64,000 nucleotides of DNA from SRR31156797_5219, one strand, 5' to 3'; numbered from the stretch's first letter, positions 1 to 64,000 are shown. Program-made: numbers and translations. The notes: generated by a model not told the origin, from the sequence alone.

Positions 1-144
1 AAGACCTGATGCGTCGTCAGCCGCGCTATTTATCCTAAGACCGCTGGAAAGTTTCTCGAGGTTTTTAGAGATAGCCGTATTTGTCTGGCTAAGATATCTC
101 TGCGAAGTGAGCGCAGGGACATTGTTATAGATCACCATTGCCAT
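1..144 (-). CDS. fliC: Flagellin, N-terminal 48 codons (gene runs off the left edge; not in the ORF track)
   Basis: Manual translation from ATG at 144: MAMVIYNNVPALTSQRYLSQTNTAISKNLEKLSSGLRINSAADDASGL, the canonical flagellin N-terminus (LSSGLRINSAADDASGL). GGAGG Shine-Dalgarno at 152-156. Confidence 0.96.
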   Translation of the reverse strand, partial: MAMVIYNNVPALTSQRYLSQTNTAISKNLEKLSSGLRINSAADDASGL

Positions 145-149
145 GATCA

Positions 150-187
150 TACCTCCATGTAATCCTCTTTATAGGCGTCCTTGCCTA
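150..187 (-). promoter_or_regulatory. Putative CsrA-binding sites in the flagellin leader
   Basis: mRNA hairpin UAGGC-AAGGAC-GCCUA (172-187) with GGA in the loop, then AGAGGAU and AUGGAGG overlapping the SD. Resembles CsrA sites in Bacillus subtilis hag. Confidence 0.65.
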
Positions 188-213
188 AAGGAAAATCGTT
201 TGGCACTGTAAAC

Positions 214-250
214 AAAAAAAGACCGCCCCCACGATTAAGTGAGTACGGTC
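214..250 (-). terminator. Intrinsic terminator between the two flagellin genes
   Basis: Minus strand GACCGUACUCAC-UUAAUC-GUGGGGGCGGUC followed by U7. Confidence 0.75.
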
Positions 251-289
251 TGATTATTTCAATACCTATACATTTTTATCTATTATCCT

Positions 290-325
290 AAATCGTCTCC
301 CGACTGATTAACTTAACATAATAAT
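290..325 (-). promoter_or_regulatory. Sigma28(FliA)-like promoter upstream of fliC
   Basis: ATTATTATG-TTAA-N15-GACGATTT (consensus TAAA-N15-GCCGATAA). The same motif recurs at 1189-1224. Confidence 0.65.
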
Positions 326-336
326 ATATTTATTTT

Positions 337-1152
337 TCAGAACTGATTTAGGAGTGCCAACACATTATCTTTCTCTATATCTGAGTGAGCTTTCAGAACT
401 CCTGATGCGAAATCACGAATAGCATTATGCTTCATCAAGCCGGCGGTCTCTTCCGCAAAATCAGTATCTGTATACCTGCTGAACATATCACTAAATATCA
501 CATCATCTTTCTGCATACGCTTAATTTCTGCTGCCATAGCAGTGATTTCACCACCAGCAGAAGCTATAGCGCCAGCAAAGCTGCTTATCTTGTCATCTAG
601 TGAGCTCAGTATATTTTCGTCACTAAGGTCATACTCTGATGCCTTCGCCGTGATTGATTTAACCGTCATGCTCATCTGTCTTAAAGAGAGGAAACTCTCC
701 GTATCCTCAGCGACAATCATCTCACCTTCGAATGTGTTAGACGGCTCATATAATTTTGCAGTTTTTGTGTAAGAATTCTCTCCGTCGATGATCTTCGACA
801 GTTCATCAACTTCAGTTTGAATATCAGACTTCTCAGAATCTGAAAGTGTGTCATTATTATACGCTATTGCAAGCTCACGTATCCTTATTAAGACATCAGA
901 CTTATTCTGATAATCTGAGACTTCTGCCTGGAGCAGATTGATTTTGTCTCTAGCCTGATTTATACGCTCGGGGATTTCCGAAAGAGAACTTTTCAGCCTC
1001 TCTATAAAAGGGATATTTTGAGGATCTTCAGACACATATTGATTCTTTCCGGAAGAGAGCTTCCGAATGCTCATGTTTATCTTATCTGAAATACTCCCTA
1101 AGTTCGACACTGCTTTCGAATGGTCGAGCCCGCTAAGATTTATGCTATGCAT
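337..1152 (-). CDS. Divergent flagellin-family protein (271 aa)
   Basis: N-terminal IRKLSSGK...LIRIRELAIAYNNDTLSDSEKSDIQTEVDEL and C-terminal DTDFAEETAGL...VLALL match flagellin D0/D1 helices; adjacent to fliC. Confidence 0.85.
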   Translation of the reverse strand: MHSINLSGLDHSKAVSNLGSISDKINMSIRKLSSGKNQYVSEDPQNIPFIERLKSSLSEIPERINQARDKINLLQAEVSDYQNKSDVLIRIRELAIAYNNDTLSDSEKSDIQTEVDELSKIIDGENSYTKTAKLYEPSNTFEGEMIVAEDTESFLSLRQMSMTVKSITAKASEYDLSDENILSSLDDKISSFAGAIASAGGEITAMAAEIKRMQKDDVIFSDMFSRYTDTDFAEETAGLMKHNAIRDFASGVLKAHSDIEKDNVLALLNQF

Positions 1153-1188
1153 CCTTACAACCTTTTGATAATTTCTGCGCTAATCGCG

Positions 1189-1224
1189 AAATCGTCAACA
1201 ACTCATAATACTTAACATAATAAT
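1189..1224 (-). promoter_or_regulatory. Sigma28(FliA)-like promoter upstream of the divergent flagellin
   Basis: ATTATTATG-TTAA-N15-GACGATTT; boxes identical to the copy at 290-325, spacer sequence different. Confidence 0.7.
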
Positions 1225-1233
1225 CGATTTACT

Positions 1234-2430
1234 TTATCCGTTCTTATTCGCCTGCTCAAACATATCTATCATAGCCTGCATATGCTCACCTTCCATGTCA
1301 GCAACAACATTCTTTAACACATCAGGGATTTGTATCCCCTGCGGACATTTAGCCACACACTCACCACAGTCAACACATAATGAAGCGTATCCCGCCTCTT
1401 TTGTCGCAGTCCCTCTGAGCATTACAGCGTATTGGAATTTTGATCTGTCATCAGAAAACATGTGATAATTATTATATAGAGTAAAACAGAAAGGTATGTT
1501 CACATTAGCCGGACAGGGAACACAGTACCCGCAGCCTGTACAGTCAACCTTTATAAGCTCACTATATTTCTCAGCCGCTTCATCCACAAGTTTTAGGTCA
1601 GCCTCACTCATACAGCCTACTTCTGCATTAGAAGCAATAGCTAAGTTCTCATCTATATGAGCATCATCATTCATCCCTGATAGGACCAGAGTAACCTCTG
1701 GACAGCTCCATATCCACTCAAGAGACCACTGCACCGGCGTACGCATTAATGCAGATTTGCTCCATATCGCTTTTATCGCTTCCGGCGGATTAGGGTTACC
1801 TAGATTTCCACCCCGAAGTGGCTCCATGACAACAATACCGAGATTCTTCGCAGCAGCATATTTCAGCCCGGCAGTTCCAGCCTGACTCTTCTGGTCAAGG
1901 AAATTATATTGAATCTGGCAGAAGGTCCAGTCGTAAGCATCTACTATTTTAGGGAAATCTCTTTCGATACCGTGAAAAGAGAAACCTGCATACTTTATCC
2001 TGCCGTCAGCTATGGCAGAGTCGAGGAAATCTTTTACACCTAACCGTTCGAGCTTGTTCCACGATGCCCCATCAACATTATGAACAAGATAATAATCAAT
2101 ATAGTCAACCTCGAGCTTATCAAGCTGCTTATCGAGGAGCGTGTCCATCTCTTCCCTAGTTTCAACATCCCACTGAGGGAGCTTTGTGGCAAGCTTAACC
2201 TTCTCACGATAACCATCCTTAAGCGCACGAGCAACAATAAGCTCACTCTGCCCACCGATATACGGCCATGCAGTGTCCACGTAGTTTACACCTTTATCAA
2301 TACTGTACCTTATCTGTTCGATCATTTTTATATCATCAACACTTCCATCCTCTTTCATAGGAGGGCGCATAGCACCAAAGCCAAGAATCGAAAGTTTATC
2401 ACCAGTCTTAGGGATTTCTCTGTAAAGCAT
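1234..2430 (-). CDS. Aldo/keto reductase with C-terminal 4Fe-4S domain
   Basis: LSILGFGAMR, YVDTAWPY, LATKLP motifs; CTGCGYCVPCP and CVDCGECVAKCP. Confidence 0.92.
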   Translation of the reverse strand: MLYREIPKTGDKLSILGFGAMRPPMKEDGSVDDIKMIEQIRYSIDKGVNYVDTAWPYIGGQSELIVARALKDGYREKVKLATKLPQWDVETREEMDTLLDKQLDKLEVDYIDYYLVHNVDGASWNKLERLGVKDFLDSAIADGRIKYAGFSFHGIERDFPKIVDAYDWTFCQIQYNFLDQKSQAGTAGLKYAAAKNLGIVVMEPLRGGNLGNPNPPEAIKAIWSKSALMRTPVQWSLEWIWSCPEVTLVLSGMNDDAHIDENLAIASNAEVGCMSEADLKLVDEAAEKYSELIKVDCTGCGYCVPCPANVNIPFCFTLYNNYHMFSDDRSKFQYAVMLRGTATKEAGYASLCVDCGECVAKCPQGIQIPDVLKNVVADMEGEHMQAMIDMFEQANKNG

Positions 2431-2599
2431 ATTTCACTCCTTATTTAATAATACTACATCAGTGATTAGAAGAAAATGTCAACAAAGTAATACTTTATTT
2501 AACCGATAAATCAAACTTAATTTTTTTCAGATATCTTTATAAACCTTCTGTATCACTTCGAGTGGAATATAGTAAAGATTATTATCCCGGAGGATATTT

Positions 2600-3895
2600 A
2601 TGTATAACATTTCAAGAAGAAGCTTTTTACGTTCAAGCGTAGTTCTAAGCGCTGGTCTCTCCCTTGGGCTCACAGGCTGCATTGACTCTAGTGATGATGA
2701 TAAAAGCGCAAAATTTGCCGTTTTATCTGATCCACACGTGTATGACACCTCTCTAGGTACGTCAGGCACAGCTTTCACAAATTATCTTGCGGGTGACAGA
2801 AAACTACTCGCAGAAAGTACAGAGATTCTCGAGGCTGTTGTTGAAAACCTGCTGACAGAAGACCTTGACTTCGTTCTGGTTCCAGGCGACCTCACAAAAG
2901 ACGGTGAGTATATATGCCATGAGAAGTTTGTCTCTATCATGTCTGCACTCACAGATAAAAATGTAAAAGTTTTTGTAGTACCTGGTAATCACGATATTAA
3001 CAATCCTCATGCAGTATCCTTCGACGGTGATTCTACTACACATGTAGGTACAATCACCCCAGAGGAATTTGAAACTATGTATGCTGATTTCGGCTACGAG
3101 GATGCAATCGACAGAGACCCTAACTCTCTCAGCTATATAGCGAGACTGACTGATAACGTTTGGCTTTTTGCAATAGACTCTTGTAAATATGACGATAATG
3201 AAACTTCACCTGAAACATCAGGAGAGATATCAGATGAAACTATGAGCTGGATTCAGCAGAAACTTCTGGAAGCTTCCGATGCAGGAGCTCTTCCGATCGG
3301 GATGCTGCACCACGCTGTTACTCCACACTTTTCTGCACAGACAACTTTTTTTGCTGACTATGTGGTAGATGATTATGCCTTAGTTGGAGAGGCTCTCGCC
3401 GATGCGGGGCTTAATATCTTTTTCACCGGTCATTTCCACGCTCAGGACATCATCAAAGCTGATTTCACAAACAGCTCACTTTACGAAATTGAAACAGGTT
3501 CAACAGTTACAGCGCCATGTCCTTACAGAGTGATAACTCTCGACATACCTACTGCAACACTAACTATAAACAGCTATGAAATAGACTCTATCCCATCAAA
3601 CAGCAACTTCGCAGCTTATAAAACTCAGTTTACCTCTGACGGTATGCTCGCTTTATACACTGCAATGCTCCCATCATACGGGATAAGCACTGCTGTTGCT
3701 CCTGCCGCCGCAGAGATACACGTTATGCATTATGCAGGGGATGAGGTTTACACATCTCTCAGCGCAACCTCTGATGCAATTGTACAATCGCTTTTAACAA
3801 GTGGAGACACCTCAACAGTACAGCTAGGCTACGCACTTGTTGACTGGGCTACAGACGGCACTCCTGGCGATAACAATTTAATACTCGAGATATAA
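2600..3895 (+). CDS. Calcineurin-like metallophosphoesterase, Tat-exported lipoprotein
   Basis: SRRSFL twin-arginine motif, LTGC lipobox; DPH, GDLT, GNHD, HH and GHFH metal motifs. Confidence 0.9.
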   Translation: MYNISRRSFLRSSVVLSAGLSLGLTGCIDSSDDDKSAKFAVLSDPHVYDTSLGTSGTAFTNYLAGDRKLLAESTEILEAVVENLLTEDLDFVLVPGDLTKDGEYICHEKFVSIMSALTDKNVKVFVVPGNHDINNPHAVSFDGDSTTHVGTITPEEFETMYADFGYEDAIDRDPNSLSYIARLTDNVWLFAIDSCKYDDNETSPETSGEISDETMSWIQQKLLEASDAGALPIGMLHHAVTPHFSAQTTFFADYVVDDYALVGEALADAGLNIFFTGHFHAQDIIKADFTNSSLYEIETGSTVTAPCPYRVITLDIPTATLTINSYEIDSIPSNSNFAAYKTQFTSDGMLALYTAMLPSYGISTAVAPAAAEIHVMHYAGDEVYTSLSATSDAIVQSLLTSGDTSTVQLGYALVDWATDGTPGDNNLILEI

Positions 3896-3905
3896 CTATT
3901 ATCAA

Positions 3906-3935
3906 ATGCCGCATCTTTGAGGTGCGGCATCTTTT
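3906..3935. terminator. Intrinsic terminator between convergent genes
   Basis: ATGCCGCATC-TTTGA-GGTGCGGCAT followed by CTTTT. Confidence 0.75.
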
Positions 3936-3957
3936 CACAACCATCACAGTTCAGCTA

Positions 3958-5535
3958 TTAATAGTAGCATGCTGCGGCCAGCAATTCGCTGGTGTAATCA
4001 TCTTTAGGGCAGTTAAAGATACTCTCTGTTTTACCTGTCTCTACTATTTCGCCGTTTTTCATAACAGCAACTCTGTGGCATAAAGACTTTATAACGCTTA
4101 GATCATGGCTTATGACTATATATGAAAACCCATATTTCTCCTGAAGATCTTTCAGTAAATCAATAATCTGAATCTGTACAGTCCTGTCCAAAGATGATGT
4201 AGCCTCATCGAATATAATTATCTCCGGCTTTAATATCAGTGCCCTTGCAATTGCTATTCTCTGTCTCTGCCCACCGGAAAATTCATGAGGATATCTGTTC
4301 AGCGTATCTGGGTTCAGCCCCACGTCATTAATAACTTTCATCAGCCTCTCATTTATAAGTTTTTTATCCTTAACTCCTGATGCCGAAAGCCCTTCAGAAA
4401 CTATCATTGCAACTGTCATCCTAGGGTTTAAACTTCCATAAGGATCCTGAAAAACAATCTGGATAAGGCTCCTTATCTCACGCATTTTCTTCGCAGAAAG
4501 AGACATAATATCCGTCTCTTTTAACATAACTTCCCCTCTCCCTTCGGTAAGTTTCAAAATTCCTCTTGCCAGGGAAGACTTACCAGAGCCGCTCTCTCCA
4601 ACAATCCCCAATGATTCCCCTTTCATAAGCTGAAATCCTACCCCCTTAACGGCATGAACCTCATATTTACCTCGGAGTCCGCCGTTCGTATAGCTTACGT
4701 GAAAGTCTTTCACATTGAGCAGTAACTCATCTGTCGCAAAAGATGATTTGCCCTCTGAGCTACCTGCAAGCAATCTTTGTGTGTAGGCTTCTTTTGGGCT
4801 GTTAAATATATCTTCGGTTATCCCTGATTCCACGACTAAACCTTCACGAACAACGGCGACTCTTTCAGCATATTTCCTAACAATCCCGAGATCGTGAGTG
4901 ATAAGCAGAACAGACATATCACGCTCGGCACTCAGCCGCTTAACAAGCTCTAATATCTGTTTCTGAACAGTAACATCCAAAGCTGTGGTCGGTTCGTCTG
5001 CAATCAGCAGATCGGGGTCTCCGGCCAGAGCCATAGCAATCATCACTCGCTGTCTCTCCCCACCTGAAAACTGGTGTGGATAGTGTTTAAGCCTGTTCTC
5101 TATCTCTCTTATACCTACCTCTCTCAAAAGCTTCTCAGCCCTCACTTCAGCTTCGCTTTCGTGCATCTTATCAACAAGGATAAGCCGCTCAGTTATCTGG
5201 CTAATTACATTATGAAGTGGATTAAGCGAAACCATAGGCTCTTGAAAAATATATGCGATCCTTCCGCCACGGATTTTACGCATATCATCCGCTGAAATGT
5301 CCACAAGCTCATTTGAATCAAGTTTTATCGACCCAGATTCTATTACGGCACCTGCGCTCTCCATAAGTGCTGTTACGGAATGAGCACAAACTGACTTTCC
5401 GGAACCGCTCTCTCCGACTAGGGCGAAGATTTCGCCTTTATAAATATTAAAACTAAAGTCGCGTACAGCTTCAACACGCCCGTTTTCACTTTCAAACACA
5501 ATTTTTAAATTATTTATTTCAAGTATATTTCTCAT
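3958..5535 (-). CDS. yejF: Peptide ABC transporter, double-domain ATPase (YejF-like)
   Basis: Two GESGSGKS Walker A motifs, two YPH(Q/E)FSGG signatures. Confidence 0.85.
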
Positions 5536-6557
5536 TTCTTACCTATATGTCTTGGGTCAAAAGCATCTCTGGCTGCCTCACCAATGAAGACGAGTAAGCT
5601 TAGCATAAGTGAAAGTAACACAAATGCCGACACCCCAAGCCATGGAGCATAAAGGTTTGACTTACTCGCCGCCAGAACCTCACCAATGGAGGGCGAACCT
5701 GGAGGCATACCAAACCCAAGGAAATCGAGAGATGTAAGCACTGTAATTGAACCGCTCAGTATAAACGGCAGAAAAGTCATAGCTGCAACCATAGCATTTG
5801 GCAGGATATGTCTGAATATTATCCCCCTATCACCGACTCCGAGAGCCTGCGCTGCTTGTACATATTCCAGCTTGCGACCTTTCAGGAATTCAGCACGGAC
5901 AACACCGACCAACCCCATCCAACCGAAAATCACCATAATAAAAAGTAGAGACCAAAACCCTGGTCTTATAAAACTGCTCATGATGATAAGAAGATAAAGC
6001 ATCGGTATGCCCGACCACACCTCTAGTAGCCGTTGACCTAAAAGGTCTATTTTCCCACCGTAGTACCCCTGCATTGCACCTACACATATACCTATAAAAG
6101 ATGTAATCAATGTTAGGGCAAAACCGAATAGGACAGACAGTCTGAAACCGTATAACAATCTCGCAAATACATCCCGCCCCTGATCATCTGTCCCGAGAGG
6201 ATTCTCTAATGAGGGTGGCGTAGGCGGTGGCTCAGGCAGATCATACCTTATCGTTGAATAGCTATATCTGATTGGAGCCCACAATATATATCCGTTTTCT
6301 TCTATCATATCTTTTAGGTACGCATCTTTGAAGTTAGCTTCAGTTTCGAAAAATCCGCCAAAATCTTTCTCTGTATATGTCACGAAAACGGGAAAGTAAC
6401 TATCGCCTTTATAGTTTATAAACAAAGGCTTATCATTTGCGATCACCTCTGCGAAAAGGCTGAGGATGAACATAAGTGAGAATATAATCAGGCTGGCTCT
6501 TCCTCGCTTATTTGCCCAAAATCTTTGGAGTCTGCGTTTATTAAAAGGTGAAAGCAT
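5532..6557 (-). CDS. yejE: Peptide ABC transporter permease (YejE-like)
   Basis: MLSPFNKRRLQRFWANKRG, IANDKPL, LGTDDQGRDV, RAEFL, LDFLGFG. Confidence 0.88.
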   Translation of the reverse strand: MLSPFNKRRLQRFWANKRGRASLIIFSLMFILSLFAEVIANDKPLFINYKGDSYFPVFVTYTEKDFGGFFETEANFKDAYLKDMIEENGYILWAPIRYSYSTIRYDLPEPPPTPPSLENPLGTDDQGRDVFARLLYGFRLSVLFGFALTLITSFIGICVGAMQGYYGGKIDLLGQRLLEVWSGIPMLYLLIIMSSFIRPGFWSLLFIMVIFGWMGLVGVVRAEFLKGRKLEYVQAAQALGVGDRGIIFRHILPNAMVAAMTFLPFILSGSITVLTSLDFLGFGMPPGSPSIGEVLAASKSNLYAPWLGVSAFVLLSLMLSLLVFIGEAARDAFDPRHIGKK

Positions 6558-6559
6558 AA

Positions 6560-7663
6560 CTAACCCCTCGAAGCCGCATCAAAATTTATCCTCGGATCAA
6601 TCAGACAATAAGTAAGGTCACTTATTATATTCAGAACAAGCCCCATAAGTGTAAAGATGTATAGGGTTGAAAACATAACAGGATAATCTCTGCTCATTGC
6701 GGCGTCAAAACCGAGCAGCCCAAGCCCGTCGAGAGAAAAGATTACTTCGATTAATAATGAGCCCGTAAAAAACATCGAAACAAAAACTGACGGAAAACCT
6801 GAAATGACAATCAGCATAGAATTTCTGAACACGTGCCCGTAAAGAACAGCTTTCTCTGTCAGCCCTTTCGCTCTTGCTGTGACAACATACTGCTTACCTA
6901 TTTCATCCAGAAAAGAGTTTTTAGTAAGCATTGTTAATGATGCGAAACTTCCTATGAGCATAGCAATGACAGGGAGACACATATGCCATAGATAATCAAA
7001 AACTTTTTCCATAAATGTCATCTGAGCAAAGCCATCGGACACAAGTCCTCTCAGCGGAAACCATGCGAAATAATTTCCGCCGGCGAAAAGAATTACCAGT
7101 AAAACCGCAAAGAGAAATACAGGGATAGCATTGCCGATTATTATAAAGAAAGAGCTCCAAACGTCGAACCTGCTTCCGTGCCGGACTGATTTTGCTATCC
7201 CCAGAGGTATACTCACCAAATATGTGAGTAGTGTACTCCAAAGCCCGAGGGAAATAGAGACAGGCATCTTCTCTCTCACAAGATCGATAACTGACTTATC
7301 GCTGAAAAAGCTGTCTCCAAAATTAAATATGGCAAAGTCTTTCAGCATATATAAATATCTAATATGTATTGGCTTATCAAAACCGTACAGTTTTTTAATT
7401 TTCTCCATAAGCTCAGGAGACAGCTCATCAGCTCCCTCAGCTTTCCCTGCAGGGTCAGATTCGTTTTTAATCTCTAGTGAGATATCATCAGACTCCTGAC
7501 GTAAAGCCCTCTCTTCCGCCTTGACCTCTTCACCTGTTATTCTCGCTATCATAGTCTCCATAGGTCCGCCCGGAGCCATCTGCACGATGAAAAAATTGAT
7601 TGTTATAATCCCTATAAGGGTTGGAATAACGAGGATAAATCTTCTGAAAATATACTTTCTCAT
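6560..7663 (-). CDS. yejB: Peptide ABC transporter permease (YejB-like)
   Basis: [45 protein letters not shown]. Confidence 0.9.
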
Positions 7664-9468
7664 CTATTTACCTGAGAATCAACGTAAGCAGCCTTTTCAG
7701 GGATTATCCACCATGTACCGAATCCAAAGCTATATTCAGGTGCTTTTTCCGGTTTGCCGAATTTATCCCAATATCCGACCCGATACCTGTTGCTATAGCC
7801 GGACGGGATGATGTAGTAACCGTTAAGAAGGACTCTGTCCAAAGCTTTTACCACGGTTACAAGTGTTTCTCTATCTTCAGAATTTACTAGCTTGTCTATA
7901 AGTTTATCCACAACAGGATTCTGTATCTTTGCATAGTTTTTACTCCCTACTTCATCAGCAGAGGAGCTGTGCCACATATTTCTCTGTTCATTCCCCGGTG
8001 ATAGGGACTGCTTTATTCGTGTAAAGATCATGTCGTACTCTTTATTCCTGACCTTGCGGACATACTGAGTAGAGTCAACATATCTGATATATAGATCAAT
8101 GCCCATCCGCTCCAAAGCTTTTTTAAACGGCATAAGTCTCTTCTCTATAGACTTAGAAGAGGTAAGCACTTCAAGTGAAACCTTTCGACCGTCAGGAGTA
8201 AACATCTTGCCGTCTTTATATGAGTATCCGTTTGAGGTCAGTATATTGACCCCTTGCATCAGCCCGGCTCTGTTATTCCCTTCCCCATCAGTTTCAGGAA
8301 GTTTAAATGCCGACGCATATCTCTCAACATCGGCGCCGACAGACTTAAGTATCTTTTTTTCAGCCTCGGGTGCATCCCCCGAAGCCATAAGCTCACTGTT
8401 AGAAAAATAGCTTCTATGCCTTATGTTCTGCCCGTAGTAAAGTTTGCTGTTTACCCATTCAAAATCGTAAGCGTAGGTCAGCGCTTTTCGCAGATTTATG
8501 TCTTTCAAAAAGCTGTTAGACGTATTCATTACCAGCCCCGCCATACCCATAGGTTTTTTATGCGGAACCTCTTCCTTCTTTATGAGACCTCTTTCGTGGT
8601 ACTTACCAGTATAGCCTTTATACCACCGCTGACTTGAGCCCTCGCTCCGCAGATCGTAGTGCCCAGCCTTGAAAGCTTCGAATGATACTGTCTGGTCTCT
8701 GAAATATTCATAAATAATTTTATCCGCATTATATCTGCCTACGTTTACAGGGACATCTCTCCCCCAGTAGTCAGGCACCCTTTCAAAAGATATTCTCTTC
8801 CCCGCTTCAAAGCTCCCGATTCTATATGGTCCGCTCCCCAGCGGGACATCAAGGGTACTTTTAGAGAGGTCTCTCTTCTCCCAATAGTGTTTCGGGATAA
8901 TTGTAAGCTGTCCTGCTATCAGAGGCATTTCATAGCTCGGCTCTTTTTCATCAAATTCGAATCTGACTCTGTAACTATCTAAAGCTATAACCTTTCTGAC
9001 CAGCTTGAAATAGTTGCTGTAAAAAGGACTCACCTCTGTAATCTTGTAGAAACTGAAAACCACATCCTCTGCTGTGATCGGTTTACCATCGTGCCACTTT
9101 GCACCCTTCCTCAGGTTAAACACGACAAAAGAATAGTCATCAGAATACTCTATAGACTCCGCCAGCAAACCGTAATATGTGGAGGGTTCATCATCAGATG
9201 ATTCCATCAGAGAATCGTACAGATATCCTCCGACACCAACTGCGGACCGACCTTTAATAGCAAAACTATTAAAGCTGTCGTATGTTCCAAAAGCACTCAT
9301 CCTGAGCTCCCCACCTTTCGGTGCATTGGGATTCACATAGTCGAGATGCTTAAAATCTGCACTGTATTTAGCTTTACCTACAAGAGAGTAAGCATGAGTT
9401 TTAATAACCTCTGCATGACCGGAAAAAGCGAAAACAGCGATGAAAGTCAGTATTGCAAATACTTTCAT
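7660..9468 (-). CDS. yejA: Peptide ABC transporter periplasmic binding protein (YejA-like)
   Basis: Signal peptide; [44 protein letters not shown]. Confidence 0.88.
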
Positions 9469-12302
9469 ATATTCTGCTCCGGCTCAAATCTAACTAAAAA
9501 CTGGCTTCTGTTCTTGATAAAAGTTCTGATAAATAAGTTCACATGCTCAACTTTCACTTTATCAAGGCGTTGTTTTGATTGTTCAATATTTTCAAGCTCA
9601 TCGCCGAAAAGAAGTTCAAAAGGTATGTAGTTCAGCCAGAATTTATCCTTCTTAGCTGACTCATCAAGCATCAGCTTAGCCTGTTCCTTAGCTGTGTTCA
9701 GGTCTTCCTCTGTCACACCCTTGTCAGCAAATTCACTTAGAATAACCTTAACAGACTCTATCAGCTCATCCGCACGGGAAGGATCGCAAGTAAATTTAAC
9801 TATACCGCTCGCCCTATCAGCTATGAACATATCAAGCATCATACTGCCGGATATGCTATAAACTCCACCTCTCTTCTCTCTAACCTCTTCTCTCAGCTTT
9901 TTTCTTATAATCTTGCTGGCTAATAAATCAGCTCCGTCATCCTCATCTAAGTCTTTAACTGTGCTCTCCATACGCATTATCACAGTTGTTTTAGGGTCAG
10001 CGGCACCCTGCTCAGTATAACCGCCGCTTTTTGATGCGAATCTCTGCCCTCTGTCAATATCTTTTGTTTTGCTTTTCAATTTTCCAGAAGGTTTGACAGT
10101 ACCAATATATCTTCCGAAAAGCTGTGCAGTTTTCTCGCTATTAACATCACCAGCAACGACAAAGACATAGCCATCTACATCTGCTAAAACTTCATTATAA
10201 ACCCTTAGAAAATCTTCACTTTTAAGTTTATCTGCATCTTCTTCAAGCAGATAGCCTCTACGATATTTCTCATTATAAAGTTTAGGCAGGGCTCTCCTTA
10301 TAAACATACCGAATCTGTTTCTTTCTGAGCTTTCAATGCTCTTCTTCATCCTTTCAAGAGCGATATCAAATGATTTTTCAGTAATATCAAAAGATGTCAG
10401 ATGCAGATTAAGAAGCTGCATAACAAGCTCCATATCCTCAACATCACCGCCGCCGAGCAGATATTCGTAATGTTCGCTCATGCCTGTTTTAACACTCGCT
10501 TTATGCCCTGCAAGGATTCTTGATATGTCAATTTTTGAAATACCCTTAAATCCGCTTGTGCCAATTACATTTTTAAGATTTGTGGCAACAATAAAATCCT
10601 CATCATTTAATATCGAAGTACCACCCTTACGCATGGCAAGAATCTGATACTTATTCTTATTTATCTCAGAAGGTCTCACATAAAGCTTTGCTCCATTTTC
10701 ATAAGTAAACAGATCAACTCCGATATGCTCCAGCCTCTCTTTCGCAGTAATTTTCCCAGATTTTTCCACCTTATCCATCAGGGTACTTCTGCCGGATGAA
10801 GACGCATCTTTCCCTATATCAGACCCCTTAACCTTATCCATGATGCTGGTGATTTTATCTTTATCAAGCTCAACCTTAGCCAGCATAGCCTCGGGGATCG
10901 TCAGCATGATGAGCCTGTCTTCCGTTTTTAATATCTCTTTCAGCTTTCTGTTAAAACTGGTTATATTCAGCTCAGCCACTACTTTTTCAAAGACCTCAAG
11001 CTCCTGCTCCGGCTCCATAAAGTCTTCGTCATAGAGATCGTAGTTTACTATGGCTCTAGCATGTCTTTTCGATTCGACTACCTCATCCTTTCTGGCGGCA
11101 CGCTTTATCATCTGTCTGAATATCTTTTCAAACTCTTCGAGCTCCTCCAGTGAGAATCCGTGCCTCTCTGCCCTTTCTATCTCTGTAAAGAACTCTTCCA
11201 GATTCTTACGGTATTCATCCTCTTTCAGTATTGTCATAAATCTGAATATCTCTGTACTTTCAGCCACCCGTGAGCTTATAGCTTTGAAAGAGTAAAGCTC
11301 TGTCTCTTTAGCGAGCTTTTTCCTCGAAATACGCTTATTAAGCATGAGCGCAACACCCTGTTTAAGTAAGTGCTCTTTGTAATCTTCATAAGTTTTCATT
11401 TTCTTATGGTTTGCCAGATGATCAAAAGTGAACGAAAGGTTTGGCGCTTCTTTATCTGATATAGTCTCAAATCTGAACCTCTTCTTAAGAGGAACATCAG
11501 TAGATGCCTTTTCTGGTGTGTTTCTCTTCTCCATAGATTCAAAATTACTTTTTATAAGCTTTTCTGTCTCTTTCACATCTATATTACCAACAACAACCAC
11601 AGACATATTCTCAGCGGTATACCATTTATCGTAATAACCTTTCAAAAGCTCTTTATTAGCTTCTCTAACAACTTCCATAAGACCGATAGGCTCTCTTTCA
11701 GGGTAAAGTGACCCAGCAAGAATATACGCTCTCGACTGGTTTCTCAGCCTGGATCTATAATCATTCCTCATACGCCACTCTTCAACGATGACACCCTTCT
11801 CTTTCTCTATCTCCTGCTCGTCGAAAGTGAGTCCATCAGCCCAATCTCTTAATATAAGAAAAGATTTCCCCACCAGCTCAGGTTTATCCAGAGGGACAGA
11901 AAGCTGATAGTTTGTAACATTCGTAGAGGTGTAAGCGTTACTGTGCTTCCCGAACGTAAGCCCGAGTGACTCCATAAAATCTATTACACCGTTTTGGGGG
12001 AAGTTCCTTGTGCCGTTGAAAGCCATATGCTCAACAAAGTGGGCGAGCCCTCTCTCCTCTTCTGTTTCATTAAGCGAACCTGTTCTTACATTAAGCCTGA
12101 GTTCTACGATATCATCCGGCAGTTCGTTATGCCTTATATAGTATTTCAGCCCGTTTGCAAGCTGTCCGGTCAGAACCTCAGAGGTTAACGGAAGGGGGGT
12201 CCCCTCACTTTCATTTATTTTAGCGGACTGCCCGTTTGAACAAGCAGCTACAATCAAAGTGGTAACAACAATCAAAAATACTCTAACTTTACTTACGCTC
12301 AT
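9465..12302 (-). CDS. pqqL: M16-family zinc protease (PqqL-like), probable lipoprotein
   Basis: GLAHFVEHMAFNGT (HxxEH inverted zincin), NAYTS, EKGVIVEEWR, LREEVRE..GGVY; lipobox VAAC. Confidence 0.88.
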   Translation of the reverse strand: MSVSKVRVFLIVVTTLIVAACSNGQSAKINESEGTPLPLTSEVLTGQLANGLKYYIRHNELPDDIVELRLNVRTGSLNETEEERGLAHFVEHMAFNGTRNFPQNGVIDFMESLGLTFGKHSNAYTSTNVTNYQLSVPLDKPELVGKSFLILRDWADGLTFDEQEIEKEKGVIVEEWRMRNDYRSRLRNQSRAYILAGSLYPEREPIGLMEVVREANKELLKGYYDKWYTAENMSVVVVGNIDVKETEKLIKSNFESMEKRNTPEKASTDVPLKKRFRFETISDKEAPNLSFTFDHLANHKKMKTYEDYKEHLLKQGVALMLNKRISRKKLAKETELYSFKAISSRVAESTEIFRFMTILKEDEYRKNLEEFFTEIERAERHGFSLEELEEFEKIFRQMIKRAARKDEVVESKRHARAIVNYDLYDEDFMEPEQELEVFEKVVAELNITSFNRKLKEILKTEDRLIMLTIPEAMLAKVELDKDKITSIMDKVKGSDIGKDASSSGRSTLMDKVEKSGKITAKERLEHIGVDLFTYENGAKLYVRPSEINKNKYQILAMRKGGTSILNDEDFIVATNLKNVIGTSGFKGISKIDISRILAGHKASVKTGMSEHYEYLLGGGDVEDMELVMQLLNLHLTSFDITEKSFDIALERMKKSIESSERNRFGMFIRRALPKLYNEKYRRGYLLEEDADKLKSEDFLRVYNEVLADVDGYVFVVAGDVNSEKTAQLFGRYIGTVKPSGKLKSKTKDIDRGQRFASKSGGYTEQGAADPKTTVIMRMESTVKDLDEDDGADLLASKIIRKKLREEVREKRGGVYSISGSMMLDMFIADRASGIVKFTCDPSRADELIESVKVILSEFADKGVTEEDLNTAKEQAKLMLDESAKKDKFWLNYIPFELLFGDELENIEQSKQRLDKVKVEHVNLFIRTFIKNRSQFLVRFEPEQNI

Positions 12303-13440
12303 TTTTCGCCTCTATATATTTTATTATTTTCTCTGCTCTATTTCCGTAATCTTTATTATTTCTAAGCTTTTGAAATACTCTCTCTGCTCTCTCATATTCT
12401 CTGTTCTTCAAATAAGAAATCCCTGCCATATAGGTATATTTCCCTTCTCTGTCCTCGTATCTTTCAAAGAACTCACCAGCCTGACGGTAGTCTTTGTTCA
12501 TAAAATACACATATGCTAACTGTCTTCCGGGATCAACACCGCACTTACGCCCCAGAGCAACCCTGAGAACAGCTTCCGCATCGGTGTACCTCTCAAGTTT
12601 ATAAGCGGCTACACCCTCTCGCATAAGGTCACCACACTCTTTCTCTTCCTGAGACATCGACTTATAAATCATGTATGCCTCATCATATATTTTCAGTCGG
12701 CTGAGAACTCCTGCGAGATGTTTTTTATCTTCAGCAACGCCTCCTGTCAGCTTAAGGTATATTTTAAAAGCGGCGGCGGTCTCTCTGGCATTCTTCACAT
12801 ATAAGCCGTACAGCTTCCACCATTCAGGATTATCTCTTGTATCTAATGAACTGAGCAGCTTCTTAGCCTTACCAAATTCACCATCAGTAGCGTATGAAAA
12901 CAGAAGCATTTTATTATCCTGCTTATTCCTCTTCGAAATTTTAGAAAGATAGCCAGCAATGTCTTTTTTTCTATCCAGCTTGAGAGCGACATATGCCGCT
13001 AATCTGTATATATCATCTCCACCGCCATATCTGACTGCCTGTGAAATGCTCTTCTCCGCTTCCTCAAACATACCTGAGCTGTATGCCGCAGAAGCGGCGT
13101 TATACCAAAGGTCACTCTTGTTTTTATAAAATCTGGCGGAGTCCCGGTAATGCTTAAATGCAAGGTTTGAGTCACCCATCTTTAGATGAGCGTTCCCTAA
13201 AATCATGTCCGCCATCCCATGTTTATCACCACCGCTGTTTTTCATGTAATAATCCATAGTGATAACAGTCTTTTTATATTCACCCTTTTTATAATGAGTA
13301 TAAGCTTCAGCGTATGCTTTTCGCATTCCGTCTGTCATCCCCGCATCCAGCTCTGCACCGTATGCACTCAGACAGACAAAAAAGCAGAGAATTAAAACTA
13401 TCTTTCCAGTAAAAAACTTATAGGCACTATTACGCCCCAT
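12289..13440 (-). CDS. Periplasmic TPR protein (TtpD-like)
   Basis: Signal peptide, repeated Tyr/Ala-rich helical pairs; follows tonB. Confidence 0.75.
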   Translation of the reverse strand: MGRNSAYKFFTGKIVLILCFFVCLSAYGAELDAGMTDGMRKAYAEAYTHYKKGEYKKTVITMDYYMKNSGGDKHGMADMILGNAHLKMGDSNLAFKHYRDSARFYKNKSDLWYNAASAAYSSGMFEEAEKSISQAVRYGGGDDIYRLAAYVALKLDRKKDIAGYLSKISKRNKQDNKMLLFSYATDGEFGKAKKLLSSLDTRDNPEWWKLYGLYVKNARETAAAFKIYLKLTGGVAEDKKHLAGVLSRLKIYDEAYMIYKSMSQEEKECGDLMREGVAAYKLERYTDAEAVLRVALGRKCGVDPGRQLAYVYFMNKDYRQAGEFFERYEDREGKYTYMAGISYLKNREYERAERVFQKLRNNKDYGNRAEKIIKYIEAKNERK

Positions 13441-14078
13441 ACATTAACCCTCTTCTTATCTTTATATGCCGGATTAAACTGCCACTGACGTACAGCCGCC
13501 AGAGCAGATTTTTCAAAAACACCTTCAGGTATTGCTTTGATAACCTTCGCATCCTTAACTCTGCCAGTTACATCAAGGCTTAATTTAATATAAACCTTAC
13601 CTTCAATTTTGCTCTTCAACGCATAAGGAGGGTAGTTAGGCTTAACAGTTCTTATCACTGACGGTCTGGAATCAACATCCTTTAACTGATAAGAAAGGCT
13701 GCCTGAAGGCTTAATCGCTTTCGTTACCGCATTACTACTCACCGTGCGAACTACCGGAGTTGATATCGCTGTCATTTCGGGTGCAAAATTAAATGTTTCA
13801 ACAGACACTTCACCACTTTCAAACGGAACATCCAGAGTGATATCCTGCATCTGCACCTCTATCTCTTCGATTATCTCCTCTTCAATATCTTCACTTTGGT
13901 CTATATCTTCTAAAAGCTCATTCTGCTGTTCGAAAGGTCTGCTCACCTCAAAAGCTGAAGAGGAATCCATACCGTCCATATTCAAACTGTCATCGCTTGA
14001 ATGAAAACCGAAAAAAAACAGCATAGTAACAATCAGTGCTAAAACTAATTTGATAATATTCGATAATATTCTAGGCAT
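13398..14078 (-). CDS. tonB: TonB energy transducer
   Basis: N-terminal TM, acidic linker, C-terminal PNYPPYALKSKIEGKV...FEKSALAAVRQWQFNPA. Confidence 0.92.
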   Translation of the reverse strand: MPRILSNIIKLVLALIVTMLFFFGFHSSDDSLNMDGMDSSSAFEVSRPFEQQNELLEDIDQSEDIEEEIIEEIEVQMQDITLDVPFESGEVSVETFNFAPEMTAISTPVVRTVSSNAVTKAIKPSGSLSYQLKDVDSRPSVIRTVKPNYPPYALKSKIEGKVYIKLSLDVTGRVKDAKVIKAIPEGVFEKSALAAVRQWQFNPAYKDKKRVNVWGVIVPISFLLER

Positions 14079-14086
14079 CAGGTAAC

Positions 14087-14491
14087 TCAGTGTTTTCTCT
14101 CAGCAGACAGACTAACCTTTTCAACTCCGGCAAGCCTACACTGATCCATAACAGCAACCACAGACTCAACCTGAGACTTTCTGTCGGCAACAACCATTAC
14201 GCTAAGCTCAGGGTTTTCAGAAGCCGCTGCGTTTATCCGGCCACGGATGCTTCTTATATCCACCTGCCGCTTATCCATATATGCTCTGCCCGATTCATCA
14301 ACTGCAATGAGAACTGTAACCGATTCATTCTTTTGCGCAGTTTGAGCCGAAGGCTTAGCAACATCTATCCCTGTCTCTCTGCTAAAAGACGTTGTCACTA
14401 CAAAAAAAACAAGCAGAAGGAATATCAGATCAATCATAGGGGTCAGGTTGACCTCATCACTACCGCTTTTACTTCTTGCGATCCTTCTCAT
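14087..14491 (-). CDS. exbD: ExbD/TolR
   Basis: VNLTPMIDLIFLLLVFFVVTTSF; ADR motif. Confidence 0.93.
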   Translation of the reverse strand: MRRIARSKSGSDEVNLTPMIDLIFLLLVFFVVTTSFSRETGIDVAKPSAQTAQKNESVTVLIAVDESGRAYMDKRQVDIRSIRGRINAAASENPELSVMVVADRKSQVESVVAVMDQCRLAGVEKVSLSAERKH

Positions 14492-15003
14492 ACGTCACCC
14501 TGCAAGACTCTGCTTCTCTCTCTGCTAAGGCTATTCATAAGCTTCAGCTTCATCCTCTCCAGAACAGGTATCAGCACAACACCGGAAACCGCTGTAATGA
14601 GCCCAAGTCTCGTAGAATTCATAGCTTTGGAGATCCCCTCTGCCATAAGTGCAGGTTCTCCTGTTCCACTGTCAGATATCACATTAAAGGTGATCAGCAT
14701 ACCCCATACGGTACCGAGCAGCCCAAGCATAGGGGCGAGTGCAACGCTGATTTTTATCATGGACATATTCCTATTGAGTTTCCTGCGTATTCCGGCAAGC
14801 TCTATGTCCACATAGGACTCTTTGATATACGCCAGCCCTTTAAGTTTTTCTGATACAAATTCATTCATCCGCCCTCTTCTAAGAAGGCTGGAATACAGAA
14901 AAATTCGATCAAAGATGCAAAACCACATCATCACGGTCAACACAAAGATCATGGTCTGCACAGGATTTTCAATTATAAGAATAAGTAGTTGTTCAAGCTT
15001 CAC
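14488..15003 (-). CDS. exbB: ExbB/MotA/TolQ proton channel
   Basis: APMLGLLGTVWGM, GISKAM. Confidence 0.9.
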   Translation of the reverse strand: MKLEQLLILIIENPVQTMIFVLTVMMWFCIFDRIFLYSSLLRRGRMNEFVSEKLKGLAYIKESYVDIELAGIRRKLNRNMSMIKISVALAPMLGLLGTVWGMLITFNVISDSGTGEPALMAEGISKAMNSTRLGLITAVSGVVLIPVLERMKLKLMNSLSRERSRVLQGDV

Positions 15004-16339
15004 TGGTGTAGTCCATTGAGTTATAAATTCTCATACCCTGCTCCTGAACCCTATCGGTAAGAGCCTCAGCTCTTCTGCTGAGTACAGTATTTATAAGCAT
15101 TACAGGGATAGCAACCGTAAGCCCCAGCATTGTCGTCGTCAAAGCCTCTGAAATTCCACCAGCCATAACCTTTGGGTCACCGGTACCAAAAACAGTAATC
15201 GCATGAAATGTGCTGATCATTCCTGCTACAGTCCCAAGAAGACCAAGCATAGGAGCCGCCGATGCGATAGCAGACAGAAGTGAAAGGTTTCTCTCCAGAG
15301 GGATAGTCTCCTTTATAAGTGCCTGCTCCAGGATGTCTGACCGTGTGTCCCTGTCAAACTCTCTGGCAGAATAAACTGACATAGCAACACGTCCCACAGG
15401 AGTACCAGATAATGAGACAATAGCGTCCTTACCTTCTCTGAACTCTCTTCTCTGTAAAAGATCAGCTATCTCCAGTGTTTTCTTCTCATCCCCGATCCCT
15501 TTTATATAAAGCATGAAAAGTCTCTCTAAGATGAGGATCAGAGCTATTACAGCAGCTAAAAAAATAGGGATTATCATTACCCCACCTTTTTTTATCTGTG
15601 AGATAGGCGTTATCCTATTCTTCCACTGCTTGTATACTGCTCCGGACGTAAGGTCGAACCCTACAGAATCTGAATCACCTGTAATATATTTTTTAACGGC
15701 AGATCGGGCACTAAATGTTGCCCCCTGAACTATTGAAAAATTATTACGGCTATCTCTTTCCAGATAACCAAATTCTTCACCATCATTATAAAGATATGCA
15801 AAATTACCTAAAGATATCACTCTCAACAGCTTCTCTTTACCTGACTGAGTGTTTATAGGAAGATTGTGTTCCTGAACTTCACCGGAAAAGTTTAAAAATT
15901 TAAAGTAGTTCTCGGAAAGCTGTTCAAGCCTCTTGATAGGGTCATCTGAAACCTCTGCGGATAATTGTTCAGGGTATGCCATTGATAAGCCCATAAAATC
16001 TTTCTCAGAGGCACTGATTGCAGACTCTATCTTCTTCAAGTTATTCATCTGCTGAGATGCTCTCTTCTCTATCTCTTCAGATTTTTTCTTTAAAGCTGTA
16101 TTTTCTGCTGATAAGGACTCTATCCCTCTGCTTATCTTTTCATATTCAGCTTCAAGTTCTTTAAGTTCTTTAAGTGTTTTCTTTTTTTCTTCGTTAAACT
16201 CATTCTCTTTTTTTGAGATATCGCTATAGACCTGACTTTTCTCCTGAAGTGTCTCATCATAAATCTTACGCAGGTCTTTTCCTAAAACTGGCTGAACCAT
16301 CAGCAACATCAGTAAGAGTGTAAAAATATTCCTTTTCAT
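14993..16339 (-). CDS. Large ExbB-like protein with periplasmic coiled coil (TtpC-like)
   Basis: Signal peptide, coiled coil, C-terminal APMLGLLGTVAGMI...GDPKVMAGGISEAL. Confidence 0.88.
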   Translation of the reverse strand: MKRNIFTLLLMLLMVQPVLGKDLRKIYDETLQEKSQVYSDISKKENEFNEEKKKTLKELKELEAEYEKISRGIESLSAENTALKKKSEEIEKRASQQMNNLKKIESAISASEKDFMGLSMAYPEQLSAEVSDDPIKRLEQLSENYFKFLNFSGEVQEHNLPINTQSGKEKLLRVISLGNFAYLYNDGEEFGYLERDSRNNFSIVQGATFSARSAVKKYITGDSDSVGFDLTSGAVYKQWKNRITPISQIKKGGVMIIPIFLAAVIALILILERLFMLYIKGIGDEKKTLEIADLLQRREFREGKDAIVSLSGTPVGRVAMSVYSAREFDRDTRSDILEQALIKETIPLERNLSLLSAIASAAPMLGLLGTVAGMISTFHAITVFGTGDPKVMAGGISEALTTTMLGLTVAIPVMLINTVLSRRAEALTDRVQEQGMRIYNSMDYTSEA

Positions 16340-17082
16340 TTCGATATCCTCCCGACAGGGAGACTAACGATATCAGGCATTGATGTTTTATTGATAACAG
16401 ATGCCGCTTTTATAAGCTCACGGCTCTGATCATCAGGAAGCTTTAGGAATGCTTTCAGTTCACGGCTATACACAGCAGACAAAGAAGCATCAGGAGTAAC
16501 AAAAAACTGAGCCAGTCCGCCGATACGAACCACATACCCGGAAACCTGCTCTCCGCCAAGCTCGATCTTGTCCTCATAAACTTCAGAAAAACGGGCAAGA
16601 TCAGACTCAACCATATGAGCCTCCATAGTACGCCGGATCTTTTCATCTCCCTGCATATCCGGGGAAGCTATCTCGTCCATCAGTTGGTTGAGTTTTGCCA
16701 GTCTCTCTTGCTTAGAATAACCGGGATTTTCTTCAATATACCCTCTCAACTGTACAAGAAAACCAGCTAACAGAAAACTAAGTCTCCGCTCTATGTTGCT
16801 ACCTGATTCAACCTTTGCTTTCTTCTGAGTAATCTCATCCTTAAGTTTAAGGTTCACTCTTTTTAAACTGGCATAATAAGCCTTTCTGCTTTCAACAGCC
16901 TTTCTCAGAGACTCTGTCCTGTATGAAACAGTACCTTTTTCACTATCCCACTTCTCTTTCTCTGAATAGAAAGAAGACTTTTTGTTGTGGATGCTTTTCT
17001 GTACATCAAGCAGCTTTTCGGCTGTATCTGCAAAAGCAGATGATGCAATTAATAAAGTTAAAATAACTGTAATGCTTTTCAT
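16336..17082 (-). CDS. DUF3450/TtpB-like periplasmic coiled-coil protein
   Basis: Signal peptide, coiled coil, ERLAKL...VRIG...LPV pattern; directly upstream of the TtpC-like gene. Confidence 0.7.
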   Translation of the reverse strand: MKSITVILTLLIASSAFADTAEKLLDVQKSIHNKKSSFYSEKEKWDSEKGTVSYRTESLRKAVESRKAYYASLKRVNLKLKDEITQKKAKVESGSNIERRLSFLLAGFLVQLRGYIEENPGYSKQERLAKLNQLMDEIASPDMQGDEKIRRTMEAHMVESDLARFSEVYEDKIELGGEQVSGYVVRIGGLAQFFVTPDASLSAVYSRELKAFLKLPDDQSRELIKAASVINKTSMPDIVSLPVGRISK

Positions 17083-18329
17083 CTTCTACGCTCAGCACCC
17101 ATAAATATAAACAGGATAAATGGGATGAACCCGCCGAAGAGTATGAAAACTGAATCACCTAGCGCCTGTTTAGTCTCTTTCTTACTGTAAAACCTGTATC
17201 CGAGATATATCAGAGTGAGCAAAAGAGACAGAACTAACGCATAAACCGGTCTCTCAGTGAAAACGACGTGCAGATCATCTTTATACCCATATCTCTTGCT
17301 TGTCTTAATGACCAGAGGGAATAAGGCGTCATACCCTGCAAGGACAGCATCCGAGTAACGCTTTTCATAGGTGTGAATATTCTTTTTATAGAGTTCCCCT
17401 TCCTTGTCAAAAACATACGAGATCATCTCTTTCTCGCCGGAAACCTTCATAAGGGTGTATATAGGATCGCTGAAAATGATTAAGTGCTCTCTCCGTACAT
17501 CAATTTTCCCTATATTAAGTTTTTCATACTTATACCCGTCTTTGCTAATTGTATAGACATCTCCTGCTTTGCTGTAGATAAGACCGAATGAAGGATTTAC
17601 CCTGTCCTCATTAATAGACATATAATCAACATCTATCTCTGACGGCAGCTTAGTGTCTTTCACAAAAGGCTCATCTTTCACTTTTTTCATATGGAAAACT
17701 CTGCCTTCTGAGTCTTTGATAAAATATCCGTAATCAAAAGCTTTCCGCACATTTGTATTACCCGCAATCAACTCAGCGGGGAAAGTGAAGCCAGCCTTAA
17801 GGAGTGCTTCATTAAATTTTATGCTCATCTCCTCATTAACTCTCTTTGTCTTACCATCAACAAATTCAATCCTGTCCTTAATCCTGAAAAGCTCCATAGG
17901 CATGACTAGTTTACTAAACTCACTCGCTGACTCAAAAAGCGGATACAGAGGTATCCTGTTCCTGAGACCATCTGCATATCTAGGTGAAACACTATAGAAA
18001 TATTTGTTTCTGCCAACCTCTTCAGCGGGGATATACTTCCCGGCTATTACGTCAGGATATGTTCCCCATTTCATAAGATCTCTGGTAAACAAAAACGGTA
18101 ACAGTTCAGTGAACTCAGCTCTGGAATATTCGTTGCCCGCTATATCCATATATTTTGTAGGCTCATTTTTAACCTTATCCATATATACAAAATCATCTAT
18201 GACAGGGCTGAAAAATATCGTCGGGCTGGAAGCAAAAGTTTTAAATGTTGTCTTATATAAAGAGGGAGCTACCACCAGTAAGCAAAATACCGCAGCCAAT
18301 ATAAGGGTGTATCTTGTTAAATACCTCAT
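17079..18329 (-). CDS. Membrane protein with large periplasmic domain (DUF4857-like), probable ABC accessory subunit
   Basis: N-terminal TM, FFSPV, LLPFLF, LYPLFES, FDYGYF motifs, C-terminal TMs; family assignment from memory. Confidence 0.6.
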   Translation of the reverse strand: MRYLTRYTLILAAVFCLLVVAPSLYKTTFKTFASSPTIFFSPVIDDFVYMDKVKNEPTKYMDIAGNEYSRAEFTELLPFLFTRDLMKWGTYPDVIAGKYIPAEEVGRNKYFYSVSPRYADGLRNRIPLYPLFESASEFSKLVMPMELFRIKDRIEFVDGKTKRVNEEMSIKFNEALLKAGFTFPAELIAGNTNVRKAFDYGYFIKDSEGRVFHMKKVKDEPFVKDTKLPSEIDVDYMSINEDRVNPSFGLIYSKAGDVYTISKDGYKYEKLNIGKIDVRREHLIIFSDPIYTLMKVSGEKEMISYVFDKEGELYKKNIHTYEKRYSDAVLAGYDALFPLVIKTSKRYGYKDDLHVVFTERPVYALVLSLLLTLIYLGYRFYSKKETKQALGDSVFILFGGFIPFILFIFMGAERRR

Positions 18330-18997
18330 TAGAAATCCCCCTTTCTGAATCTATATGCGGGACTTAGAATAATCGGTATGATAATCAGAATCGACAATAA
18401 GTACGGAAGCCACTGCCCGTCGAAGCTGTTGTATCCACTACCTCTGCTGAAAATAAAATTCAACGGCATAAAAGCAACAATCAGAAGTGCCTTTCTTAAT
18501 TTATTAGGCTCAAGGGTTATTACTACTGCATATAAATACAGTGCGATAATGGAATAGTAGTCCTTAATGAACAAAACCGAGACAGCTTTGCTTAATTCTG
18601 AAGGGAAGTAAAATGACGTTATCGCAAGCACACAAAAGGCATCGAGAAGTGCGATTACTGAAAGATATGTAACACCTGCTAAAACCATTAGCGCAATCAT
18701 CTTCCCCTCTTTTAAAGGCAGGTGGCATGATATCCTGAATCTCTTTTTATCTACCTCAGGCAAAAACTGATATACGCCCACAGCTACTGCAGTGAGATGC
18801 ATAATTCCAACCACAAAAGTGTAAAAAATACTATTCTTCTCAATAATCTGCATCCAGACATTAACAGTTGTACTGACCGCAAAAGACGATTTCATATTTA
18901 TAAATAACTTAGCAGTTGCTCCCATATTAATTAACAGGGCTCCTAGTAAAAATAACCGCATCTTCTTATATTCTTTAAAAAATATTTTTCTTAACAT
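18329..18997 (-). CDS. Six-TM membrane protein, probable ABC permease
   Basis: FFKEYKK start, QFLPE...RISCHLPL, hydrophobic segments; follows the ABC ATPase. Confidence 0.65.
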   Translation of the reverse strand: MLRKIFFKEYKKMRLFLLGALLINMGATAKLFINMKSSFAVSTTVNVWMQIIEKNSIFYTFVVGIMHLTAVAVGVYQFLPEVDKKRFRISCHLPLKEGKMIALMVLAGVTYLSVIALLDAFCVLAITSFYFPSELSKAVSVLFIKDYYSIIALYLYAVVITLEPNKLRKALLIVAFMPLNFIFSRGSGYNSFDGQWLPYLLSILIIIPIILSPAYRFRKGDF

Positions 18998-19005
18998 TTC
19001 TTCTC

Positions 19006-19899
19006 CTAATACTTTCCGGTAAGGGCTATGAAAGCGTCTTCAAGCGATAGTTCCTTCTGTGAGAAATCTGTTATCCCGCCAATCCCTTCACTCAAAGCTG
19101 CACCAGCTTCATCAAAACTAAGCGGACTAACAACCTCGAAGCCCTTACTAAGCAATGAAAAATCTTTTATAAAATCCATCTCATCAAGCTTTTCAGGAGG
19201 AGAATCCATATTGAAATAGTATTTATGTAAGCCGTCTTTTAGTTGATCTATTGGTGAATGTTTTAAAACCAGACCTTTATCAATTATTATCGCATCGTCC
19301 ACAAACCTCTCCAGATCCTGAACAATATGGGATGTTATCAATACTGCCTTATTAAGCTGTTTAGAGTAGTAGGTGAGCCTGTCCAAGAAAAGCCTTCGGT
19401 ACCCTGCATCAAGTCCCATAGAGAAATCGTCTAAGATTAGAATCTCAGCTCCTTGCGCCATAAGTACGGCTAAAGCGACCTGAGACCTCTGCCCGCAGGA
19501 CATATTCTTCACCTTATGAGTCTTTTTAAGGGCAAGTTTAGACATCATTTCACCGTAGATATCTTTGTCCCAGTCCGGATAAAACGCAGCATAGAACTCT
19601 TCTGTCTCCTGAATTGTGAAAAACTCATAAGCCAGATGTCCTTCATGCAGAAGCCCTATCTTTCTTTTTATACTGTTACTAAGATCGTAAGCATGCTCAC
19701 CAAGTACCATACAGGTACCTGCATCCGGTCTGAGAAACCCCATCATGATGTTAATTGTTGTAGTTTTACCTGCTCCGTTCTTCCCCAGAAGACCAAATAT
19801 CTTACCTCTGCTCACATCAAAGCTAAGCCCGTGTAAAACTTTATTCTTCCCATAGGTATGTTCAAGATTATTTATCTCTATAACACTGTCAGAACTCAT
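19006..19899 (-). CDS. ABC transporter ATP-binding protein (exporter-type)
   Basis: GKNGAGKT, MSCGQ signature, ILILDD Walker B, SH switch. Confidence 0.9.
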   Translation of the reverse strand: MSSDSVIEINNLEHTYGKNKVLHGLSFDVSRGKIFGLLGKNGAGKTTTINIMMGFLRPDAGTCMVLGEHAYDLSNSIKRKIGLLHEGHLAYEFFTIQETEEFYAAFYPDWDKDIYGEMMSKLALKKTHKVKNMSCGQRSQVALAVLMAQGAEILILDDFSMGLDAGYRRLFLDRLTYYSKQLNKAVLITSHIVQDLERFVDDAIIIDKGLVLKHSPIDQLKDGLHKYYFNMDSPPEKLDEMDFIKDFSLLSKGFEVVSPLSFDEAGAALSEGIGGITDFSQKELSLEDAFIALTGKY

Positions 19900-22444
19900 A
19901 TTTTACTCCTGCCCAAAAATTTCTCCCCATCTCATATGTTTTGTAACTATCATTACCATAATAGCCGTAACCGTTTACAATCTTTCTGTTCAGAAAATTA
20001 TTAATGTCTAATGTGAAGATAACTTTGTGCCTCTTAAAAAAAGTTTCCTCATACTCAAGCCGCAGATCAACCAGGATACTCGGCTCAAACTGCTTCTTTT
20101 CATACATCGAAGCCGTTATCGTCTCCGGTTCGCCGGTTTGCGGGTCTATTTCGCCTGTATTTTTTATAGTTATTGAAGTAGCTGTCTTAACTATCTTCTG
20201 ATATGAAGCGCGATATTTAATCATTGGGGAGATTTTTAATCTCTTAAAATATTTCCCTGTATATGTTAGGTTTGCGATAATTGGTCTGTTAAAATTATTC
20301 TTCGGTAGATCAGCTAAGGTTATAACTTCACCGTCATAAATAACCTGCTCTTCAAGATCCTCAAGGTCTATTTCATCATCATAATTCACCTGAGCAGTCT
20401 TAGATTCCTGCCACATAACATTAAAGAGTACATTATGATCTTTCCAGCTTCTGTCCCATTTAAACTGAACCGACTGGAACGAGCTGCTTCCGTTATTATT
20501 CATGGTATAATAATCTCTCTGCCCATTGGTTCCGATCACTTTCTCCTTTGCAAATTCATCCTTATTTTTTCTTGTTATGTATTTAACATTCGCAGTTCCG
20601 CCTAATAAGTATTGAGCGACACCAAGTACATACTCATCAGAATAGGGCGTCCTGAGCTCGCTATATTTGTATAAGGTATCTTCATTAGCCGTTACAAGTG
20701 TCCAGTCCTCCACCTCGTTTTGATATGTGTTTCGTATGTATTCGACCTCATTTGGCTGCTGAGAACGAAGCTTATGGTCAAGGATATTTGAGCCGTAATA
20801 CTTATTGTAACCTGTTATAATTACTGTTCTTTTATTATCAAAAACATCATATTCAAGATGAGTTCTGGGTGATAGGTCGTGATTTTCCATATAGTCGTTA
20901 TACTCATACCTAAGCCCCATTCTGAACATGAGCCGCCAAAAGCTGTATGAGTCCTGAGCATATAAATTGAGCTGGTTAATCTGAACATCATTCTTATACG
21001 CAGGTTTATAGTCGAGCTGTTGAAAATACTGCTCTCCTTCTATGCAGTCTATCCCTTCGGATTCACCACACCTCACATCCTTATCTTCTTTAGCCACTTG
21101 ATAGTCGTAAACAGCATCTGGCTGCTCCATCTCTGCACCTAGCAGAGAGTAGCTAGCCCCATAGAACAGTTTATGCTTACCCGCAAACTCAAAGCTGGCA
21201 GACGTCTGCTCAATTTTAAGGTTCAGGGTCTCTTCTGCTTTATTAAGATCACCATACCCGCCTTCGTTACTCCCCGTCTCCATGCTGATATTATCTTCGG
21301 CATAAACATCTGTATCCTCACCGGCAAAGCCCCAGTCTTTAGAACCAGTAGCTGCCCAATGATAAAAGGTATTGTTAGCTTTACGGTTGTTGAACGATCT
21401 GGAGTAGTCGCCCTGTATCTCAGTTTTCTGTTCGCCATTCTCTTTTACATACTTTAATATTGTATAATACCCGCCGCCTTCAACATCAAACCGGCTGTCT
21501 TTAACGTTTGGATAATATCGAACCTCCTTGTAAGGAGAGTATGTGAAAGAACCCTCTAAATAGCTTGAACCGTCAAGATTATGCAGCCCTTTTACATAGA
21601 AAGAGTGACTCTCTCTAGTCTCTTTCTGCCATTTGTTATAAAAACGTACCGGTATTGTTGAATCGAGATATTTATAACCGAGCATCACAGAGCTCTTTTT
21701 GCCAACAGGAGTATTCAGAACTGTGTTGAAGTAATGTTTTTCGAATTGGGGCTGATACTCAGAACTGTTGTTACTGTTTTCAAACTCCTCTTTTTTTAAT
21801 CTATCAATATAAAAGGTGCTCCACGACGACCTTGTTGTCCTGTATGATATACTTCCCCAAAGCTTCCTTGAGGGCGACTTAGTCTCTACATCGACCACAC
21901 CACCGATAAAACCACTGTACTTAACCGGGATATTGCTGTCGTAAACGGTGACTTCCTTCACAACAGAAGAATCGAGAAAGAATTTCTGCGGATGCCCTTC
22001 AACGTTGCCAACCTTATATACATTATCCTCTGCCGGGCTCATATAGCTCGAATTGACCATTCCGTCTATAAGGAATAGGTTCTGATAATCTTTACCACCG
22101 GATATTGAAACCCTCGCAGGTTTTATCTCTCCGCCGGTAAAAGAACTGCCATATTCATCATCAAACTGAACCCCTGGAACTATACGCAGCGCCTCTGTAA
22201 TATCGCCGTTACCTTTCGGAAGCATGTCAATAACATCTTCTGAAATAACACTTTTACCCTCTACTGAGTCCTGAGATACTTTCCCTTTAACTTTTACTTC
22301 ATCGACGATTAACATGTTTTTTAAATCATCAGCAGAAAGCTCTTCGGAAGCGCCTCTCTCCTCTGCAAAACAGACTGAACCAGTAAAAATAAAAAGGATG
22401 ACCGCAAAAGCGGCCACCCTAAAATTGTTAAAACCTAATTTCAT
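19889..22444 (-). CDS. TonB-dependent outer-membrane transporter (YddB/FusA-like)
   Basis: Signal peptide, DEVKVKG TonB box-like, plug GEIKPARVSISGG..QNLFLIDG, GFIGGVVD, C-terminal GRNFWAGVKYEF. Confidence 0.88.
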   Translation of the reverse strand: MKLGFNNFRVAAFAVILFIFTGSVCFAEERGASEELSADDLKNMLIVDEVKVKGKVSQDSVEGKSVISEDVIDMLPKGNGDITEALRIVPGVQFDDEYGSSFTGGEIKPARVSISGGKDYQNLFLIDGMVNSSYMSPAEDNVYKVGNVEGHPQKFFLDSSVVKEVTVYDSNIPVKYSGFIGGVVDVETKSPSRKLWGSISYRTTRSSWSTFYIDRLKKEEFENSNNSSEYQPQFEKHYFNTVLNTPVGKKSSVMLGYKYLDSTIPVRFYNKWQKETRESHSFYVKGLHNLDGSSYLEGSFTYSPYKEVRYYPNVKDSRFDVEGGGYYTILKYVKENGEQKTEIQGDYSRSFNNRKANNTFYHWAATGSKDWGFAGEDTDVYAEDNISMETGSNEGGYGDLNKAEETLNLKIEQTSASFEFAGKHKLFYGASYSLLGAEMEQPDAVYDYQVAKEDKDVRCGESEGIDCIEGEQYFQQLDYKPAYKNDVQINQLNLYAQDSYSFWRLMFRMGLRYEYNDYMENHDLSPRTHLEYDVFDNKRTVIITGYNKYYGSNILDHKLRSQQPNEVEYIRNTYQNEVEDWTLVTANEDTLYKYSELRTPYSDEYVLGVAQYLLGGTANVKYITRKNKDEFAKEKVIGTNGQRDYYTMNNNGSSSFQSVQFKWDRSWKDHNVLFNVMWQESKTAQVNYDDEIDLEDLEEQVIYDGEVITLADLPKNNFNRPIIANLTYTGKYFKRLKISPMIKYRASYQKIVKTATSITIKNTGEIDPQTGEPETITASMYEKKQFEPSILVDLRLEYEETFFKRHKVIFTLDINNFLNRKIVNGYGYYGNDSYKTYEMGRNFWAGVKYEF

Positions 22445-22453
22445 ATTTTAAGC

Positions 22454-25400
22454 CTAATCAGCATAGAAAGGAGTGGCATCAACTGTGTTTAGTTTACCAT
22501 CACCATCTATATCATCGTCTCTTTCGAGACCAGATTCTGCTATATCTTCTTCGCTCGACAATACGTCAAAGAAGTCAGGCTTGCCATCTTTATCAAGATC
22601 GTATGTAGCAACATCTTCATCTTCGAAAGCGTCACCAGCCAGCATAGCTTTAATGAGTTCATCCATACCATCAATATAATCACCGTAGGAATCTGCAAAA
22701 AATATCTTAGCTTTCTTTAAGCCAAGATCGTAAAGTCCTAGTTCAGCATAAGATTTCAGTATGTACTCATAGCGAGTTACTCTCGTACTATCCTTATCTA
22801 TGTCTTGCGTTGCTGTAGCTGTAACCTCGAGCCCGGCAATAGCAGAAGCCATGTCTCCTGCAGAAGCATAAGTCTCAGCTATTACCCTTACCGTATCAGC
22901 TTCCTCATAAGCTTCTTTATATGTCTGACCAGTAGCACCAGTAAATATTCCTGCTGCATAAGTCATAGCAGAGGCAAGTTCTGTTTTAGCTGATTCATAG
23001 TCATCAAGCATTATATAGTCTTTAGCGATATTCAGTTTGATATCAGCGAGATCTTCATTCTCAAAGTTTGCATCACCCTCGGCTGAGGCAAACACTGCTC
23101 TCGCTTTTGCAAGAACAGAAGCAACATCGTAAGATGGATCGATATCCTGAGCATGAAATGCGATTGTTGCGTAAGCTGTTGTTTTATTAACCGAATCAGT
23201 GCAATTATCCGTGTAGCTGATAGCCTTATCTATCTGGGCAAGGGCGGTTTCATTATCACCAAGCTCACTGTAAAGTGTAGCAATCTTAACATATCCTCTC
23301 TCTCCCTCTCTATTAGAAGAAGATACGAACACATCTAGCTCACCAGTAAAATCTACACTATTAGCCGCCATATAAGCCACAGCCGCATCAAGCTTACCCG
23401 TGGCATAATCGAGAGCTTTCGTCGCCAGTACGCTATCACCTGATTCAATCGCCTCAAGTGCAACACCCTCGTTTGCCCTATTATGAGCAAAGTATACCCA
23501 CGCATCAATGTAGTCATCAACATTGCCATAATCACTATCTAAAGGAAGAACTGACTCAAAAGATGTAACCGCAGCATCATAATCATCCTTACTGCTGACA
23601 AGAATAATGCCTTTTACTGCATTCAGGCGGTATGAGTCTTTAGTTATCATAGACAGAATCATCTCTGCCTCAGAATTCTCTCCAGCCCAATAAAGAGCTC
23701 CGGTGGCTTTTGAAAGATAAAACATCCACTGTGTACCACCCTCTGAATTGTCAGCCTCGTACTTAGGCTTCATATAATTTGTGTAGACGTCAATGACTTT
23801 AGCTTTATTCTCAGTATGAACGTAGTACCCTAATACATCCACATAGTAAATAAGGTGAGATGAATACCGCTTACCAGTCCTTGTTCCGAGCGGCAGGTTT
23901 TCAATATAGCCAACAAGATCCTCAGTAGCTGATTCGATCTCAGCAATTGATGCACCCTCATCAACTAAGTCTTCAATAAAACCACTCAGCGCACTAATAA
24001 AGCGGCTGAATATTGTTGTCTTATAACTTTCATCCAGACTGTCTATCTGGGCATCAATATAGGTTTTCAGAGTTGCCTCTCTCTCTGCATCCCCAATTGC
24101 GCTATATGTTCTCATAAGACTGACAAGCTCGCCAGCCTCATCTTTAGTGAAAGGTTCAGTAGGGTCTGCCTCTCTAATCCCCTTAAGGAGAGATTCAGCT
24201 TTCTGAGCATATGCAGAAGCGTCATCAGATGCTCCGCCGTGCTTATTAATATATTTCGCTATGTAACGATAAGCCTTCGCTTTATTAAGCGTTTTTATAA
24301 TAAGGGAATCAGCAATAGCAGTCGCTTTAGCAAAATGACCACCTTTTGAATAATCTAAAACACTTCTGAGATTTATCTCATCGTTAAGATCATCATCACG
24401 TACATCTGCTGTAAGCTTTCTCGCTTTATAGCCAAGGTTTATGTTTGAGTTATAGTAGTAAGAAGCGATAGCCTCATTCGTATCAGCCAAAAGGTCGTCA
24501 TCACCTAAAGGCACACTAACTACATATGCCGGACCAGCGGCAACAATATTTGCCACATCTTCGGCAAACTGCTCATTATCAGCAAGAGCTGTCAGGTTTG
24601 CAGCAAAGTTTTCTGAAATAAAATCGTCATAGCCTGAAAGACTGTAGTCACTCGCAACGACATAGCGCACCAGCTGATAAACGATAAACTTCTCAGCAGG
24701 AAGATTTGCCGCTGCCTGCTTCAATGCCTCAACAAACAGAGCCACATTGGCAGTGTATTGCTCTGATACCGTCTCAGGCTCATCAGTAATGAGACTGCCG
24801 ACAGCATTTTCAATAAGCTTTTCAATCTGAGCAGCAACAATACTGGAAACAACATCAGAACCAGCCTCAGTATCTTTAATTATCTGAGCAGTCTCCTGAA
24901 GCTCTGCAACCTTATCAGCATAGTCAGCATCATCATCGAAATCATCGTATATAACATTCAGTCTCGAAGCGACAAAATTTCCGTTATCTTCGAAAAGCTT
25001 CTGAGTAGATGTCCCGTTAACAGTCGCTCCGGCGATAAGCTCAAAAGGCTCATCAGACAATTGCGCACCCTGCTCATTGACCATCTCTCTGTATTTGATA
25101 GCGAGACTTACTAAAAGGTAAGATTTTTTGAAAAGTTCTGTATCACCGGAAGGATCAGCAAGAACATCAGCACTATCACTCAGTCCAAGAGCCTGCTTCG
25201 CATGTGCTTTCATCTCTTCTATAGTTCCGCCGTTCTGCATCATTATTGTAGTGATAGGCGATACAACAATCTCATCTTTACTCTCTGTAAATGCAGCGAG
25301 TGGCGATTCAAAAGAGAAGGATTCCATATCGACATTTGTCTCCGTATCGATACCGCCAAAAGATTTGACATAATAAAGAGTGAGATCAGCATCTTCAGGC

Positions 25401-25669
25401 AGTACAAACGCAAATTCACCATTCTCGTCTGTATAATCTCTGCAAGTTAACTGACCGGTTGTTCCACAAATGACAGCGACTGAATCGTCACTGATAAGCC
25501 TGAGTTCTACAGTTGCCCCGGATATAGCAGGGTCTGAAACGAGCCCGCCTACACTAGTAGTTGTACTGGTGGTGCCACCATCCGGATTTGGGCTACTGCT
25601 GCCCCCGCCGCCGCCGCACGCCGTAACCAGCAATACTGCGGGGATAATAAGAAACAATAATTTTTTCAT
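22454..25669 (-). CDS. Large acidic lipoprotein (1071 aa) with helical repeats and C-terminal DxDxDG Ca-binding-like motifs
   Basis: Lipobox VTAC then G/S/T linker; TPR-like middle; DLDKDGKPDFF and DDDIDGDGKLN at the C-terminus. Confidence 0.8.
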   Translation of the reverse strand: MKKLLFLIIPAVLLVTACGGGGGSSSPNPDGGTTSTTTSVGGLVSDPAISGATVELRLISDDSVAVICGTTGQLTCRDYTDENGEFAFVLPEDADLTLYYVKSFGGIDTETNVDMESFSFESPLAAFTESKDEIVVSPITTIMMQNGGTIEEMKAHAKQALGLSDSADVLADPSGDTELFKKSYLLVSLAIKYREMVNEQGAQLSDEPFELIAGATVNGTSTQKLFEDNGNFVASRLNVIYDDFDDDADYADKVAELQETAQIIKDTEAGSDVVSSIVAAQIEKLIENAVGSLITDEPETVSEQYTANVALFVEALKQAAANLPAEKFIVYQLVRYVVASDYSLSGYDDFISENFAANLTALADNEQFAEDVANIVAAGPAYVVSVPLGDDDLLADTNEAIASYYYNSNINLGYKARKLTADVRDDDLNDEINLRSVLDYSKGGHFAKATAIADSLIIKTLNKAKAYRYIAKYINKHGGASDDASAYAQKAESLLKGIREADPTEPFTKDEAGELVSLMRTYSAIGDAEREATLKTYIDAQIDSLDESYKTTIFSRFISALSGFIEDLVDEGASIAEIESATEDLVGYIENLPLGTRTGKRYSSHLIYYVDVLGYYVHTENKAKVIDVYTNYMKPKYEADNSEGGTQWMFYLSKATGALYWAGENSEAEMILSMITKDSYRLNAVKGIILVSSKDDYDAAVTSFESVLPLDSDYGNVDDYIDAWVYFAHNRANEGVALEAIESGDSVLATKALDYATGKLDAAVAYMAANSVDFTGELDVFVSSSNREGERGYVKIATLYSELGDNETALAQIDKAISYTDNCTDSVNKTTAYATIAFHAQDIDPSYDVASVLAKARAVFASAEGDANFENEDLADIKLNIAKDYIMLDDYESAKTELASAMTYAAGIFTGATGQTYKEAYEEADTVRVIAETYASAGDMASAIAGLEVTATATQDIDKDSTRVTRYEYILKSYAELGLYDLGLKKAKIFFADSYGDYIDGMDELIKAMLAGDAFEDEDVATYDLDKDGKPDFFDVLSSEEDIAESGLERDDDIDGDGKLNTVDATPFYAD

Positions 25670-25801
25670 AAAGAATCTCCTTTAATAAATTATAATTTTC
25701 GGGATTCGGAGATCCTCTACATATTATATTTTCAAAAACTTAATAAACTAAACAGCTAAGCATAATGTGTACCCAATATACAGGGACACACCGCCTAGAT
25801 T

Positions 25802-25820
25802 GATATTGACTATCACTATC
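25802..25820 (-). promoter_or_regulatory. Fur box overlapping a sigma70-like promoter of the TonB operon
   Basis: GATAGTGATAGTCAATATC is 16/19 to GATAATGATAATCATTATC; TTGACA -35 on the minus strand at 25830-25835. Confidence 0.8.
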
Positions 25821-26080
25821 ATGAAAGTCTGTCAAGAAAAAACCACAACATCAACAAACCTCCTTTAAATCACGTCAGCGGCTATAGTTAGAGAATGACA
25901 TTCTTATTATTTCAACTTTAGATTATTCAAGAAACTGCCAAACGTCAGTAAAGCACTGATGATGCCTAAATATATACATGTTCTAAGTCGATCATTTTAT
26001 ATAGAGTTAACATTTGAAAGAATTTCATAGTAAAGATGCATAGAGAGCAACTACGGTTAGATTAATATTTTTCAGGAGCC

Positions 26081-26115
26081 AGGGGACGGCTATATACAAC
26101 CGCCCCTTCTCCTTT
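26081..26115. terminator. Stem-loop downstream of the cytochrome gene
   Basis: AGGGGACGGC-TATATAC-AACCGCCCCT; pyrimidine tail lies on the plus strand. Confidence 0.5.
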
Positions 26116-26153
26116 AACAAAAGGTTGTTTATGTAAGCGTTGCTTACTTCTAC

Positions 26154-28079
26154 TTACTGCTTAAGTTCTTTCAGCATCTTCTTAGCATGTGATACATTAT
26201 GATTCATCACCGCTTTGATGAGCTTCAGTTGTTTTTTCTTCTCAGCATCCTTCTCCTTACTTATCATATGATGGAGCTTAGCTGAAAGCTGAAGGTATTC
26301 AGACTGACCTTCTGCGTATTTTTTGTCATCAAACTTCAGCTCAAAATCAATCCCTTTAACATTCCATAAGGAATTATTAATGAGGAAAGGTGCGAAGTCT
26401 TCGAGCTTTCTCCCTTTACTAAGAGATACTTCAGTGTTTGTAAAGTTACCAAAAGTCAGACCGTTGCTGTCAGCCTTAAGGGTGTATGAACCGTGGAAAG
26501 GCTTTGTAACGTCACCTTTGTTGAAGTAGGTGTACCAAGATGTAAAGTTCTGCTCGTGTGAAGAGTGACAGCTTTCGCAATCTCGCCCTTTACCGATGGA
26601 GTGAGACATCTTATCCATCTGAATCCATGCGAGCATTTTATCATTGTCGCCAAGCCCGTCGTGTGTACCTGTGATGACATACATATCATTCACCTGATCA
26701 GCCTTGCGCTCAACTATAAAGCTCTCCGGCTCACCGATTTCGGTTATACCTTTCACTTTAGTCTTATTGATAGTTCTCAGTTTAAGTCCTTCTGCCGGCA
26801 TATCTTTATCGATATTCATAGCTCCCATAGGGTAAGGTTTGAGAGGTATCCATGTCCCTGTCTCAGGGTGTTTTACAAGCATAGGTTTATCACGTTTCCC
26901 GTAGAACTCTTTATGCTTAGCATACATGTTGTTCATACCTTCAGATTTGCCCGGCCCCCAGAAAGTGAATTGATATGCACCAACTTCCTGAACGTGGCAT
27001 GAGGTACAGTCTACATTTTGGTGATCTCCAGTTTTGACCGCCTCATAAATCTCTGTATGGCAGTTTTGGCAGGATTTTCTGGCATCTTCTGAACCGAGAT
27101 GTCCGTATGAGTGATTCTCGAAAGTGTGGCAGTCGTTACAGTTAAGTCCTGCATGTTCGTGTACATCTCTAGGCAGTTCATTTACAGGGAAAGCGAACTC
27201 CTGACGAACAAAGCCTGCGCCCCTTCTTCTATCCATAGGGCCTGCGTGACATATAGTACCTTTTCCGCTTCCGTAGCATGAAAGTTTATCAGGTGAAGCT
27301 GTAAACTTATGTCTTGCCTCAGATTTTTTATAACCTTCGTAGTGGCAGTCGGCACAGGATGCGTGGCACTTATTACAGCCTCGTCCTCTCGCTTCCGCCA
27401 TTGAACCTTTATACTCATCAGGCTTTGAACACTCACCTTTCACTGCTTCATAGTTAGCCTTATCGCCAAACCAGTAGCCACAGTTCTGAGGTCCCGGAGG
27501 GGACGCTGTCCAAGTAGTAAAGCCACGCTGATATTTATTGAGTCCCATACCTGATTTATTATAATCTTTGACCTGATCCTCGTGGCAGCTTCCACAGGTT
27601 TTCATAGCTATTTCAGGACTGTAAGCCATTGTTTCAGGGTCGTGGTCGTGATAATAGAGCTGGGCAATCTTCTTGATACCCTCTTCCTTAGCCAGCTTTT
27701 TGTTTGTCGGTTTTCTGAGAAGGACTTTTGTCCTGTTCTTACCTTTCGGCTGGATAGGGTCGTAGTTTGTGATTTCTCTGCCGATAGCTTCATACTTATG
27801 ATTTTTACCTATTGCAGCATAAAAAGGTCTCGGCATCCCTTTGTGGGCATCGTCTTTGTTTAAAGCTGTGTTGTCACCTAGGTGACAGCTCACACAGGAT
27901 ATTCCGCCCATATTGACCTCATCATCCACCTTTGCGGGGTCAAGATACATCTGCGGGTATCCTAGTTCTGTTACCATAACTTCATCACCGTGACATCGAA
28001 CGCATGTTGAGTCATCCTCATATGCGTATGCCGAAAGCGAGAGCATGATTAATAAAGATATTATTACTGTTTTTAGCAC
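26154..28079 (-). CDS. Periplasmic multiheme c-type cytochrome (9 CxxCH plus one CX8CH)
   Basis: Signal peptide; CVRCH, CVSCH, CGSCH, CNKCH, CADCH, CNDCH, CQNCH, CTSCH, CESCH; CYGSGKGTICH. Confidence 0.92.
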   Translation of the reverse strand: MLKTVIISLLIMLSLSAYAYEDDSTCVRCHGDEVMVTELGYPQMYLDPAKVDDEVNMGGISCVSCHLGDNTALNKDDAHKGMPRPFYAAIGKNHKYEAIGREITNYDPIQPKGKNRTKVLLRKPTNKKLAKEEGIKKIAQLYYHDHDPETMAYSPEIAMKTCGSCHEDQVKDYNKSGMGLNKYQRGFTTWTASPPGPQNCGYWFGDKANYEAVKGECSKPDEYKGSMAEARGRGCNKCHASCADCHYEGYKKSEARHKFTASPDKLSCYGSGKGTICHAGPMDRRRGAGFVRQEFAFPVNELPRDVHEHAGLNCNDCHTFENHSYGHLGSEDARKSCQNCHTEIYEAVKTGDHQNVDCTSCHVQEVGAYQFTFWGPGKSEGMNNMYAKHKEFYGKRDKPMLVKHPETGTWIPLKPYPMGAMNIDKDMPAEGLKLRTINKTKVKGITEIGEPESFIVERKADQVNDMYVITGTHDGLGDNDKMLAWIQMDKMSHSIGKGRDCESCHSSHEQNFTSWYTYFNKGDVTKPFHGSYTLKADSNGLTFGNFTNTEVSLSKGRKLEDFAPFLINNSLWNVKGIDFELKFDDKKYAEGQSEYLQLSAKLHHMISKEKDAEKKKQLKLIKAVMNHNVSHAKKMLKELKQ

Positions 28080-28108
28080 TTTGCACCTCCATAGTAATTA
28101 ATACTATG

Positions 28109-28125
28109 TGCAAGTAACGTGCCTG
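28109..28125 (-). promoter_or_regulatory. Sigma54 (-24/-12) promoter of the cytochrome gene
   Basis: CAGGCAC-GTTAC-TTGCA, matching TGGCAC-N5-TTGC; just downstream of a sigma54 activator gene. Confidence 0.8.
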
Positions 28126-28160
28126 ATGTATGGCTCTGAGAGAGGCTTTCTCCGTTTGAG

Positions 28161-28208
28161 TTTTTGCAGAATGCAAAAAGACGGTGGCTGTTGATTGCTT
28201 TTTGCGAA
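28161..28208. promoter_or_regulatory. Putative enhancer (UAS) palindromes for the adjacent activator
   Basis: TTTTTGCA-GAA-TGCAAAAA (28161-28179) and weaker TTGC-TTTT-TGCGAA (28195-28208). Confidence 0.55.
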
Positions 28209-28219
28209 TAGGGATAGAG

Positions 28220-29509
28220 CTAAGCTATGCCGTACTCTTTCAGCTTGCGATAAATTGTTGACTGATCTATGCCTAGTTTTTCGGCTGCCTTCTGTTTATT
28301 TCCGGCGTACATGTTAAGGATACTAACGATGTGCTTCCGGGTGATGGTATCAAGGGTGAGGTCTTCGTCCGGAACCTTACAGCCTAAGTTCAGAGATGAA
28401 CAGGTCAGTATATCCGTCTGCTCAAGTATCATAGCTCTCTCTATTATATTCGAAAGTTCGCGGATATTGCCGGGGAATTCATAACCGCTCAGGCAGATTT
28501 CAGCGTTTTTATCAAGTCCGGTAACATTAGTATTTATATGATGAAATTTCCTTATGAAATGCTCTGCAAGGGGTACGATATCTTCTCTTCTATCACGAAG
28601 CGGGGGGATCTCAAGGTTGAAAACATTCAGCCGGTAGTAGAGATCTTCTCTGAAGAGACCTTTCTCCACCATTTCAAGGGGGGTTCTGTTAGTTGCGGCG
28701 ATTATCCTTATGTCTGATGTCTCCTGCACGGCTCCGCCCACGGGATAAAATGTTTTTGTCTCTAAAAACCGCAGGAATTTAGGCTGAAGGTCGAGGGGCA
28801 TCTCACCTATCTCGTCAAGGAAGAGTGTACCCTTATATGCAGTCTGAACTATACCCTTACTGTCTTTATCAGCACCAGTGAAAGCTCCTTTTTTATGCCC
28901 GAAAAGCTCCCTCTCAAAGAGGCTCTGCTGGAGGTTGCAACAGTTAATAGCGGCAAAAATCTTTCCGCTGCGGTCGCTATTCTCGTGAATATACCTCGCC
29001 ATAACTTCCTTTCCGGTTCCTGTCTCGCCTGTGATCATCACGTTTGTATCAGACTTTGCCACCCTTTGCGCCTGAGCCGCGATCTCTTTCATCGATTGAG
29101 ATGCCATTACAAAACTTTCAGACCATTTGTTGATATCTGCTGAGGATTTCAGAGATATTGTCTCCTCCGTCTTTTGCAGTTTATATATCAGAAGCTCAGT
29201 ATCCACAGGTTTAGGGATGTAGTCTGTAGCTCCCATCTTAATAGCTTTTACAGATTCATCTATACTGCTCTCCCCCGTCATGAGGAGAACGTATGTCTCA
29301 GGTGATAAAGACTTTACCCGTTCAAGAATATCAAATCCGTTCAGTTCAGGCATCCGTATATCACTCACTATTACGTCCGCAAAATTCTCAGACAAGTATT
29401 CCATCGCTGATACAGAAGAGGTGAAAGAGGTTATAGAATAATGTCTCTCAATTGTTCTCTTCAGGACTCTGTTAAGAGTTGCATCATCTTCTATCAGAAC
29501 TACTTTCAT
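28220..29509 (-). CDS. Sigma54-dependent response regulator (NtrC family)
   Basis: REC domain, GETGTGKE, GAFTGA, LFLDEIGE, C-terminal HTH. Confidence 0.95.
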   Translation of the reverse strand: MKVVLIEDDATLNRVLKRTIERHYSITSFTSSVSAMEYLSENFADVIVSDIRMPELNGFDILERVKSLSPETYVLLMTGESSIDESVKAIKMGATDYIPKPVDTELLIYKLQKTEETISLKSSADINKWSESFVMASQSMKEIAAQAQRVAKSDTNVMITGETGTGKEVMARYIHENSDRSGKIFAAINCCNLQQSLFERELFGHKKGAFTGADKDSKGIVQTAYKGTLFLDEIGEMPLDLQPKFLRFLETKTFYPVGGAVQETSDIRIIAATNRTPLEMVEKGLFREDLYYRLNVFNLEIPPLRDRREDIVPLAEHFIRKFHHINTNVTGLDKNAEICLSGYEFPGNIRELSNIIERAMILEQTDILTCSSLNLGCKVPDEDLTLDTITRKHIVSILNMYAGNKQKAAEKLGIDQSTIYRKLKEYGIA

Positions 29510-31325
29510 CTTCCCTCTCCAGTGTTATAGTGAATTTCGCACCCTTCCCCTCTTCGGATTCCGCACTTATCTGACCGCCGTGCTTCTTAATGATGTTATA
29601 TACCAGCGACAGTCCAAGCCCCATCCCTTTCTCTGGCGATTTAGAGGTGTGAAAGATGTCAAATATCTTATCAATATTCTCCCTTTTGATACCCGAGCCG
29701 GAGTCTGCGATACATAATATTATCTTATCTTCTGATTTCAGGCTTATAGATATTCTGCCGTTTTCTGAGATAGCGTCTATAGCATTTTGTATGAGGTTGA
29801 TAAGAACTTGCTGAAGGAGTGTAGAGCTCCCTTTAACTTTCGCATCTGTGAGCTCAAGGCTAACCTCAATATCGTCTTTGAAGTCCATATATTTTACTGT
29901 CTCTTCCACAAGGTATTTCATATCCACAATTTCTGAGAGGGTCTCTGCATCTTTTGACGGTGCGAGTTTTCGCAGATTCTGGATGATGTCTACACACCTT
30001 TTTGCTTCAGATTGTATAGTTTCAAGGTCTTCCGACTGATCAGGTATCTCATCCTCTATCAGCTTTGCGAGAAGCATAATGCTGTTCAGCGGTGTGTTAA
30101 GTTCGTGCGCAACACCGCCCGCCATTACCCCTAGTGCGGACAGCCGGTTCATAAGCTCAAGCTTAGTCTGGGTGTTCTGGATATCTTTTATGTATTCCTT
30201 CAGGGAAGCAGCCATAGAGCGTATGCTGTCTACAATTTCGCCTATCTCACCTGTGTATTCGCCTTTGAGTTCATGGTCGAAATCTCCTCTGCTGTATGCT
30301 TTAACCGATGATTTTATCTCAGCGTACGGCTTCATAAAATATCGGCTGAAGATGACCGCTGTCAGTATACTGAGGAATATAGAGAAGATCAGTACAGCTA
30401 AGAATTCGTGCCTCAGAAGATCGAGGGAACGGAAAAAATAATCTCTGTTAAGCAGGGTGCATATGCGCCACACCTGACTGGACGCCTCATACGGATTTAA
30501 CGATGTGCAGAACATGTAGCCATCGTCCAGCTCTAAGATAGTTTCTTTCTCCTGCTGAATCCACTTAAATGCCTCATCACCATAAACATTATCAAAGAAA
30601 TAGGATGTTCCGAACTGATTTGCAAATTCGTATTTCCTGTCGTAGTGGAATAAGAATACGCCATTCCTATTAGGGTCATACCTGTTAACCTCAGCTATGA
30701 AAGATATTCCACGCCTGTTATCAAGCTGGCTTACAGTTTCACCTATCTTACTCCCCCAGAAGTTTATTATCAGATATCCCAGTTTTACACCCTTATCATA
30801 GACAGGGATTAGCGACCGTATCATTGAAGGGCAGAATGATGTTGCATCCGGCAGATGCCCCCTCTCGAAATCGGAAAATACCGGCTTTTCTCCTTTTGAG
30901 TTCTTAACTTTCTGAAAGAATTTTCTATTCGATAGATTTATAGGTTCATAGTCCGGCTGGCGGGATAATATCTGACACTCACGGACAAAAACGAGTATAT
31001 CGCCATTTTCAGAAACAAGCCGCATAGCCTGTATATCTTCTATTTTATTGCAGTATGTCATGAACAGGTCTTCCGCCTGCCTTATGGTGGAGTGATCATT
31101 GAAATATGTTTTAAGGGTTTTGTTTTCAGCTATGGCGGTGGTCAGGTAACCCGCTTTATCGAGGAAATCATTTATTCCGTTCTTTTTCATGCGGAGTATC
31201 AGTTCCGCCTGAGACTTAACGTCGTCGTGGATAAGCTCTTTCGACTGGGCAAAGTATATCCCTGTGGTCATAGATAAAATAAATACTACTAGTACACTTA
31301 TGTACAGAGCTAAACGGGTTATCAT
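29484..31325 (-). CDS. Membrane sensor histidine kinase (periplasmic Cache-like, HAMP, HisKA, HATPase)
   Basis: Two TMs, AHELNTPL, NLIQNA, DSGSGI, GMGLGL. Confidence 0.93.
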   Translation of the reverse strand: MITRLALYISVLVVFILSMTTGIYFAQSKELIHDDVKSQAELILRMKKNGINDFLDKAGYLTTAIAENKTLKTYFNDHSTIRQAEDLFMTYCNKIEDIQAMRLVSENGDILVFVRECQILSRQPDYEPINLSNRKFFQKVKNSKGEKPVFSDFERGHLPDATSFCPSMIRSLIPVYDKGVKLGYLIINFWGSKIGETVSQLDNRRGISFIAEVNRYDPNRNGVFLFHYDRKYEFANQFGTSYFFDNVYGDEAFKWIQQEKETILELDDGYMFCTSLNPYEASSQVWRICTLLNRDYFFRSLDLLRHEFLAVLIFSIFLSILTAVIFSRYFMKPYAEIKSSVKAYSRGDFDHELKGEYTGEIGEIVDSIRSMAASLKEYIKDIQNTQTKLELMNRLSALGVMAGGVAHELNTPLNSIMLLAKLIEDEIPDQSEDLETIQSEAKRCVDIIQNLRKLAPSKDAETLSEIVDMKYLVEETVKYMDFKDDIEVSLELTDAKVKGSSTLLQQVLINLIQNAIDAISENGRISISLKSEDKIILCIADSGSGIKRENIDKIFDIFHTSKSPEKGMGLGLSLVYNIIKKHGGQISAESEEGKGAKFTITLEREDESSSDRR

Positions 31326-31523
31326 AAGTGTATTTTAGCCCCTTGCCTCTGTTATGTAAACGGAATAAAAATAACATGCTAGTTACCCAGAGATACTCTA
31401 CAGCTTTACACTCTGCTGCGACTGTGCAGAGTGTGCCCGGTTATCAACTGTCGCAATTACTATACCGTCTCTCGCTTTTACTTCTTCGATACTTGCCGCC
31501 AGCTTATCAAATACTGATGAAAA

Positions 31524-31620
31524 TGGCGGAGGCGCACAGGAATCGAACCTGCCCAACGGGGAATACCCGTCACAATCGGTTTTGAAGACCGCGGGGTGCA
31601 CCAGCATCCCAAACGCCCCC
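31524..31620 (-). tRNA. selC: tRNA-Sec (anticodon UCA)
   Basis: GGGGGCGU/GCGCCUCC 8-bp acceptor stem, anticodon loop CUUCAAA, long variable arm, GGUUCGAUUCC T-arm, encoded CCA; 97 nt. Confidence 0.95.
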
Positions 31621-31660
31621 ATTAAATGGATAGAAACGTCTAAATCAGCCTGTTTATAAG

Positions 31661-32071
31661 CTACAGACAGCCTTTAATCTTTTCTGCCATGGCGCCCATC
31701 TCGTCGAAATCATCGTACTCCTTCTTAATAGAAGCGAAATGAAGCCCGTCATCCTCATACCTAGGTATGATATGCAGATGCGAGTGGAAAACTTCCTGAC
31801 CGGCGGCGGCATTATTATTCTGTACAAGGTTCACTCCGTCACAGCCGGTAGCTTCCATCACAGCTTTGCCGAGGGTTCTGGCGATTTTATAAATAGCCTC
31901 CGCCTCCACATCAGGTGTATCGAGCATATTAATAAAATGCCTCTTAGGAACCACAAGCAGATGCCCTTTGTGAACAGGACTGATATCCAGAAAGGCTATA
32001 AAAAGAGTATCTTCATAGACCTTACTGCACGGAATATCTCCCGCGATTATCTTACAAAAAATACATTCCAT
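31661..32071 (-). CDS. HIT family hydrolase
   Basis: CIFCKII, GQEVFHSHLHIIPR. Confidence 0.95.
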   Translation of the reverse strand: MECIFCKIIAGDIPCSKVYEDTLFIAFLDISPVHKGHLLVVPKRHFINMLDTPDVEAEAIYKIARTLGKAVMEATGCDGVNLVQNNNAAAGQEVFHSHLHIIPRYEDDGLHFASIKKEYDDFDEMGAMAEKIKGCL

Positions 32072-32199
32072 GTCAAACCTCTAAGGATAATTTCTACAAA
32101 CTATTCTATACATTATGAAAAAGGAAAACAAGTTTTAAGATTAATGTATTGAAAATGCGGTTTTTCATCTTTATACTTAATAAATTAGAGGTGGTGCGC

Positions 32200-32790
32200 A
32201 TGAATACCGCGGGAAGCCCTGAAAAAAAACTGGAGATAGTTTATAAATATTTCTCCCATCACATACGGACTAACACTGCTGTGGTCGTTGCGATGCTTGA
32301 AGCTATCAACGAAGGCCTCTCTGACGAATCTATGACTCAGATGATTATGGAGTCAGGCTATCTGCTAGATATTTTCGACAGGGGGATGAGCGTCAGCTTT
32401 AACCATGTTTTCGGCAAAGAGGAGAGTTCACAGCAGGAAAATGTCGAAATCGCTACTCTCGTCAATTTATTCGTTGAAAATGCAGTTCCTAAAGACGGTA
32501 GCTATGAGCCTATAGTCAACATACCTGACGACATCAGAATCGAGTGCGAGCCTTACGCTCTTAAAAATCTTATACAGATTTTTATGCACGAAACTGTTCT
32601 CTCTGCTCAACCTAGCTTCAAAGTAGAGTTCAGCGGTAACACTCTTGAATTTATACCAAATAATGGCTTCTACGAAAACCCGCCTGTTTTTGAGATATTC
32701 AAAGATATCTTAAGCAAGCAGGGGATAGTAACTGAATATGATAAAATTTCTATAAAACTGAGGTTTCCAGATGAAAGTATTAATAGCTGA
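32200..32790 (+). CDS. Degenerate histidine-kinase-like protein (possible phosphotransferase)
   Basis: H-box-like FSHHIRT, no D/G1/G2 boxes; ATG at 32200 after GAGGTGG. Confidence 0.55.
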   Translation: MNTAGSPEKKLEIVYKYFSHHIRTNTAVVVAMLEAINEGLSDESMTQMIMESGYLLDIFDRGMSVSFNHVFGKEESSQQENVEIATLVNLFVENAVPKDGSYEPIVNIPDDIRIECEPYALKNLIQIFMHETVLSAQPSFKVEFSGNTLEFIPNNGFYENPPVFEIFKDILSKQGIVTEYDKISIKLRFPDESINS

Positions 32791-33130
32791 TGACGAATTA
32801 AGACTCAGAAAGGTTGTCTCTCTACATCTTAAAAAGAGCGGTATCGAGGTTGTCGAGGCGGGTAACGGGAAGGTTGCTGTCGAAATGGCAGAGGAACACA
32901 ACCCTGACGTTATAGTTCTTGATGTAATGATGCCTGAGAAGACCGGCCTTGAGGCTTGCGCAGAGTTGAAAAAGCAAGATCAGTTTAAAAATACTCCTAT
33001 TATCCTCCTGACAGCGATGGCTGAGTCTGATGATCTGAAAAAAGGGAAAGAGGCTGGTGCTGATGCATATCTGACTAAGCCTTTCAGCCCGAAAGAACTT
33101 ATCGATATTATAAAGAGTAAAGCTGAATGA
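32771..33130 (+). CDS. Single-domain response regulator
   Basis: LIADDE, LDVMMP, TKPF. Confidence 0.93.
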   Translation: MKVLIADDELRLRKVVSLHLKKSGIEVVEAGNGKVAVEMAEEHNPDVIVLDVMMPEKTGLEACAELKKQDQFKNTPIILLTAMAESDDLKKGKEAGADAYLTKPFSPKELIDIIKSKAE

Positions 33131-34236
33131 AAATACTTTATATAGGCTCTGCCGCAAGTAAAGAGCTTTTCCAGAATGCTTTAGGTCATGACGCAGAGCT
33201 GACTTCAGACAAAAAATCTGCGGCATGTCTTATTGAGATCACCGACACAGCGACACTATTCAAGCTTCCTAAAAAATTCGCTGTACCTACATATTTTTAC
33301 CTAACCGTAAAAGATAAGCAGATCATAGATGCTATGAAGGAATTCAAAATCTCAGGCATCTTCTTTCCGCCTCTCAAGCCTGACGATGTTAAAAAGAAAT
33401 TCCTCGGTGCAATGCCAGATGTAGGCTCTAAATCAGATATAAATGAATTCGACACTCTAAAAGCTAAAATAATTGCTAAAGCAGAGAACATACCACCGCT
33501 TCCGGCACTTGCGAGGGACCTTATAAACCTCACACGTAATGACAAGAGCCAGATGAAGGATTTCATAGATAAAATAAAAATGGACCAAGGACTAAGCTCC
33601 CGAATAATAAAACTGGTTAACTCCCCTTTCTACGGATTAAGACAAGACGTTTCCAGCCTAGACAGAGCGACTGTCCTGCTCGGCATTAATACATTGAAAA
33701 ACCTCGCACTAGCGATATCGACTGAGCAGTTTTTCTCGAAAAACTTCAGTCTGTATAAATCCACAGGGCAACAGCTTTGGGATCATTCATTCCTTGTGGC
33801 GAGGCTTTGCGAACTGCTGGCAAAAGCTGCTGGCGAAGACGAGGACTCACTTTACCTCGCAGGTCTCATGCACGACATAGGCAAAACTGTGCTGGTTGAT
33901 TTCCTCGTAAAAGAGGTTGATGATACAGACGATGAGATAGCCCAGCTTGGTACAGATCACTGTGCCGTAGGCGAGCTTGTGCTTCGCAAATGGGCAGTTA
34001 TAAACGTCATCGCAGATGCAGTACGCGCACATCATCAGCCATCATCAGGCAAATTTAACGCTGTACTTTATTACGCTAATCAACTTGCGATAGAGGATGG
34101 AGACAGCGAAATCCTCGAAGATGCCTCACTGGCACTTGAGATAACTGTTGATGAGCTAGCAGAGGCTATCAGCCCTATATTTACAGTAATTGGCGAAGAA
34201 GGGGGGCACAGTGAAGCTTCAGAAAAGACTTCTTGA
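33127..34236 (+). CDS. HDOD domain protein
   Basis: IPPLP, LVNSPFYG, LWDHS, GLMHDIGK. Confidence 0.9.
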   Translation: MKILYIGSAASKELFQNALGHDAELTSDKKSAACLIEITDTATLFKLPKKFAVPTYFYLTVKDKQIIDAMKEFKISGIFFPPLKPDDVKKKFLGAMPDVGSKSDINEFDTLKAKIIAKAENIPPLPALARDLINLTRNDKSQMKDFIDKIKMDQGLSSRIIKLVNSPFYGLRQDVSSLDRATVLLGINTLKNLALAISTEQFFSKNFSLYKSTGQQLWDHSFLVARLCELLAKAAGEDEDSLYLAGLMHDIGKTVLVDFLVKEVDDTDDEIAQLGTDHCAVGELVLRKWAVINVIADAVRAHHQPSSGKFNAVLYYANQLAIEDGDSEILEDASLALEITVDELAEAISPIFTVIGEEGGHSEASEKTS

Positions 34237-35776
34237 TACTCTTTTTACAAACAGTCTTCCCGATTTTTTCCACTGCTTAAATGAGCATTTGAAAAATACG
34301 TGGTTTACCCCATATACTTTATGGCAAGTTGGAAATTCTATGTGTGAGCCTGTCGCCGGACAGCATAAAGATTCAGAGGGGCGCTACGACCTTCACGACT
34401 TCGGCTACAACGGCAAAAACTCTAATACAGAAGAATTTACACTTGAGTTTTTTGATGAGACTATTCAGGTAAAATCTACAATATTCTTTATCTATATGGG
34501 TAATGTACACGGCATTGTCACCTTTCACGAGGAACCTGATGCGGTCTTTATCGAAATGGAGACCTATTGCGAATATATAGGTCAGCGTATGAGTGAAATT
34601 ATCTCACGTGAGAGAAATATAAACGTTTACGTCGATTATCAGAAGAAACTTGAGTTTGTTAAACAGTCCAGCAGGATCCTCAAAGCTGTTGAGGTTGACG
34701 AGGTTATGGCTGTTGCCCTGAATTTCTTCATGGATACATTCAGCGCTGAGGCGGGGTGTACTATCCACAACAGTGAGTTACAGGGCTTTGGAGTTGAATT
34801 TGATGATCTGAAGAACAACATCACTCTTTCGGATAAACCGCTCCTCGGTGAGATAGCTAAAATGGAAGCTACAGAGTTCATAGACAGCTTTATCGAGTGC
34901 ACCAAGTTTAATATTGATAACATTTTCTTCATTTACGAAGAGAGCATGGATATAAGAATTGTCCTGTTTAACATACACTTTGACATTATACCTGACAAAG
35001 AATTCTCAGAGCTTGTGTCGTCTATCGTGACCACTGCCGTTGAAAACGCCCAGTATCACAAGCGCATGACAGATATCAAAGTTCAGGAATCTGAGATGCA
35101 GGTAACAGGGGACATACTCAACAAGTTTGTTAAGCGTAACCTCGAACTTCATAATAATATCAACATCTCCGGTATCAACTACCCTGCGAAAGCTGCGGGC
35201 GGCGATTTCCTTATGCTGAAAGAGACTGATAACGGTGTATTTTTCACTGTTGCTGACGTATGCGGTAAGGGATACTCTGCTGCGGTTTTCACTGTTGTTC
35301 TCTCTGTTTTCACTGAGAATGCTACCCTGTTCGACAATGAGGGTTCCCTTAAAAATCTTGTAACTGCGCTCAACAGATACTTACTTGCTAAGAAATTCTC
35401 TGACAGATTTATCACTGCCTTTTTCGGCTATATAGATAAAGATGCCACTCATATGAGATACATCTCATGCGGGCACGAACCTGCTGCTATCTTTAACGAA
35501 AACAAAAATGATGTAGTGATAAACTCTGACTTCCTGCCTATCGGACTCTTCGAAGAGGAGCACTTTGAAAAGAGCATCGACCTGACAGAAGGTGATACTA
35601 TTTTTGTCTACACAGACGGACTTGTGGAGTACACCACAGACGAACATCTTAGAGAAGATGTCAAACAGCTTGCAAAATTTCACGAAGGCAATATACTTGA
35701 TACCCTGTACGACGAGATGGTTAAAGAGAAGAGCGCCCAAAAGGACGACTTCACCTGTATGATCATCAGAATTTAG
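34211..35776 (+). CDS. SpoIIE/RsbU-type PP2C phosphatase
   Basis: AGGDF, ADVCGKG, YTDGL, DDFT; GTG start at 34211 after a G-rich SD. Confidence 0.9.
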   Translation: MKLQKRLLDTLFTNSLPDFFHCLNEHLKNTWFTPYTLWQVGNSMCEPVAGQHKDSEGRYDLHDFGYNGKNSNTEEFTLEFFDETIQVKSTIFFIYMGNVHGIVTFHEEPDAVFIEMETYCEYIGQRMSEIISRERNINVYVDYQKKLEFVKQSSRILKAVEVDEVMAVALNFFMDTFSAEAGCTIHNSELQGFGVEFDDLKNNITLSDKPLLGEIAKMEATEFIDSFIECTKFNIDNIFFIYEESMDIRIVLFNIHFDIIPDKEFSELVSSIVTTAVENAQYHKRMTDIKVQESEMQVTGDILNKFVKRNLELHNNINISGINYPAKAAGGDFLMLKETDNGVFFTVADVCGKGYSAAVFTVVLSVFTENATLFDNEGSLKNLVTALNRYLLAKKFSDRFITAFFGYIDKDATHMRYISCGHEPAAIFNENKNDVVINSDFLPIGLFEEEHFEKSIDLTEGDTIFVYTDGLVEYTTDEHLREDVKQLAKFHEGNILDTLYDEMVKEKSAQKDDFTCMIIRI

Positions 35777-35785
35777 AGGTATCAC

Positions 35786-36478
35786 TTGGAACAGAAATCC
35801 CGCGAAATCCAGCAGATGTTTGATGACATCGCTCATAAATACGACTTCCTTAACAGAGTGCTCAGCTTCCGTGCTGACGTGCGCTGGAGGAAAAAAGCTA
35901 TTAAACTTGCCGGCATAGCAGAGGGGCAGACAGTGCTCGACCTCGCCTGCGGAACTGCTGACATGATAATAGAGATGGACTCACGTGTAAAAGACGTAAC
36001 TATCATCGGCGGCGACTTCAGCTATAACATGCTTAAGCTCGGCTATGAAAAGTTTCCGAAAGGTGCTTTCAGCGTATCCGATGCCCACACCCTTCCGTTT
36101 AAAGATAACAGTTTCGACAGGATGACAATTTCATTCGGCTTCCGTAATGTCACTGATAAACCTAAAGGTTTAAAAGAGATGCACCGGGTGCTTAAACCGG
36201 GTGGAAAGCTCTGCATCTTAGAGTTTTCTCAGCCGGAGGGCTGGTTTTTCAGCAGGCTATACAGACTGTATTTCACTAAGATACTCCCTTTCATCGGCGG
36301 AATAATCTCTGGCAACAGAGGAGCTTACGAATACCTTCCTGATTCTGTCTACAAATTCCCCAAGAGGGACGTTTACAGAGAAATGGTTCTTCAGGCTGGA
36401 TTCGAAGCTGTTGATTTCAACCCGATGACATTCGGCATCTGCGATGCAACAATCTGTCACAAAGCATCTTCAATTTAA
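35786..36478 (+). CDS. ubiE: Ubiquinone/menaquinone C-methyltransferase UbiE/MenG
   Basis: MFDDIAHKYDFLNRVLS, LDLACGT, FGFRNV, RVLKPGG, YEYLPDS. Confidence 0.93.
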   Translation: MEQKSREIQQMFDDIAHKYDFLNRVLSFRADVRWRKKAIKLAGIAEGQTVLDLACGTADMIIEMDSRVKDVTIIGGDFSYNMLKLGYEKFPKGAFSVSDAHTLPFKDNSFDRMTISFGFRNVTDKPKGLKEMHRVLKPGGKLCILEFSQPEGWFFSRLYRLYFTKILPFIGGIISGNRGAYEYLPDSVYKFPKRDVYREMVLQAGFEAVDFNPMTFGICDATICHKASSI

Positions 36479-37250
36479 TACATTTTTAGAAGCTCTTGAG
36501 TCTTCTGGTGAGTTACTGCGCCTTGATGGAGATATCTCAGGCTTAGAGATGGCCAAACGTGCGTCGTACGAGTGCAAAAACGGTGGTAAAGCTCTCCTTT
36601 TCGAAAGAGAAATACCTATCGCCATAAACCTTTTCGCATCAGAAAAGAGAGTAGCTATCGCTCAGCAAACCAGTGAGAACCACCCACCTTCAAACATATA
36701 TAAACAAATCAGCCTGTCAGACCTGCCGATACTAAAACATTATAAAGGCGACGTGTCAGGTTCGATAAATATCGGCTGTGTAATCAGCGGAAGAGACAGT
36801 GGAATATACCGTATCCAGCCTTTATCAGACGATGAGGCGATAGTCCACTGCTATCCTTCATCAACCCTAGCAAAGAAGCTTGCACAAGGCGATGTACCCA
36901 TCACTATAGCTATCGGCACAGCACCTATGCTAACACTCCTCTCAGCATCATCAGCAGGTAATGAACTAGATAAGGTCGCCTGTGATTTTATCCATAACGG
37001 GCATCACCCTGTACCAGCCGGAACCCAGATAATAATTAACGGTGTAGTCTCTTCAACTGAGAAAAAAGCTGAAGGTCCTTTTATGATTTACACAGGAGAG
37101 TATTCGAAAGTCGAGGATTATCCGCTGATGCATATTGAATCGGTGCAGATTGTCCAAAACGGTATCTATCACACTCTTGTAACTGGGAAATACCCTATGG
37201 AGAGCGAATTTATACTGAATGCTGCAAGATTATTTGAGAACGAGAAGTAA
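36444..37250 (+). CDS. Shortened UbiD-family protein (268 aa)
   Basis: FLEALESSGEL, ALLFE, INLF, LPIL, GIYRIQ, EGPF motifs; about half normal UbiD length. Confidence 0.7.
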   Translation: MQQSVTKHLQFNTFLEALESSGELLRLDGDISGLEMAKRASYECKNGGKALLFEREIPIAINLFASEKRVAIAQQTSENHPPSNIYKQISLSDLPILKHYKGDVSGSINIGCVISGRDSGIYRIQPLSDDEAIVHCYPSSTLAKKLAQGDVPITIAIGTAPMLTLLSASSAGNELDKVACDFIHNGHHPVPAGTQIIINGVVSSTEKKAEGPFMIYTGEYSKVEDYPLMHIESVQIVQNGIYHTLVTGKYPMESEFILNAARLFENEK

Positions 37251-37985
37251 AACAGCGAATATAAAAATCACCAGCGTCACAAACCTTTTAAGAAAAGTCT
37301 GGCTGACCTTCACACTGATCGAAACAGCGGTCACAGCACCGAGTGCCATGCCAGCACCGAGAACCAGACCGGGTAGAAAAAGAACCTTACCGGCGTATAT
37401 GAATATCACAAGAGAGACTGTCGCAGCTATAAGATTAAGGAAGAGCTTCACCGCCTGAGCACGGACGATATCTATACCGACGAGGATAGAGGCGGCAACC
37501 ATCATAAAACCGACCCCCGCCTGAACAAAGCCGCTATACACACCGATACCAAAATAAACAATACTGCTAATTATTAACGCTTTACCTGTTAGAACGACAT
37601 CTTCTTTCTTCTCTTTCCCTGTTGGTTTGAAAAAAGTCACAAGTGTCATCATTACCATAAAAAAGGCGAAATACTTTTTAAAAGCATCATCAGCTATAAC
37701 TGTCGCCAGATAAGCACCGGCGATAGCCCCAACTGCTGTGGGGATGGCCATTGCAAAGCTGTATTTTTTAGGGAAATAACCGATCTTCTTATACTTTCTC
37801 GAGCCGAAGAACGACTGAAGCCATACGCCAAGCCTATTGGTGGCGTTCGCAACTGTAGGCTCAAGCCCTGTGAATATCAGAAGCGGAACAGTGATAAAAG
37901 AACCACCGCCGGCGAGAGCATTCAAAAGCCCTGCACCAGCACCAACGACAAAAAGTACCGCAAGCTGTAATATGTTGATATCCAT
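37230..37985 (-). CDS. Sulfite exporter TauE/SafE family membrane protein
   Basis: NALAGGGSFITVPLL, ANATN, GVYSGFVQAGVG. Confidence 0.9.
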   Translation of the reverse strand: MDINILQLAVLFVVGAGAGLLNALAGGGSFITVPLLIFTGLEPTVANATNRLGVWLQSFFGSRKYKKIGYFPKKYSFAMAIPTAVGAIAGAYLATVIADDAFKKYFAFFMVMMTLVTFFKPTGKEKKEDVVLTGKALIISSIVYFGIGVYSGFVQAGVGFMMVAASILVGIDIVRAQAVKLFLNLIAATVSLVIFIYAGKVLFLPGLVLGAGMALGAVTAVSISVKVSQTFLKRFVTLVIFIFAVLLLVLK

Positions 37986-38044
37986 AAAGGTATATTAAAC
38001 CAAAAAATGATTTATGCACACCATTTAAAATGCTATAAGAAACT

Positions 38045-38677
38045 ATGATTAGAAAAGAACGTGCAAAAATATTCGAAGAATACCTTACAGAAAAATATCC
38101 TGTTGTGGTCTGTTCGCTGAACTATCAGACGCCCTTTCAGCTTCTGACTGCCACCATACTCAGCGCCCAGTGCACTGATGCACGTGTAAATATCGTCACA
38201 CAGGATCTTTTTAAGGCATACCCCGACGCTTTTTCACTCGCTGATGCGGATATATCAGATGTTGAAAAACTTATTAAAAGCACAGGTATGTATAAGATGA
38301 AATCGAAAAACATAGTCAGCATGGCTAAGACTCTTGTTGAGAATCACGGCGGTGAGGTCCCCGAAGAGATGGACGAACTGCTGTCTCTCGCAGGTGTGGG
38401 TCGTAAAACCGCTAATGTCGTGAGGGGTAATCTGTGGAAAAAACCAGGAGTCGTTGTAGATACTCACGTTAAGAGGATAGCAAAGCGGATCGGTCTGACG
38501 AATAACACCGACCCTGACAAGGTCGAAAAGGATTTGGAAAAGTTAATTAAAGGCGAAAACCACTGCGATTGGTGCCATAGGGTCATATATTTTGGTCGGG
38601 AAATCTGCAACGCCAGAAGCCCGAAATGCGAGAACTGCGGAGTTACACATGCATGCAAATACTACTCTTCACTTTGA
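38045..38677 (+). CDS. nth: Endonuclease III
   Basis: LSAQCTD, GVGRKTAN, VDTHV, C-X6-C-X2-C-X5-C Fe-S motif. Confidence 0.95.
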   Translation: MIRKERAKIFEEYLTEKYPVVVCSLNYQTPFQLLTATILSAQCTDARVNIVTQDLFKAYPDAFSLADADISDVEKLIKSTGMYKMKSKNIVSMAKTLVENHGGEVPEEMDELLSLAGVGRKTANVVRGNLWKKPGVVVDTHVKRIAKRIGLTNNTDPDKVEKDLEKLIKGENHCDWCHRVIYFGREICNARSPKCENCGVTHACKYYSSL

Positions 38678-39809
38678 CATAACATCCGGTATAGCAGGCG
38701 ATATGTCCCTTGCTGTGCTTCACGGACTTGGACTTAATCTTAATGAGATTACCGACATAGTTAACAAAATGACTGGCAAAGTCATCAAAATTGACGTCGA
38801 AGACGCTTTCATAAATGGAATAAAATCTGCACGTCTTAAAATAGAGATCCCCCACGAGCACGCACACAGAAAGATGGGCGACATAAAAGACCTGATAGCG
38901 AAAGCAGACCTTCCAGAGCAGGTTGTAAATGATGCGCTTGGCATCTTTAGTCTGATAGCTGATGCGGAAGGCGAGGTGCATGGTAAGCCAGCTAACGAGG
39001 TGCACTTCCACGAGGTGGGTGCGCTTGATTCTATCCTGGATATCGTCGGCTTTGCGTATGGTATCTATAGGTTAGGCATCAAAAAGGTCACTTCTACAAC
39101 ACCTGTTCTCGGCAGCGGATTTGTCAAATGTGCCCACGGTAAAGTCCCTGTTCCGGCTCCTGCAACATTAAAGATACTCGAAGGGGTGGAAGTCCTTAGA
39201 ACTGATGAAAAAAACGAGCTAACAACCCCGACAGGCGCTGCGATACTGAAGTATTATGTCGATGATTTCGCCACATCTTACAGAGGTAAGATTATTGCAT
39301 CTGCATATTCAACAGGCACAATAACACTCAATACAATGCCTAATATCCTTCGTGGCACGCTAATAGAGTCAGCAGAGTCTTTGGAACAGATAACTCTTGT
39401 CGAAACGAATATAGACGACTCAACAGGCGAGCAGATCGCTCACATCTTTGAAGCTCTGAAAGACATCGCTCTTGATACTTTCTGCACTCAGACCATTGGC
39501 AAGAAAAACAGACCAGGTGTACAGATAAGTGTCTTGTGTGAAAACGAAAAACTTAGTGAGGTTTCTGAATCTCTTTTTGCCCACACTTCAACAGCAGGGG
39601 TAAGGTATAGGAAAACTGATCGTATTATCATGGATAGGGTTATTAAAAATGTTGATATAGATGGTGAAAAAGTTGGCGTCAAAATACTTACCTATAAAGG
39701 TATAGTTAAGCACAGCCCGGAGTGGGAGGATTGTAAATCTGTTGCAAAATCCCTAGGTGCAACACCTTACGCTATATACGACAGAGCAAAGGCTATTTGT
39801 CTAAAATAA
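38649..39809 (+). CDS. larC: Nickel pincer cofactor Ni-insertase LarC
   Basis: SGIAGDM, HEHAHR, VHFHEVGALDS, PVPAPAT, ELTTPTGAA, ETNIDD, KKNRPG; ATG at 38649 is the likely start. Confidence 0.9.
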   Translation: MHANTTLHFDITSGIAGDMSLAVLHGLGLNLNEITDIVNKMTGKVIKIDVEDAFINGIKSARLKIEIPHEHAHRKMGDIKDLIAKADLPEQVVNDALGIFSLIADAEGEVHGKPANEVHFHEVGALDSILDIVGFAYGIYRLGIKKVTSTTPVLGSGFVKCAHGKVPVPAPATLKILEGVEVLRTDEKNELTTPTGAAILKYYVDDFATSYRGKIIASAYSTGTITLNTMPNILRGTLIESAESLEQITLVETNIDDSTGEQIAHIFEALKDIALDTFCTQTIGKKNRPGVQISVLCENEKLSEVSESLFAHTSTAGVRYRKTDRIIMDRVIKNVDIDGEKVGVKILTYKGIVKHSPEWEDCKSVAKSLGATPYAIYDRAKAICLK

Positions 39810-40118
39810 GCTTTTAAACTCTATGTAACTGGCTGAAATCTTTGAATAAAGAGACTGAACAAGACTGTTGTCTGTCTTATCAGCATCCTGAAGGTCACTG
39901 CAATATCGACTTAAATCATCTACCATCATGCTGGCAGAAGCTCCTTTCATTTTATGTGCGAGGTGACGTATCAGGTCTGCATCATTATCTTTTACAGCAG
40001 CCCCAAGCTTTTCAATCTCTTCGTCCATAACAGAAAAGAACTCTTCGAGAAGCATATTCATTGTTTCTTCATCAAGCCCTATTGCATCACCAACATTTTT
40101 AAGGCAGTAGTTTTTCAC
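39801..40118 (-). CDS. Hpt domain protein
   Basis: AHKMKGAS. Confidence 0.88.
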   Translation of the reverse strand: MKNYCLKNVGDAIGLDEETMNMLLEEFFSVMDEEIEKLGAAVKDNDADLIRHLAHKMKGASASMMVDDLSRYCSDLQDADKTDNSLVQSLYSKISASYIEFKSLF

Positions 40119-40480
40119 ACTTCACCTCTATCGTTTATGATCTTCTCAAGCATCCCAAAAGTAAAAGGCTTAGGTAAAAAAAAGTCAAAATGCGGATTGT
40201 CACTATGATCTTCATCAGCAGAGATACCAACTATCACAGGCATTTGCACATCTCTTTCAGTGTATTCCGCTTTTATCATTTTAGCGCACTCTTCGCCGCT
40301 ATAGGCAGGCATATTATAATCAAGCATGATTATATCAAAAGTACCGCTACGGCTCATCTCCATAGCCGCCTTACCATCTTCTGCTGTTAGACACTCAGCT
40401 CCTATTTTCTCTATCAGTCGCCCCATCATTGTTCTGTTCATCTTGTCGTCATCTGCGACCAGCACTCTAACTTTACTCAT
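40115..40480 (-). CDS. Single-domain response regulator
   Basis: VADDD, LDYNMP, PKP. Confidence 0.88.
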   Translation of the reverse strand: MSKVRVLVADDDKMNRTMMGRLIEKIGAECLTAEDGKAAMEMSRSGTFDIIMLDYNMPAYSGEECAKMIKAEYTERDVQMPVIVGISADEDHSDNPHFDFFLPKPFTFGMLEKIINDRGEV

Positions 40481-40489
40481 AATAACCTT

Positions 40490-41962
40490 TTAGAAAAATT
40501 CGATAGTTGACTGTTCATCATCATGGGCGAGAATATCCTTAATATCTGCATCATTCCGCCCTCTGGTAAACTCTTCGTCTGAGAGGATTTCATCTGACAA
40601 GCTCTCATTAAAAGCCATAAATTCTTCCTGAACACTCTCATTATAGATTTCAAAAAGCTCACCAAGCCGACCTGAATTCTGCTCAAAATATGCCACATAT
40701 TTATCAGCCATAAAAATGTTTTTGAAGCTGTCAAGCTCGTCATCAAGATGCAATGTTCGTTCCATCACACTCTGCCTCTCAGTCTCCGCATCAGATTTAC
40801 AAAGGAAAAGCATCTCATTGTCAGCTATATTAAATGTCTCCATAAAATTGTTTCTAAGTGAACTCCACATGGTCATATTACTATAAAGCTTATTTATCAA
40901 ACCATTGAGCTCCTCTTCTGTCTCACTCATTGAAACAACAACGCTCCTTAAGCTCTCATCATTAATCCTTGCCACTTCAACAGCAGTAATGACTACTAGG
41001 TTGCGGAATGTTTTCGAGTGCTTAGTAAGCATATCAACACTTCCACTCGTCTTATGAAGTATCGCTTTTGTAGCGCTAACACTCTCTTTCATGGTGGACA
41101 TGGTACTGCATACGCCTTCGGACACATCTGAAACTCTTTTAATCTCTGACCTGAGAATATTTGTTTTACTAGCTATATTCTGGAGATCAGTATTGAAAGT
41201 ATATATAAAGTCGCCCATCACATCCTTAATGCCTTCAAGTTTTTCATGGATTGCATATTTCACGTAATCAAGTTTTGTCACAGCTTTTTCATACTTACCA
41301 AAAATCAGACCCGCCTCATAAGCACTTGAAAATTCTGTTGTGTTTATAGCATTACGGATAAGCTCTAGTTCCTGTGTAAAGATATCGTGAAACTGAGAAT
41401 TCTCTATTAAAACAGAAGCATCGGATGTTATCAGAAATTCATCTATAACCTCAATATCAAGTGACTCATCTCCAGGGTTAAGCTTATTGTCGAGCAAATT
41501 GTCCGAAATATTGTTAAACCTGCTGAAAAGCTCATTGAAATTACTTGAGATAATATCAAGAAGCTCCTTTACGGTTGATGAGTATTTTTTGATCTCTTTA
41601 CTTATATGCGTTATTGTAGCGCCCTTCTCTCCAAGAGCCATAGTGCGGCATATGGTATTATATGAAAGAAGTTCCAGCTCCTCAGTTATAGAGATAAAGG
41701 TCGAAGTTGCGTCATCGATCTCCTTTTTCATAAGATCCATATCCAAACTTTCTACCTTCTCATTGATGCTGTCAGATATATTCTCAACTATCTTATCAGT
41801 ATGGATAAGAAAATTCTCCGACCCCTTCTGAATGTCCTCACTCACATCAAGCATGCCTGAAAAACTTTCAGTTCGATGCTCAATTATTTCGTTGATAATG
41901 CCGACAATGGCGTAAAAGCATTCATTAATTTCATCTTGCAGACCATCAAACTTTGAACTCAT
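40490..41962 (-). CDS. Soluble degenerate MCP-like coiled-coil protein
   Basis: Two decayed hairpin-tip-like segments (LELLSYNTICRTMALGEKG; RNLVVITAVEVARI); acidic tail ending TIEFF. Confidence 0.6.
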   Translation of the reverse strand: MSSKFDGLQDEINECFYAIVGIINEIIEHRTESFSGMLDVSEDIQKGSENFLIHTDKIVENISDSINEKVESLDMDLMKKEIDDATSTFISITEELELLSYNTICRTMALGEKGATITHISKEIKKYSSTVKELLDIISSNFNELFSRFNNISDNLLDNKLNPGDESLDIEVIDEFLITSDASVLIENSQFHDIFTQELELIRNAINTTEFSSAYEAGLIFGKYEKAVTKLDYVKYAIHEKLEGIKDVMGDFIYTFNTDLQNIASKTNILRSEIKRVSDVSEGVCSTMSTMKESVSATKAILHKTSGSVDMLTKHSKTFRNLVVITAVEVARINDESLRSVVVSMSETEEELNGLINKLYSNMTMWSSLRNNFMETFNIADNEMLFLCKSDAETERQSVMERTLHLDDELDSFKNIFMADKYVAYFEQNSGRLGELFEIYNESVQEEFMAFNESLSDEILSDEEFTRGRNDADIKDILAHDDEQSTIEFF

Positions 41963-42306
41963 TAAATAAGTATCTCCTTAAGTAGAGCTTCAGTCACAGG
42001 CTTAAATACAACTTTATCAAACCCTGATGACTCAAGGTTTGTACGCTCACCAACATCTGCAGTGAGAATTATAAATTTACATGTAAGCCAGTTTTCTTTC
42101 AAAAACCCAAGGACGTCGATACCTGTAACGCCTGGACTTAGCCTATAGTCTATTAAGGCTACATCCGCCTCCGGAATATTCTGAAAATCTTGTTTAAGTT
42201 CATCAAGTGATAAAACTCCTGAGACATCATGTCCAAGATTCTTCAGCAATACTTTGCACATTTTGAGGTGCAACGGGTTGTCATCAATCACTAATACTTT
42301 CATCAA
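41962..42306 (-). CDS. Single-domain response regulator
   Basis: VIDDN, IDYRL, TAD, FKP. Confidence 0.85.
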   Translation of the reverse strand: MMKVLVIDDNPLHLKMCKVLLKNLGHDVSGVLSLDELKQDFQNIPEADVALIDYRLSPGVTGIDVLGFLKENWLTCKFIILTADVGERTNLESSGFDKVVFKPVTEALLKEILI

Positions 42307-42315
42307 TCACCATCA

Positions 42316-45204
42316 CTAAAATAATTTGTTTACATTCAACACTAATACCGCCTGACCATCGCCTAGTATGGTCACTCCGCCAATGTAGTTAAGATGAGAA
42401 AAATACTCTGGAACAGGCTTAATAGCTATGTCCATTCTGTTCAACAGCTCATCAACTATAATACCTGTCTTGCCAGCATCCGTCACAGTAATGACAACGC
42501 TAACCTCATCCTCCAGCTCCTTCTCTTCGCCCCCGAGCAGCTTAGACAGTTGAAAAAGTGGTAATACATTACCTCTATAATAAATACCCTTACCAAAGTG
42601 AAGATCTTTTACCTGATCTTTTTCTACGATAATTGTTTCTGCTACGTTCTCTATTGGGAAAGCGTAAAACTCATCCTCACCCATATCTACAAGCAGCGAT
42701 GTAGACATTCCTATAGTCACAGGAATCTTCATTGTGACTCTTGTACCTTCACCCTCAGATGATGACACATCTATTATACCGCCGACACTTGTTATGGAGC
42801 TCTTCACAACATCCATACCAACACCTCTACCAGAGATATCGGTAACCTGATCAGCAGTCGAAAAGCCCGGCTCGAGGATGTACTGGTGAATCTCTTTATC
42901 AGTGAGGTTTACATCTTCCGGAACCATCCCTTTACTAATAGCTTTTTTAAGAACTTTCTCGCTATTAATACCCCTTCCGTCGTCAATAACTTCGACATAT
43001 ACAAAGCTGCCTTCATTATAAGCCTTCAGTATCAAACTGCCCCTTTCATACTTACCAGCAGCGGAACGATCTGATGCATTTTCAAGCCCGTGGTCACATG
43101 CATTACGCACAAGGTGAACAAGAGGATCTGATAGTATGTCGGCTATCTTTTTATCTATCTCAGTATCTTCACCAATTATACGAAGGTCGATATCTTTGCT
43201 CTGTTTTCTGGATATATCCCTCACAACACGTGGGAACTTATTGAATATCTGTCTGATAGGAAGCATACGAAGGGATAATATATCTCTTTGTAAATCTTGA
43301 GAAATCCTCGCTATCAGATTAGAGTTATCTTTAAAATCTTTAAGTAAATTAGTCGGCAAATCATAGTCTTTTATCAGTTTCTGAACCATATATTCATAAG
43401 CGTTCTTAGCTACAACAAGCTCGCCTATTGTGTTAGTAAATTTATCTATCTTCTCCTGATCAACTTTCATTGACTGAGGAATTTTGTCCTTTCCGCTTGA
43501 GTCCCTGATAGCTTCACTGTCAACAGGGGCAGCAGATTCAGAAACCTTCATAACTGTCTGTTTCTTAAGGGCAACTTCAAGCTCTTTCTTATCCAGCTTA
43601 CCTTGGTCAACGAGAATCTCGCCTATCTTTCTCTGCTGTTTCTGTGCATGCTCTATCTCTTCCGCAGTGACCTTGCCCGAGTCCACCAGAAGCTCACCAA
43701 GTTTCTTTGGCGGGGATTTTAACTGGTCGATATAACTAGTAACCTTGCCTAAGCTCCCAGCGTGATCAACCCCTTTGACAACATCCTCCTCAAACTTTAC
43801 AGCTATTTGAGTCAAGTCATCAAAACCTATAAACTTAGCTGCATTACAAAGCCCCGAAGCGGCTCTACGCATTATCTGCGAACCGGATGAAGACTCCTCA
43901 GCTATGGTTATCATCTCAAGGAACTGGTCAACCTGACCAAGAAATACTGTGATATCTTCGCTAACTTCCGGTGCTGATTCTGTATGTTGAGTAAGCGTTG
44001 CCGAAAGGTCAGCCAGCATATTATATGTTTTAGGAACTTTTGGAACTTCACCGTTCACAAGTCCGCTTACAATCTGCTTAACATCAGAAATTATGCTCAG
44101 AATGAACTCAGCCGCTCTTTTATCAAACTGGACGGAGCCCTCTCGAACCTTATCAAGCATATTTTCAACAAGGTGCGCATACTTCTCCATAAAGGTAAAG
44201 CCTACATACCCGCAGTCACCTTTGATATTATGAAATACTCTGAATATATTATCCACAGCTTCCATGGAACCTGTGCCTGATTTCTCTATTTCTATCAAGT
44301 AGTTTTCAATCGACTCAAAGTAATCCTCAATACCTGAAGCGAGCTCATTCAGCATCTCTTTGTCAACACCTTCAATATCAACTTTAGTCTCAGTTCCTGA
44401 AGGTTCTGATGGCTTCCCTTCCGCTACAGCACCTACTGGCTCATCATCTTCATCCAGCGATATCTCTAAAACATCCATAAGATCCGGATCAAAAGCTAAG
44501 TCCATAAGCTCTTCAAGAGAAGCATCACTTATAACGTAAATCTCTGGTCTCAGATAAAGCTTATACGGCTCAATAGCATCCTCAGCCGGAACTGTGCCTA
44601 AATCCGTAACAGGGTAGAAGAAATCAGATATCTCTCTGATATTTGAGTATAGTGCAAGCGGATCGTATCCATTCTCTAACATCTCATCTGTAAACTTGAC
44701 ATCAATCTTATAAGGTTTGCCAAATCCCGGATGGTTCGCTTTGAGAAGCTCACTGATATCAGGGCTAACTGATACAGTATCAGATGTTTCAGTTTCATCT
44801 GTTTCCTGCTGTGAAGCGACATCAGCAGCAGTCATATTATCATAAAGCCCCTCAAGTTCTGAAAGGTCTTTGTCGTAAGTTTTATTCTCTTTGGCGTAGT
44901 CAACCATCTCAAAAAGTGTATCAACCCCACGTAGAAGCAGGTCAGCAATATCGCCGTCGATAGTTATATCGCCGTTGCGCAATTTATCAAGAAGTGTCTC
45001 TAGGTGGTGGGAAAACGCTGACATATTATCAAAGCCAAATCCGCCGGCACTCCCTTTGATGGTGTGTATCCCTCTGAAAACGGCGTTAAACAGCTCAAGG
45101 TCGCCCTCTGACTCAGCTTTGAGTATATTCTCATTAGCCTCTTCTAAGAGATCAGTAGCTTCCTCTAAAAAACCTATCCTGAATTTTTCCATATCCAAGG
45201 TCAT
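42316..45204 (-). CDS. cheA: Chemotaxis histidine kinase CheA with extra Hpt domains
   Basis: FRGIHTIKG, FRVFHNIKG, HLVRNACDHG, GRGVGMDVV, C-terminal CheW domain. Confidence 0.95.
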   Translation of the reverse strand: MTLDMEKFRIGFLEEATDLLEEANENILKAESEGDLELFNAVFRGIHTIKGSAGGFGFDNMSAFSHHLETLLDKLRNGDITIDGDIADLLLRGVDTLFEMVDYAKENKTYDKDLSELEGLYDNMTAADVASQQETDETETSDTVSVSPDISELLKANHPGFGKPYKIDVKFTDEMLENGYDPLALYSNIREISDFFYPVTDLGTVPAEDAIEPYKLYLRPEIYVISDASLEELMDLAFDPDLMDVLEISLDEDDEPVGAVAEGKPSEPSGTETKVDIEGVDKEMLNELASGIEDYFESIENYLIEIEKSGTGSMEAVDNIFRVFHNIKGDCGYVGFTFMEKYAHLVENMLDKVREGSVQFDKRAAEFILSIISDVKQIVSGLVNGEVPKVPKTYNMLADLSATLTQHTESAPEVSEDITVFLGQVDQFLEMITIAEESSSGSQIMRRAASGLCNAAKFIGFDDLTQIAVKFEEDVVKGVDHAGSLGKVTSYIDQLKSPPKKLGELLVDSGKVTAEEIEHAQKQQRKIGEILVDQGKLDKKELEVALKKQTVMKVSESAAPVDSEAIRDSSGKDKIPQSMKVDQEKIDKFTNTIGELVVAKNAYEYMVQKLIKDYDLPTNLLKDFKDNSNLIARISQDLQRDILSLRMLPIRQIFNKFPRVVRDISRKQSKDIDLRIIGEDTEIDKKIADILSDPLVHLVRNACDHGLENASDRSAAGKYERGSLILKAYNEGSFVYVEVIDDGRGINSEKVLKKAISKGMVPEDVNLTDKEIHQYILEPGFSTADQVTDISGRGVGMDVVKSSITSVGGIIDVSSSEGEGTRVTMKIPVTIGMSTSLLVDMGEDEFYAFPIENVAETIIVEKDQVKDLHFGKGIYYRGNVLPLFQLSKLLGGEEKELEDEVSVVITVTDAGKTGIIVDELLNRMDIAIKPVPEYFSHLNYIGGVTILGDGQAVLVLNVNKLF

Positions 45205-45222
45205 AGCTTACTCCTAAATCTC

Positions 45223-45588
45223 TTATATAATGCCTAAAAGCATTTTAATGTTCATGATAAGATCATCCGGTTTAACAGGTTTTGTTATGTACAGATTCGC
45301 ACCTGATTCATAACCCTTCTTCCTGTTTTCGACCTCTTCCTGTGTTGTGATGATGATCACCGGGGTTTCCTTACCTGTTTTTCTGAGTTCTTTTATAAAA
45401 GTGATACCATCCATCCGAGGCATATTCAGATCACAAAGCATCAGTGAATAGTTCGTTTTCATAGTTTTCTCAAGCGCATCCATTCCATCAATAGCGCCCT
45501 CAGCATCAAACCCCGCAGATTTGAGTATATTACTGTGAAAGTGCCTCACCATGTCCGAATCATCTATTACCAGCACCTTAATAGCCAT
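45223..45588 (-). CDS. cheY: CheY-like response regulator
   Basis: VIDDS, DLNMP, TKP. Confidence 0.85.
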   Translation of the reverse strand: MAIKVLVIDDSDMVRHFHSNILKSAGFDAEGAIDGMDALEKTMKTNYSLMLCDLNMPRMDGITFIKELRKTGKETPVIIITTQEEVENRKKGYESGANLYITKPVKPDDLIMNIKMLLGII

Positions 45589-45593
45589 AGAAA

Positions 45594-46421
45594 TTACCCC
45601 TTAAAGTAGACCACATTAGAGCCGAATCTCTTCATGCTGAAAGCAGTTGTAATGCGCCCGACAGACTCACTGTGACCTAAAAATATATATCCCCCTCTAT
45701 TAAGAGATATATAGTAGTGGTCAACCACCTGCTTTCTTGAGATTTCGTCAAAATATATCAAAACGTTTCTGCAAAACACAAAGTCGAAGCCCCTTTTTTT
45801 CCTGATATTCATCCTGTCCATCAGGTTAAGGTGCTCAAACTTGACCATGTTGCGTATCTTTCTGGTTGGCAAATATCTTTCGCCGGATATATCAAAATAT
45901 TTATCGAGATATTCCTCAGGAACATCTTTTACGCTTCTCGAGTCATAAATTGCTGTCTTTGCTTTCTCGAGAACAACCTCATCTATATCACTTGCAACTA
46001 TCTCTACTTTCCAATCGTCAACATCATCAAGCATCTCCCTGATGATTATCGCCAGAGTGTACGGTTCCTCACCTGTAGAGCATCCGGCAGACCATATCTT
46101 CAGAGTTTTATCACCTTTCTCAAGCTTCCGGTTTGTAACCTCCTGAAGACAGTGCTCAGCAAATGTCTCAAGTGTATTAAACTCTCTGAAAAAATAGGTT
46201 TCGTTAACAGTAAGCAGGTTCATAAGCTCCTGCATCTCAGCACCGTCATCTTTAAATTTAAGATAACGGAGATACTCTCTCACACTATCTAAATCAAGCT
46301 CAGATATACGCTTGCCGACACGCTTACTTATAAAGTAAAGCTTCTTCGACTCAAATTTTATACCTGACTTTTTGTAAATAAATGATGTCAGGTCGCTGAA
46401 ATCTTCCGAGTTAATATGCAT
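45594..46421 (-). CDS. cheR: Chemotaxis methyltransferase CheR
   Basis: TVNETYFFRE, WSAGCSTGEEPY, FCRNVLIYF, LGHSES. Confidence 0.95.
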   Translation of the reverse strand: MHINSEDFSDLTSFIYKKSGIKFESKKLYFISKRVGKRISELDLDSVREYLRYLKFKDDGAEMQELMNLLTVNETYFFREFNTLETFAEHCLQEVTNRKLEKGDKTLKIWSAGCSTGEEPYTLAIIIREMLDDVDDWKVEIVASDIDEVVLEKAKTAIYDSRSVKDVPEEYLDKYFDISGERYLPTRKIRNMVKFEHLNLMDRMNIRKKRGFDFVFCRNVLIYFDEISRKQVVDHYYISLNRGGYIFLGHSESVGRITTAFSMKRFGSNVVYFKG

Positions 46422-46431
46422 TCTTTAAAAT

Positions 46432-47493
46432 CTACCCTTTAATACTTTCTAAAAGTGCTTCGAGATTGCGTTTATGCTCACCGTCAGCCAGTTTAATCTT
46501 CTTCTCTAACATTTTCACAGCCCTAGGTTCATTCACTTCTGAAAGATGCTCAAGGGCGGTAAGTGATATGTTTTCACTGTCATCAGAAGCCAGGTCTTCA
46601 TAAAGTTTCTCTTTATCAGGAATCTCCAGCTTCGAAATTATATATAGAAACGATAAACGCTCATCGTCATAGCCGTTAAGGTTTTTAAGGTTGTTCAACA
46701 CAAACTTAGTGTGTTCCTCATCTAAGCTTTCTATATTCTCTCTCGAGATTATTTTAAGTATCCCATTAGATATCTCTTTGAAATACATAGTGTTTTTATT
46801 ATTCAAAAACGAAAGAAGGAATTCGAGATGACGTGCATCCCCCCTCTCTCCTGTAAGCCTTAATACACTAGGCTTGTAAAAACTGTCCATATTCTCTCTA
46901 CCGAGAACAGCCAGGACCTTGTCCAAATCATCGGCGCTCCCCATAGATGTGAGAGTTTCAAGGCAGGCAGAGCGAACCATAGGCTCGTTTACCTCCTCAA
47001 AAATATCCATAATATCCTTTATAGAGTCTTCATCATAAATTTTACCGAGATACTCTATCGCTGTAATCATGACATTAGGCGCCTTATCACGCAGTGCTGC
47101 CCTAAGTGCAGGGATGGAATACTTTGAGCTTGTGGCGACGAGGCTGTCGAGGATCAGCTTACGAACCTCTTTGTTTTCGTGGTCCATAAGAGATGTGAGA
47201 AATGGCACAGCATCCTCTCCCTTCGCACCGAAAATCTCTATAGCACAATTTCTAATGTAAGCGTCAGATGACTCAAAATATGCTGCAATAGCTTCGAAAT
47301 GATCTGTTATATCTATAACTTTAAGTCCTTCGACTATAAGCTCACGAACCAAACGGCTCTCCTCTTCGAAGAGATGCTTGATTATCACCGGATAATTACC
47401 ACTCTCTTTAAGGGCGATAACATCCTCAACAGCATATATGCGCTCTGCCTCATCTTCATTTCGAAGAGCTTCCAACAGTTCAGCCTTTTCCAC
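46432..47493 (-). CDS. HEAT-repeat protein
   Basis: Repeated D/E..VR..A helical pairs; sits within the che operon. Confidence 0.85.
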   Translation of the reverse strand: MEKAELLEALRNEDEAERIYAVEDVIALKESGNYPVIIKHLFEEESRLVRELIVEGLKVIDITDHFEAIAAYFESSDAYIRNCAIEIFGAKGEDAVPFLTSLMDHENKEVRKLILDSLVATSSKYSIPALRAALRDKAPNVMITAIEYLGKIYDEDSIKDIMDIFEEVNEPMVRSACLETLTSMGSADDLDKVLAVLGRENMDSFYKPSVLRLTGERGDARHLEFLLSFLNNKNTMYFKEISNGILKIISRENIESLDEEHTKFVLNNLKNLNGYDDERLSFLYIISKLEIPDKEKLYEDLASDDSENISLTALEHLSEVNEPRAVKMLEKKIKLADGEHKRNLEALLESIKG

Positions 47494-47517
47494 GTCCGCC
47501 TCCTTTATTCAGGTAGA

Positions 47518-47883
47518 CTATCCTATTATCTTTTTCACAACAGCAAGAAGGTCGTTAGGTTTGAACGGCTTAACAATCCAAGCCTTCGCTCCGGCTTTTC
47601 GTCCCTCTTCTTTGATATTCGCCTGAGATTCTGTAGTAAGCATCACAACAGGCGTAAACTTCTGTTTCGGGTTAGCCTTAACCTCTTTCAGAAATGTAAT
47701 GCCGTCCATATTAGGCATATTTACATCTGAGATAATCAGATTAAATCTTCCACCAGTCTCCATCTTTTTAAGTGCATCCACACCATCTCTCGCATCAACC
47801 ACTTCGTATCCCGCAGACTTAAGTGTCGCTGCAACAAGCTGTCTCATTGTTATCGCATCATCGACAACAAGAATCTTTTTCAT
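47518..47883 (-). CDS. cheY: CheY
   Basis: VVDDA, SDVNMP, LTTES, WIVKPF. Confidence 0.92.
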   Translation of the reverse strand: MKKILVVDDAITMRQLVAATLKSAGYEVVDARDGVDALKKMETGGRFNLIISDVNMPNMDGITFLKEVKANPKQKFTPVVMLTTESQANIKEEGRKAGAKAWIVKPFKPNDLLAVVKKIIG

Positions 47884-48179
47884 TATTCACCTCCAATCAA
47901 ACTATTCAGTTTAATCCCGTAAAGTGCCTCAGCATTCTCTAAAACGTCCGAAGACTTTAACGTCACGTTGTTATCAGTGGTATTTACTCTCTTAATTATG
48001 CTTACGGCTATCTGGAGAAAGACAGTATCAAGAGACTCTACACTGGACAGATCAAGCTCAACAGGCTTACTGCTGATGTCGACCTTATGCAGCTCCTCAA
48101 GGAACTCCTCAGCCATAAAAATCTCTGACTCATCAGGAAACTTGACTTTAATCTTAGTCTTAAGTTCTTTTATCTCCAT
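47883..48179 (-). CDS. STAS domain protein
   Basis: LDLSSVESLDTVFLQ. Confidence 0.8.
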   Translation of the reverse strand: MEIKELKTKIKVKFPDESEIFMAEEFLEELHKVDISSKPVELDLSSVESLDTVFLQIAVSIIKRVNTTDNNVTLKSSDVLENAEALYGIKLNSLIGGE

Positions 48180-48180
48180 T

Positions 48181-49251
48181 TTACCAACCTCTGCTTATCC
48201 TTCGTGTGATCTCGGCAGCTATCTTATCGCTAGGCAGTGTCATATCCGCACACCCCATTTCGACAACCTCTCTTGGCATCCCGTAAACTATAGCGGTCTC
48301 CTCAGACTCAGCTATAGTAAATCCGCCACCCCTTTTGATACCGCACATAGCCTCTGCACCATCATTACCCATTCCGGTCATAATTACACCTAGGGTATGA
48401 TTGGCAAAAACCTTATGCACCGACTCCATCATAATATCCACACTAGGGATAAAAGAGTGATCAGGAGTCTTACCTAGTCGAATTGTTGTTATGCCTGAGT
48501 GCTTTTTATAAAAGGTCATGTGCGACCCAGCTTTACCTACATAACAAACACCGGGAGTGACAATGTCACCCGCAGCAGCCTCTTTCACATATATTCTCGA
48601 AGCCTTGTTAAGCCTTTCAGCGAAGGACTCCGTAAAGCCCACAGGCATATGCTGAACAAGGAATATAGCCGCATTAATATCCGCCGGAATCCTAGGTATC
48701 ACGTCGAAGATAGTTTTAGGTCCGCCAGTGGAAATACCCATGCAAACCGCTTTGAAGGCTGAACTGTCAACAGGAGCGAGCTCCACTTCATCAACATATT
48801 CATCCTCACCAATCTCTTCAACTTCGATACGTCTGGCAAGCCTCTTAAGCCCCACTCCTGCGGCAGCCTTAATCTTGCGCACTAATTCCTTACGGACAAT
48901 CTCAATATCTCTGGAAACAGTTCCGCTCGGCTTCGCTACGAAGTCGAATGCGCCTATCTCCATCGCCTCGAAAGTTGTCATTGTCCCCTCTTGCGTCAGC
49001 GAGCTGAGCATGATAACAGGACAAATCTCTTGCTCTATGATGACCCTAAGTGCTGTGATACCGTCCATAACCGGCATGTTTACATCCAGAGTTATAACAT
49101 CAGGCTTAAGGTCCATCGCTTTGTTTATGCCATCCTCTCCGTTTCTGGCAGTCCCAACGACCTCTATCCCAAAAGCTGAGTCAAGCATCTCTGTTACTTT
49201 TTTCCGCATCAAAGCGGAGTCATCGACTATGAGAACTTTTATCTTTTTCAT
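48181..49251 (-). CDS. cheB: Chemotaxis methylesterase CheB
   Basis: REC domain plus GISTGGP, VQHMP, MTGMGNDGA. Confidence 0.95.
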   Translation of the reverse strand: MKKIKVLIVDDSALMRKKVTEMLDSAFGIEVVGTARNGEDGINKAMDLKPDVITLDVNMPVMDGITALRVIIEQEICPVIMLSSLTQEGTMTTFEAMEIGAFDFVAKPSGTVSRDIEIVRKELVRKIKAAAGVGLKRLARRIEVEEIGEDEYVDEVELAPVDSSAFKAVCMGISTGGPKTIFDVIPRIPADINAAIFLVQHMPVGFTESFAERLNKASRIYVKEAAAGDIVTPGVCYVGKAGSHMTFYKKHSGITTIRLGKTPDHSFIPSVDIMMESVHKVFANHTLGVIMTGMGNDGAEAMCGIKRGGGFTIAESEETAIVYGMPREVVEMGCADMTLPSDKIAAEITRRISRGW

Positions 49252-50756
49252 TCTTCCTGTATATTCTCCAGTTTCTTGATTTCGGCTTTAGAGAAAAGCT
49301 CTTCAACATCAAGAAGAAGTATCATTTTCTCATTGTCTTCAAAATTGACAACACCGTCAATAAACTCTGAATTCACCGCTGCACTTAAAACAGGAGGAAC
49401 TGTGTCTATGTCTTTCTCTCTGATCCTGAGAACCTCGTCCACCCAGTCGACCACAAAGCCAACCTTCATATTTCTAAGGTTAACTATGATCACACGGGTA
49501 AATTCATCTCTCTCTTTCGCCACCAGCTCAAATCTTGAACGGAGGTCAATGAGCGGAATCACCTCACCACGAAGGTTAATGATCCCCTCGACAAATTTAG
49601 GGGTTTTAGGAATTTTGGTAACATTTGTATATCTATTAATTTCCTGCACCTTCTGGATATAGATTCCGTAATCTTCGTCTTCTATCTTAAAGGTGACTAT
49701 CTGCTTCTCTTCTTCGCCTGCATTTTCAATACTATTATCCATATGCATACTCTCCGTGGTTTGCTCAGCTACACGCTTAAGAGCCTCGAGCTCTGCCTCG
49801 TCAACAAGGTTCTGCGGCTCCAAAACCATTACAAGCCTTCTGCCCTCTTCAAGCTTTAAAACGGCGGAAACTTCTGAACCTTCCTGATCTTCATAAACCT
49901 TCGGCGGAAGCTCAATAAATGACTCTTCCACACTAAGAACAGCGTTAACCTTATCAGCGGCAAAAGCGACAAGCACATTCCCTACATCAACAATAACAAC
50001 CCTTGTGGTCTCTGCATCAGCCTCTAGGGTTACACCGAATTTACTGTGCAGTGACAGAAGCGGGATAACCTTACCTCTGAGTGAAAATATCCCAAGCACA
50101 TAATCGGGAAGCCCCGGAACACCTGTAACCTCAGGCATCCATATGATCTCATTGATCTTATGTATCTCAATGGCGTATTCCTGCTCAAGTACGTTAAAGC
50201 TGATAAAACGTCTCTCGTTGATAGCGTTCGCATGAGCCTCTTCCAGCTTCTCTTTCTTAGCAAGGGTGCTATTCTTCTCAATCTGTTTGCTCGCCGCTTC
50301 GATGTCTATCACTTCATCACTGTTCATCACCTGAATGATCGTAACATCTTCGCCGGAGCCAACTTTTATAATACCGGAGATAAACTTCTTATCCACGCTG
50401 GCGTTAAGTATCTCTGGAAAGCTATCTAGCTCGTGGAGCTCAGTGGATTTGACCTCATTAACAGACTCAACAATAAGCCCGGTGAGAATACCCTTTTTAT
50501 CCACAACGATAACTCTTGTATCTTCTTCGTGTGCGCACTCACACCCGTAACCAAGCCTCATCGATAAATCGATCAGAGGCAGAACCTCACCACGGAGGTT
50601 TGTCATCCCAAGGACATAGTCCGGCATCTTAGGCACACGAGTAATCTTCGGCACACGGATTATCTGGCGTACATCGTCGATACCTATGCCGTAGGTCTCT
50701 TCGCCAACACGGAAAGAGACATATATATTTTCAGTCGTCATTTCATTTTCTGACAT
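49248..50756 (-). CDS. cheW: Triple-domain CheW
   Basis: Three repeats: NLRGEVLPLIDL, SLRGKVIPLLSL, NLRGEVIPLIDL. Confidence 0.93.
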   Translation of the reverse strand: MSENEMTTENIYVSFRVGEETYGIGIDDVRQIIRVPKITRVPKMPDYVLGMTNLRGEVLPLIDLSMRLGYGCECAHEEDTRVIVVDKKGILTGLIVESVNEVKSTELHELDSFPEILNASVDKKFISGIIKVGSGEDVTIIQVMNSDEVIDIEAASKQIEKNSTLAKKEKLEEAHANAINERRFISFNVLEQEYAIEIHKINEIIWMPEVTGVPGLPDYVLGIFSLRGKVIPLLSLHSKFGVTLEADAETTRVVIVDVGNVLVAFAADKVNAVLSVEESFIELPPKVYEDQEGSEVSAVLKLEEGRRLVMVLEPQNLVDEAELEALKRVAEQTTESMHMDNSIENAGEEEKQIVTFKIEDEDYGIYIQKVQEINRYTNVTKIPKTPKFVEGIINLRGEVIPLIDLRSRFELVAKERDEFTRVIIVNLRNMKVGFVVDWVDEVLRIREKDIDTVPPVLSAAVNSEFIDGVVNFEDNEKMILLLDVEELFSKAEIKKLENIQEE

Positions 50757-50792
50757 AAAATCCTCCCTATACTTTTAATCTCGGAAGAATTA

Positions 50793-53036
50793 TTAAAATA
50801 CCTGCATTTCATCAGCAAGCGATGCAACCTCTTCGGAAGCGGACGCTATCTCGTGAAGACCTTTTATCTGCTCATCCGCAGCACCCTTCGCATCCTCAGA
50901 AAGTGCCTTAAGGTTTTCAGCAGCCTCCAGACCTTGTGTGCAAGCGACTCTAACCTGCTCAACCTTTTCCGCACCTGATTCAACATAATCAGCGCACTCT
51001 TCACGAAGAACAACAAGGTGCTTACGAATAGCAACAACACTCACAAGGTTTTCCACAGCAGACTGGGATTTTTCGATCTGTACTCTAATAAGTGCAGTTA
51101 TCTCAGAAAGCTCTGACTGAAAGTTTGTAACCCTCTCGTACATCTCGTCGAGAATATCTTTCATCTTATCAGCATTATCAGCGGATTCGTTCGCAAGAGC
51201 ACGTATATCAGCGGCAACAACTGAGAAGCCACGTCCGTACTCACCAGAGCGGGCAGCTTCGATGTTACCGTTAACAGCGAGCATATTTGTCTGGATAGCA
51301 ACATTAGTGATTGTATCTACGATCTTTCTGATATTACCGAACGACTTATTAAGTATCGTAACTTCTTCGTGAACTTCACGCAGGTTATTGATAGAACCTA
51401 CAAAACCTTTAACAACAAGCTCGATACCGTGTCTGAAATCTCTGAAATGCCCTTTGAACTGCTCAACGGATGGCTTAACTTTCTCAGAGTAAACCTCACG
51501 GGCATTCTGCATCTTACCCTCTTTCATCATCTCAACTATCTCAGCGGCGCCGAGATGGACATGATTATGAGGTTCTCTGATCATATCAAAGGCTTTCTCT
51601 TCTGAACCGCCAGGCTCAGGCTTATATGTCTGGTACCAAGCACCAAAAGCACACTTTGTCGGGTCGAGCTGACCTTTAAATTCTTTATTGTTATTCATAG
51701 AATCTTCTAGCTGGTTGATGAAAACAATATGGTCGAGAGCTTTGATCTCTTCCAGTGCGTCATCAACATGTTTGCCGAGATTCATTATAAGATCCCAGCT
51801 TTCACGTGATTCATTTATGAACCCGGAAATAGTATCAAACTCTTTTGTGATACCGCTGATCTCTTCGAAAATTTCTGTAGTTCCCATATCCATCTGATCG
51901 ATCGCTTTGAGCACTTCGTCACCGGAAGCATTAAGCTCTTCGATAGTGCTTGATAGCTCCTCCGCTGCTGCTGCCACCTCTTCTGATGACTTAGCTATAT
52001 CTGTGGAATGTTTAAGTTCGTCTGACATCTCGGCTAGTTCCTGTGCAGCAATAGTAAGTTCGCTGAAAGCTTTAGACTGCTCCGCTGTAAACTTACCAAC
52101 TTCCTCAGAAGCCGCTGCATTCTGCTCCGCCGATGATGCAAGCCTGCTAACCAGATCCATAGACTTGCTCGATTCTTCGCTGATCTCCTGAGCACCCTCT
52201 TTAACCTTATCAACCTCAACGCCAATCTCGTTTGTATGATTACGAACAGCGGAACACTGCTTGCTTATGAAATCAGCCTTAAAAAGGTTTGTTCTGGAGA
52301 GATCGAGGAAACCATCAACCCTGCCGACAACAAGTGTCACCTGCTCAAGTGATGAATCTATAACTGATTTGATATTTTTTGCGGATTTCTCTGAAACCTC
52401 AGCCAGAGTTCTAACCTCGTCAGCAACAACAGCAAATCCTTTACCGTGTTCGCCCGCTCTAGCCGCCTCTATGGCAGCATTGAGTGCGAGGAGGTTTGTC
52501 TGGTCTGCAATCTTTGTAACAACCTGAACGATCTGCCCTATGGAATCAGCCTTCTCTTTCAGCTCATCGACAAGCTGGGTAGATTCCTCAACCTTGTCAG
52601 TTGTAGACTGGACAGATTCCTTAAGCTCATTCGCCGCTGTTACTGTCGCACCAACTTTACTGATAAGCTCAGATGTGGATTTTTCATACTCTATGGATGT
52701 TTTAAGTACACTGTTAGAATCACCCTCAAGGGCTATAGTGTCATTCTTGATACCTTCTGCACTTGCGCTAGCCTGACTGGAAGCGGTTGAGACCTCATCC
52801 ATAGAACTGTTCAACTGATCGGAAGCGCTGGATGCCTGCTCGATAGCTGATGCCATCTCTTCAGATGCGGTTGCCAGCCTCTCAGCGTTTGTCTGCTGTT
52901 TGGCAAGGGTTCTGGCTCTCGCCTTTTCTACCGCCTGTCTCTTTGAGTCTTCACGTCTCTTTAAAAGGTCTTCGCCGTCTTTCTTAACTATCCCTGTCTT
53001 CCCTTCCAGACTGGATGGTTTTGCCAGCTTTTTCAT
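50793..53036 (-). CDS. Soluble double-signalling-domain chemoreceptor (DosM-like) with inserted CZB domain
   Basis: No TM; two tips ([54 protein letters not shown]); HIVF...CAFGAWY...HNHVH between them. Confidence 0.9.
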
Positions 53037-53057
53037 CCTTTACCTCCGTAAAATCTA

Positions 53058-54554
53058 CTAGTAAATTTTTATATCTTTAATTTTATCTCTATTAACCTCA
53101 ACACTCAGCGTAAAGTCATGCTCATTCCCCGTATTAACATCTTTCAGGCGAACACTCACAATTCCGCTGACATCTATTTCAAAACCTATATCGATAAGGT
53201 TTTCGTCTACATCTTTATCGAGCTGAAAATCAAATTTGCCCAGGCTCACAAAAAAGTCAGGTTCATCCGCCGGACTGTCTGAAACATTCAGCACGCTTCT
53301 AGCCATATCCTGTAAAACGTGTATAGTCACACTCTCAAGCTCACTGCTAGCAGTAGTAAACCTTGTGGAAAACTGTACAGGGTAGGGTTCGTTCTTCTTC
53401 ATGATAACTTCGAAATTACCATTATCATCTTCGATGCCCATATTATGACTGGTGACGTCAAAAAACTTCTTATCAGTGATAAGCCCTGTCTGCATAGCTG
53501 CATTCACAGCCGCACCGCAGACGACAGCCTCCTCAGGGTTTAAATCTTTGCTCAGGTTATGCTCGAACATCTCCGTAACAAGAGACTTAACATTGCAAAT
53601 CCTGCTCGCACCGCCAACAGGCAAAACCCTGCTGATATCCTCAGCTTTTATACCGTTCACCTCGAGGGTTTCCTCTACAATCTTCTTTATCTTATCTGTA
53701 ATAGGCTCTGTTATCTTTGCGAAAAGTTCTCTGTCAAGCTCCTGCTTAAAGTGCAGGGGGCCTTTCGGGGTGACGGTTATGTATGGAACCACTAGATTTG
53801 TTTCATTAAGGGACGAAAGCTCCATCTTCGCCTTTTCCGCCTGAAAGAGAAGCTGCTGGAAAGCGATCGGATCGCTTCTAAGGTCGAGCTCGTGCTGTTT
53901 TGCAAATTCAGCGTTGAAGTAGTCTGCAAGGGCAACATCAAAGTCGAAACCGCCTATCTGCGTCGATCCCCCTGTCGCAACAACCTTCAGGCAGTCGTCC
54001 TGAAGCTCAATAATGCTTATATCAAGAGTCCCGCCGCCAAGGTCAAACACAAGGCAGAGCTCGTTCTCTTTTTTACCGATATTGTTATAGTAAAGTGCCG
54101 CAGCAGTAGGTTCATTCAGAAGTGAGAGCACATCAAATCCGGCGGTTTCAGCCGCAGACCTCACAGCCTCACGCTGAAGATGATCAAAATATGCAGGCAC
54201 GGTTATAACCGCCTCGGCAGTTCTCTCGCCTGTATAGTCGGTAAAAAGACTTTTCAGTTTTTTAAAGAACAGGGTTGCGAGTTCCTGCGGCGTATACTCT
54301 TTGCCGTACAGAGTGAACACCTTATCTGTACCCATATATCTCTTAACGTTTGAAATTGTATTTTCAGATTCGAGAAGCTGCATACTTCTGGCGTTATCAC
54401 CTGTCACAGCCTCATTGCCATTTTTAAAATAGACCACAGACGGGAGGAAACGCTTACCGCTGTCAGAGGATATCACCTCCAGCCCTGCGCCCTCTTTATA
54501 GACTGCTATCATAGAGTTTGTCGTTCCGAAATCTATGCCAACAGGATATTTCAT
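53058..54554 (-). CDS. Hsp70-family protein (498 aa, no alpha-helical lid)
   Basis: GIDFGTTNS, AVITVPAYF, NEPTAAA, DLGGGTLD, VGGASRI, NPEEAV; divergent, truncated substrate-binding domain. Confidence 0.9.
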   Translation of the reverse strand: MKYPVGIDFGTTNSMIAVYKEGAGLEVISSDSGKRFLPSVVYFKNGNEAVTGDNARSMQLLESENTISNVKRYMGTDKVFTLYGKEYTPQELATLFFKKLKSLFTDYTGERTAEAVITVPAYFDHLQREAVRSAAETAGFDVLSLLNEPTAAALYYNNIGKKENELCLVFDLGGGTLDISIIELQDDCLKVVATGGSTQIGGFDFDVALADYFNAEFAKQHELDLRSDPIAFQQLLFQAEKAKMELSSLNETNLVVPYITVTPKGPLHFKQELDRELFAKITEPITDKIKKIVEETLEVNGIKAEDISRVLPVGGASRICNVKSLVTEMFEHNLSKDLNPEEAVVCGAAVNAAMQTGLITDKKFFDVTSHNMGIEDDNGNFEVIMKKNEPYPVQFSTRFTTASSELESVTIHVLQDMARSVLNVSDSPADEPDFFVSLGKFDFQLDKDVDENLIDIGFEIDVSGIVSVRLKDVNTGNEHDFTLSVEVNRDKIKDIKIY

Positions 54555-55318
54555 CTGGTTTTCTCCTCTACAAAATCAGCAAGCATGTTGTAATCCATAC
54601 AGCCCCTGCTCTTCGGAGCAAAAATATTGATAGGAACACGATACTCAGGAGCTTCCGCAACCTTGATATCGTTACGAACCCTTGGCGAAACCATCTCTTC
54701 GCCAAAATTTTCCTGAATCTCTTTCATCACACGCTTAGAGTGGTTGCTTCTTATATTATACTGATTTGGGATGATGCCCGCCATTCTAACATCAGGATTA
54801 AAAGTAGCATTAATCCTGTATATGCTCTGAGTGAGCTGAGCAAGCCCTTCAATAGCCAGAAAATTCAGCAGGATAGGTATCATCACATGGGTAGCCGCCA
54901 CCAGTGCATTCAGAGTTAGAACAGCAACAGTAGGCGGGGTGTCTATCAGTATGTAATCGTAATCATTTTTGAATTCCATAAGCACTTTAGAAAGCTGTCC
55001 TTCAGGCTTTTCACCATCGAGAAGCTGTTTAAGCAAAGACATGGAAAAGTTTGTCGCAGCAGGTAAAACATCATAAAGCTTGTGCTCAGCGTGATAAAGG
55101 CAATCCGCACCTTTACATTTACCGAGCAGAGAGTCATAAACAGAGAGATAGGTGTCGTAAGTATTAACACCGGACCAGAAAGAGAGATGCGCCTGTGGGT
55201 CAAGGTCTACAGTGAGAACCTTATATCCACGCTCTCCAAGCACTCCTGCAGTATTAACCACTGAAGAAGTTTTGCCGCTCCCGCCTTTTTTGTTTGCAAA
55301 AGTAATAATTGATCCCAT
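54551..55318 (-). CDS. ParA/Soj-family ATPase (orphan)
   Basis: KGGSGKT deviant Walker A, DLDPQ, IDTPP; no parB nearby. Confidence 0.92.
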   Translation of the reverse strand: MGSIITFANKKGGSGKTSSVVNTAGVLGERGYKVLTVDLDPQAHLSFWSGVNTYDTYLSVYDSLLGKCKGADCLYHAEHKLYDVLPAATNFSMSLLKQLLDGEKPEGQLSKVLMEFKNDYDYILIDTPPTVAVLTLNALVAATHVMIPILLNFLAIEGLAQLTQSIYRINATFNPDVRMAGIIPNQYNIRSNHSKRVMKEIQENFGEEMVSPRVRNDIKVAEAPEYRVPINIFAPKSRGCMDYNMLADFVEEKTR

Positions 55319-55474
55319 AAATAACCACGATTCCCGCTTGAAGTTTTTTACCCACTAATCTATATAGTACCTTTATTATTCATGTTTTTCATCTATAATT
55401 TACACCAATGATGCATTATATACAACAATTTACAGCTTTTAATGATATAATACCCGAATCTGAATAAAAGCAAG

Positions 55475-56032
55475 ATGAGGTTAAATATGCTTAAGGTTTT
55501 ATTCCTGGACAGAGACGGGATCATCAATGTTGATAAAGGTTATCTTTACAAACAGGAAGACGTGGAATTTGTCGACGGGATAATTGAACTGCTCACCCTT
55601 GCAAAAAAGTGCGGATATAAGCTCATCGTTGTGACGAATCAGGCGGGGATAGCCAGAGGACTATACAGCCATGACGATGTCAAAAAACTTCACTTATTCA
55701 TGTCCGGAGAGCTATCTGAGAAGGGTATAGATATCCTTGATTTCTTCTACTGCCCTCATCACCCTGAGTTCACAGGGGAGTGCGAATGCAGAAAGCCTCA
55801 GCCGGGGATGCTTTTTCAGGCTATTGAAAAATATGACATCGATCTCACAAATTCTATTATGATAGGGGATAAACGTTCAGATGTTCAGTCGGGTAGGAAT
55901 GCCGGAGTCGATAAATGTATTCTGCTTTCCAGTAAATACGCCAGCAATCCTGTGCCGGAAGCTGATCTGTTTGCTAAAGACCTGCTTGAAGTTAAAGAAT
56001 TCCTCAAAGGATATTGCGAAGCCTCGTCTTAG
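55475..56032 (+). CDS. gmhB: D-glycero-D-manno-heptose 1,7-bisphosphate phosphatase
   Basis: FLDRDGIIN, TNQAGIARG, CPHHP, CECRKP, IGDKRSD. Confidence 0.92.
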   Translation: MRLNMLKVLFLDRDGIINVDKGYLYKQEDVEFVDGIIELLTLAKKCGYKLIVVTNQAGIARGLYSHDDVKKLHLFMSGELSEKGIDILDFFYCPHHPEFTGECECRKPQPGMLFQAIEKYDIDLTNSIMIGDKRSDVQSGRNAGVDKCILLSSKYASNPVPEADLFAKDLLEVKEFLKGYCEASS

Positions 56033-56963
56033 CCTCTACAACCTTATTACGTCCAGTCTGCTTACCTTCGTAAAGAGCATCATCAGCTTTCTTAATACTT
56101 TTCTCTATGCCGAGCTCTTTCTCATATATAGCAACACCGAATGTCATAGTCACCTTAAAGCTGTGCTCACCAAACTCCATCTTTTCACTTTCGATAGTTG
56201 AGCGAAGTTTTTCAGCTACACTTGATGCCGGCTCCATGCCTGTTTCAGGGAGGATAATGAGAAACTCTTCACCGCCCCACCTCGCAACGATATCCTGATG
56301 CCTTATGCTTAGCTGGATAATCTCTGCGACTCTTTTAAGGACATAGTCCCCTGTATCATGACCGTATGTATCGTTAACATTTTTAAAGAAATCGATATCG
56401 CACATTATGAGAGAAAAATTACTCCCGTTACGGTGACTTCTGGATGCTTCTTTCCCCATAAGGTTGGTAATATTTCTTCTGTTGGCAATACCTGTAAGTG
56501 TATCTGTCAGGGCGAGATGCTCGATCTTATCGTAAGCCTCGATCAGCTCATTATTTTTCTCTTCAAGGAGGTCACGTGCATGTTTAAGCTCCATATGAGT
56601 ATTTATCCTGACAAGAAGCTCTGCTTCATTAAAAGGCTTAGTCACATAGTCCACACCGCCGACATTAAAGCCTTTGACTATATCTTCAGGTTCGCTTTTA
56701 GCTGTGATAAATATGACCGGCACATCTTCGGTCTCATCACAGGCAGCTAGCTTTTCGCAAACCTCAAACCCGTTCATACCGGGCATCATAACGTCCAGCA
56801 GGATCATATCCGGAATGATTTTCTTTGTATATTCAAGCGCCTCTTCACCACTCATGGCAAATGCAAGACTGTAGTCCGTATTCTCTTTTAAAACATTTCC
56901 AAGCACTTTAAGGTTCTGGGAGTTATCATCAACAACCAAAACATGCATTTTATTACTCTTCAT
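56004..56963 (-). CDS. Response-regulator diguanylate cyclase
   Basis: REC domain plus DIDFFK.VNDTYGH, RWGGEEF. Confidence 0.94.
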   Translation of the reverse strand: MKSNKMHVLVVDDNSQNLKVLGNVLKENTDYSLAFAMSGEEALEYTKKIIPDMILLDVMMPGMNGFEVCEKLAACDETEDVPVIFITAKSEPEDIVKGFNVGGVDYVTKPFNEAELLVRINTHMELKHARDLLEEKNNELIEAYDKIEHLALTDTLTGIANRRNITNLMGKEASRSHRNGSNFSLIMCDIDFFKNVNDTYGHDTGDYVLKRVAEIIQLSIRHQDIVARWGGEEFLIILPETGMEPASSVAEKLRSTIESEKMEFGEHSFKVTMTFGVAIYEKELGIEKSIKKADDALYEGKQTGRNKVVEAKTRLRNIL

Positions 56964-56977
56964 TTTACTACCGACCT

Positions 56978-59900
56978 TTATTCAGAAATAAGTTTCTGCA
57001 ATTTTGACAACATCTTTTTAATGTTCTGTATCTCCAGGCTATCTATAAAATATTCCAAACGCCCGGCAATTTCAATGAGCGAGTCGATTTTGCCCTGCTC
57101 ACCTTTCTCTTTTAGGACAAGAATAAGTTCCCCTATATAATCAAAATCAACGATACCGGAGTAATCATTCAGCATCGCCACGAGCTCGTCGTCTATGTTC
57201 TCTTTAACAACTTCGCACTGGATGTCATCATCATCAGCACCAATATCCTGTAACGCATCATCGACAAGCTTTGTCTCAACTTTTAAAAAGCGTGATAAAA
57301 CATACATCAGTCTGCTTGATATAATTGGTTTAACTAGTATAGCATCGAATGAATCGTATTCCTTTATTTTTTCATGCATCGACACCATCAAGATGGTCTT
57401 ACTCTTCTCTCCTGAGGCGTTAGCAAACATGCTTCTCGCTTTCTCAACAGTACCAACACCCGCCAGCCTGTCTGACATCAGGATAATATCTGGCTGTGCT
57501 TCTTTCGCTATAAAGCTCGCAGACATAGCGTTCTCAGCCTCGATAACCTGCACACCGGAATTATGCAGCATTTCGCTTAATATATTCCGGCTGAGCCCGT
57601 CATCAACAATAAGAACTTTCGCACGCTTGAATATATAGCTTATGCCACCCTGAACATCTTCCTGAACGACCGTCTCGCTTTTAACAACTTTCGGAAGGAT
57701 CAGGCTGAACTTGCTGCCTTCCCCTACAACACTCTCCAGCTCTATTCCGCCGCCCATAATATCCATCAGCTTAGAGGCGATAGACAGCCCCAGCCCGGTT
57801 CCGCCATATTTATTAACATTCTGCCCCGTTCTCTGTCTGAACGGTCTGAAAATATCCTCAAATTCTTCCTCTGGAATACCGATACCTGTATCCTGCACCT
57901 CTATGATCAGATCAATCATGTTTTCGGGGCGTTTTTTTGAGATAACATTTATGAATATTCCACCCTCTTCGGTAAACTTGACAGCATTGCCTATAAGGTT
58001 TAAAAGAACCTGCCTTAGCCTTGCGATATCAAGCATAAGCGATTTCGGAGTGCTTTCGTTAATGAAGTAGCCTATAGTTACCCCTGAGTTTTCAGCCTTA
58101 TATCTGAACATCCGCACAAGATCATCCAGAAGGATTTTAATGCTCGCCGGAGCCAGCACTGCTTCGTCATCCACAGATTCAAGCTTAGATATATCGAGAA
58201 TATCATTGATCAGTGTCAACAGCGCCTTACCGCTTGTTTTGATCGAATTAAGATATGACTGCCCCTTCTCATCGACAATCTTTGACGTAAGAAGCTCACT
58301 GAAACCTATAACAGCGTTGAGCGGTGTTCGTATCTCGTGGCTGATATTTGCGAGGAACTCACTTTTAGCTTTATCCGCCTTCTCAGCATCATCTTTTGCC
58401 TTTTGAAGATTAGCCTCGTGGAGTTTCCTCTCAGTGATATCTCTACCTGTTCCGTACACTCTATTGTTTGCTTTATCTGCGGTAAATGACCATGATATCC
58501 ACCTGATTTTGCCGTCTTTCGCTTTGTGCTTCGATTCAAAGTCAGCAACATCCTCTTCTTTCAAAAGTTCCCGATAAGCTCTGCGAAGCTGAACCGCATC
58601 AGCTCTATTTATTACATTCAGAAGATTTTCGCCTTCCCACTCACTTGTGTCGTAACCGAGAAGATCCTCTAAGGCTGAATTGAAGTAAAAAACCGTTCCG
58701 TTATAATCTGTAATCCCTATAATATCACGGCTGAGCTCAAAAATACCGTCACGCTCCCGCCTCGTAAGCTCTGCCTCAGTAATGTTTACCACACTGGCAA
58801 CTATCGTCTCTGGGAGACCTTCGTCTCTTATCAGAGCAGCATTCACGGATGCTATCACCGGTTCGCCGGCTTTGGTTACATACCTTTTTATAAGCTCATG
58901 CTGGCTATCTTTATTTTCGATAAGCCTTTTAAAAGAAGCTGTTGTGAGAGCTATATCATCCGGATGGGTAAGAGCGTACACTGACTCACCCTCAAGCTCC
59001 TCTTCAACATAGCCGAGCATCTCTGCAAAAGCATCGTTAGCCTCTATTATCTCGCCAGTAAGAGTTATCAGAAGCATACCGTGCACCGTTGACTCAAAAG
59101 CGGTACGAAACCTTACCTCACTCTCTTTAAGCTGAAGGGTACGCAGGTTTACTTTATTCTCAAGCTCAGTATTCAAAAGGCTGATAGTCCTCTCAGTCTC
59201 CTTTCTCTCCCGCAGACGCCAAACACCTTCCATAAAGTGAACAAGCCCCAGCGACTCTGCCTGAGTGTATCTGGAGCCTTTTCCGTATACAGCTAAAATA
59301 AGCCTCAGCTCACCCTGTGCGAGTATAGGGATATACGCACCATATTCGTTATATTCTTCTGTTCCTGAATCTATGTTAGGTACAAGAAATGCCTCTCTGT
59401 TTTTCAAAATAGGCTCTTTCTTCTCTATTAGCTCTTTGATATCGGAAAAATCATCTAAAAACAGCTCTCTATGTTCGCACAGTTCGGTAATACTGCTTGT
59501 CGGATGTTTAACAGCTATCGGAATCAAACTATTACCGACCTCTTCATATGACGCTATATACCCACCCTGGCTTCTTGTCTGCTCTATGGCACTTTCAAGA
59601 GAGTATTCTAGTATCTCTTCGAAATCTGCTTCATACATCTGCCCGAGCACAGCTAGAGCTTTATGCCTCTGCTCATTCATCCTTTCAAGATACTTAGCCT
59701 CTTTACTATCAGTGATATCCTTAGCAAACACTACAAAGCGGTCATCTGAACCGTCATCTGATTTAACTGGTGAAATACGAATACTAAACCAGCCCTTTCC
59801 GTTATAGTCTTCGTACTGCACCGATTCACCGGATTTTACTACATTCTGAAATATCACCCTTCGCTCTTTCGTATGAAATGTTTCAGGAAAGCTCCACACA

Positions 59901-60748
59901 TACTCACCAATAATCTCATCCTGCGTCTTATTAACAGTCATTGCGAAATGAGAATTACAGTCCAAAACTCTCCCTAAACTATCAAGCATCAGGACAATGT
60001 CCTCAGATGCGTCAACAATAGCCCGGAGGGATGATTCCGACTTTCTTAGGGCTGTTTCTATCTGATACAGGTCAGTAATATCATTTGCGATACTATTTAT
60101 ATACTCTAACTCGCTGGATTCATTATAGTGCATATTTATAGTCCAGTAGAGATGGTGTGTCTTGCCAGTGCCATCTATCTGACGGTTTATAAAATGCGCT
60201 TTTCTGACTCTTTCGCTCACCCAGCCGCTAAAAGCTTTCATAGTCCGCTCTTTGTCATCAGGGTGTATGTAGTCAAAGGCAGCCTTGCCAATCAGCTCAT
60301 CACGGCTGTAGCCAAACAGCTTTTCTGAGGCTTTGTTCACATAAGTAAAGTTACCCGACTTATCAACTTGAGTTGTAATGTTCTCAGTACCCTCGATAAA
60401 TTCCTGATAAAGACTTTTGCTTGTCGATTTAATGTTACTGGTTATGAATCTGTTTATCTCGAAATCAGATATAGGCGGAAAGGTGAAGTGTACATTGTCT
60501 GCATTCGCAAAGTGGTTTTTCAACTCATTATTTTCGCTTCCGCATACGAGCAGAAGGTAGTTAACATTTTTCTCAATCTCTTTAGCGAGAGAGAACCCAC
60601 CCGCACAGTCGAATACTACAAAGTCGTAATTATTGGCAGATTTATAGTGGTCAAAATCGAAAATATCCGCACCAACAGATAAGCTGTTACTGCAAAGCTT
60701 TTTCGGAGAATCAGAAATAATTGCTATCTTTATGCCAGAACTTATCAT
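56978..60748 (-). CDS. Multi-PAS/GAF hybrid histidine kinase
   Basis: Several PAS repeats (IHPDD, THPDD), SHEIRTPLN, NLIGNAVKFT, GGTGLGL, C-terminal REC-like domain. Confidence 0.93.
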   Translation of the reverse strand: MISSGIKIAIISDSPKKLCSNSLSVGADIFDFDHYKSANNYDFVVFDCAGGFSLAKEIEKNVNYLLLVCGSENNELKNHFANADNVHFTFPPISDFEINRFITSNIKSTSKSLYQEFIEGTENITTQVDKSGNFTYVNKASEKLFGYSRDELIGKAAFDYIHPDDKERTMKAFSGWVSERVRKAHFINRQIDGTGKTHHLYWTINMHYNESSELEYINSIANDITDLYQIETALRKSESSLRAIVDASEDIVLMLDSLGRVLDCNSHFAMTVNKTQDEIIGEYVWSFPETFHTKERRVIFQNVVKSGESVQYEDYNGKGWFSIRISPVKSDDGSDDRFVVFAKDITDSKEAKYLERMNEQRHKALAVLGQMYEADFEEILEYSLESAIEQTRSQGGYIASYEEVGNSLIPIAVKHPTSSITELCEHRELFLDDFSDIKELIEKKEPILKNREAFLVPNIDSGTEEYNEYGAYIPILAQGELRLILAVYGKGSRYTQAESLGLVHFMEGVWRLRERKETERTISLLNTELENKVNLRTLQLKESEVRFRTAFESTVHGMLLITLTGEIIEANDAFAEMLGYVEEELEGESVYALTHPDDIALTTASFKRLIENKDSQHELIKRYVTKAGEPVIASVNAALIRDEGLPETIVASVVNITEAELTRRERDGIFELSRDIIGITDYNGTVFYFNSALEDLLGYDTSEWEGENLLNVINRADAVQLRRAYRELLKEEDVADFESKHKAKDGKIRWISWSFTADKANNRVYGTGRDITERKLHEANLQKAKDDAEKADKAKSEFLANISHEIRTPLNAVIGFSELLTSKIVDEKGQSYLNSIKTSGKALLTLINDILDISKLESVDDEAVLAPASIKILLDDLVRMFRYKAENSGVTIGYFINESTPKSLMLDIARLRQVLLNLIGNAVKFTEEGGIFINVISKKRPENMIDLIIEVQDTGIGIPEEEFEDIFRPFRQRTGQNVNKYGGTGLGLSIASKLMDIMGGGIELESVVGEGSKFSLILPKVVKSETVVQEDVQGGISYIFKRAKVLIVDDGLSRNILSEMLHNSGVQVIEAENAMSASFIAKEAQPDIILMSDRLAGVGTVEKARSMFANASGEKSKTILMVSMHEKIKEYDSFDAILVKPIISSRLMYVLSRFLKVETKLVDDALQDIGADDDDIQCEVVKENIDDELVAMLNDYSGIVDFDYIGELILVLKEKGEQGKIDSLIEIAGRLEYFIDSLEIQNIKKMLSKLQKLISE

Positions 60749-60811
60749 AAGTAAAGATAACCCTCTGAGTCGTAACTATCAAATATATTTGCTAAATATT
60801 ATAAAAACAGG

Positions 60812-62353
60812 TCAGTTTTTAAGGTTGATACGAAATAATGCACCGTCGCCTGTATTTTCAGCATCGATGGTTCCTTGCATATGTTCTTCGATAAATACTT
60901 TTGACATATAGAGACCTATCCCTGTCCCTTTCTGAACATCTTTTGTAGTAAAATACGGCTCGAAAACTCTCCCCAGTATACTCTGCGGAATCCCGCCGCC
61001 ATTGTCTATCATTTCAACATTAAGGGATGAAGTATCATCAAGAAAAGTATTTATCCTTATGCACCCTTTGGATATCTTGCCGGAGGTAAGTCTCTCCGTA
61101 ATAGCGTCTTTAGCGTTAGACATCACATGCAGAAGCACCTGTTTGAATACACCAGAGTCACCTTTTACAACCAGCTTGCCATCATCAGGATCTGAGACAC
61201 TGTTGCTCGTATCAATGAAAATACCTGCGTCTCCGTAGCCTTCTTCAACAAGAGAGGTTACTTCACGGACAGCTGTAAGTATATTAAACTCACTGCTTGT
61301 CTCTTCGCCGGAGCGCACCATATTTTTAAAATCATCTATCGTATTTGACATATGCAGGATGAGTTTCAGTGATTTACTGACCACATCATCAAGATATTCT
61401 CTCGATATTCCACCCTCGTCAAATTCATCTGAAAGATCCTGAATAACAAACCCAAGAGAATTAAGTGGCTGTCTCCACTGATGTGAGATAGCGCTGAGCA
61501 TCTGCCCCATCGCAACAAGCTTACTCTGCTCGTGCAGGACATGCTCACTCTTTCTACGGTTCTCCGTCTCGACCTCAACCCTATGCTCAAGAGTTTCATT
61601 CAGCTCTTCTAAAACCTGCTTCTGCTGAACGAGGAGTTTTTCAATCTTCTTCCTCTCGCTGATTTCATTTTCTAAAAGGGTGTTGGTAGCTTTCAGCTCT
61701 TTTGTTCTCGATTCAACCTCAGCTTCAAGTTTTTCATTAAAGCTTTTAAGGTGAACCTCAGACTGCTCAAGCCTCTTTACGCTACTGCTGAGGAGATCGT
61801 TGGATGTCCTGTTTCTGCTGTATAGCTCAAAGCTCTCAAGGAGGTGAGCTGTATTATTCATAACCACGGTAATCAGTGAGAATACCGCATCCGGTACATC
61901 TTCTTTATTTACATCGAGAAGGCATACAAACATGCCTCTTGTTCTTGAAATAGTTGAAAGCGCATGAATAAGCAGTGTACCGCCAAGGATTTTACTATTA
62001 ACAGTAATAGACCTGTTCGCCTTAACTGCGAGCGCAAATGTGTTGTCCATGATGAGCTTATCTGTTTCGTTTATAAGGTCGTCACGGCTGTCGTCAGGGA
62101 AGAATTTCGCTGGGGTAAAGAAACCGCTGCTCTCATCAACAAGGAGGAAACCAGCAGATTTTATACCTGCAAGTTTTGATACTTTTTTATATGCACGCTC
62201 AATAATTGAATCCGTACTATCCAGCTTATTAAGGCTGGTAGTAAGGTCATCAACCTCAACAACATGCTCTAACGCTTTAATAGAATTGACTTTGTCCTGA
62301 GTGAGAAATTCAACCTTCTCCTCAAGAAACAAAAGCCTGTCTTTATCATTCAT
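60812..62353 (-). CDS. Cytoplasmic histidine kinase with GAF-like N-terminus
   Basis: SHQWRQPLN, DNGGGI, FEPYFTTK, GTGIGLY. Confidence 0.9.
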   Translation of the reverse strand: MNDKDRLLFLEEKVEFLTQDKVNSIKALEHVVEVDDLTTSLNKLDSTDSIIERAYKKVSKLAGIKSAGFLLVDESSGFFTPAKFFPDDSRDDLINETDKLIMDNTFALAVKANRSITVNSKILGGTLLIHALSTISRTRGMFVCLLDVNKEDVPDAVFSLITVVMNNTAHLLESFELYSRNRTSNDLLSSSVKRLEQSEVHLKSFNEKLEAEVESRTKELKATNTLLENEISERKKIEKLLVQQKQVLEELNETLEHRVEVETENRRKSEHVLHEQSKLVAMGQMLSAISHQWRQPLNSLGFVIQDLSDEFDEGGISREYLDDVVSKSLKLILHMSNTIDDFKNMVRSGEETSSEFNILTAVREVTSLVEEGYGDAGIFIDTSNSVSDPDDGKLVVKGDSGVFKQVLLHVMSNAKDAITERLTSGKISKGCIRINTFLDDTSSLNVEMIDNGGGIPQSILGRVFEPYFTTKDVQKGTGIGLYMSKVFIEEHMQGTIDAENTGDGALFRINLKN

Positions 62354-63603
62354 CTATTCACCGAAAAAAATACATCCTCTATCTCTTCTATCTGTCTTTC
62401 CGACTGATTGACGATAGGCTGTATAACGGAAGGGGATAGCCCGAGGCTGTCCCATATTTTTTCATTTATAGTAGGAACCACTGTTGATATGGAAACCGGA
62501 GCACCGAAAGCTATCGAAAGCACATCAGCGATATTTATAATCGAAGGCTCGATATCAACCGGGGCTTCTGTATGGTGGAATCTTACATTTTTTATCAGTT
62601 TAGCAGGGAATTTCCACTTCTCCATAAGGGTGCTTCCAACGTCAGCATGTTCGAATCCGAAAACATCCTTTTCAATCTTTGAAAGCGGAACAGACTCAGA
62701 CATACTCCTGTAAAGTGAATACGCCGAATGCTCCGGCATTGAACGGAAGATAACAAGCCTGCCGACATCATGCAGCAGACCGGAGACAAAAAGCCTCTCG
62801 GTAGAAACGCCATCAACATAAGTTCCGAGCAGTCTTGCAAAAACACCGCACGCAATCGAATGTCTCCAGAAAAGTCTCATATTCGTAAGCTGATTAGGTA
62901 TGCCCTTAAAAGCTTCTATGGCAGAGATGCCAACAGCAAGTGTCGCAAGCTCTTTTGTGCCTATAATAGTGATCGCTCTGTGTATAGAATCTATTTTAGA
63001 AGGGAAACTGTAAAAAGCGCTGTTAACTATCTTCAGAAGCTTAGCTGAAAGGCTAGTATCCTTCTCTACAACATCAGCCATGTGTGACGCTGAGCTTTTC
63101 GGCGAGTTAAGCACTTCGTTAATCTTATAGTAAATATCAGGAAATGATGCGAGACCAACCTCTTTGCTGATTATCCAGCTTGCTGACATCTTCGCTTTAT
63201 CAAGAACTTCAGGCACTTCGACCTTTGCTATAGCTGTCTCTTTAAGAGCTTCCTCAAGCTTTACTTCGCCGCTCCTGAGAGCACCAGCGACCGTAAGCTT
63301 GTTAAGCCTGTACACTTCTTTGGTTACACCCACTGAGAGGTCCGTATTTTTGTAGTTTTGTTCGAGTATTTTCTCAGCCGCTTCGATAATCTCTTCAGAA
63401 AACTCAGACTCAGCTTCACTGTCCAGCACGCTCTTGTCAACGCCCTCAACAAAAGCCTCTGTAATACCCCACGAGCGGGCAATCTTGATATGCTTAGTCT
63501 CAAATATCGCACCTGCACCGAGCAGGAAGCGACCATTCGGGCAGACAAGATCTTGCTCCAGCGCCATACCGGGTTTTATATCATCAATGTAAACTAGTCC
63601 CAT
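62350..63603 (-). CDS. HDOD domain protein
   Basis: LASFPDIY, IVNSAFY, FWRHS, GLLHDVG. Confidence 0.9.
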   Translation of the reverse strand: MGLVYIDDIKPGMALEQDLVCPNGRFLLGAGAIFETKHIKIARSWGITEAFVEGVDKSVLDSEAESEFSEEIIEAAEKILEQNYKNTDLSVGVTKEVYRLNKLTVAGALRSGEVKLEEALKETAIAKVEVPEVLDKAKMSASWIISKEVGLASFPDIYYKINEVLNSPKSSASHMADVVEKDTSLSAKLLKIVNSAFYSFPSKIDSIHRAITIIGTKELATLAVGISAIEAFKGIPNQLTNMRLFWRHSIACGVFARLLGTYVDGVSTERLFVSGLLHDVGRLVIFRSMPEHSAYSLYRSMSESVPLSKIEKDVFGFEHADVGSTLMEKWKFPAKLIKNVRFHHTEAPVDIEPSIINIADVLSIAFGAPVSISTVVPTINEKIWDSLGLSPSVIQPIVNQSERQIEEIEDVFFSVNR

Positions 63604-63676
63604 TTGTTCATATACCTAATTATAGTTACCTTTCTATAGCATATCTGCTCACGTGAAACAATCCATTAATTGCAAA

Positions 63677-64000
63677 TCAGCCGTAGTAAAGGATTATCGT
63701 GAACTTCGCTCCGCCTTCAATATTATCGGCCTTCAGAAGACCGTCCATATGCTCTTCTATCATCACCTTAGACATGTAAAGTCCTATACCTGTACCTTCG
63801 CCTTCCGGTTTGGTTGTATAGTAAGGATCAAATATGCTTATGAGACTGTCTTCCGGTATATTTCCACCATCATTACTGATTTCGATAACCACTCTGGTTT
63901 CTTCGAAAACAACTCTTAAATTAATACTTCCATCAATTTTAACAAGCTTTGATCTCTGTTCAGAGATAGCATCCCTAGCATTCTGAAGGATATTCAGCAA
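63677..64000 (-). CDS. Histidine kinase HATPase C-terminus (gene starts beyond the right edge)
   Basis: NILQNARDAI, NDGGNI, FDPYYTTK, GTGIGLY. Confidence 0.88.
   Translation of the reverse strand: MLNILQNARDAISEQRSKLVKIDGSINLRVVFEETRVVIEISNDGGNIPEDSLISIFDPYYTTKPEGEGTGIGLYMSKVMIEEHMDGLLKADNIEGGAKFTIILYYG

What the first reader, a model, noticed from the sequence alone, without database searches (positions are those of the whole stretch)
3958..25835. 16-gene Fur-boxed operon that looks like a complete protein capture, import, digest and peptide-uptake line
Seen: 16 same-strand genes, all overlapping or no more than 9 nt apart, behind a 16/19 Fur box: giant lipoprotein, TBDT, ABC ATPase plus two membrane proteins, TtpB/TtpC/ExbB/ExbD/TonB/TPR, M16 protease, YejA/B/E/F-like. 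Established: TBDT plus M16 protease pairs (Pectobacterium FusA/FusC, E. coli YddB/PqqL) are iron-regulated, and Fus imports ferredoxin and degrades it in the periplasm; YejABEF imports peptides such as microcin C. Inference: this extended version adds a surface lipoprotein, its own Vibrio TonB2-style motor, a second ABC module and a peptide importer, suggesting whole (metallo)proteins are imported, cleaved, and the fragments taken into the cytoplasm. I do not know of this full architecture being described.
Basis: partly seen in the sequence, partly recalled or inferred. Interest (0 to 1): 0.85.

Follow-up and report, generated by a model that had tools for sequence, protein, structure and literature searches.

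The report
Extended protein-import and digestion operon
A 16-gene operon couples a ferredoxin-receptor-like outer-membrane transporter and its matching periplasmic protease to a giant lipoprotein, a dedicated motor, an unusual ABC module and a peptide importer, and the same layout recurs in distant bacteria, so it looks like one complete line for taking in and digesting proteins.

Summary
There are 16 minus-strand genes (25669..3958), each overlapping the next or at most 9 nt apart, behind a 16/19 Fur-box match.

The core is a Fus/YddB-PqqL-type protease-associated import system.
- The transporter's best solved relatives are FusA (7e-93) and YddB (1e-60). The next hit is PirA at 2e-3.
- The protease's best named solved relatives are PqqL (4e-96) and FusC (7e-40).

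The extras are real and conserved.
- All 16 genes occur in the same order in three Deferribacterota genomes.
- A 13-gene form with a plain ExbB-ExbD-TonB motor occurs in three Mucispirillum/Deferribacteraceae MAGs.
- A 9-gene form without yej occurs in one spirochaete MAG.
- The ABC ATPase, ABC-2-like permease and DUF4857 protein form a fixed trio. In metagenomes this trio often sits near M16 proteases and TonB-dependent transporters.
- Its Bacteroides thetaiotaomicron version is strongly induced by iron starvation in a published transcriptome.

The substrate, the iron regulation (the Fur box is not conserved in all orthologous operons) and the role of the DUF4857 module are untested.

I rate it a new variant of a known kind. 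I also found two conserved RNA hairpins: one sequesters the ribosome-binding site of the first gene, the other follows the lipoprotein gene.

The parts
25802..25820 (-). Fur-box-like site (16 of 19 to GATAATGATAATCATTATC), 9 nt downstream of a TTGACA hexamer (25835..25830)
   Evidence: single match in the window; expectation 0.04
25668..25720 (-). 5'-UTR hairpin. Its 5' arm carries the invariant 17-mer GAGGATCTCCGAATCCC (25717..25701) and pairs with the Shine-Dalgarno sequence and start codon of the first gene
   Evidence: exact 17-mer in 4 orthologous leaders, one mismatch in a fifth; once per genome in 4 of 68 genomes; z -2.0 to -3.2
22454..25669 (-). Giant lipoprotein (1071 aa): lipobox, Gly/Ser/Thr tether, N-terminal beta-sandwich, about 870-aa TPR-like solenoid, C-terminal Asp-rich DxDxDG loops. 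Proposed substrate-capture partner of the transporter
   Evidence: no family; 240 representatives, mostly about 1050-1100 aa; pLDDT 88.5
22395..22420 (-). GC-rich stem-loop followed by a T-run just after the lipoprotein gene, inside the transporter's signal-peptide codons. Possible attenuator or stabiliser
   Evidence: 11 pairs, 7 GC; positionally conserved stem-loops with different sequences in 6 of 6 lineages (MFE only)
19889..22444 (-). FusA/YddB-family TonB-dependent transporter (851 aa)
   Evidence: FusA 4zgv 7.2e-93 over residues 34-850; YddB 6ofr 9.6e-61; next PirA 2.4e-3
19006..19899 (-). ABC ATPase of the ABC-2/ABCA-like kind
   Evidence: PmtA/DrrA/GldA-like, all below cut-off; best solved: ABCA1/3/7/4 nucleotide-binding domains
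18329..18997 (-). 222-aa membrane protein with 5 hydrophobic segments; ABC-2-permease-like (lead only)
   Evidence: no family; no solved relative; Atlas feature match 0.95 to an automatically named 'ABC-2 family transporter' cluster
17079..18329 (-). DUF4857 membrane protein: N-terminal TM helix, beta-rich propeller-like periplasmic domain, C-terminal TM helices
   Evidence: pLDDT 84.9; Z up to 8.8, generic propeller blades
16336..17082 (-). TtpB-like protein (DUF3450)
   Evidence: 6e-49
14993..16339 (-). TtpC-like protein (DUF3450-like N-terminus plus MotA_ExbB C-terminus)
14488..15003 (-). ExbB
14087..14491 (-). ExbD
13398..14078 (-). TonB (TonB2-like C-terminal domain)
   Evidence: best solved: 2k9k 'TonB2', 3.3e-12
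12289..13440 (-). TPR protein in the TtpD position
9465..12302 (-). PqqL/FusC-type M16 metalloprotease (945 aa), HFVEH motif, lipobox IVAAC
   Evidence: (9ldy 1.5e-98; PqqL 6ofs 3.9e-96; FusC 6b03 7.2e-40)
7660..9468 (-). YejA-family periplasmic binding protein
   Evidence: 7z8e 4.6e-141; YejA entries about 1e-124; MbnE 1.1e-115
6560..7663 (-). YejB permease
   Evidence: 541.7 bits, cut-off 445
5532..6557 (-). YejE permease
   Evidence: 478.6 bits, cut-off 439
3958..5535 (-). YejF-like double ABC ATPase
   Evidence: 613.6 bits, below the equivalog cut-off of 834

Best explanation
The operon encodes one self-contained protease-associated import system of the Fus / YddB-PqqL kind, enlarged to cover the whole route from the cell surface to the cytoplasm.

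Proposed order of events:
1. The giant TPR lipoprotein, tethered by a flexible Gly/Ser/Thr linker, binds a protein or large peptide next to the FusA-type barrel (inferred).
2. The barrel passes the substrate into the periplasm, powered by the operon's own TtpB-TtpC-ExbB-ExbD-TonB-TtpD motor. Homology is shown; function is inferred from Fus.
3. The PqqL/FusC-type M16 protease, here lipid-anchored, cuts the substrate. Homology and an intact HxxEH motif are shown.
4. YejABEF carries the fragments into the cytoplasm. These fragments may still hold a metal cofactor. Homology is shown.

The ABC-2-like ATPase, permease and DUF4857 trio is an obligatory companion whose step is unknown. My best guess is ATP-driven handling of the substrate or its cofactor on the periplasmic side of the inner membrane.

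In this genome expression is probably repressed by Fur when iron is plentiful. It is also gated at translation by a leader hairpin that hides the ribosome-binding site of the lipoprotein gene.
For: Gene content and tight spacing.

Transporter in the FusA/YddB group: FusA 7.2e-93 full length, YddB 9.6e-61, next PirA 2.4e-3.

Protease in the PqqL/FusC group with HFVEH and a signal/lipobox.

Yej identity.

Motor identity.

Conservation as a unit:
- All 16 genes are in the same order in G428 (34-83% identity), G435 and G432.
- G434 has the leader motif, DUF4857, TtpC and M16 in the same order.
- L004 carries lipoprotein-TBDT-ABC-permease-DUF4857-ExbB-ExbD-TonB-M16-YejABEF. L002 matches for all but ExbB and ExbD, which tblastn missed. 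L008 is the same apart from a lipoprotein that tblastn did not detect.
- L003, a Spirochaetota MAG, has the motor, lipoprotein, TBDT, ABC trio and M16.
- L181 has a 1056-aa ORF of no family, then TBDT, ABC trio, two M16 genes, TonB, ExbB-like and ExbD-position ORFs, YejA and YejB.
- Only 4 of the 80 M16 loci fetched have DUF4857 beside the M16. All 4 are among the six best M16 matches.

In 44 metagenome loci with at least 5 kb of flank, the ABC ATPase and the small permease accompany DUF4857 in 44 of 44. An M16 hit is present in 23 of 44 (not de-replicated).

Literature:
- Fus imports ferredoxin through FusA with the TonB homologue FusB, and FusC cleaves it (PMC6793856 abstract, introduction passages and section 6; PMC7593965 and PMC6042079, abstract starts only).
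- The B. thetaiotaomicron locus BT3625-33 (DUF4857, ABC ATPase, TBDT, DUF4876 lipoproteins) rises 37- to 128-fold in low iron (PMC10434189 passages).

Fur-like box.
Against: - There is no expression or substrate data, and no RNA run was listed.
- The Fur-box match is good in the window and G428 but poor in G435 (13/19) and G432 (14/19). No complete sigma-70 promoter was found by the scan.
- TonB3 clusters of V. vulnificus and T. turnerae have the same six motor genes and, in V. vulnificus, a receptor gene at the start. They are reported as not iron-regulated and not needed for iron uptake (PMC6957404 and PMC10734418 passages).
- YejA-family binding proteins also include MbnE and a muropeptide-recycling system (bioRxiv 10.1101/2022.07.15.499691, abstract start). 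The cargo therefore need not be plain peptides.
- The ABC-2/DUF4857 trio has no assigned step.
- Surface exposure of the lipoprotein is untested.
Confidence: 0.55

Rival explanations
1. Same machine and same steps, but its purpose is general protein or peptide scavenging for amino acids, nitrogen or carbon rather than metal piracy. Iron control would be a local feature of some genomes only.
For: A dedicated peptide importer is conserved in the 16- and 13-gene forms. The Fur-box match is weak in G435 and G432. The V. vulnificus TonB3 cluster is reported as induced in serum or in minimal medium with low casamino acids, not by iron limitation (PMC6957404 discussion passage).
Against: The window and G428 carry 16/19 Fur-box matches. 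The related DUF4857 locus of B. thetaiotaomicron is among its most iron-starvation-induced loci. Fus and PqqL are described as iron-related (PMC6793856 abstract).
Confidence: 0.2
2. The cargo is a small ribosomal or modified peptide that carries a metal (a peptidic metallophore), not a folded protein. The ABC-2/DUF4857 trio would export it, the barrel and YejABEF would re-import it, and the M16 enzyme would process or release it.
For: YejA is nearly as close to the methanobactin-operon protein MbnE (1.1e-115) as to YejA itself. The ATPase is of an exporter-like kind. DUF4857 trios often sit near M16 genes without a FusA-like barrel.
Against: No precursor or modification genes are in the operon. 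The barrel and protease are specifically of the FusA and PqqL/FusC groups. An approximately 870-aa TPR solenoid is an unlikely receptor for a small chelate (inference).
Confidence: 0.1
3. A defence line: antimicrobial peptides or bacteriocins are taken in, cut by the protease and cleared by YejABEF.
For: YejABEF is linked to antimicrobial-peptide sensitivity or resistance in several bacteria (titles and abstract starts of PMC4994006, PMC10924461 and PMC8406287).
Against: An energised import barrel with a capture lipoprotein is a costly and risky way to meet a toxin. The Fur-box and iron-starvation links do not fit. There are no immunity-type genes.
Confidence: 0.05
4. The genes are neighbouring but separate modules (receptor-protease, motor, ABC exporter, peptide importer) without a shared task. 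Alternatively, the barrel exports the protease, as reported for a Myxococcus transporter (seen only as reference 38 of PMC6793856).
For: The yej genes are absent from the spirochaete form. The motor type varies between forms. The ABC trio also occurs with other kinds of barrels.
Against: The 16 genes have identical order and tight junctions across genomes whose proteins are only 27-83% identical. The same set is reassembled in other lineages. In the window, 11 of 15 junctions overlap.
Confidence: 0.07

Closest known systems
Pectobacterium ferredoxin uptake system FusA-FusB-FusC-FusD
   Same: FusA is the best solved relative of the transporter. FusC is a relative of the protease. An operon-encoded TonB homologue is present in both. 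The logic is to import a protein and then cleave it in the periplasm (PMC6793856).
   Different: This operon adds a giant TPR lipoprotein, a six-gene TonB2-style motor in place of a lone TonB homologue, and an ABC-2/DUF4857 trio. It has YejABEF where Fus has FusD (named only as 'the inner membrane transporter FusD' in the passage seen). The host is not a proteobacterium. The protease is lipid-anchored here.
Escherichia coli YddA-YddB-PqqL
   Same: YddB (9.6e-61) and PqqL (3.9e-96) are close solved relatives. PqqL is described as periplasmic with iron-dependent expression (PMC6793856 abstract).
   Different: Ydd/PqqL has no partner lipoprotein, no own motor, no DUF4857 module and no Yej genes in that operon as far as the text I read describes. 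Fig. 2 and Table S1 could not be seen.
Vibrio TonB2/TonB3 clusters (TtpB-TtpC-ExbB-ExbD-TonB-TtpD)
   Same: Same six domain types in the same order. The best solved TonB match is the entry named TonB2. The V. vulnificus TonB3 operon also begins with an outer-membrane receptor gene (PMC6957404 passage).
   Different: Here the motor is embedded between an ABC trio and a protease. TonB2 serves siderophores. The function of TonB3 is reported as unknown (PMC10734418 passage). I could not compare the sequences directly.
Bacteroides thetaiotaomicron BT3625-BT3633
   Same: It contains DUF4857, a hypothetical membrane protein, an ABC ATPase, a TonB-dependent transporter and partner lipoproteins, and is induced by iron starvation. 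The lipoprotein is predicted as a lid on the barrel.
   Different: Its lipoproteins are DUF4876, not the TPR giant. It has PepSY proteins and no M16 or Yej genes in the published list. Related metagenome loci do add a 939-aa M16 of another subtype.
YejABEF peptide importer and MbnE
   Same: YejB and YejE are above NCBIfam cut-offs. YejA structures and MbnE are the closest solved binding proteins.
   Different: In E. coli and rhizobia yej stands alone and is known from antibiotic-peptide uptake (abstract starts). Here it is fused by 4-nt overlaps to a receptor-protease operon.

Membership tests
Fus / protease-associated import systems | Outer-membrane transporter belongs to the FusA/YddB sequence group | tested here: met
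   FusA 7.2e-93 over residues 34-850, YddB 9.6e-61, next best PirA 2.4e-3
Fus / protease-associated import systems | Single-chain M16 protease of about 900 aa in the PqqL/FusC subgroup with an intact HxxEH motif | tested here: met
   945 aa, PqqL 3.9e-96 over residues 37-930, FusC 7.2e-40, HFVEH at residue 88
Fus / protease-associated import systems | Transporter and protease genes in one cluster | tested here: met
   conserved
Fus / protease-associated import systems | Protease exported to the periplasm | tested here: met
   signal peptide with lipobox in the window. Of 10 orthologues, 5 have a clear lipobox, 1 is ambiguous and 4 have a plain signal peptide. This is a sequence prediction only.
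Fus / protease-associated import systems | Dedicated TonB homologue (FusB) | tested here: inconclusive
   A TonB is encoded in the operon, but its closest solved relative is TonB2. Orthology to FusB was not testable.
Fus / protease-associated import systems | FusD/YddA-type inner-membrane transporter | not tested
   No comparison with FusD or YddA was run. The operon's own inner-membrane transporters are an ABC_tran ATPase with a family-less permease and DUF4857, and an Opp/Yej-type importer.
Fus / protease-associated import systems | Iron-repressed expression | tested here: inconclusive
   16/19 Fur-box match in the window and G428, 13-14/19 in G435 and G432. No expression data.
Fus / protease-associated import systems | A whole protein is imported and cleaved | not testable with these tools
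   needs uptake and cleavage assays
TonB2/TonB3-type six-gene motor | TtpB (DUF3450), TtpC (MotA_ExbB with long N-terminus), ExbB, ExbD, TonB and a TPR protein in this order | tested here: met
   order
YejABEF | YejB and YejE permeases above curated cut-offs | tested here: met
   541.7 against 445 and 478.6 against 439 bits
YejABEF | YejF equivalog score | tested here: not met
   613.6 bits against a cut-off of 834. It is still the best-scoring model, and the double ABC domain is present.
YejABEF | YejA-type binding protein | tested here: met
   YejA entries about 1e-124 over residues 23-598. No NCBIfam model passes its cut-off.
DUF4857 ABC module | PF16149 above cut-off, with an adjacent ABC ATPase and small permease | tested here: met
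   (279.2 bits against 25); trio present in 44 of 44 metagenome loci with flank

The most novel reading that the evidence does not exclude
This operon represents an undescribed class of TonB-dependent protein-import machines found in several phyla. In this class an ABC-2/ABCA-like ATPase complex with a periplasmic propeller subunit (DUF4857) is an integral working part. It would be an ATP-driven puller, unfoldase or cofactor extractor that takes the incoming (metallo)protein from a FusA-type barrel and hands it to a PqqL-type protease. The products would be peptides that still carry the cofactor, for example haem-peptides from c-type cytochromes or Fe-S peptides, which would explain why a peptide importer is welded to the operon. 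This reading would also give a first function to DUF4857, including the iron-starvation locus BT3625-33 of B. thetaiotaomicron.
Probability: 0.15. Interest if true: 0.85.

Novelty: new variant of a known kind. Interest (0 to 1): 0.62.

Why it matters
Protein import through TonB-dependent barrels is known from very few systems. For these, neither the substrates outside Pectobacterium nor the steps after cleavage are known.

This operon offers a natural, conserved parts list for the whole route:
- a capture lipoprotein
- a FusA-type barrel
- a private motor
- a PqqL-type protease
- a peptide importer.

It also ties three uncharacterised protein families to that route: the approximately 1070-aa TPR lipoprotein, the small permease and DUF4857.

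It extends such systems beyond the Proteobacteria surveyed in PMC6793856, to Deferribacterota (including gut Mucispirillum MAGs) and a spirochaete MAG.

It gives concrete, testable candidates for how imported protein is handled in the periplasm and how its products reach the cytoplasm.

Tried and rejected
- **Whole genome of the window:** none is held.
- **First locus scan with the M16 protein:** Those were found later through the genome search.
- **DUF4857 in the class of handle G001:** 0 of 401 genomes. This says only that it was not found in those sampled. I could not reach named Vibrio genomes, so the TonB3 operon was not compared directly.
- **Papers on TonB3:** PMC3092006 and PMC3370854 are not held.
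- **RNA evidence:** no RNA holder listed.
- **Complex prediction:** transporter (residues 28-851) with the lipoprotein N-terminal domain (19-145). No answer, score 0.00. This is not evidence either way.
- **Fold searches:** for DUF4857, only generic beta-propeller matches (Foldseek TM about 0.2; VIA Z up to 8.8). For the lipoprotein, only generic TPR scaffolds.
- **Atlas:** an unnamed cluster for the lipoprotein. For the 222-aa protein, clusters automatically named 'ABC-2 family transporter', which is a lead only.
- **Sigma-70 scan upstream of the operon:** no minus-strand promoter.
- **Scan inside the operon:** promoter-like sites are fewer than in shuffles (26 against 43.2). Terminator-like sites number 18 against 12.4, sd 3.4.
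- **Sigma-54 two-component pair upstream (28220..31325):** it is not next to the operon in G428, G435 or G432. I dropped it as a regulator candidate.
- **Prior description of the architecture:** searches were 'DUF4857' (2 papers, 1 listed); PqqL/FusC with Yej terms (none of the 15 listed of 132 holds PqqL, and FusC occurs once in each of two reviews); BT3625/27/33 (3 papers, 2 listed); and Mucispirillum/Deferribacter with TonB, M16 or ferredoxin uptake (4 unrelated papers).
- **PMC6793856:** its main text has no occurrence of 'ABC transporter', 'lipoprotein', 'oligopeptide' or 'Vibrio'. Its Fig. 2 and Table S1, which list gene contexts, could not be seen and may bear on novelty.

Full report
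**1. Observation**

One search gives 16 minus-strand ORFs running from 25669 to 3958. From their coordinates, four junctions are gaps of 9, 8, 8 and 2 nt, and the other eleven are overlaps of 1 to 43 nt.

Pfam and NCBIfam give, in order:
- a 1071-aa protein of no family
- a TonB-dependent transporter (Plug domain)
- an ABC ATPase
- a 222-aa protein of no family
- DUF4857 (279 bits)
- DUF3450
- a DUF3450-like N-terminus fused to MotA_ExbB
- ExbB, ExbD, TonB_C and a TPR protein
- a 945-aa M16 peptidase
- an SBP_bac_5 protein
- YejB and YejE, both above their curated cut-offs
- a double ABC ATPase whose best model is YejF, though below the equivalog cut-off.

The first protein starts MKKLLFLIIPAVLLVTAC followed by GGGGGSSS, which is a lipobox with a flexible tether.

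The site GATAGTGATAGTCAATATC (25820..25802) matches 16 of 19 positions of the Fur consensus. It is the only match with 3 or fewer mismatches in the window. The expectation is 0.04, and 3 of 100 shuffles gave at least one match. A TTGACA hexamer lies 9 nt upstream, but the promoter scan found no full sigma-70 site on that strand.

**2. Identity of the core**

Against all solved structures, the transporter matches:
- FusA (4zgv) at 7.2e-93 over residues 34-850
- YddB (6ofr) at 9.6e-61
- PirA, the next hit, at only 2.4e-3.

The protease matches:
- an unnamed M16 entry (9ldy) at 1.5e-98
- PqqL (6ofs) at 3.9e-96 over residues 37-930
- FusC (6b03, 6brs, 6b05) at about 1e-39
- half-size M16 enzymes much more weakly.

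The protease carries HFVEH at residue 88, followed by the acidic EEWR stretch.

This is exactly the pairing that defines the ferredoxin uptake system and the 'protease-associated import systems' of PMC6793856. I read that paper's abstract, introduction and discussion passages, and section 6.

**3. The added parts**

*Motor.* Six genes have the domain order reported for Vibrio TonB2/TonB3 clusters (PMC6957404 passages). The TonB C-terminal domain is closest to the solved entry named TonB2 (2k9k, 3.3e-12). That this entry comes from Vibrio anguillarum is recalled, not from a call.

*Yej genes.* The binding protein is closest to 7z8e (4.6e-141), to YejA entries (about 1e-124) and to MbnE (1.1e-115).

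*ABC module.*
- The ATPase resembles PmtA, DrrA and GldA models (all below cut-off) and, among solved chains, the nucleotide-binding domains of ABCA1/3/7/4.
- The 222-aa protein has five hydrophobic segments. By language-model features it resembles clusters automatically named 'ABC-2 family transporter', which is a lead only.
- The DUF4857 protein was modelled at pLDDT 84.9. It has an N-terminal membrane helix, a beta-rich domain and C-terminal membrane helices. Fold searches give only generic propeller blades.

*Lipoprotein.*
- It has 240 representatives at E up to 1e-3 among 1.84 billion cluster representatives. Most of the 150 listed are about 1050-1100 aa; shorter ones are probably fragments.
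- No Pfam or NCBIfam family matches.
- A model from a 46-sequence alignment reached pLDDT 88.5 and pTM 0.83. It shows a beta-sandwich (residues 37-136), then helical repeats to about residue 1010, then Asp-rich DxDxDG-type loops that are nearly invariant in the family.
- Only generic TPR scaffolds match this model.

**4. Whose genome, and is the layout conserved?**

No genome is held for the window.

The M16 protein retrieved 80 loci. A tblastn of all 16 proteins against them showed DUF4857 beside the M16 in only 4 of the 80: L002, L003, L004 and L008. All four are among the six best M16 matches, which are Deferribacteraceae/Mucispirillum MAGs and one Spirochaetota MAG by record title. Mucispirillum belongs to Deferribacterota.

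The forms found are:
- **13-gene form.** L004 reads lipoprotein-TBDT-ABC-permease-DUF4857-ExbB-ExbD-TonB-M16-YejA-B-E-F on one strand. L002 and L008 are alike. tblastn did not pick up ExbB or ExbD in either, and it found no lipoprotein in L008.
- **9-gene form.** L003 reads ExbB-ExbD-TonB-lipoprotein(848 aa)-TBDT-ABC-permease-DUF4857-M16 and then stops; there is no yej.
- **16-gene form.** Searching the phylum of the Mucispirillum MAG with TtpC found full-length relatives. In G428, G432 and G435 all 16 genes are present in the window's order. In G428, identities run from 34% (TtpD) to 83% (YejB). In G432 and G435 they run from 27% to 77%. G434 has the leader motif, DUF4857, TtpC and M16 in the same order.

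A CheA-like protein elsewhere in the window is 74% identical to its G428 counterpart and 55% to that of G435. The window therefore comes from a relative of G428, and the operon looks vertically inherited.

DUF4857 occurs in 21 of the 68 genomes of that phylum.

**5. Wider distribution of the DUF4857 trio**

A metagenome scan with the DUF4857 alignment matched 216 stretches. Of these, 93 were confirmed as relatives and the best 80 were kept.

- Among the 44 loci with at least 5 kb on one side, the ABC ATPase and the small permease are adjacent in 44 of 44.
- An M16 tblastn hit is present in 23 of 44. The loci were not de-replicated, and several are near-identical.
- A FusA-like barrel was detectable by tblastn in 3 of the 80 loci (L171, L174, L181) and the lipoprotein in 1 (L174).

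L181 shows another full variant: a 1056-aa ORF of no family, then TBDT, ABC trio, two M16 genes (918 and 924 aa), TonB, an ExbB-like ORF, an ORF in the ExbD position, YejA and YejB.

L112 and its like show a more distant variant:
- a 939-aa M16 whose best solved relatives are half-size M16 enzymes rather than PqqL
- a CarboxypepD_reg-Plug barrel with no solved sequence relative
- two DUF4876 proteins
- all of these are divergent from ABC-permease-DUF4857-histidine kinase-sigma-54 regulator.

DUF4876, an ABC ATPase, DUF4857 and a barrel are also the content of B. thetaiotaomicron BT3625-33. That locus rose 37- to 128-fold in iron-depleted medium (PMC10434189 passages). Its DUF4876 lipoprotein BT3632 was predicted to sit on the outer face of the barrel BT3633, with proximity conserved in 59 genera (bioRxiv 10.1101/2023.03.17.533168 passages).

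So barrels, partner lipoproteins, long M16 proteases and the DUF4857 trio have been combined repeatedly, with non-homologous parts filling the same positions. This argues for a shared task.

**6. Mechanism**

*Shown by homology:* a FusA-type barrel, a PqqL/FusC-type active protease with an export signal, a complete TonB2-style motor, a Yej-type importer and an ABC-2-like complex.

*Inferred from Fus:*
- Ferredoxin is imported intact through FusA with the help of FusB and then cut by FusC (PMC6793856; abstract starts of PMC7593965 and PMC6042079).
- By analogy, a protein or large peptide crosses the barrel here and is cut in the periplasm.

*Inferred from position and fold:*
- The TPR lipoprotein is the capture or lid partner of the barrel.
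- YejABEF replaces the inner-membrane transporter of Fus and brings fragments into the cytoplasm.

*Unknown:* the step served by the DUF4857 trio. Its exporter-like ATPase, its lack of a binding protein and its large periplasmic domain suggest mechanical or extraction work on the periplasmic side rather than classical import. This is speculation.

*Other points:*
- The protease carries a lipobox in the window (IVAAC). Of 10 orthologues, 5 have a clear lipobox, 1 is ambiguous and 4 have plain signal peptides. It is therefore periplasmic, and anchored or free depending on the lineage.
- Iron control rests only on the Fur-like box, which is good in the window and G428 and poor in G435 and G432.
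- The reported lack of an iron role for the TonB3 clusters of V. vulnificus and T. turnerae is a caution. The same machine may serve general protein or peptide nutrition.

**7. Two cis-elements noticed**

*Leader 17-mer.*
- The 17-mer GAGGATCTCCGAATCCC lies 32 nt upstream of the lipoprotein start codon. It is identical in the leaders of the window, G428, G432 and G435, and has one change in G434.
- It occurs once per genome in 4 of 68 genomes, always at this operon. It has no other match with 2 or fewer mismatches in 1.75 Mb of fetched loci.
- In all five leaders the minimum-energy fold pairs it with the Shine-Dalgarno sequence and start codon. The 3' arms differ, and pairing is kept partly through G-U pairs. 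Z-scores range from -2.0 to -3.2.
- This looks like a translational gate on the first gene. What opens it is unknown.

*Stem-loop after the lipoprotein gene.*
- A strong stem-loop with a T-run lies at 22420..22395 (11 pairs, 7 G-C). It sits just after the lipoprotein gene, inside the barrel's signal-peptide codons.
- Stem-loops with different sequences occupy the same junction in G428, G435, G432, L004 and L003. These are minimum-energy folds without shuffle controls.
- It may set a higher level of the lipoprotein than of the downstream genes. This is inference by analogy with binding-protein genes of ABC operons, and the analogy is recalled.

**8. Comparison and novelty**

The system works like Fus and Ydd/PqqL. 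It meets the sequence-based membership features (barrel group, protease group, clustering, exported protease).

It differs in several ways:
- its inner-membrane parts are of other kinds
- it has a partner lipoprotein
- it has a six-gene motor
- its host phylum is different.

My literature searches and the main text of PMC6793856 gave no description of this combined architecture or of a role for DUF4857. The figure and supplementary table listing gene contexts in that paper were not visible to me.

I therefore rate it a new variant of a known kind, of real interest to people working on TonB-dependent transport and iron piracy, but with function still to be shown.

**9. Verdict**

- Observation: confirmed.
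- Interpretation: partly supported, with the homology parts strongly supported and the function untested.
- Confidence in the import-digest-uptake reading: 0.55.
- Interest: 0.62.

Noticed in passing
window 25668..25720 (minus strand); also L099, L100, L101, L102: An invariant 17-nt leader motif pairs with the Shine-Dalgarno sequence and start codon of the lipoprotein gene in all five orthologous operons. It occurs once per genome in 4 of 68 genomes of the phylum, always at this operon. This looks like a translational gate with an unknown trigger.
   Followed up: partly
window 22395..22420 (minus strand); junctions in L093, L096, L098, L004, L003: A GC-rich stem-loop sits right after the lipoprotein gene. 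In the window it lies inside the transporter's signal-peptide codons and is followed by a T-run. It is present with different sequences in all six lineages examined. It may be an attenuator or an mRNA stabiliser.
   Followed up: partly
window 9465..12302: The PqqL-type protease has a lipobox (IVAAC) here. Of 10 orthologues, 5 have a clear lipobox, 1 is ambiguous and 4 have plain signal peptides. Membrane anchoring therefore varies between lineages.
   Followed up: partly
L104-L123 type metagenome loci, e.g. L112 359..14430: This is a distant variant. A 939-aa M16 of a non-PqqL subtype, a CarboxypepD_reg-Plug barrel and two DUF4876 proteins are divergent from ABC-permease-DUF4857, a histidine kinase and a sigma-54 response regulator.
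   Followed up: partly
window 26154..28079 and 28220..31325 (minus strand): Directly upstream of the operon lie a 641-aa multihaem cytochrome c gene and a histidine kinase/sigma-54 response-regulator pair. The pair is not adjacent to the operon in G428, G432 or G435.
   Followed up: partly
window 31528..31620 (minus strand): A selenocysteine tRNA gene (Rfam RF01852, 65.1 bits) is the only Rfam match above gathering score in the window.
   Followed up: no
whole window: No protein identical to the window's DUF4857 is in the 5.8-billion-protein collection (best match 49% identity), and no genome is held. A CheA-like protein is 74% identical to that of G428. The source therefore appears to be a lineage with no close sequenced relative in these collections.
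   Followed up: partly
G406:C20 about 61963..65092; G433:C3 10498..11835: G406 has a TtpC-like gene next to a DUF4857 gene, which may be another copy of the long form. G433 has a TtpC-like gene but no DUF4857 or M16 hit, so the TtpC-type motor also occurs apart from this system.
   Followed up: no
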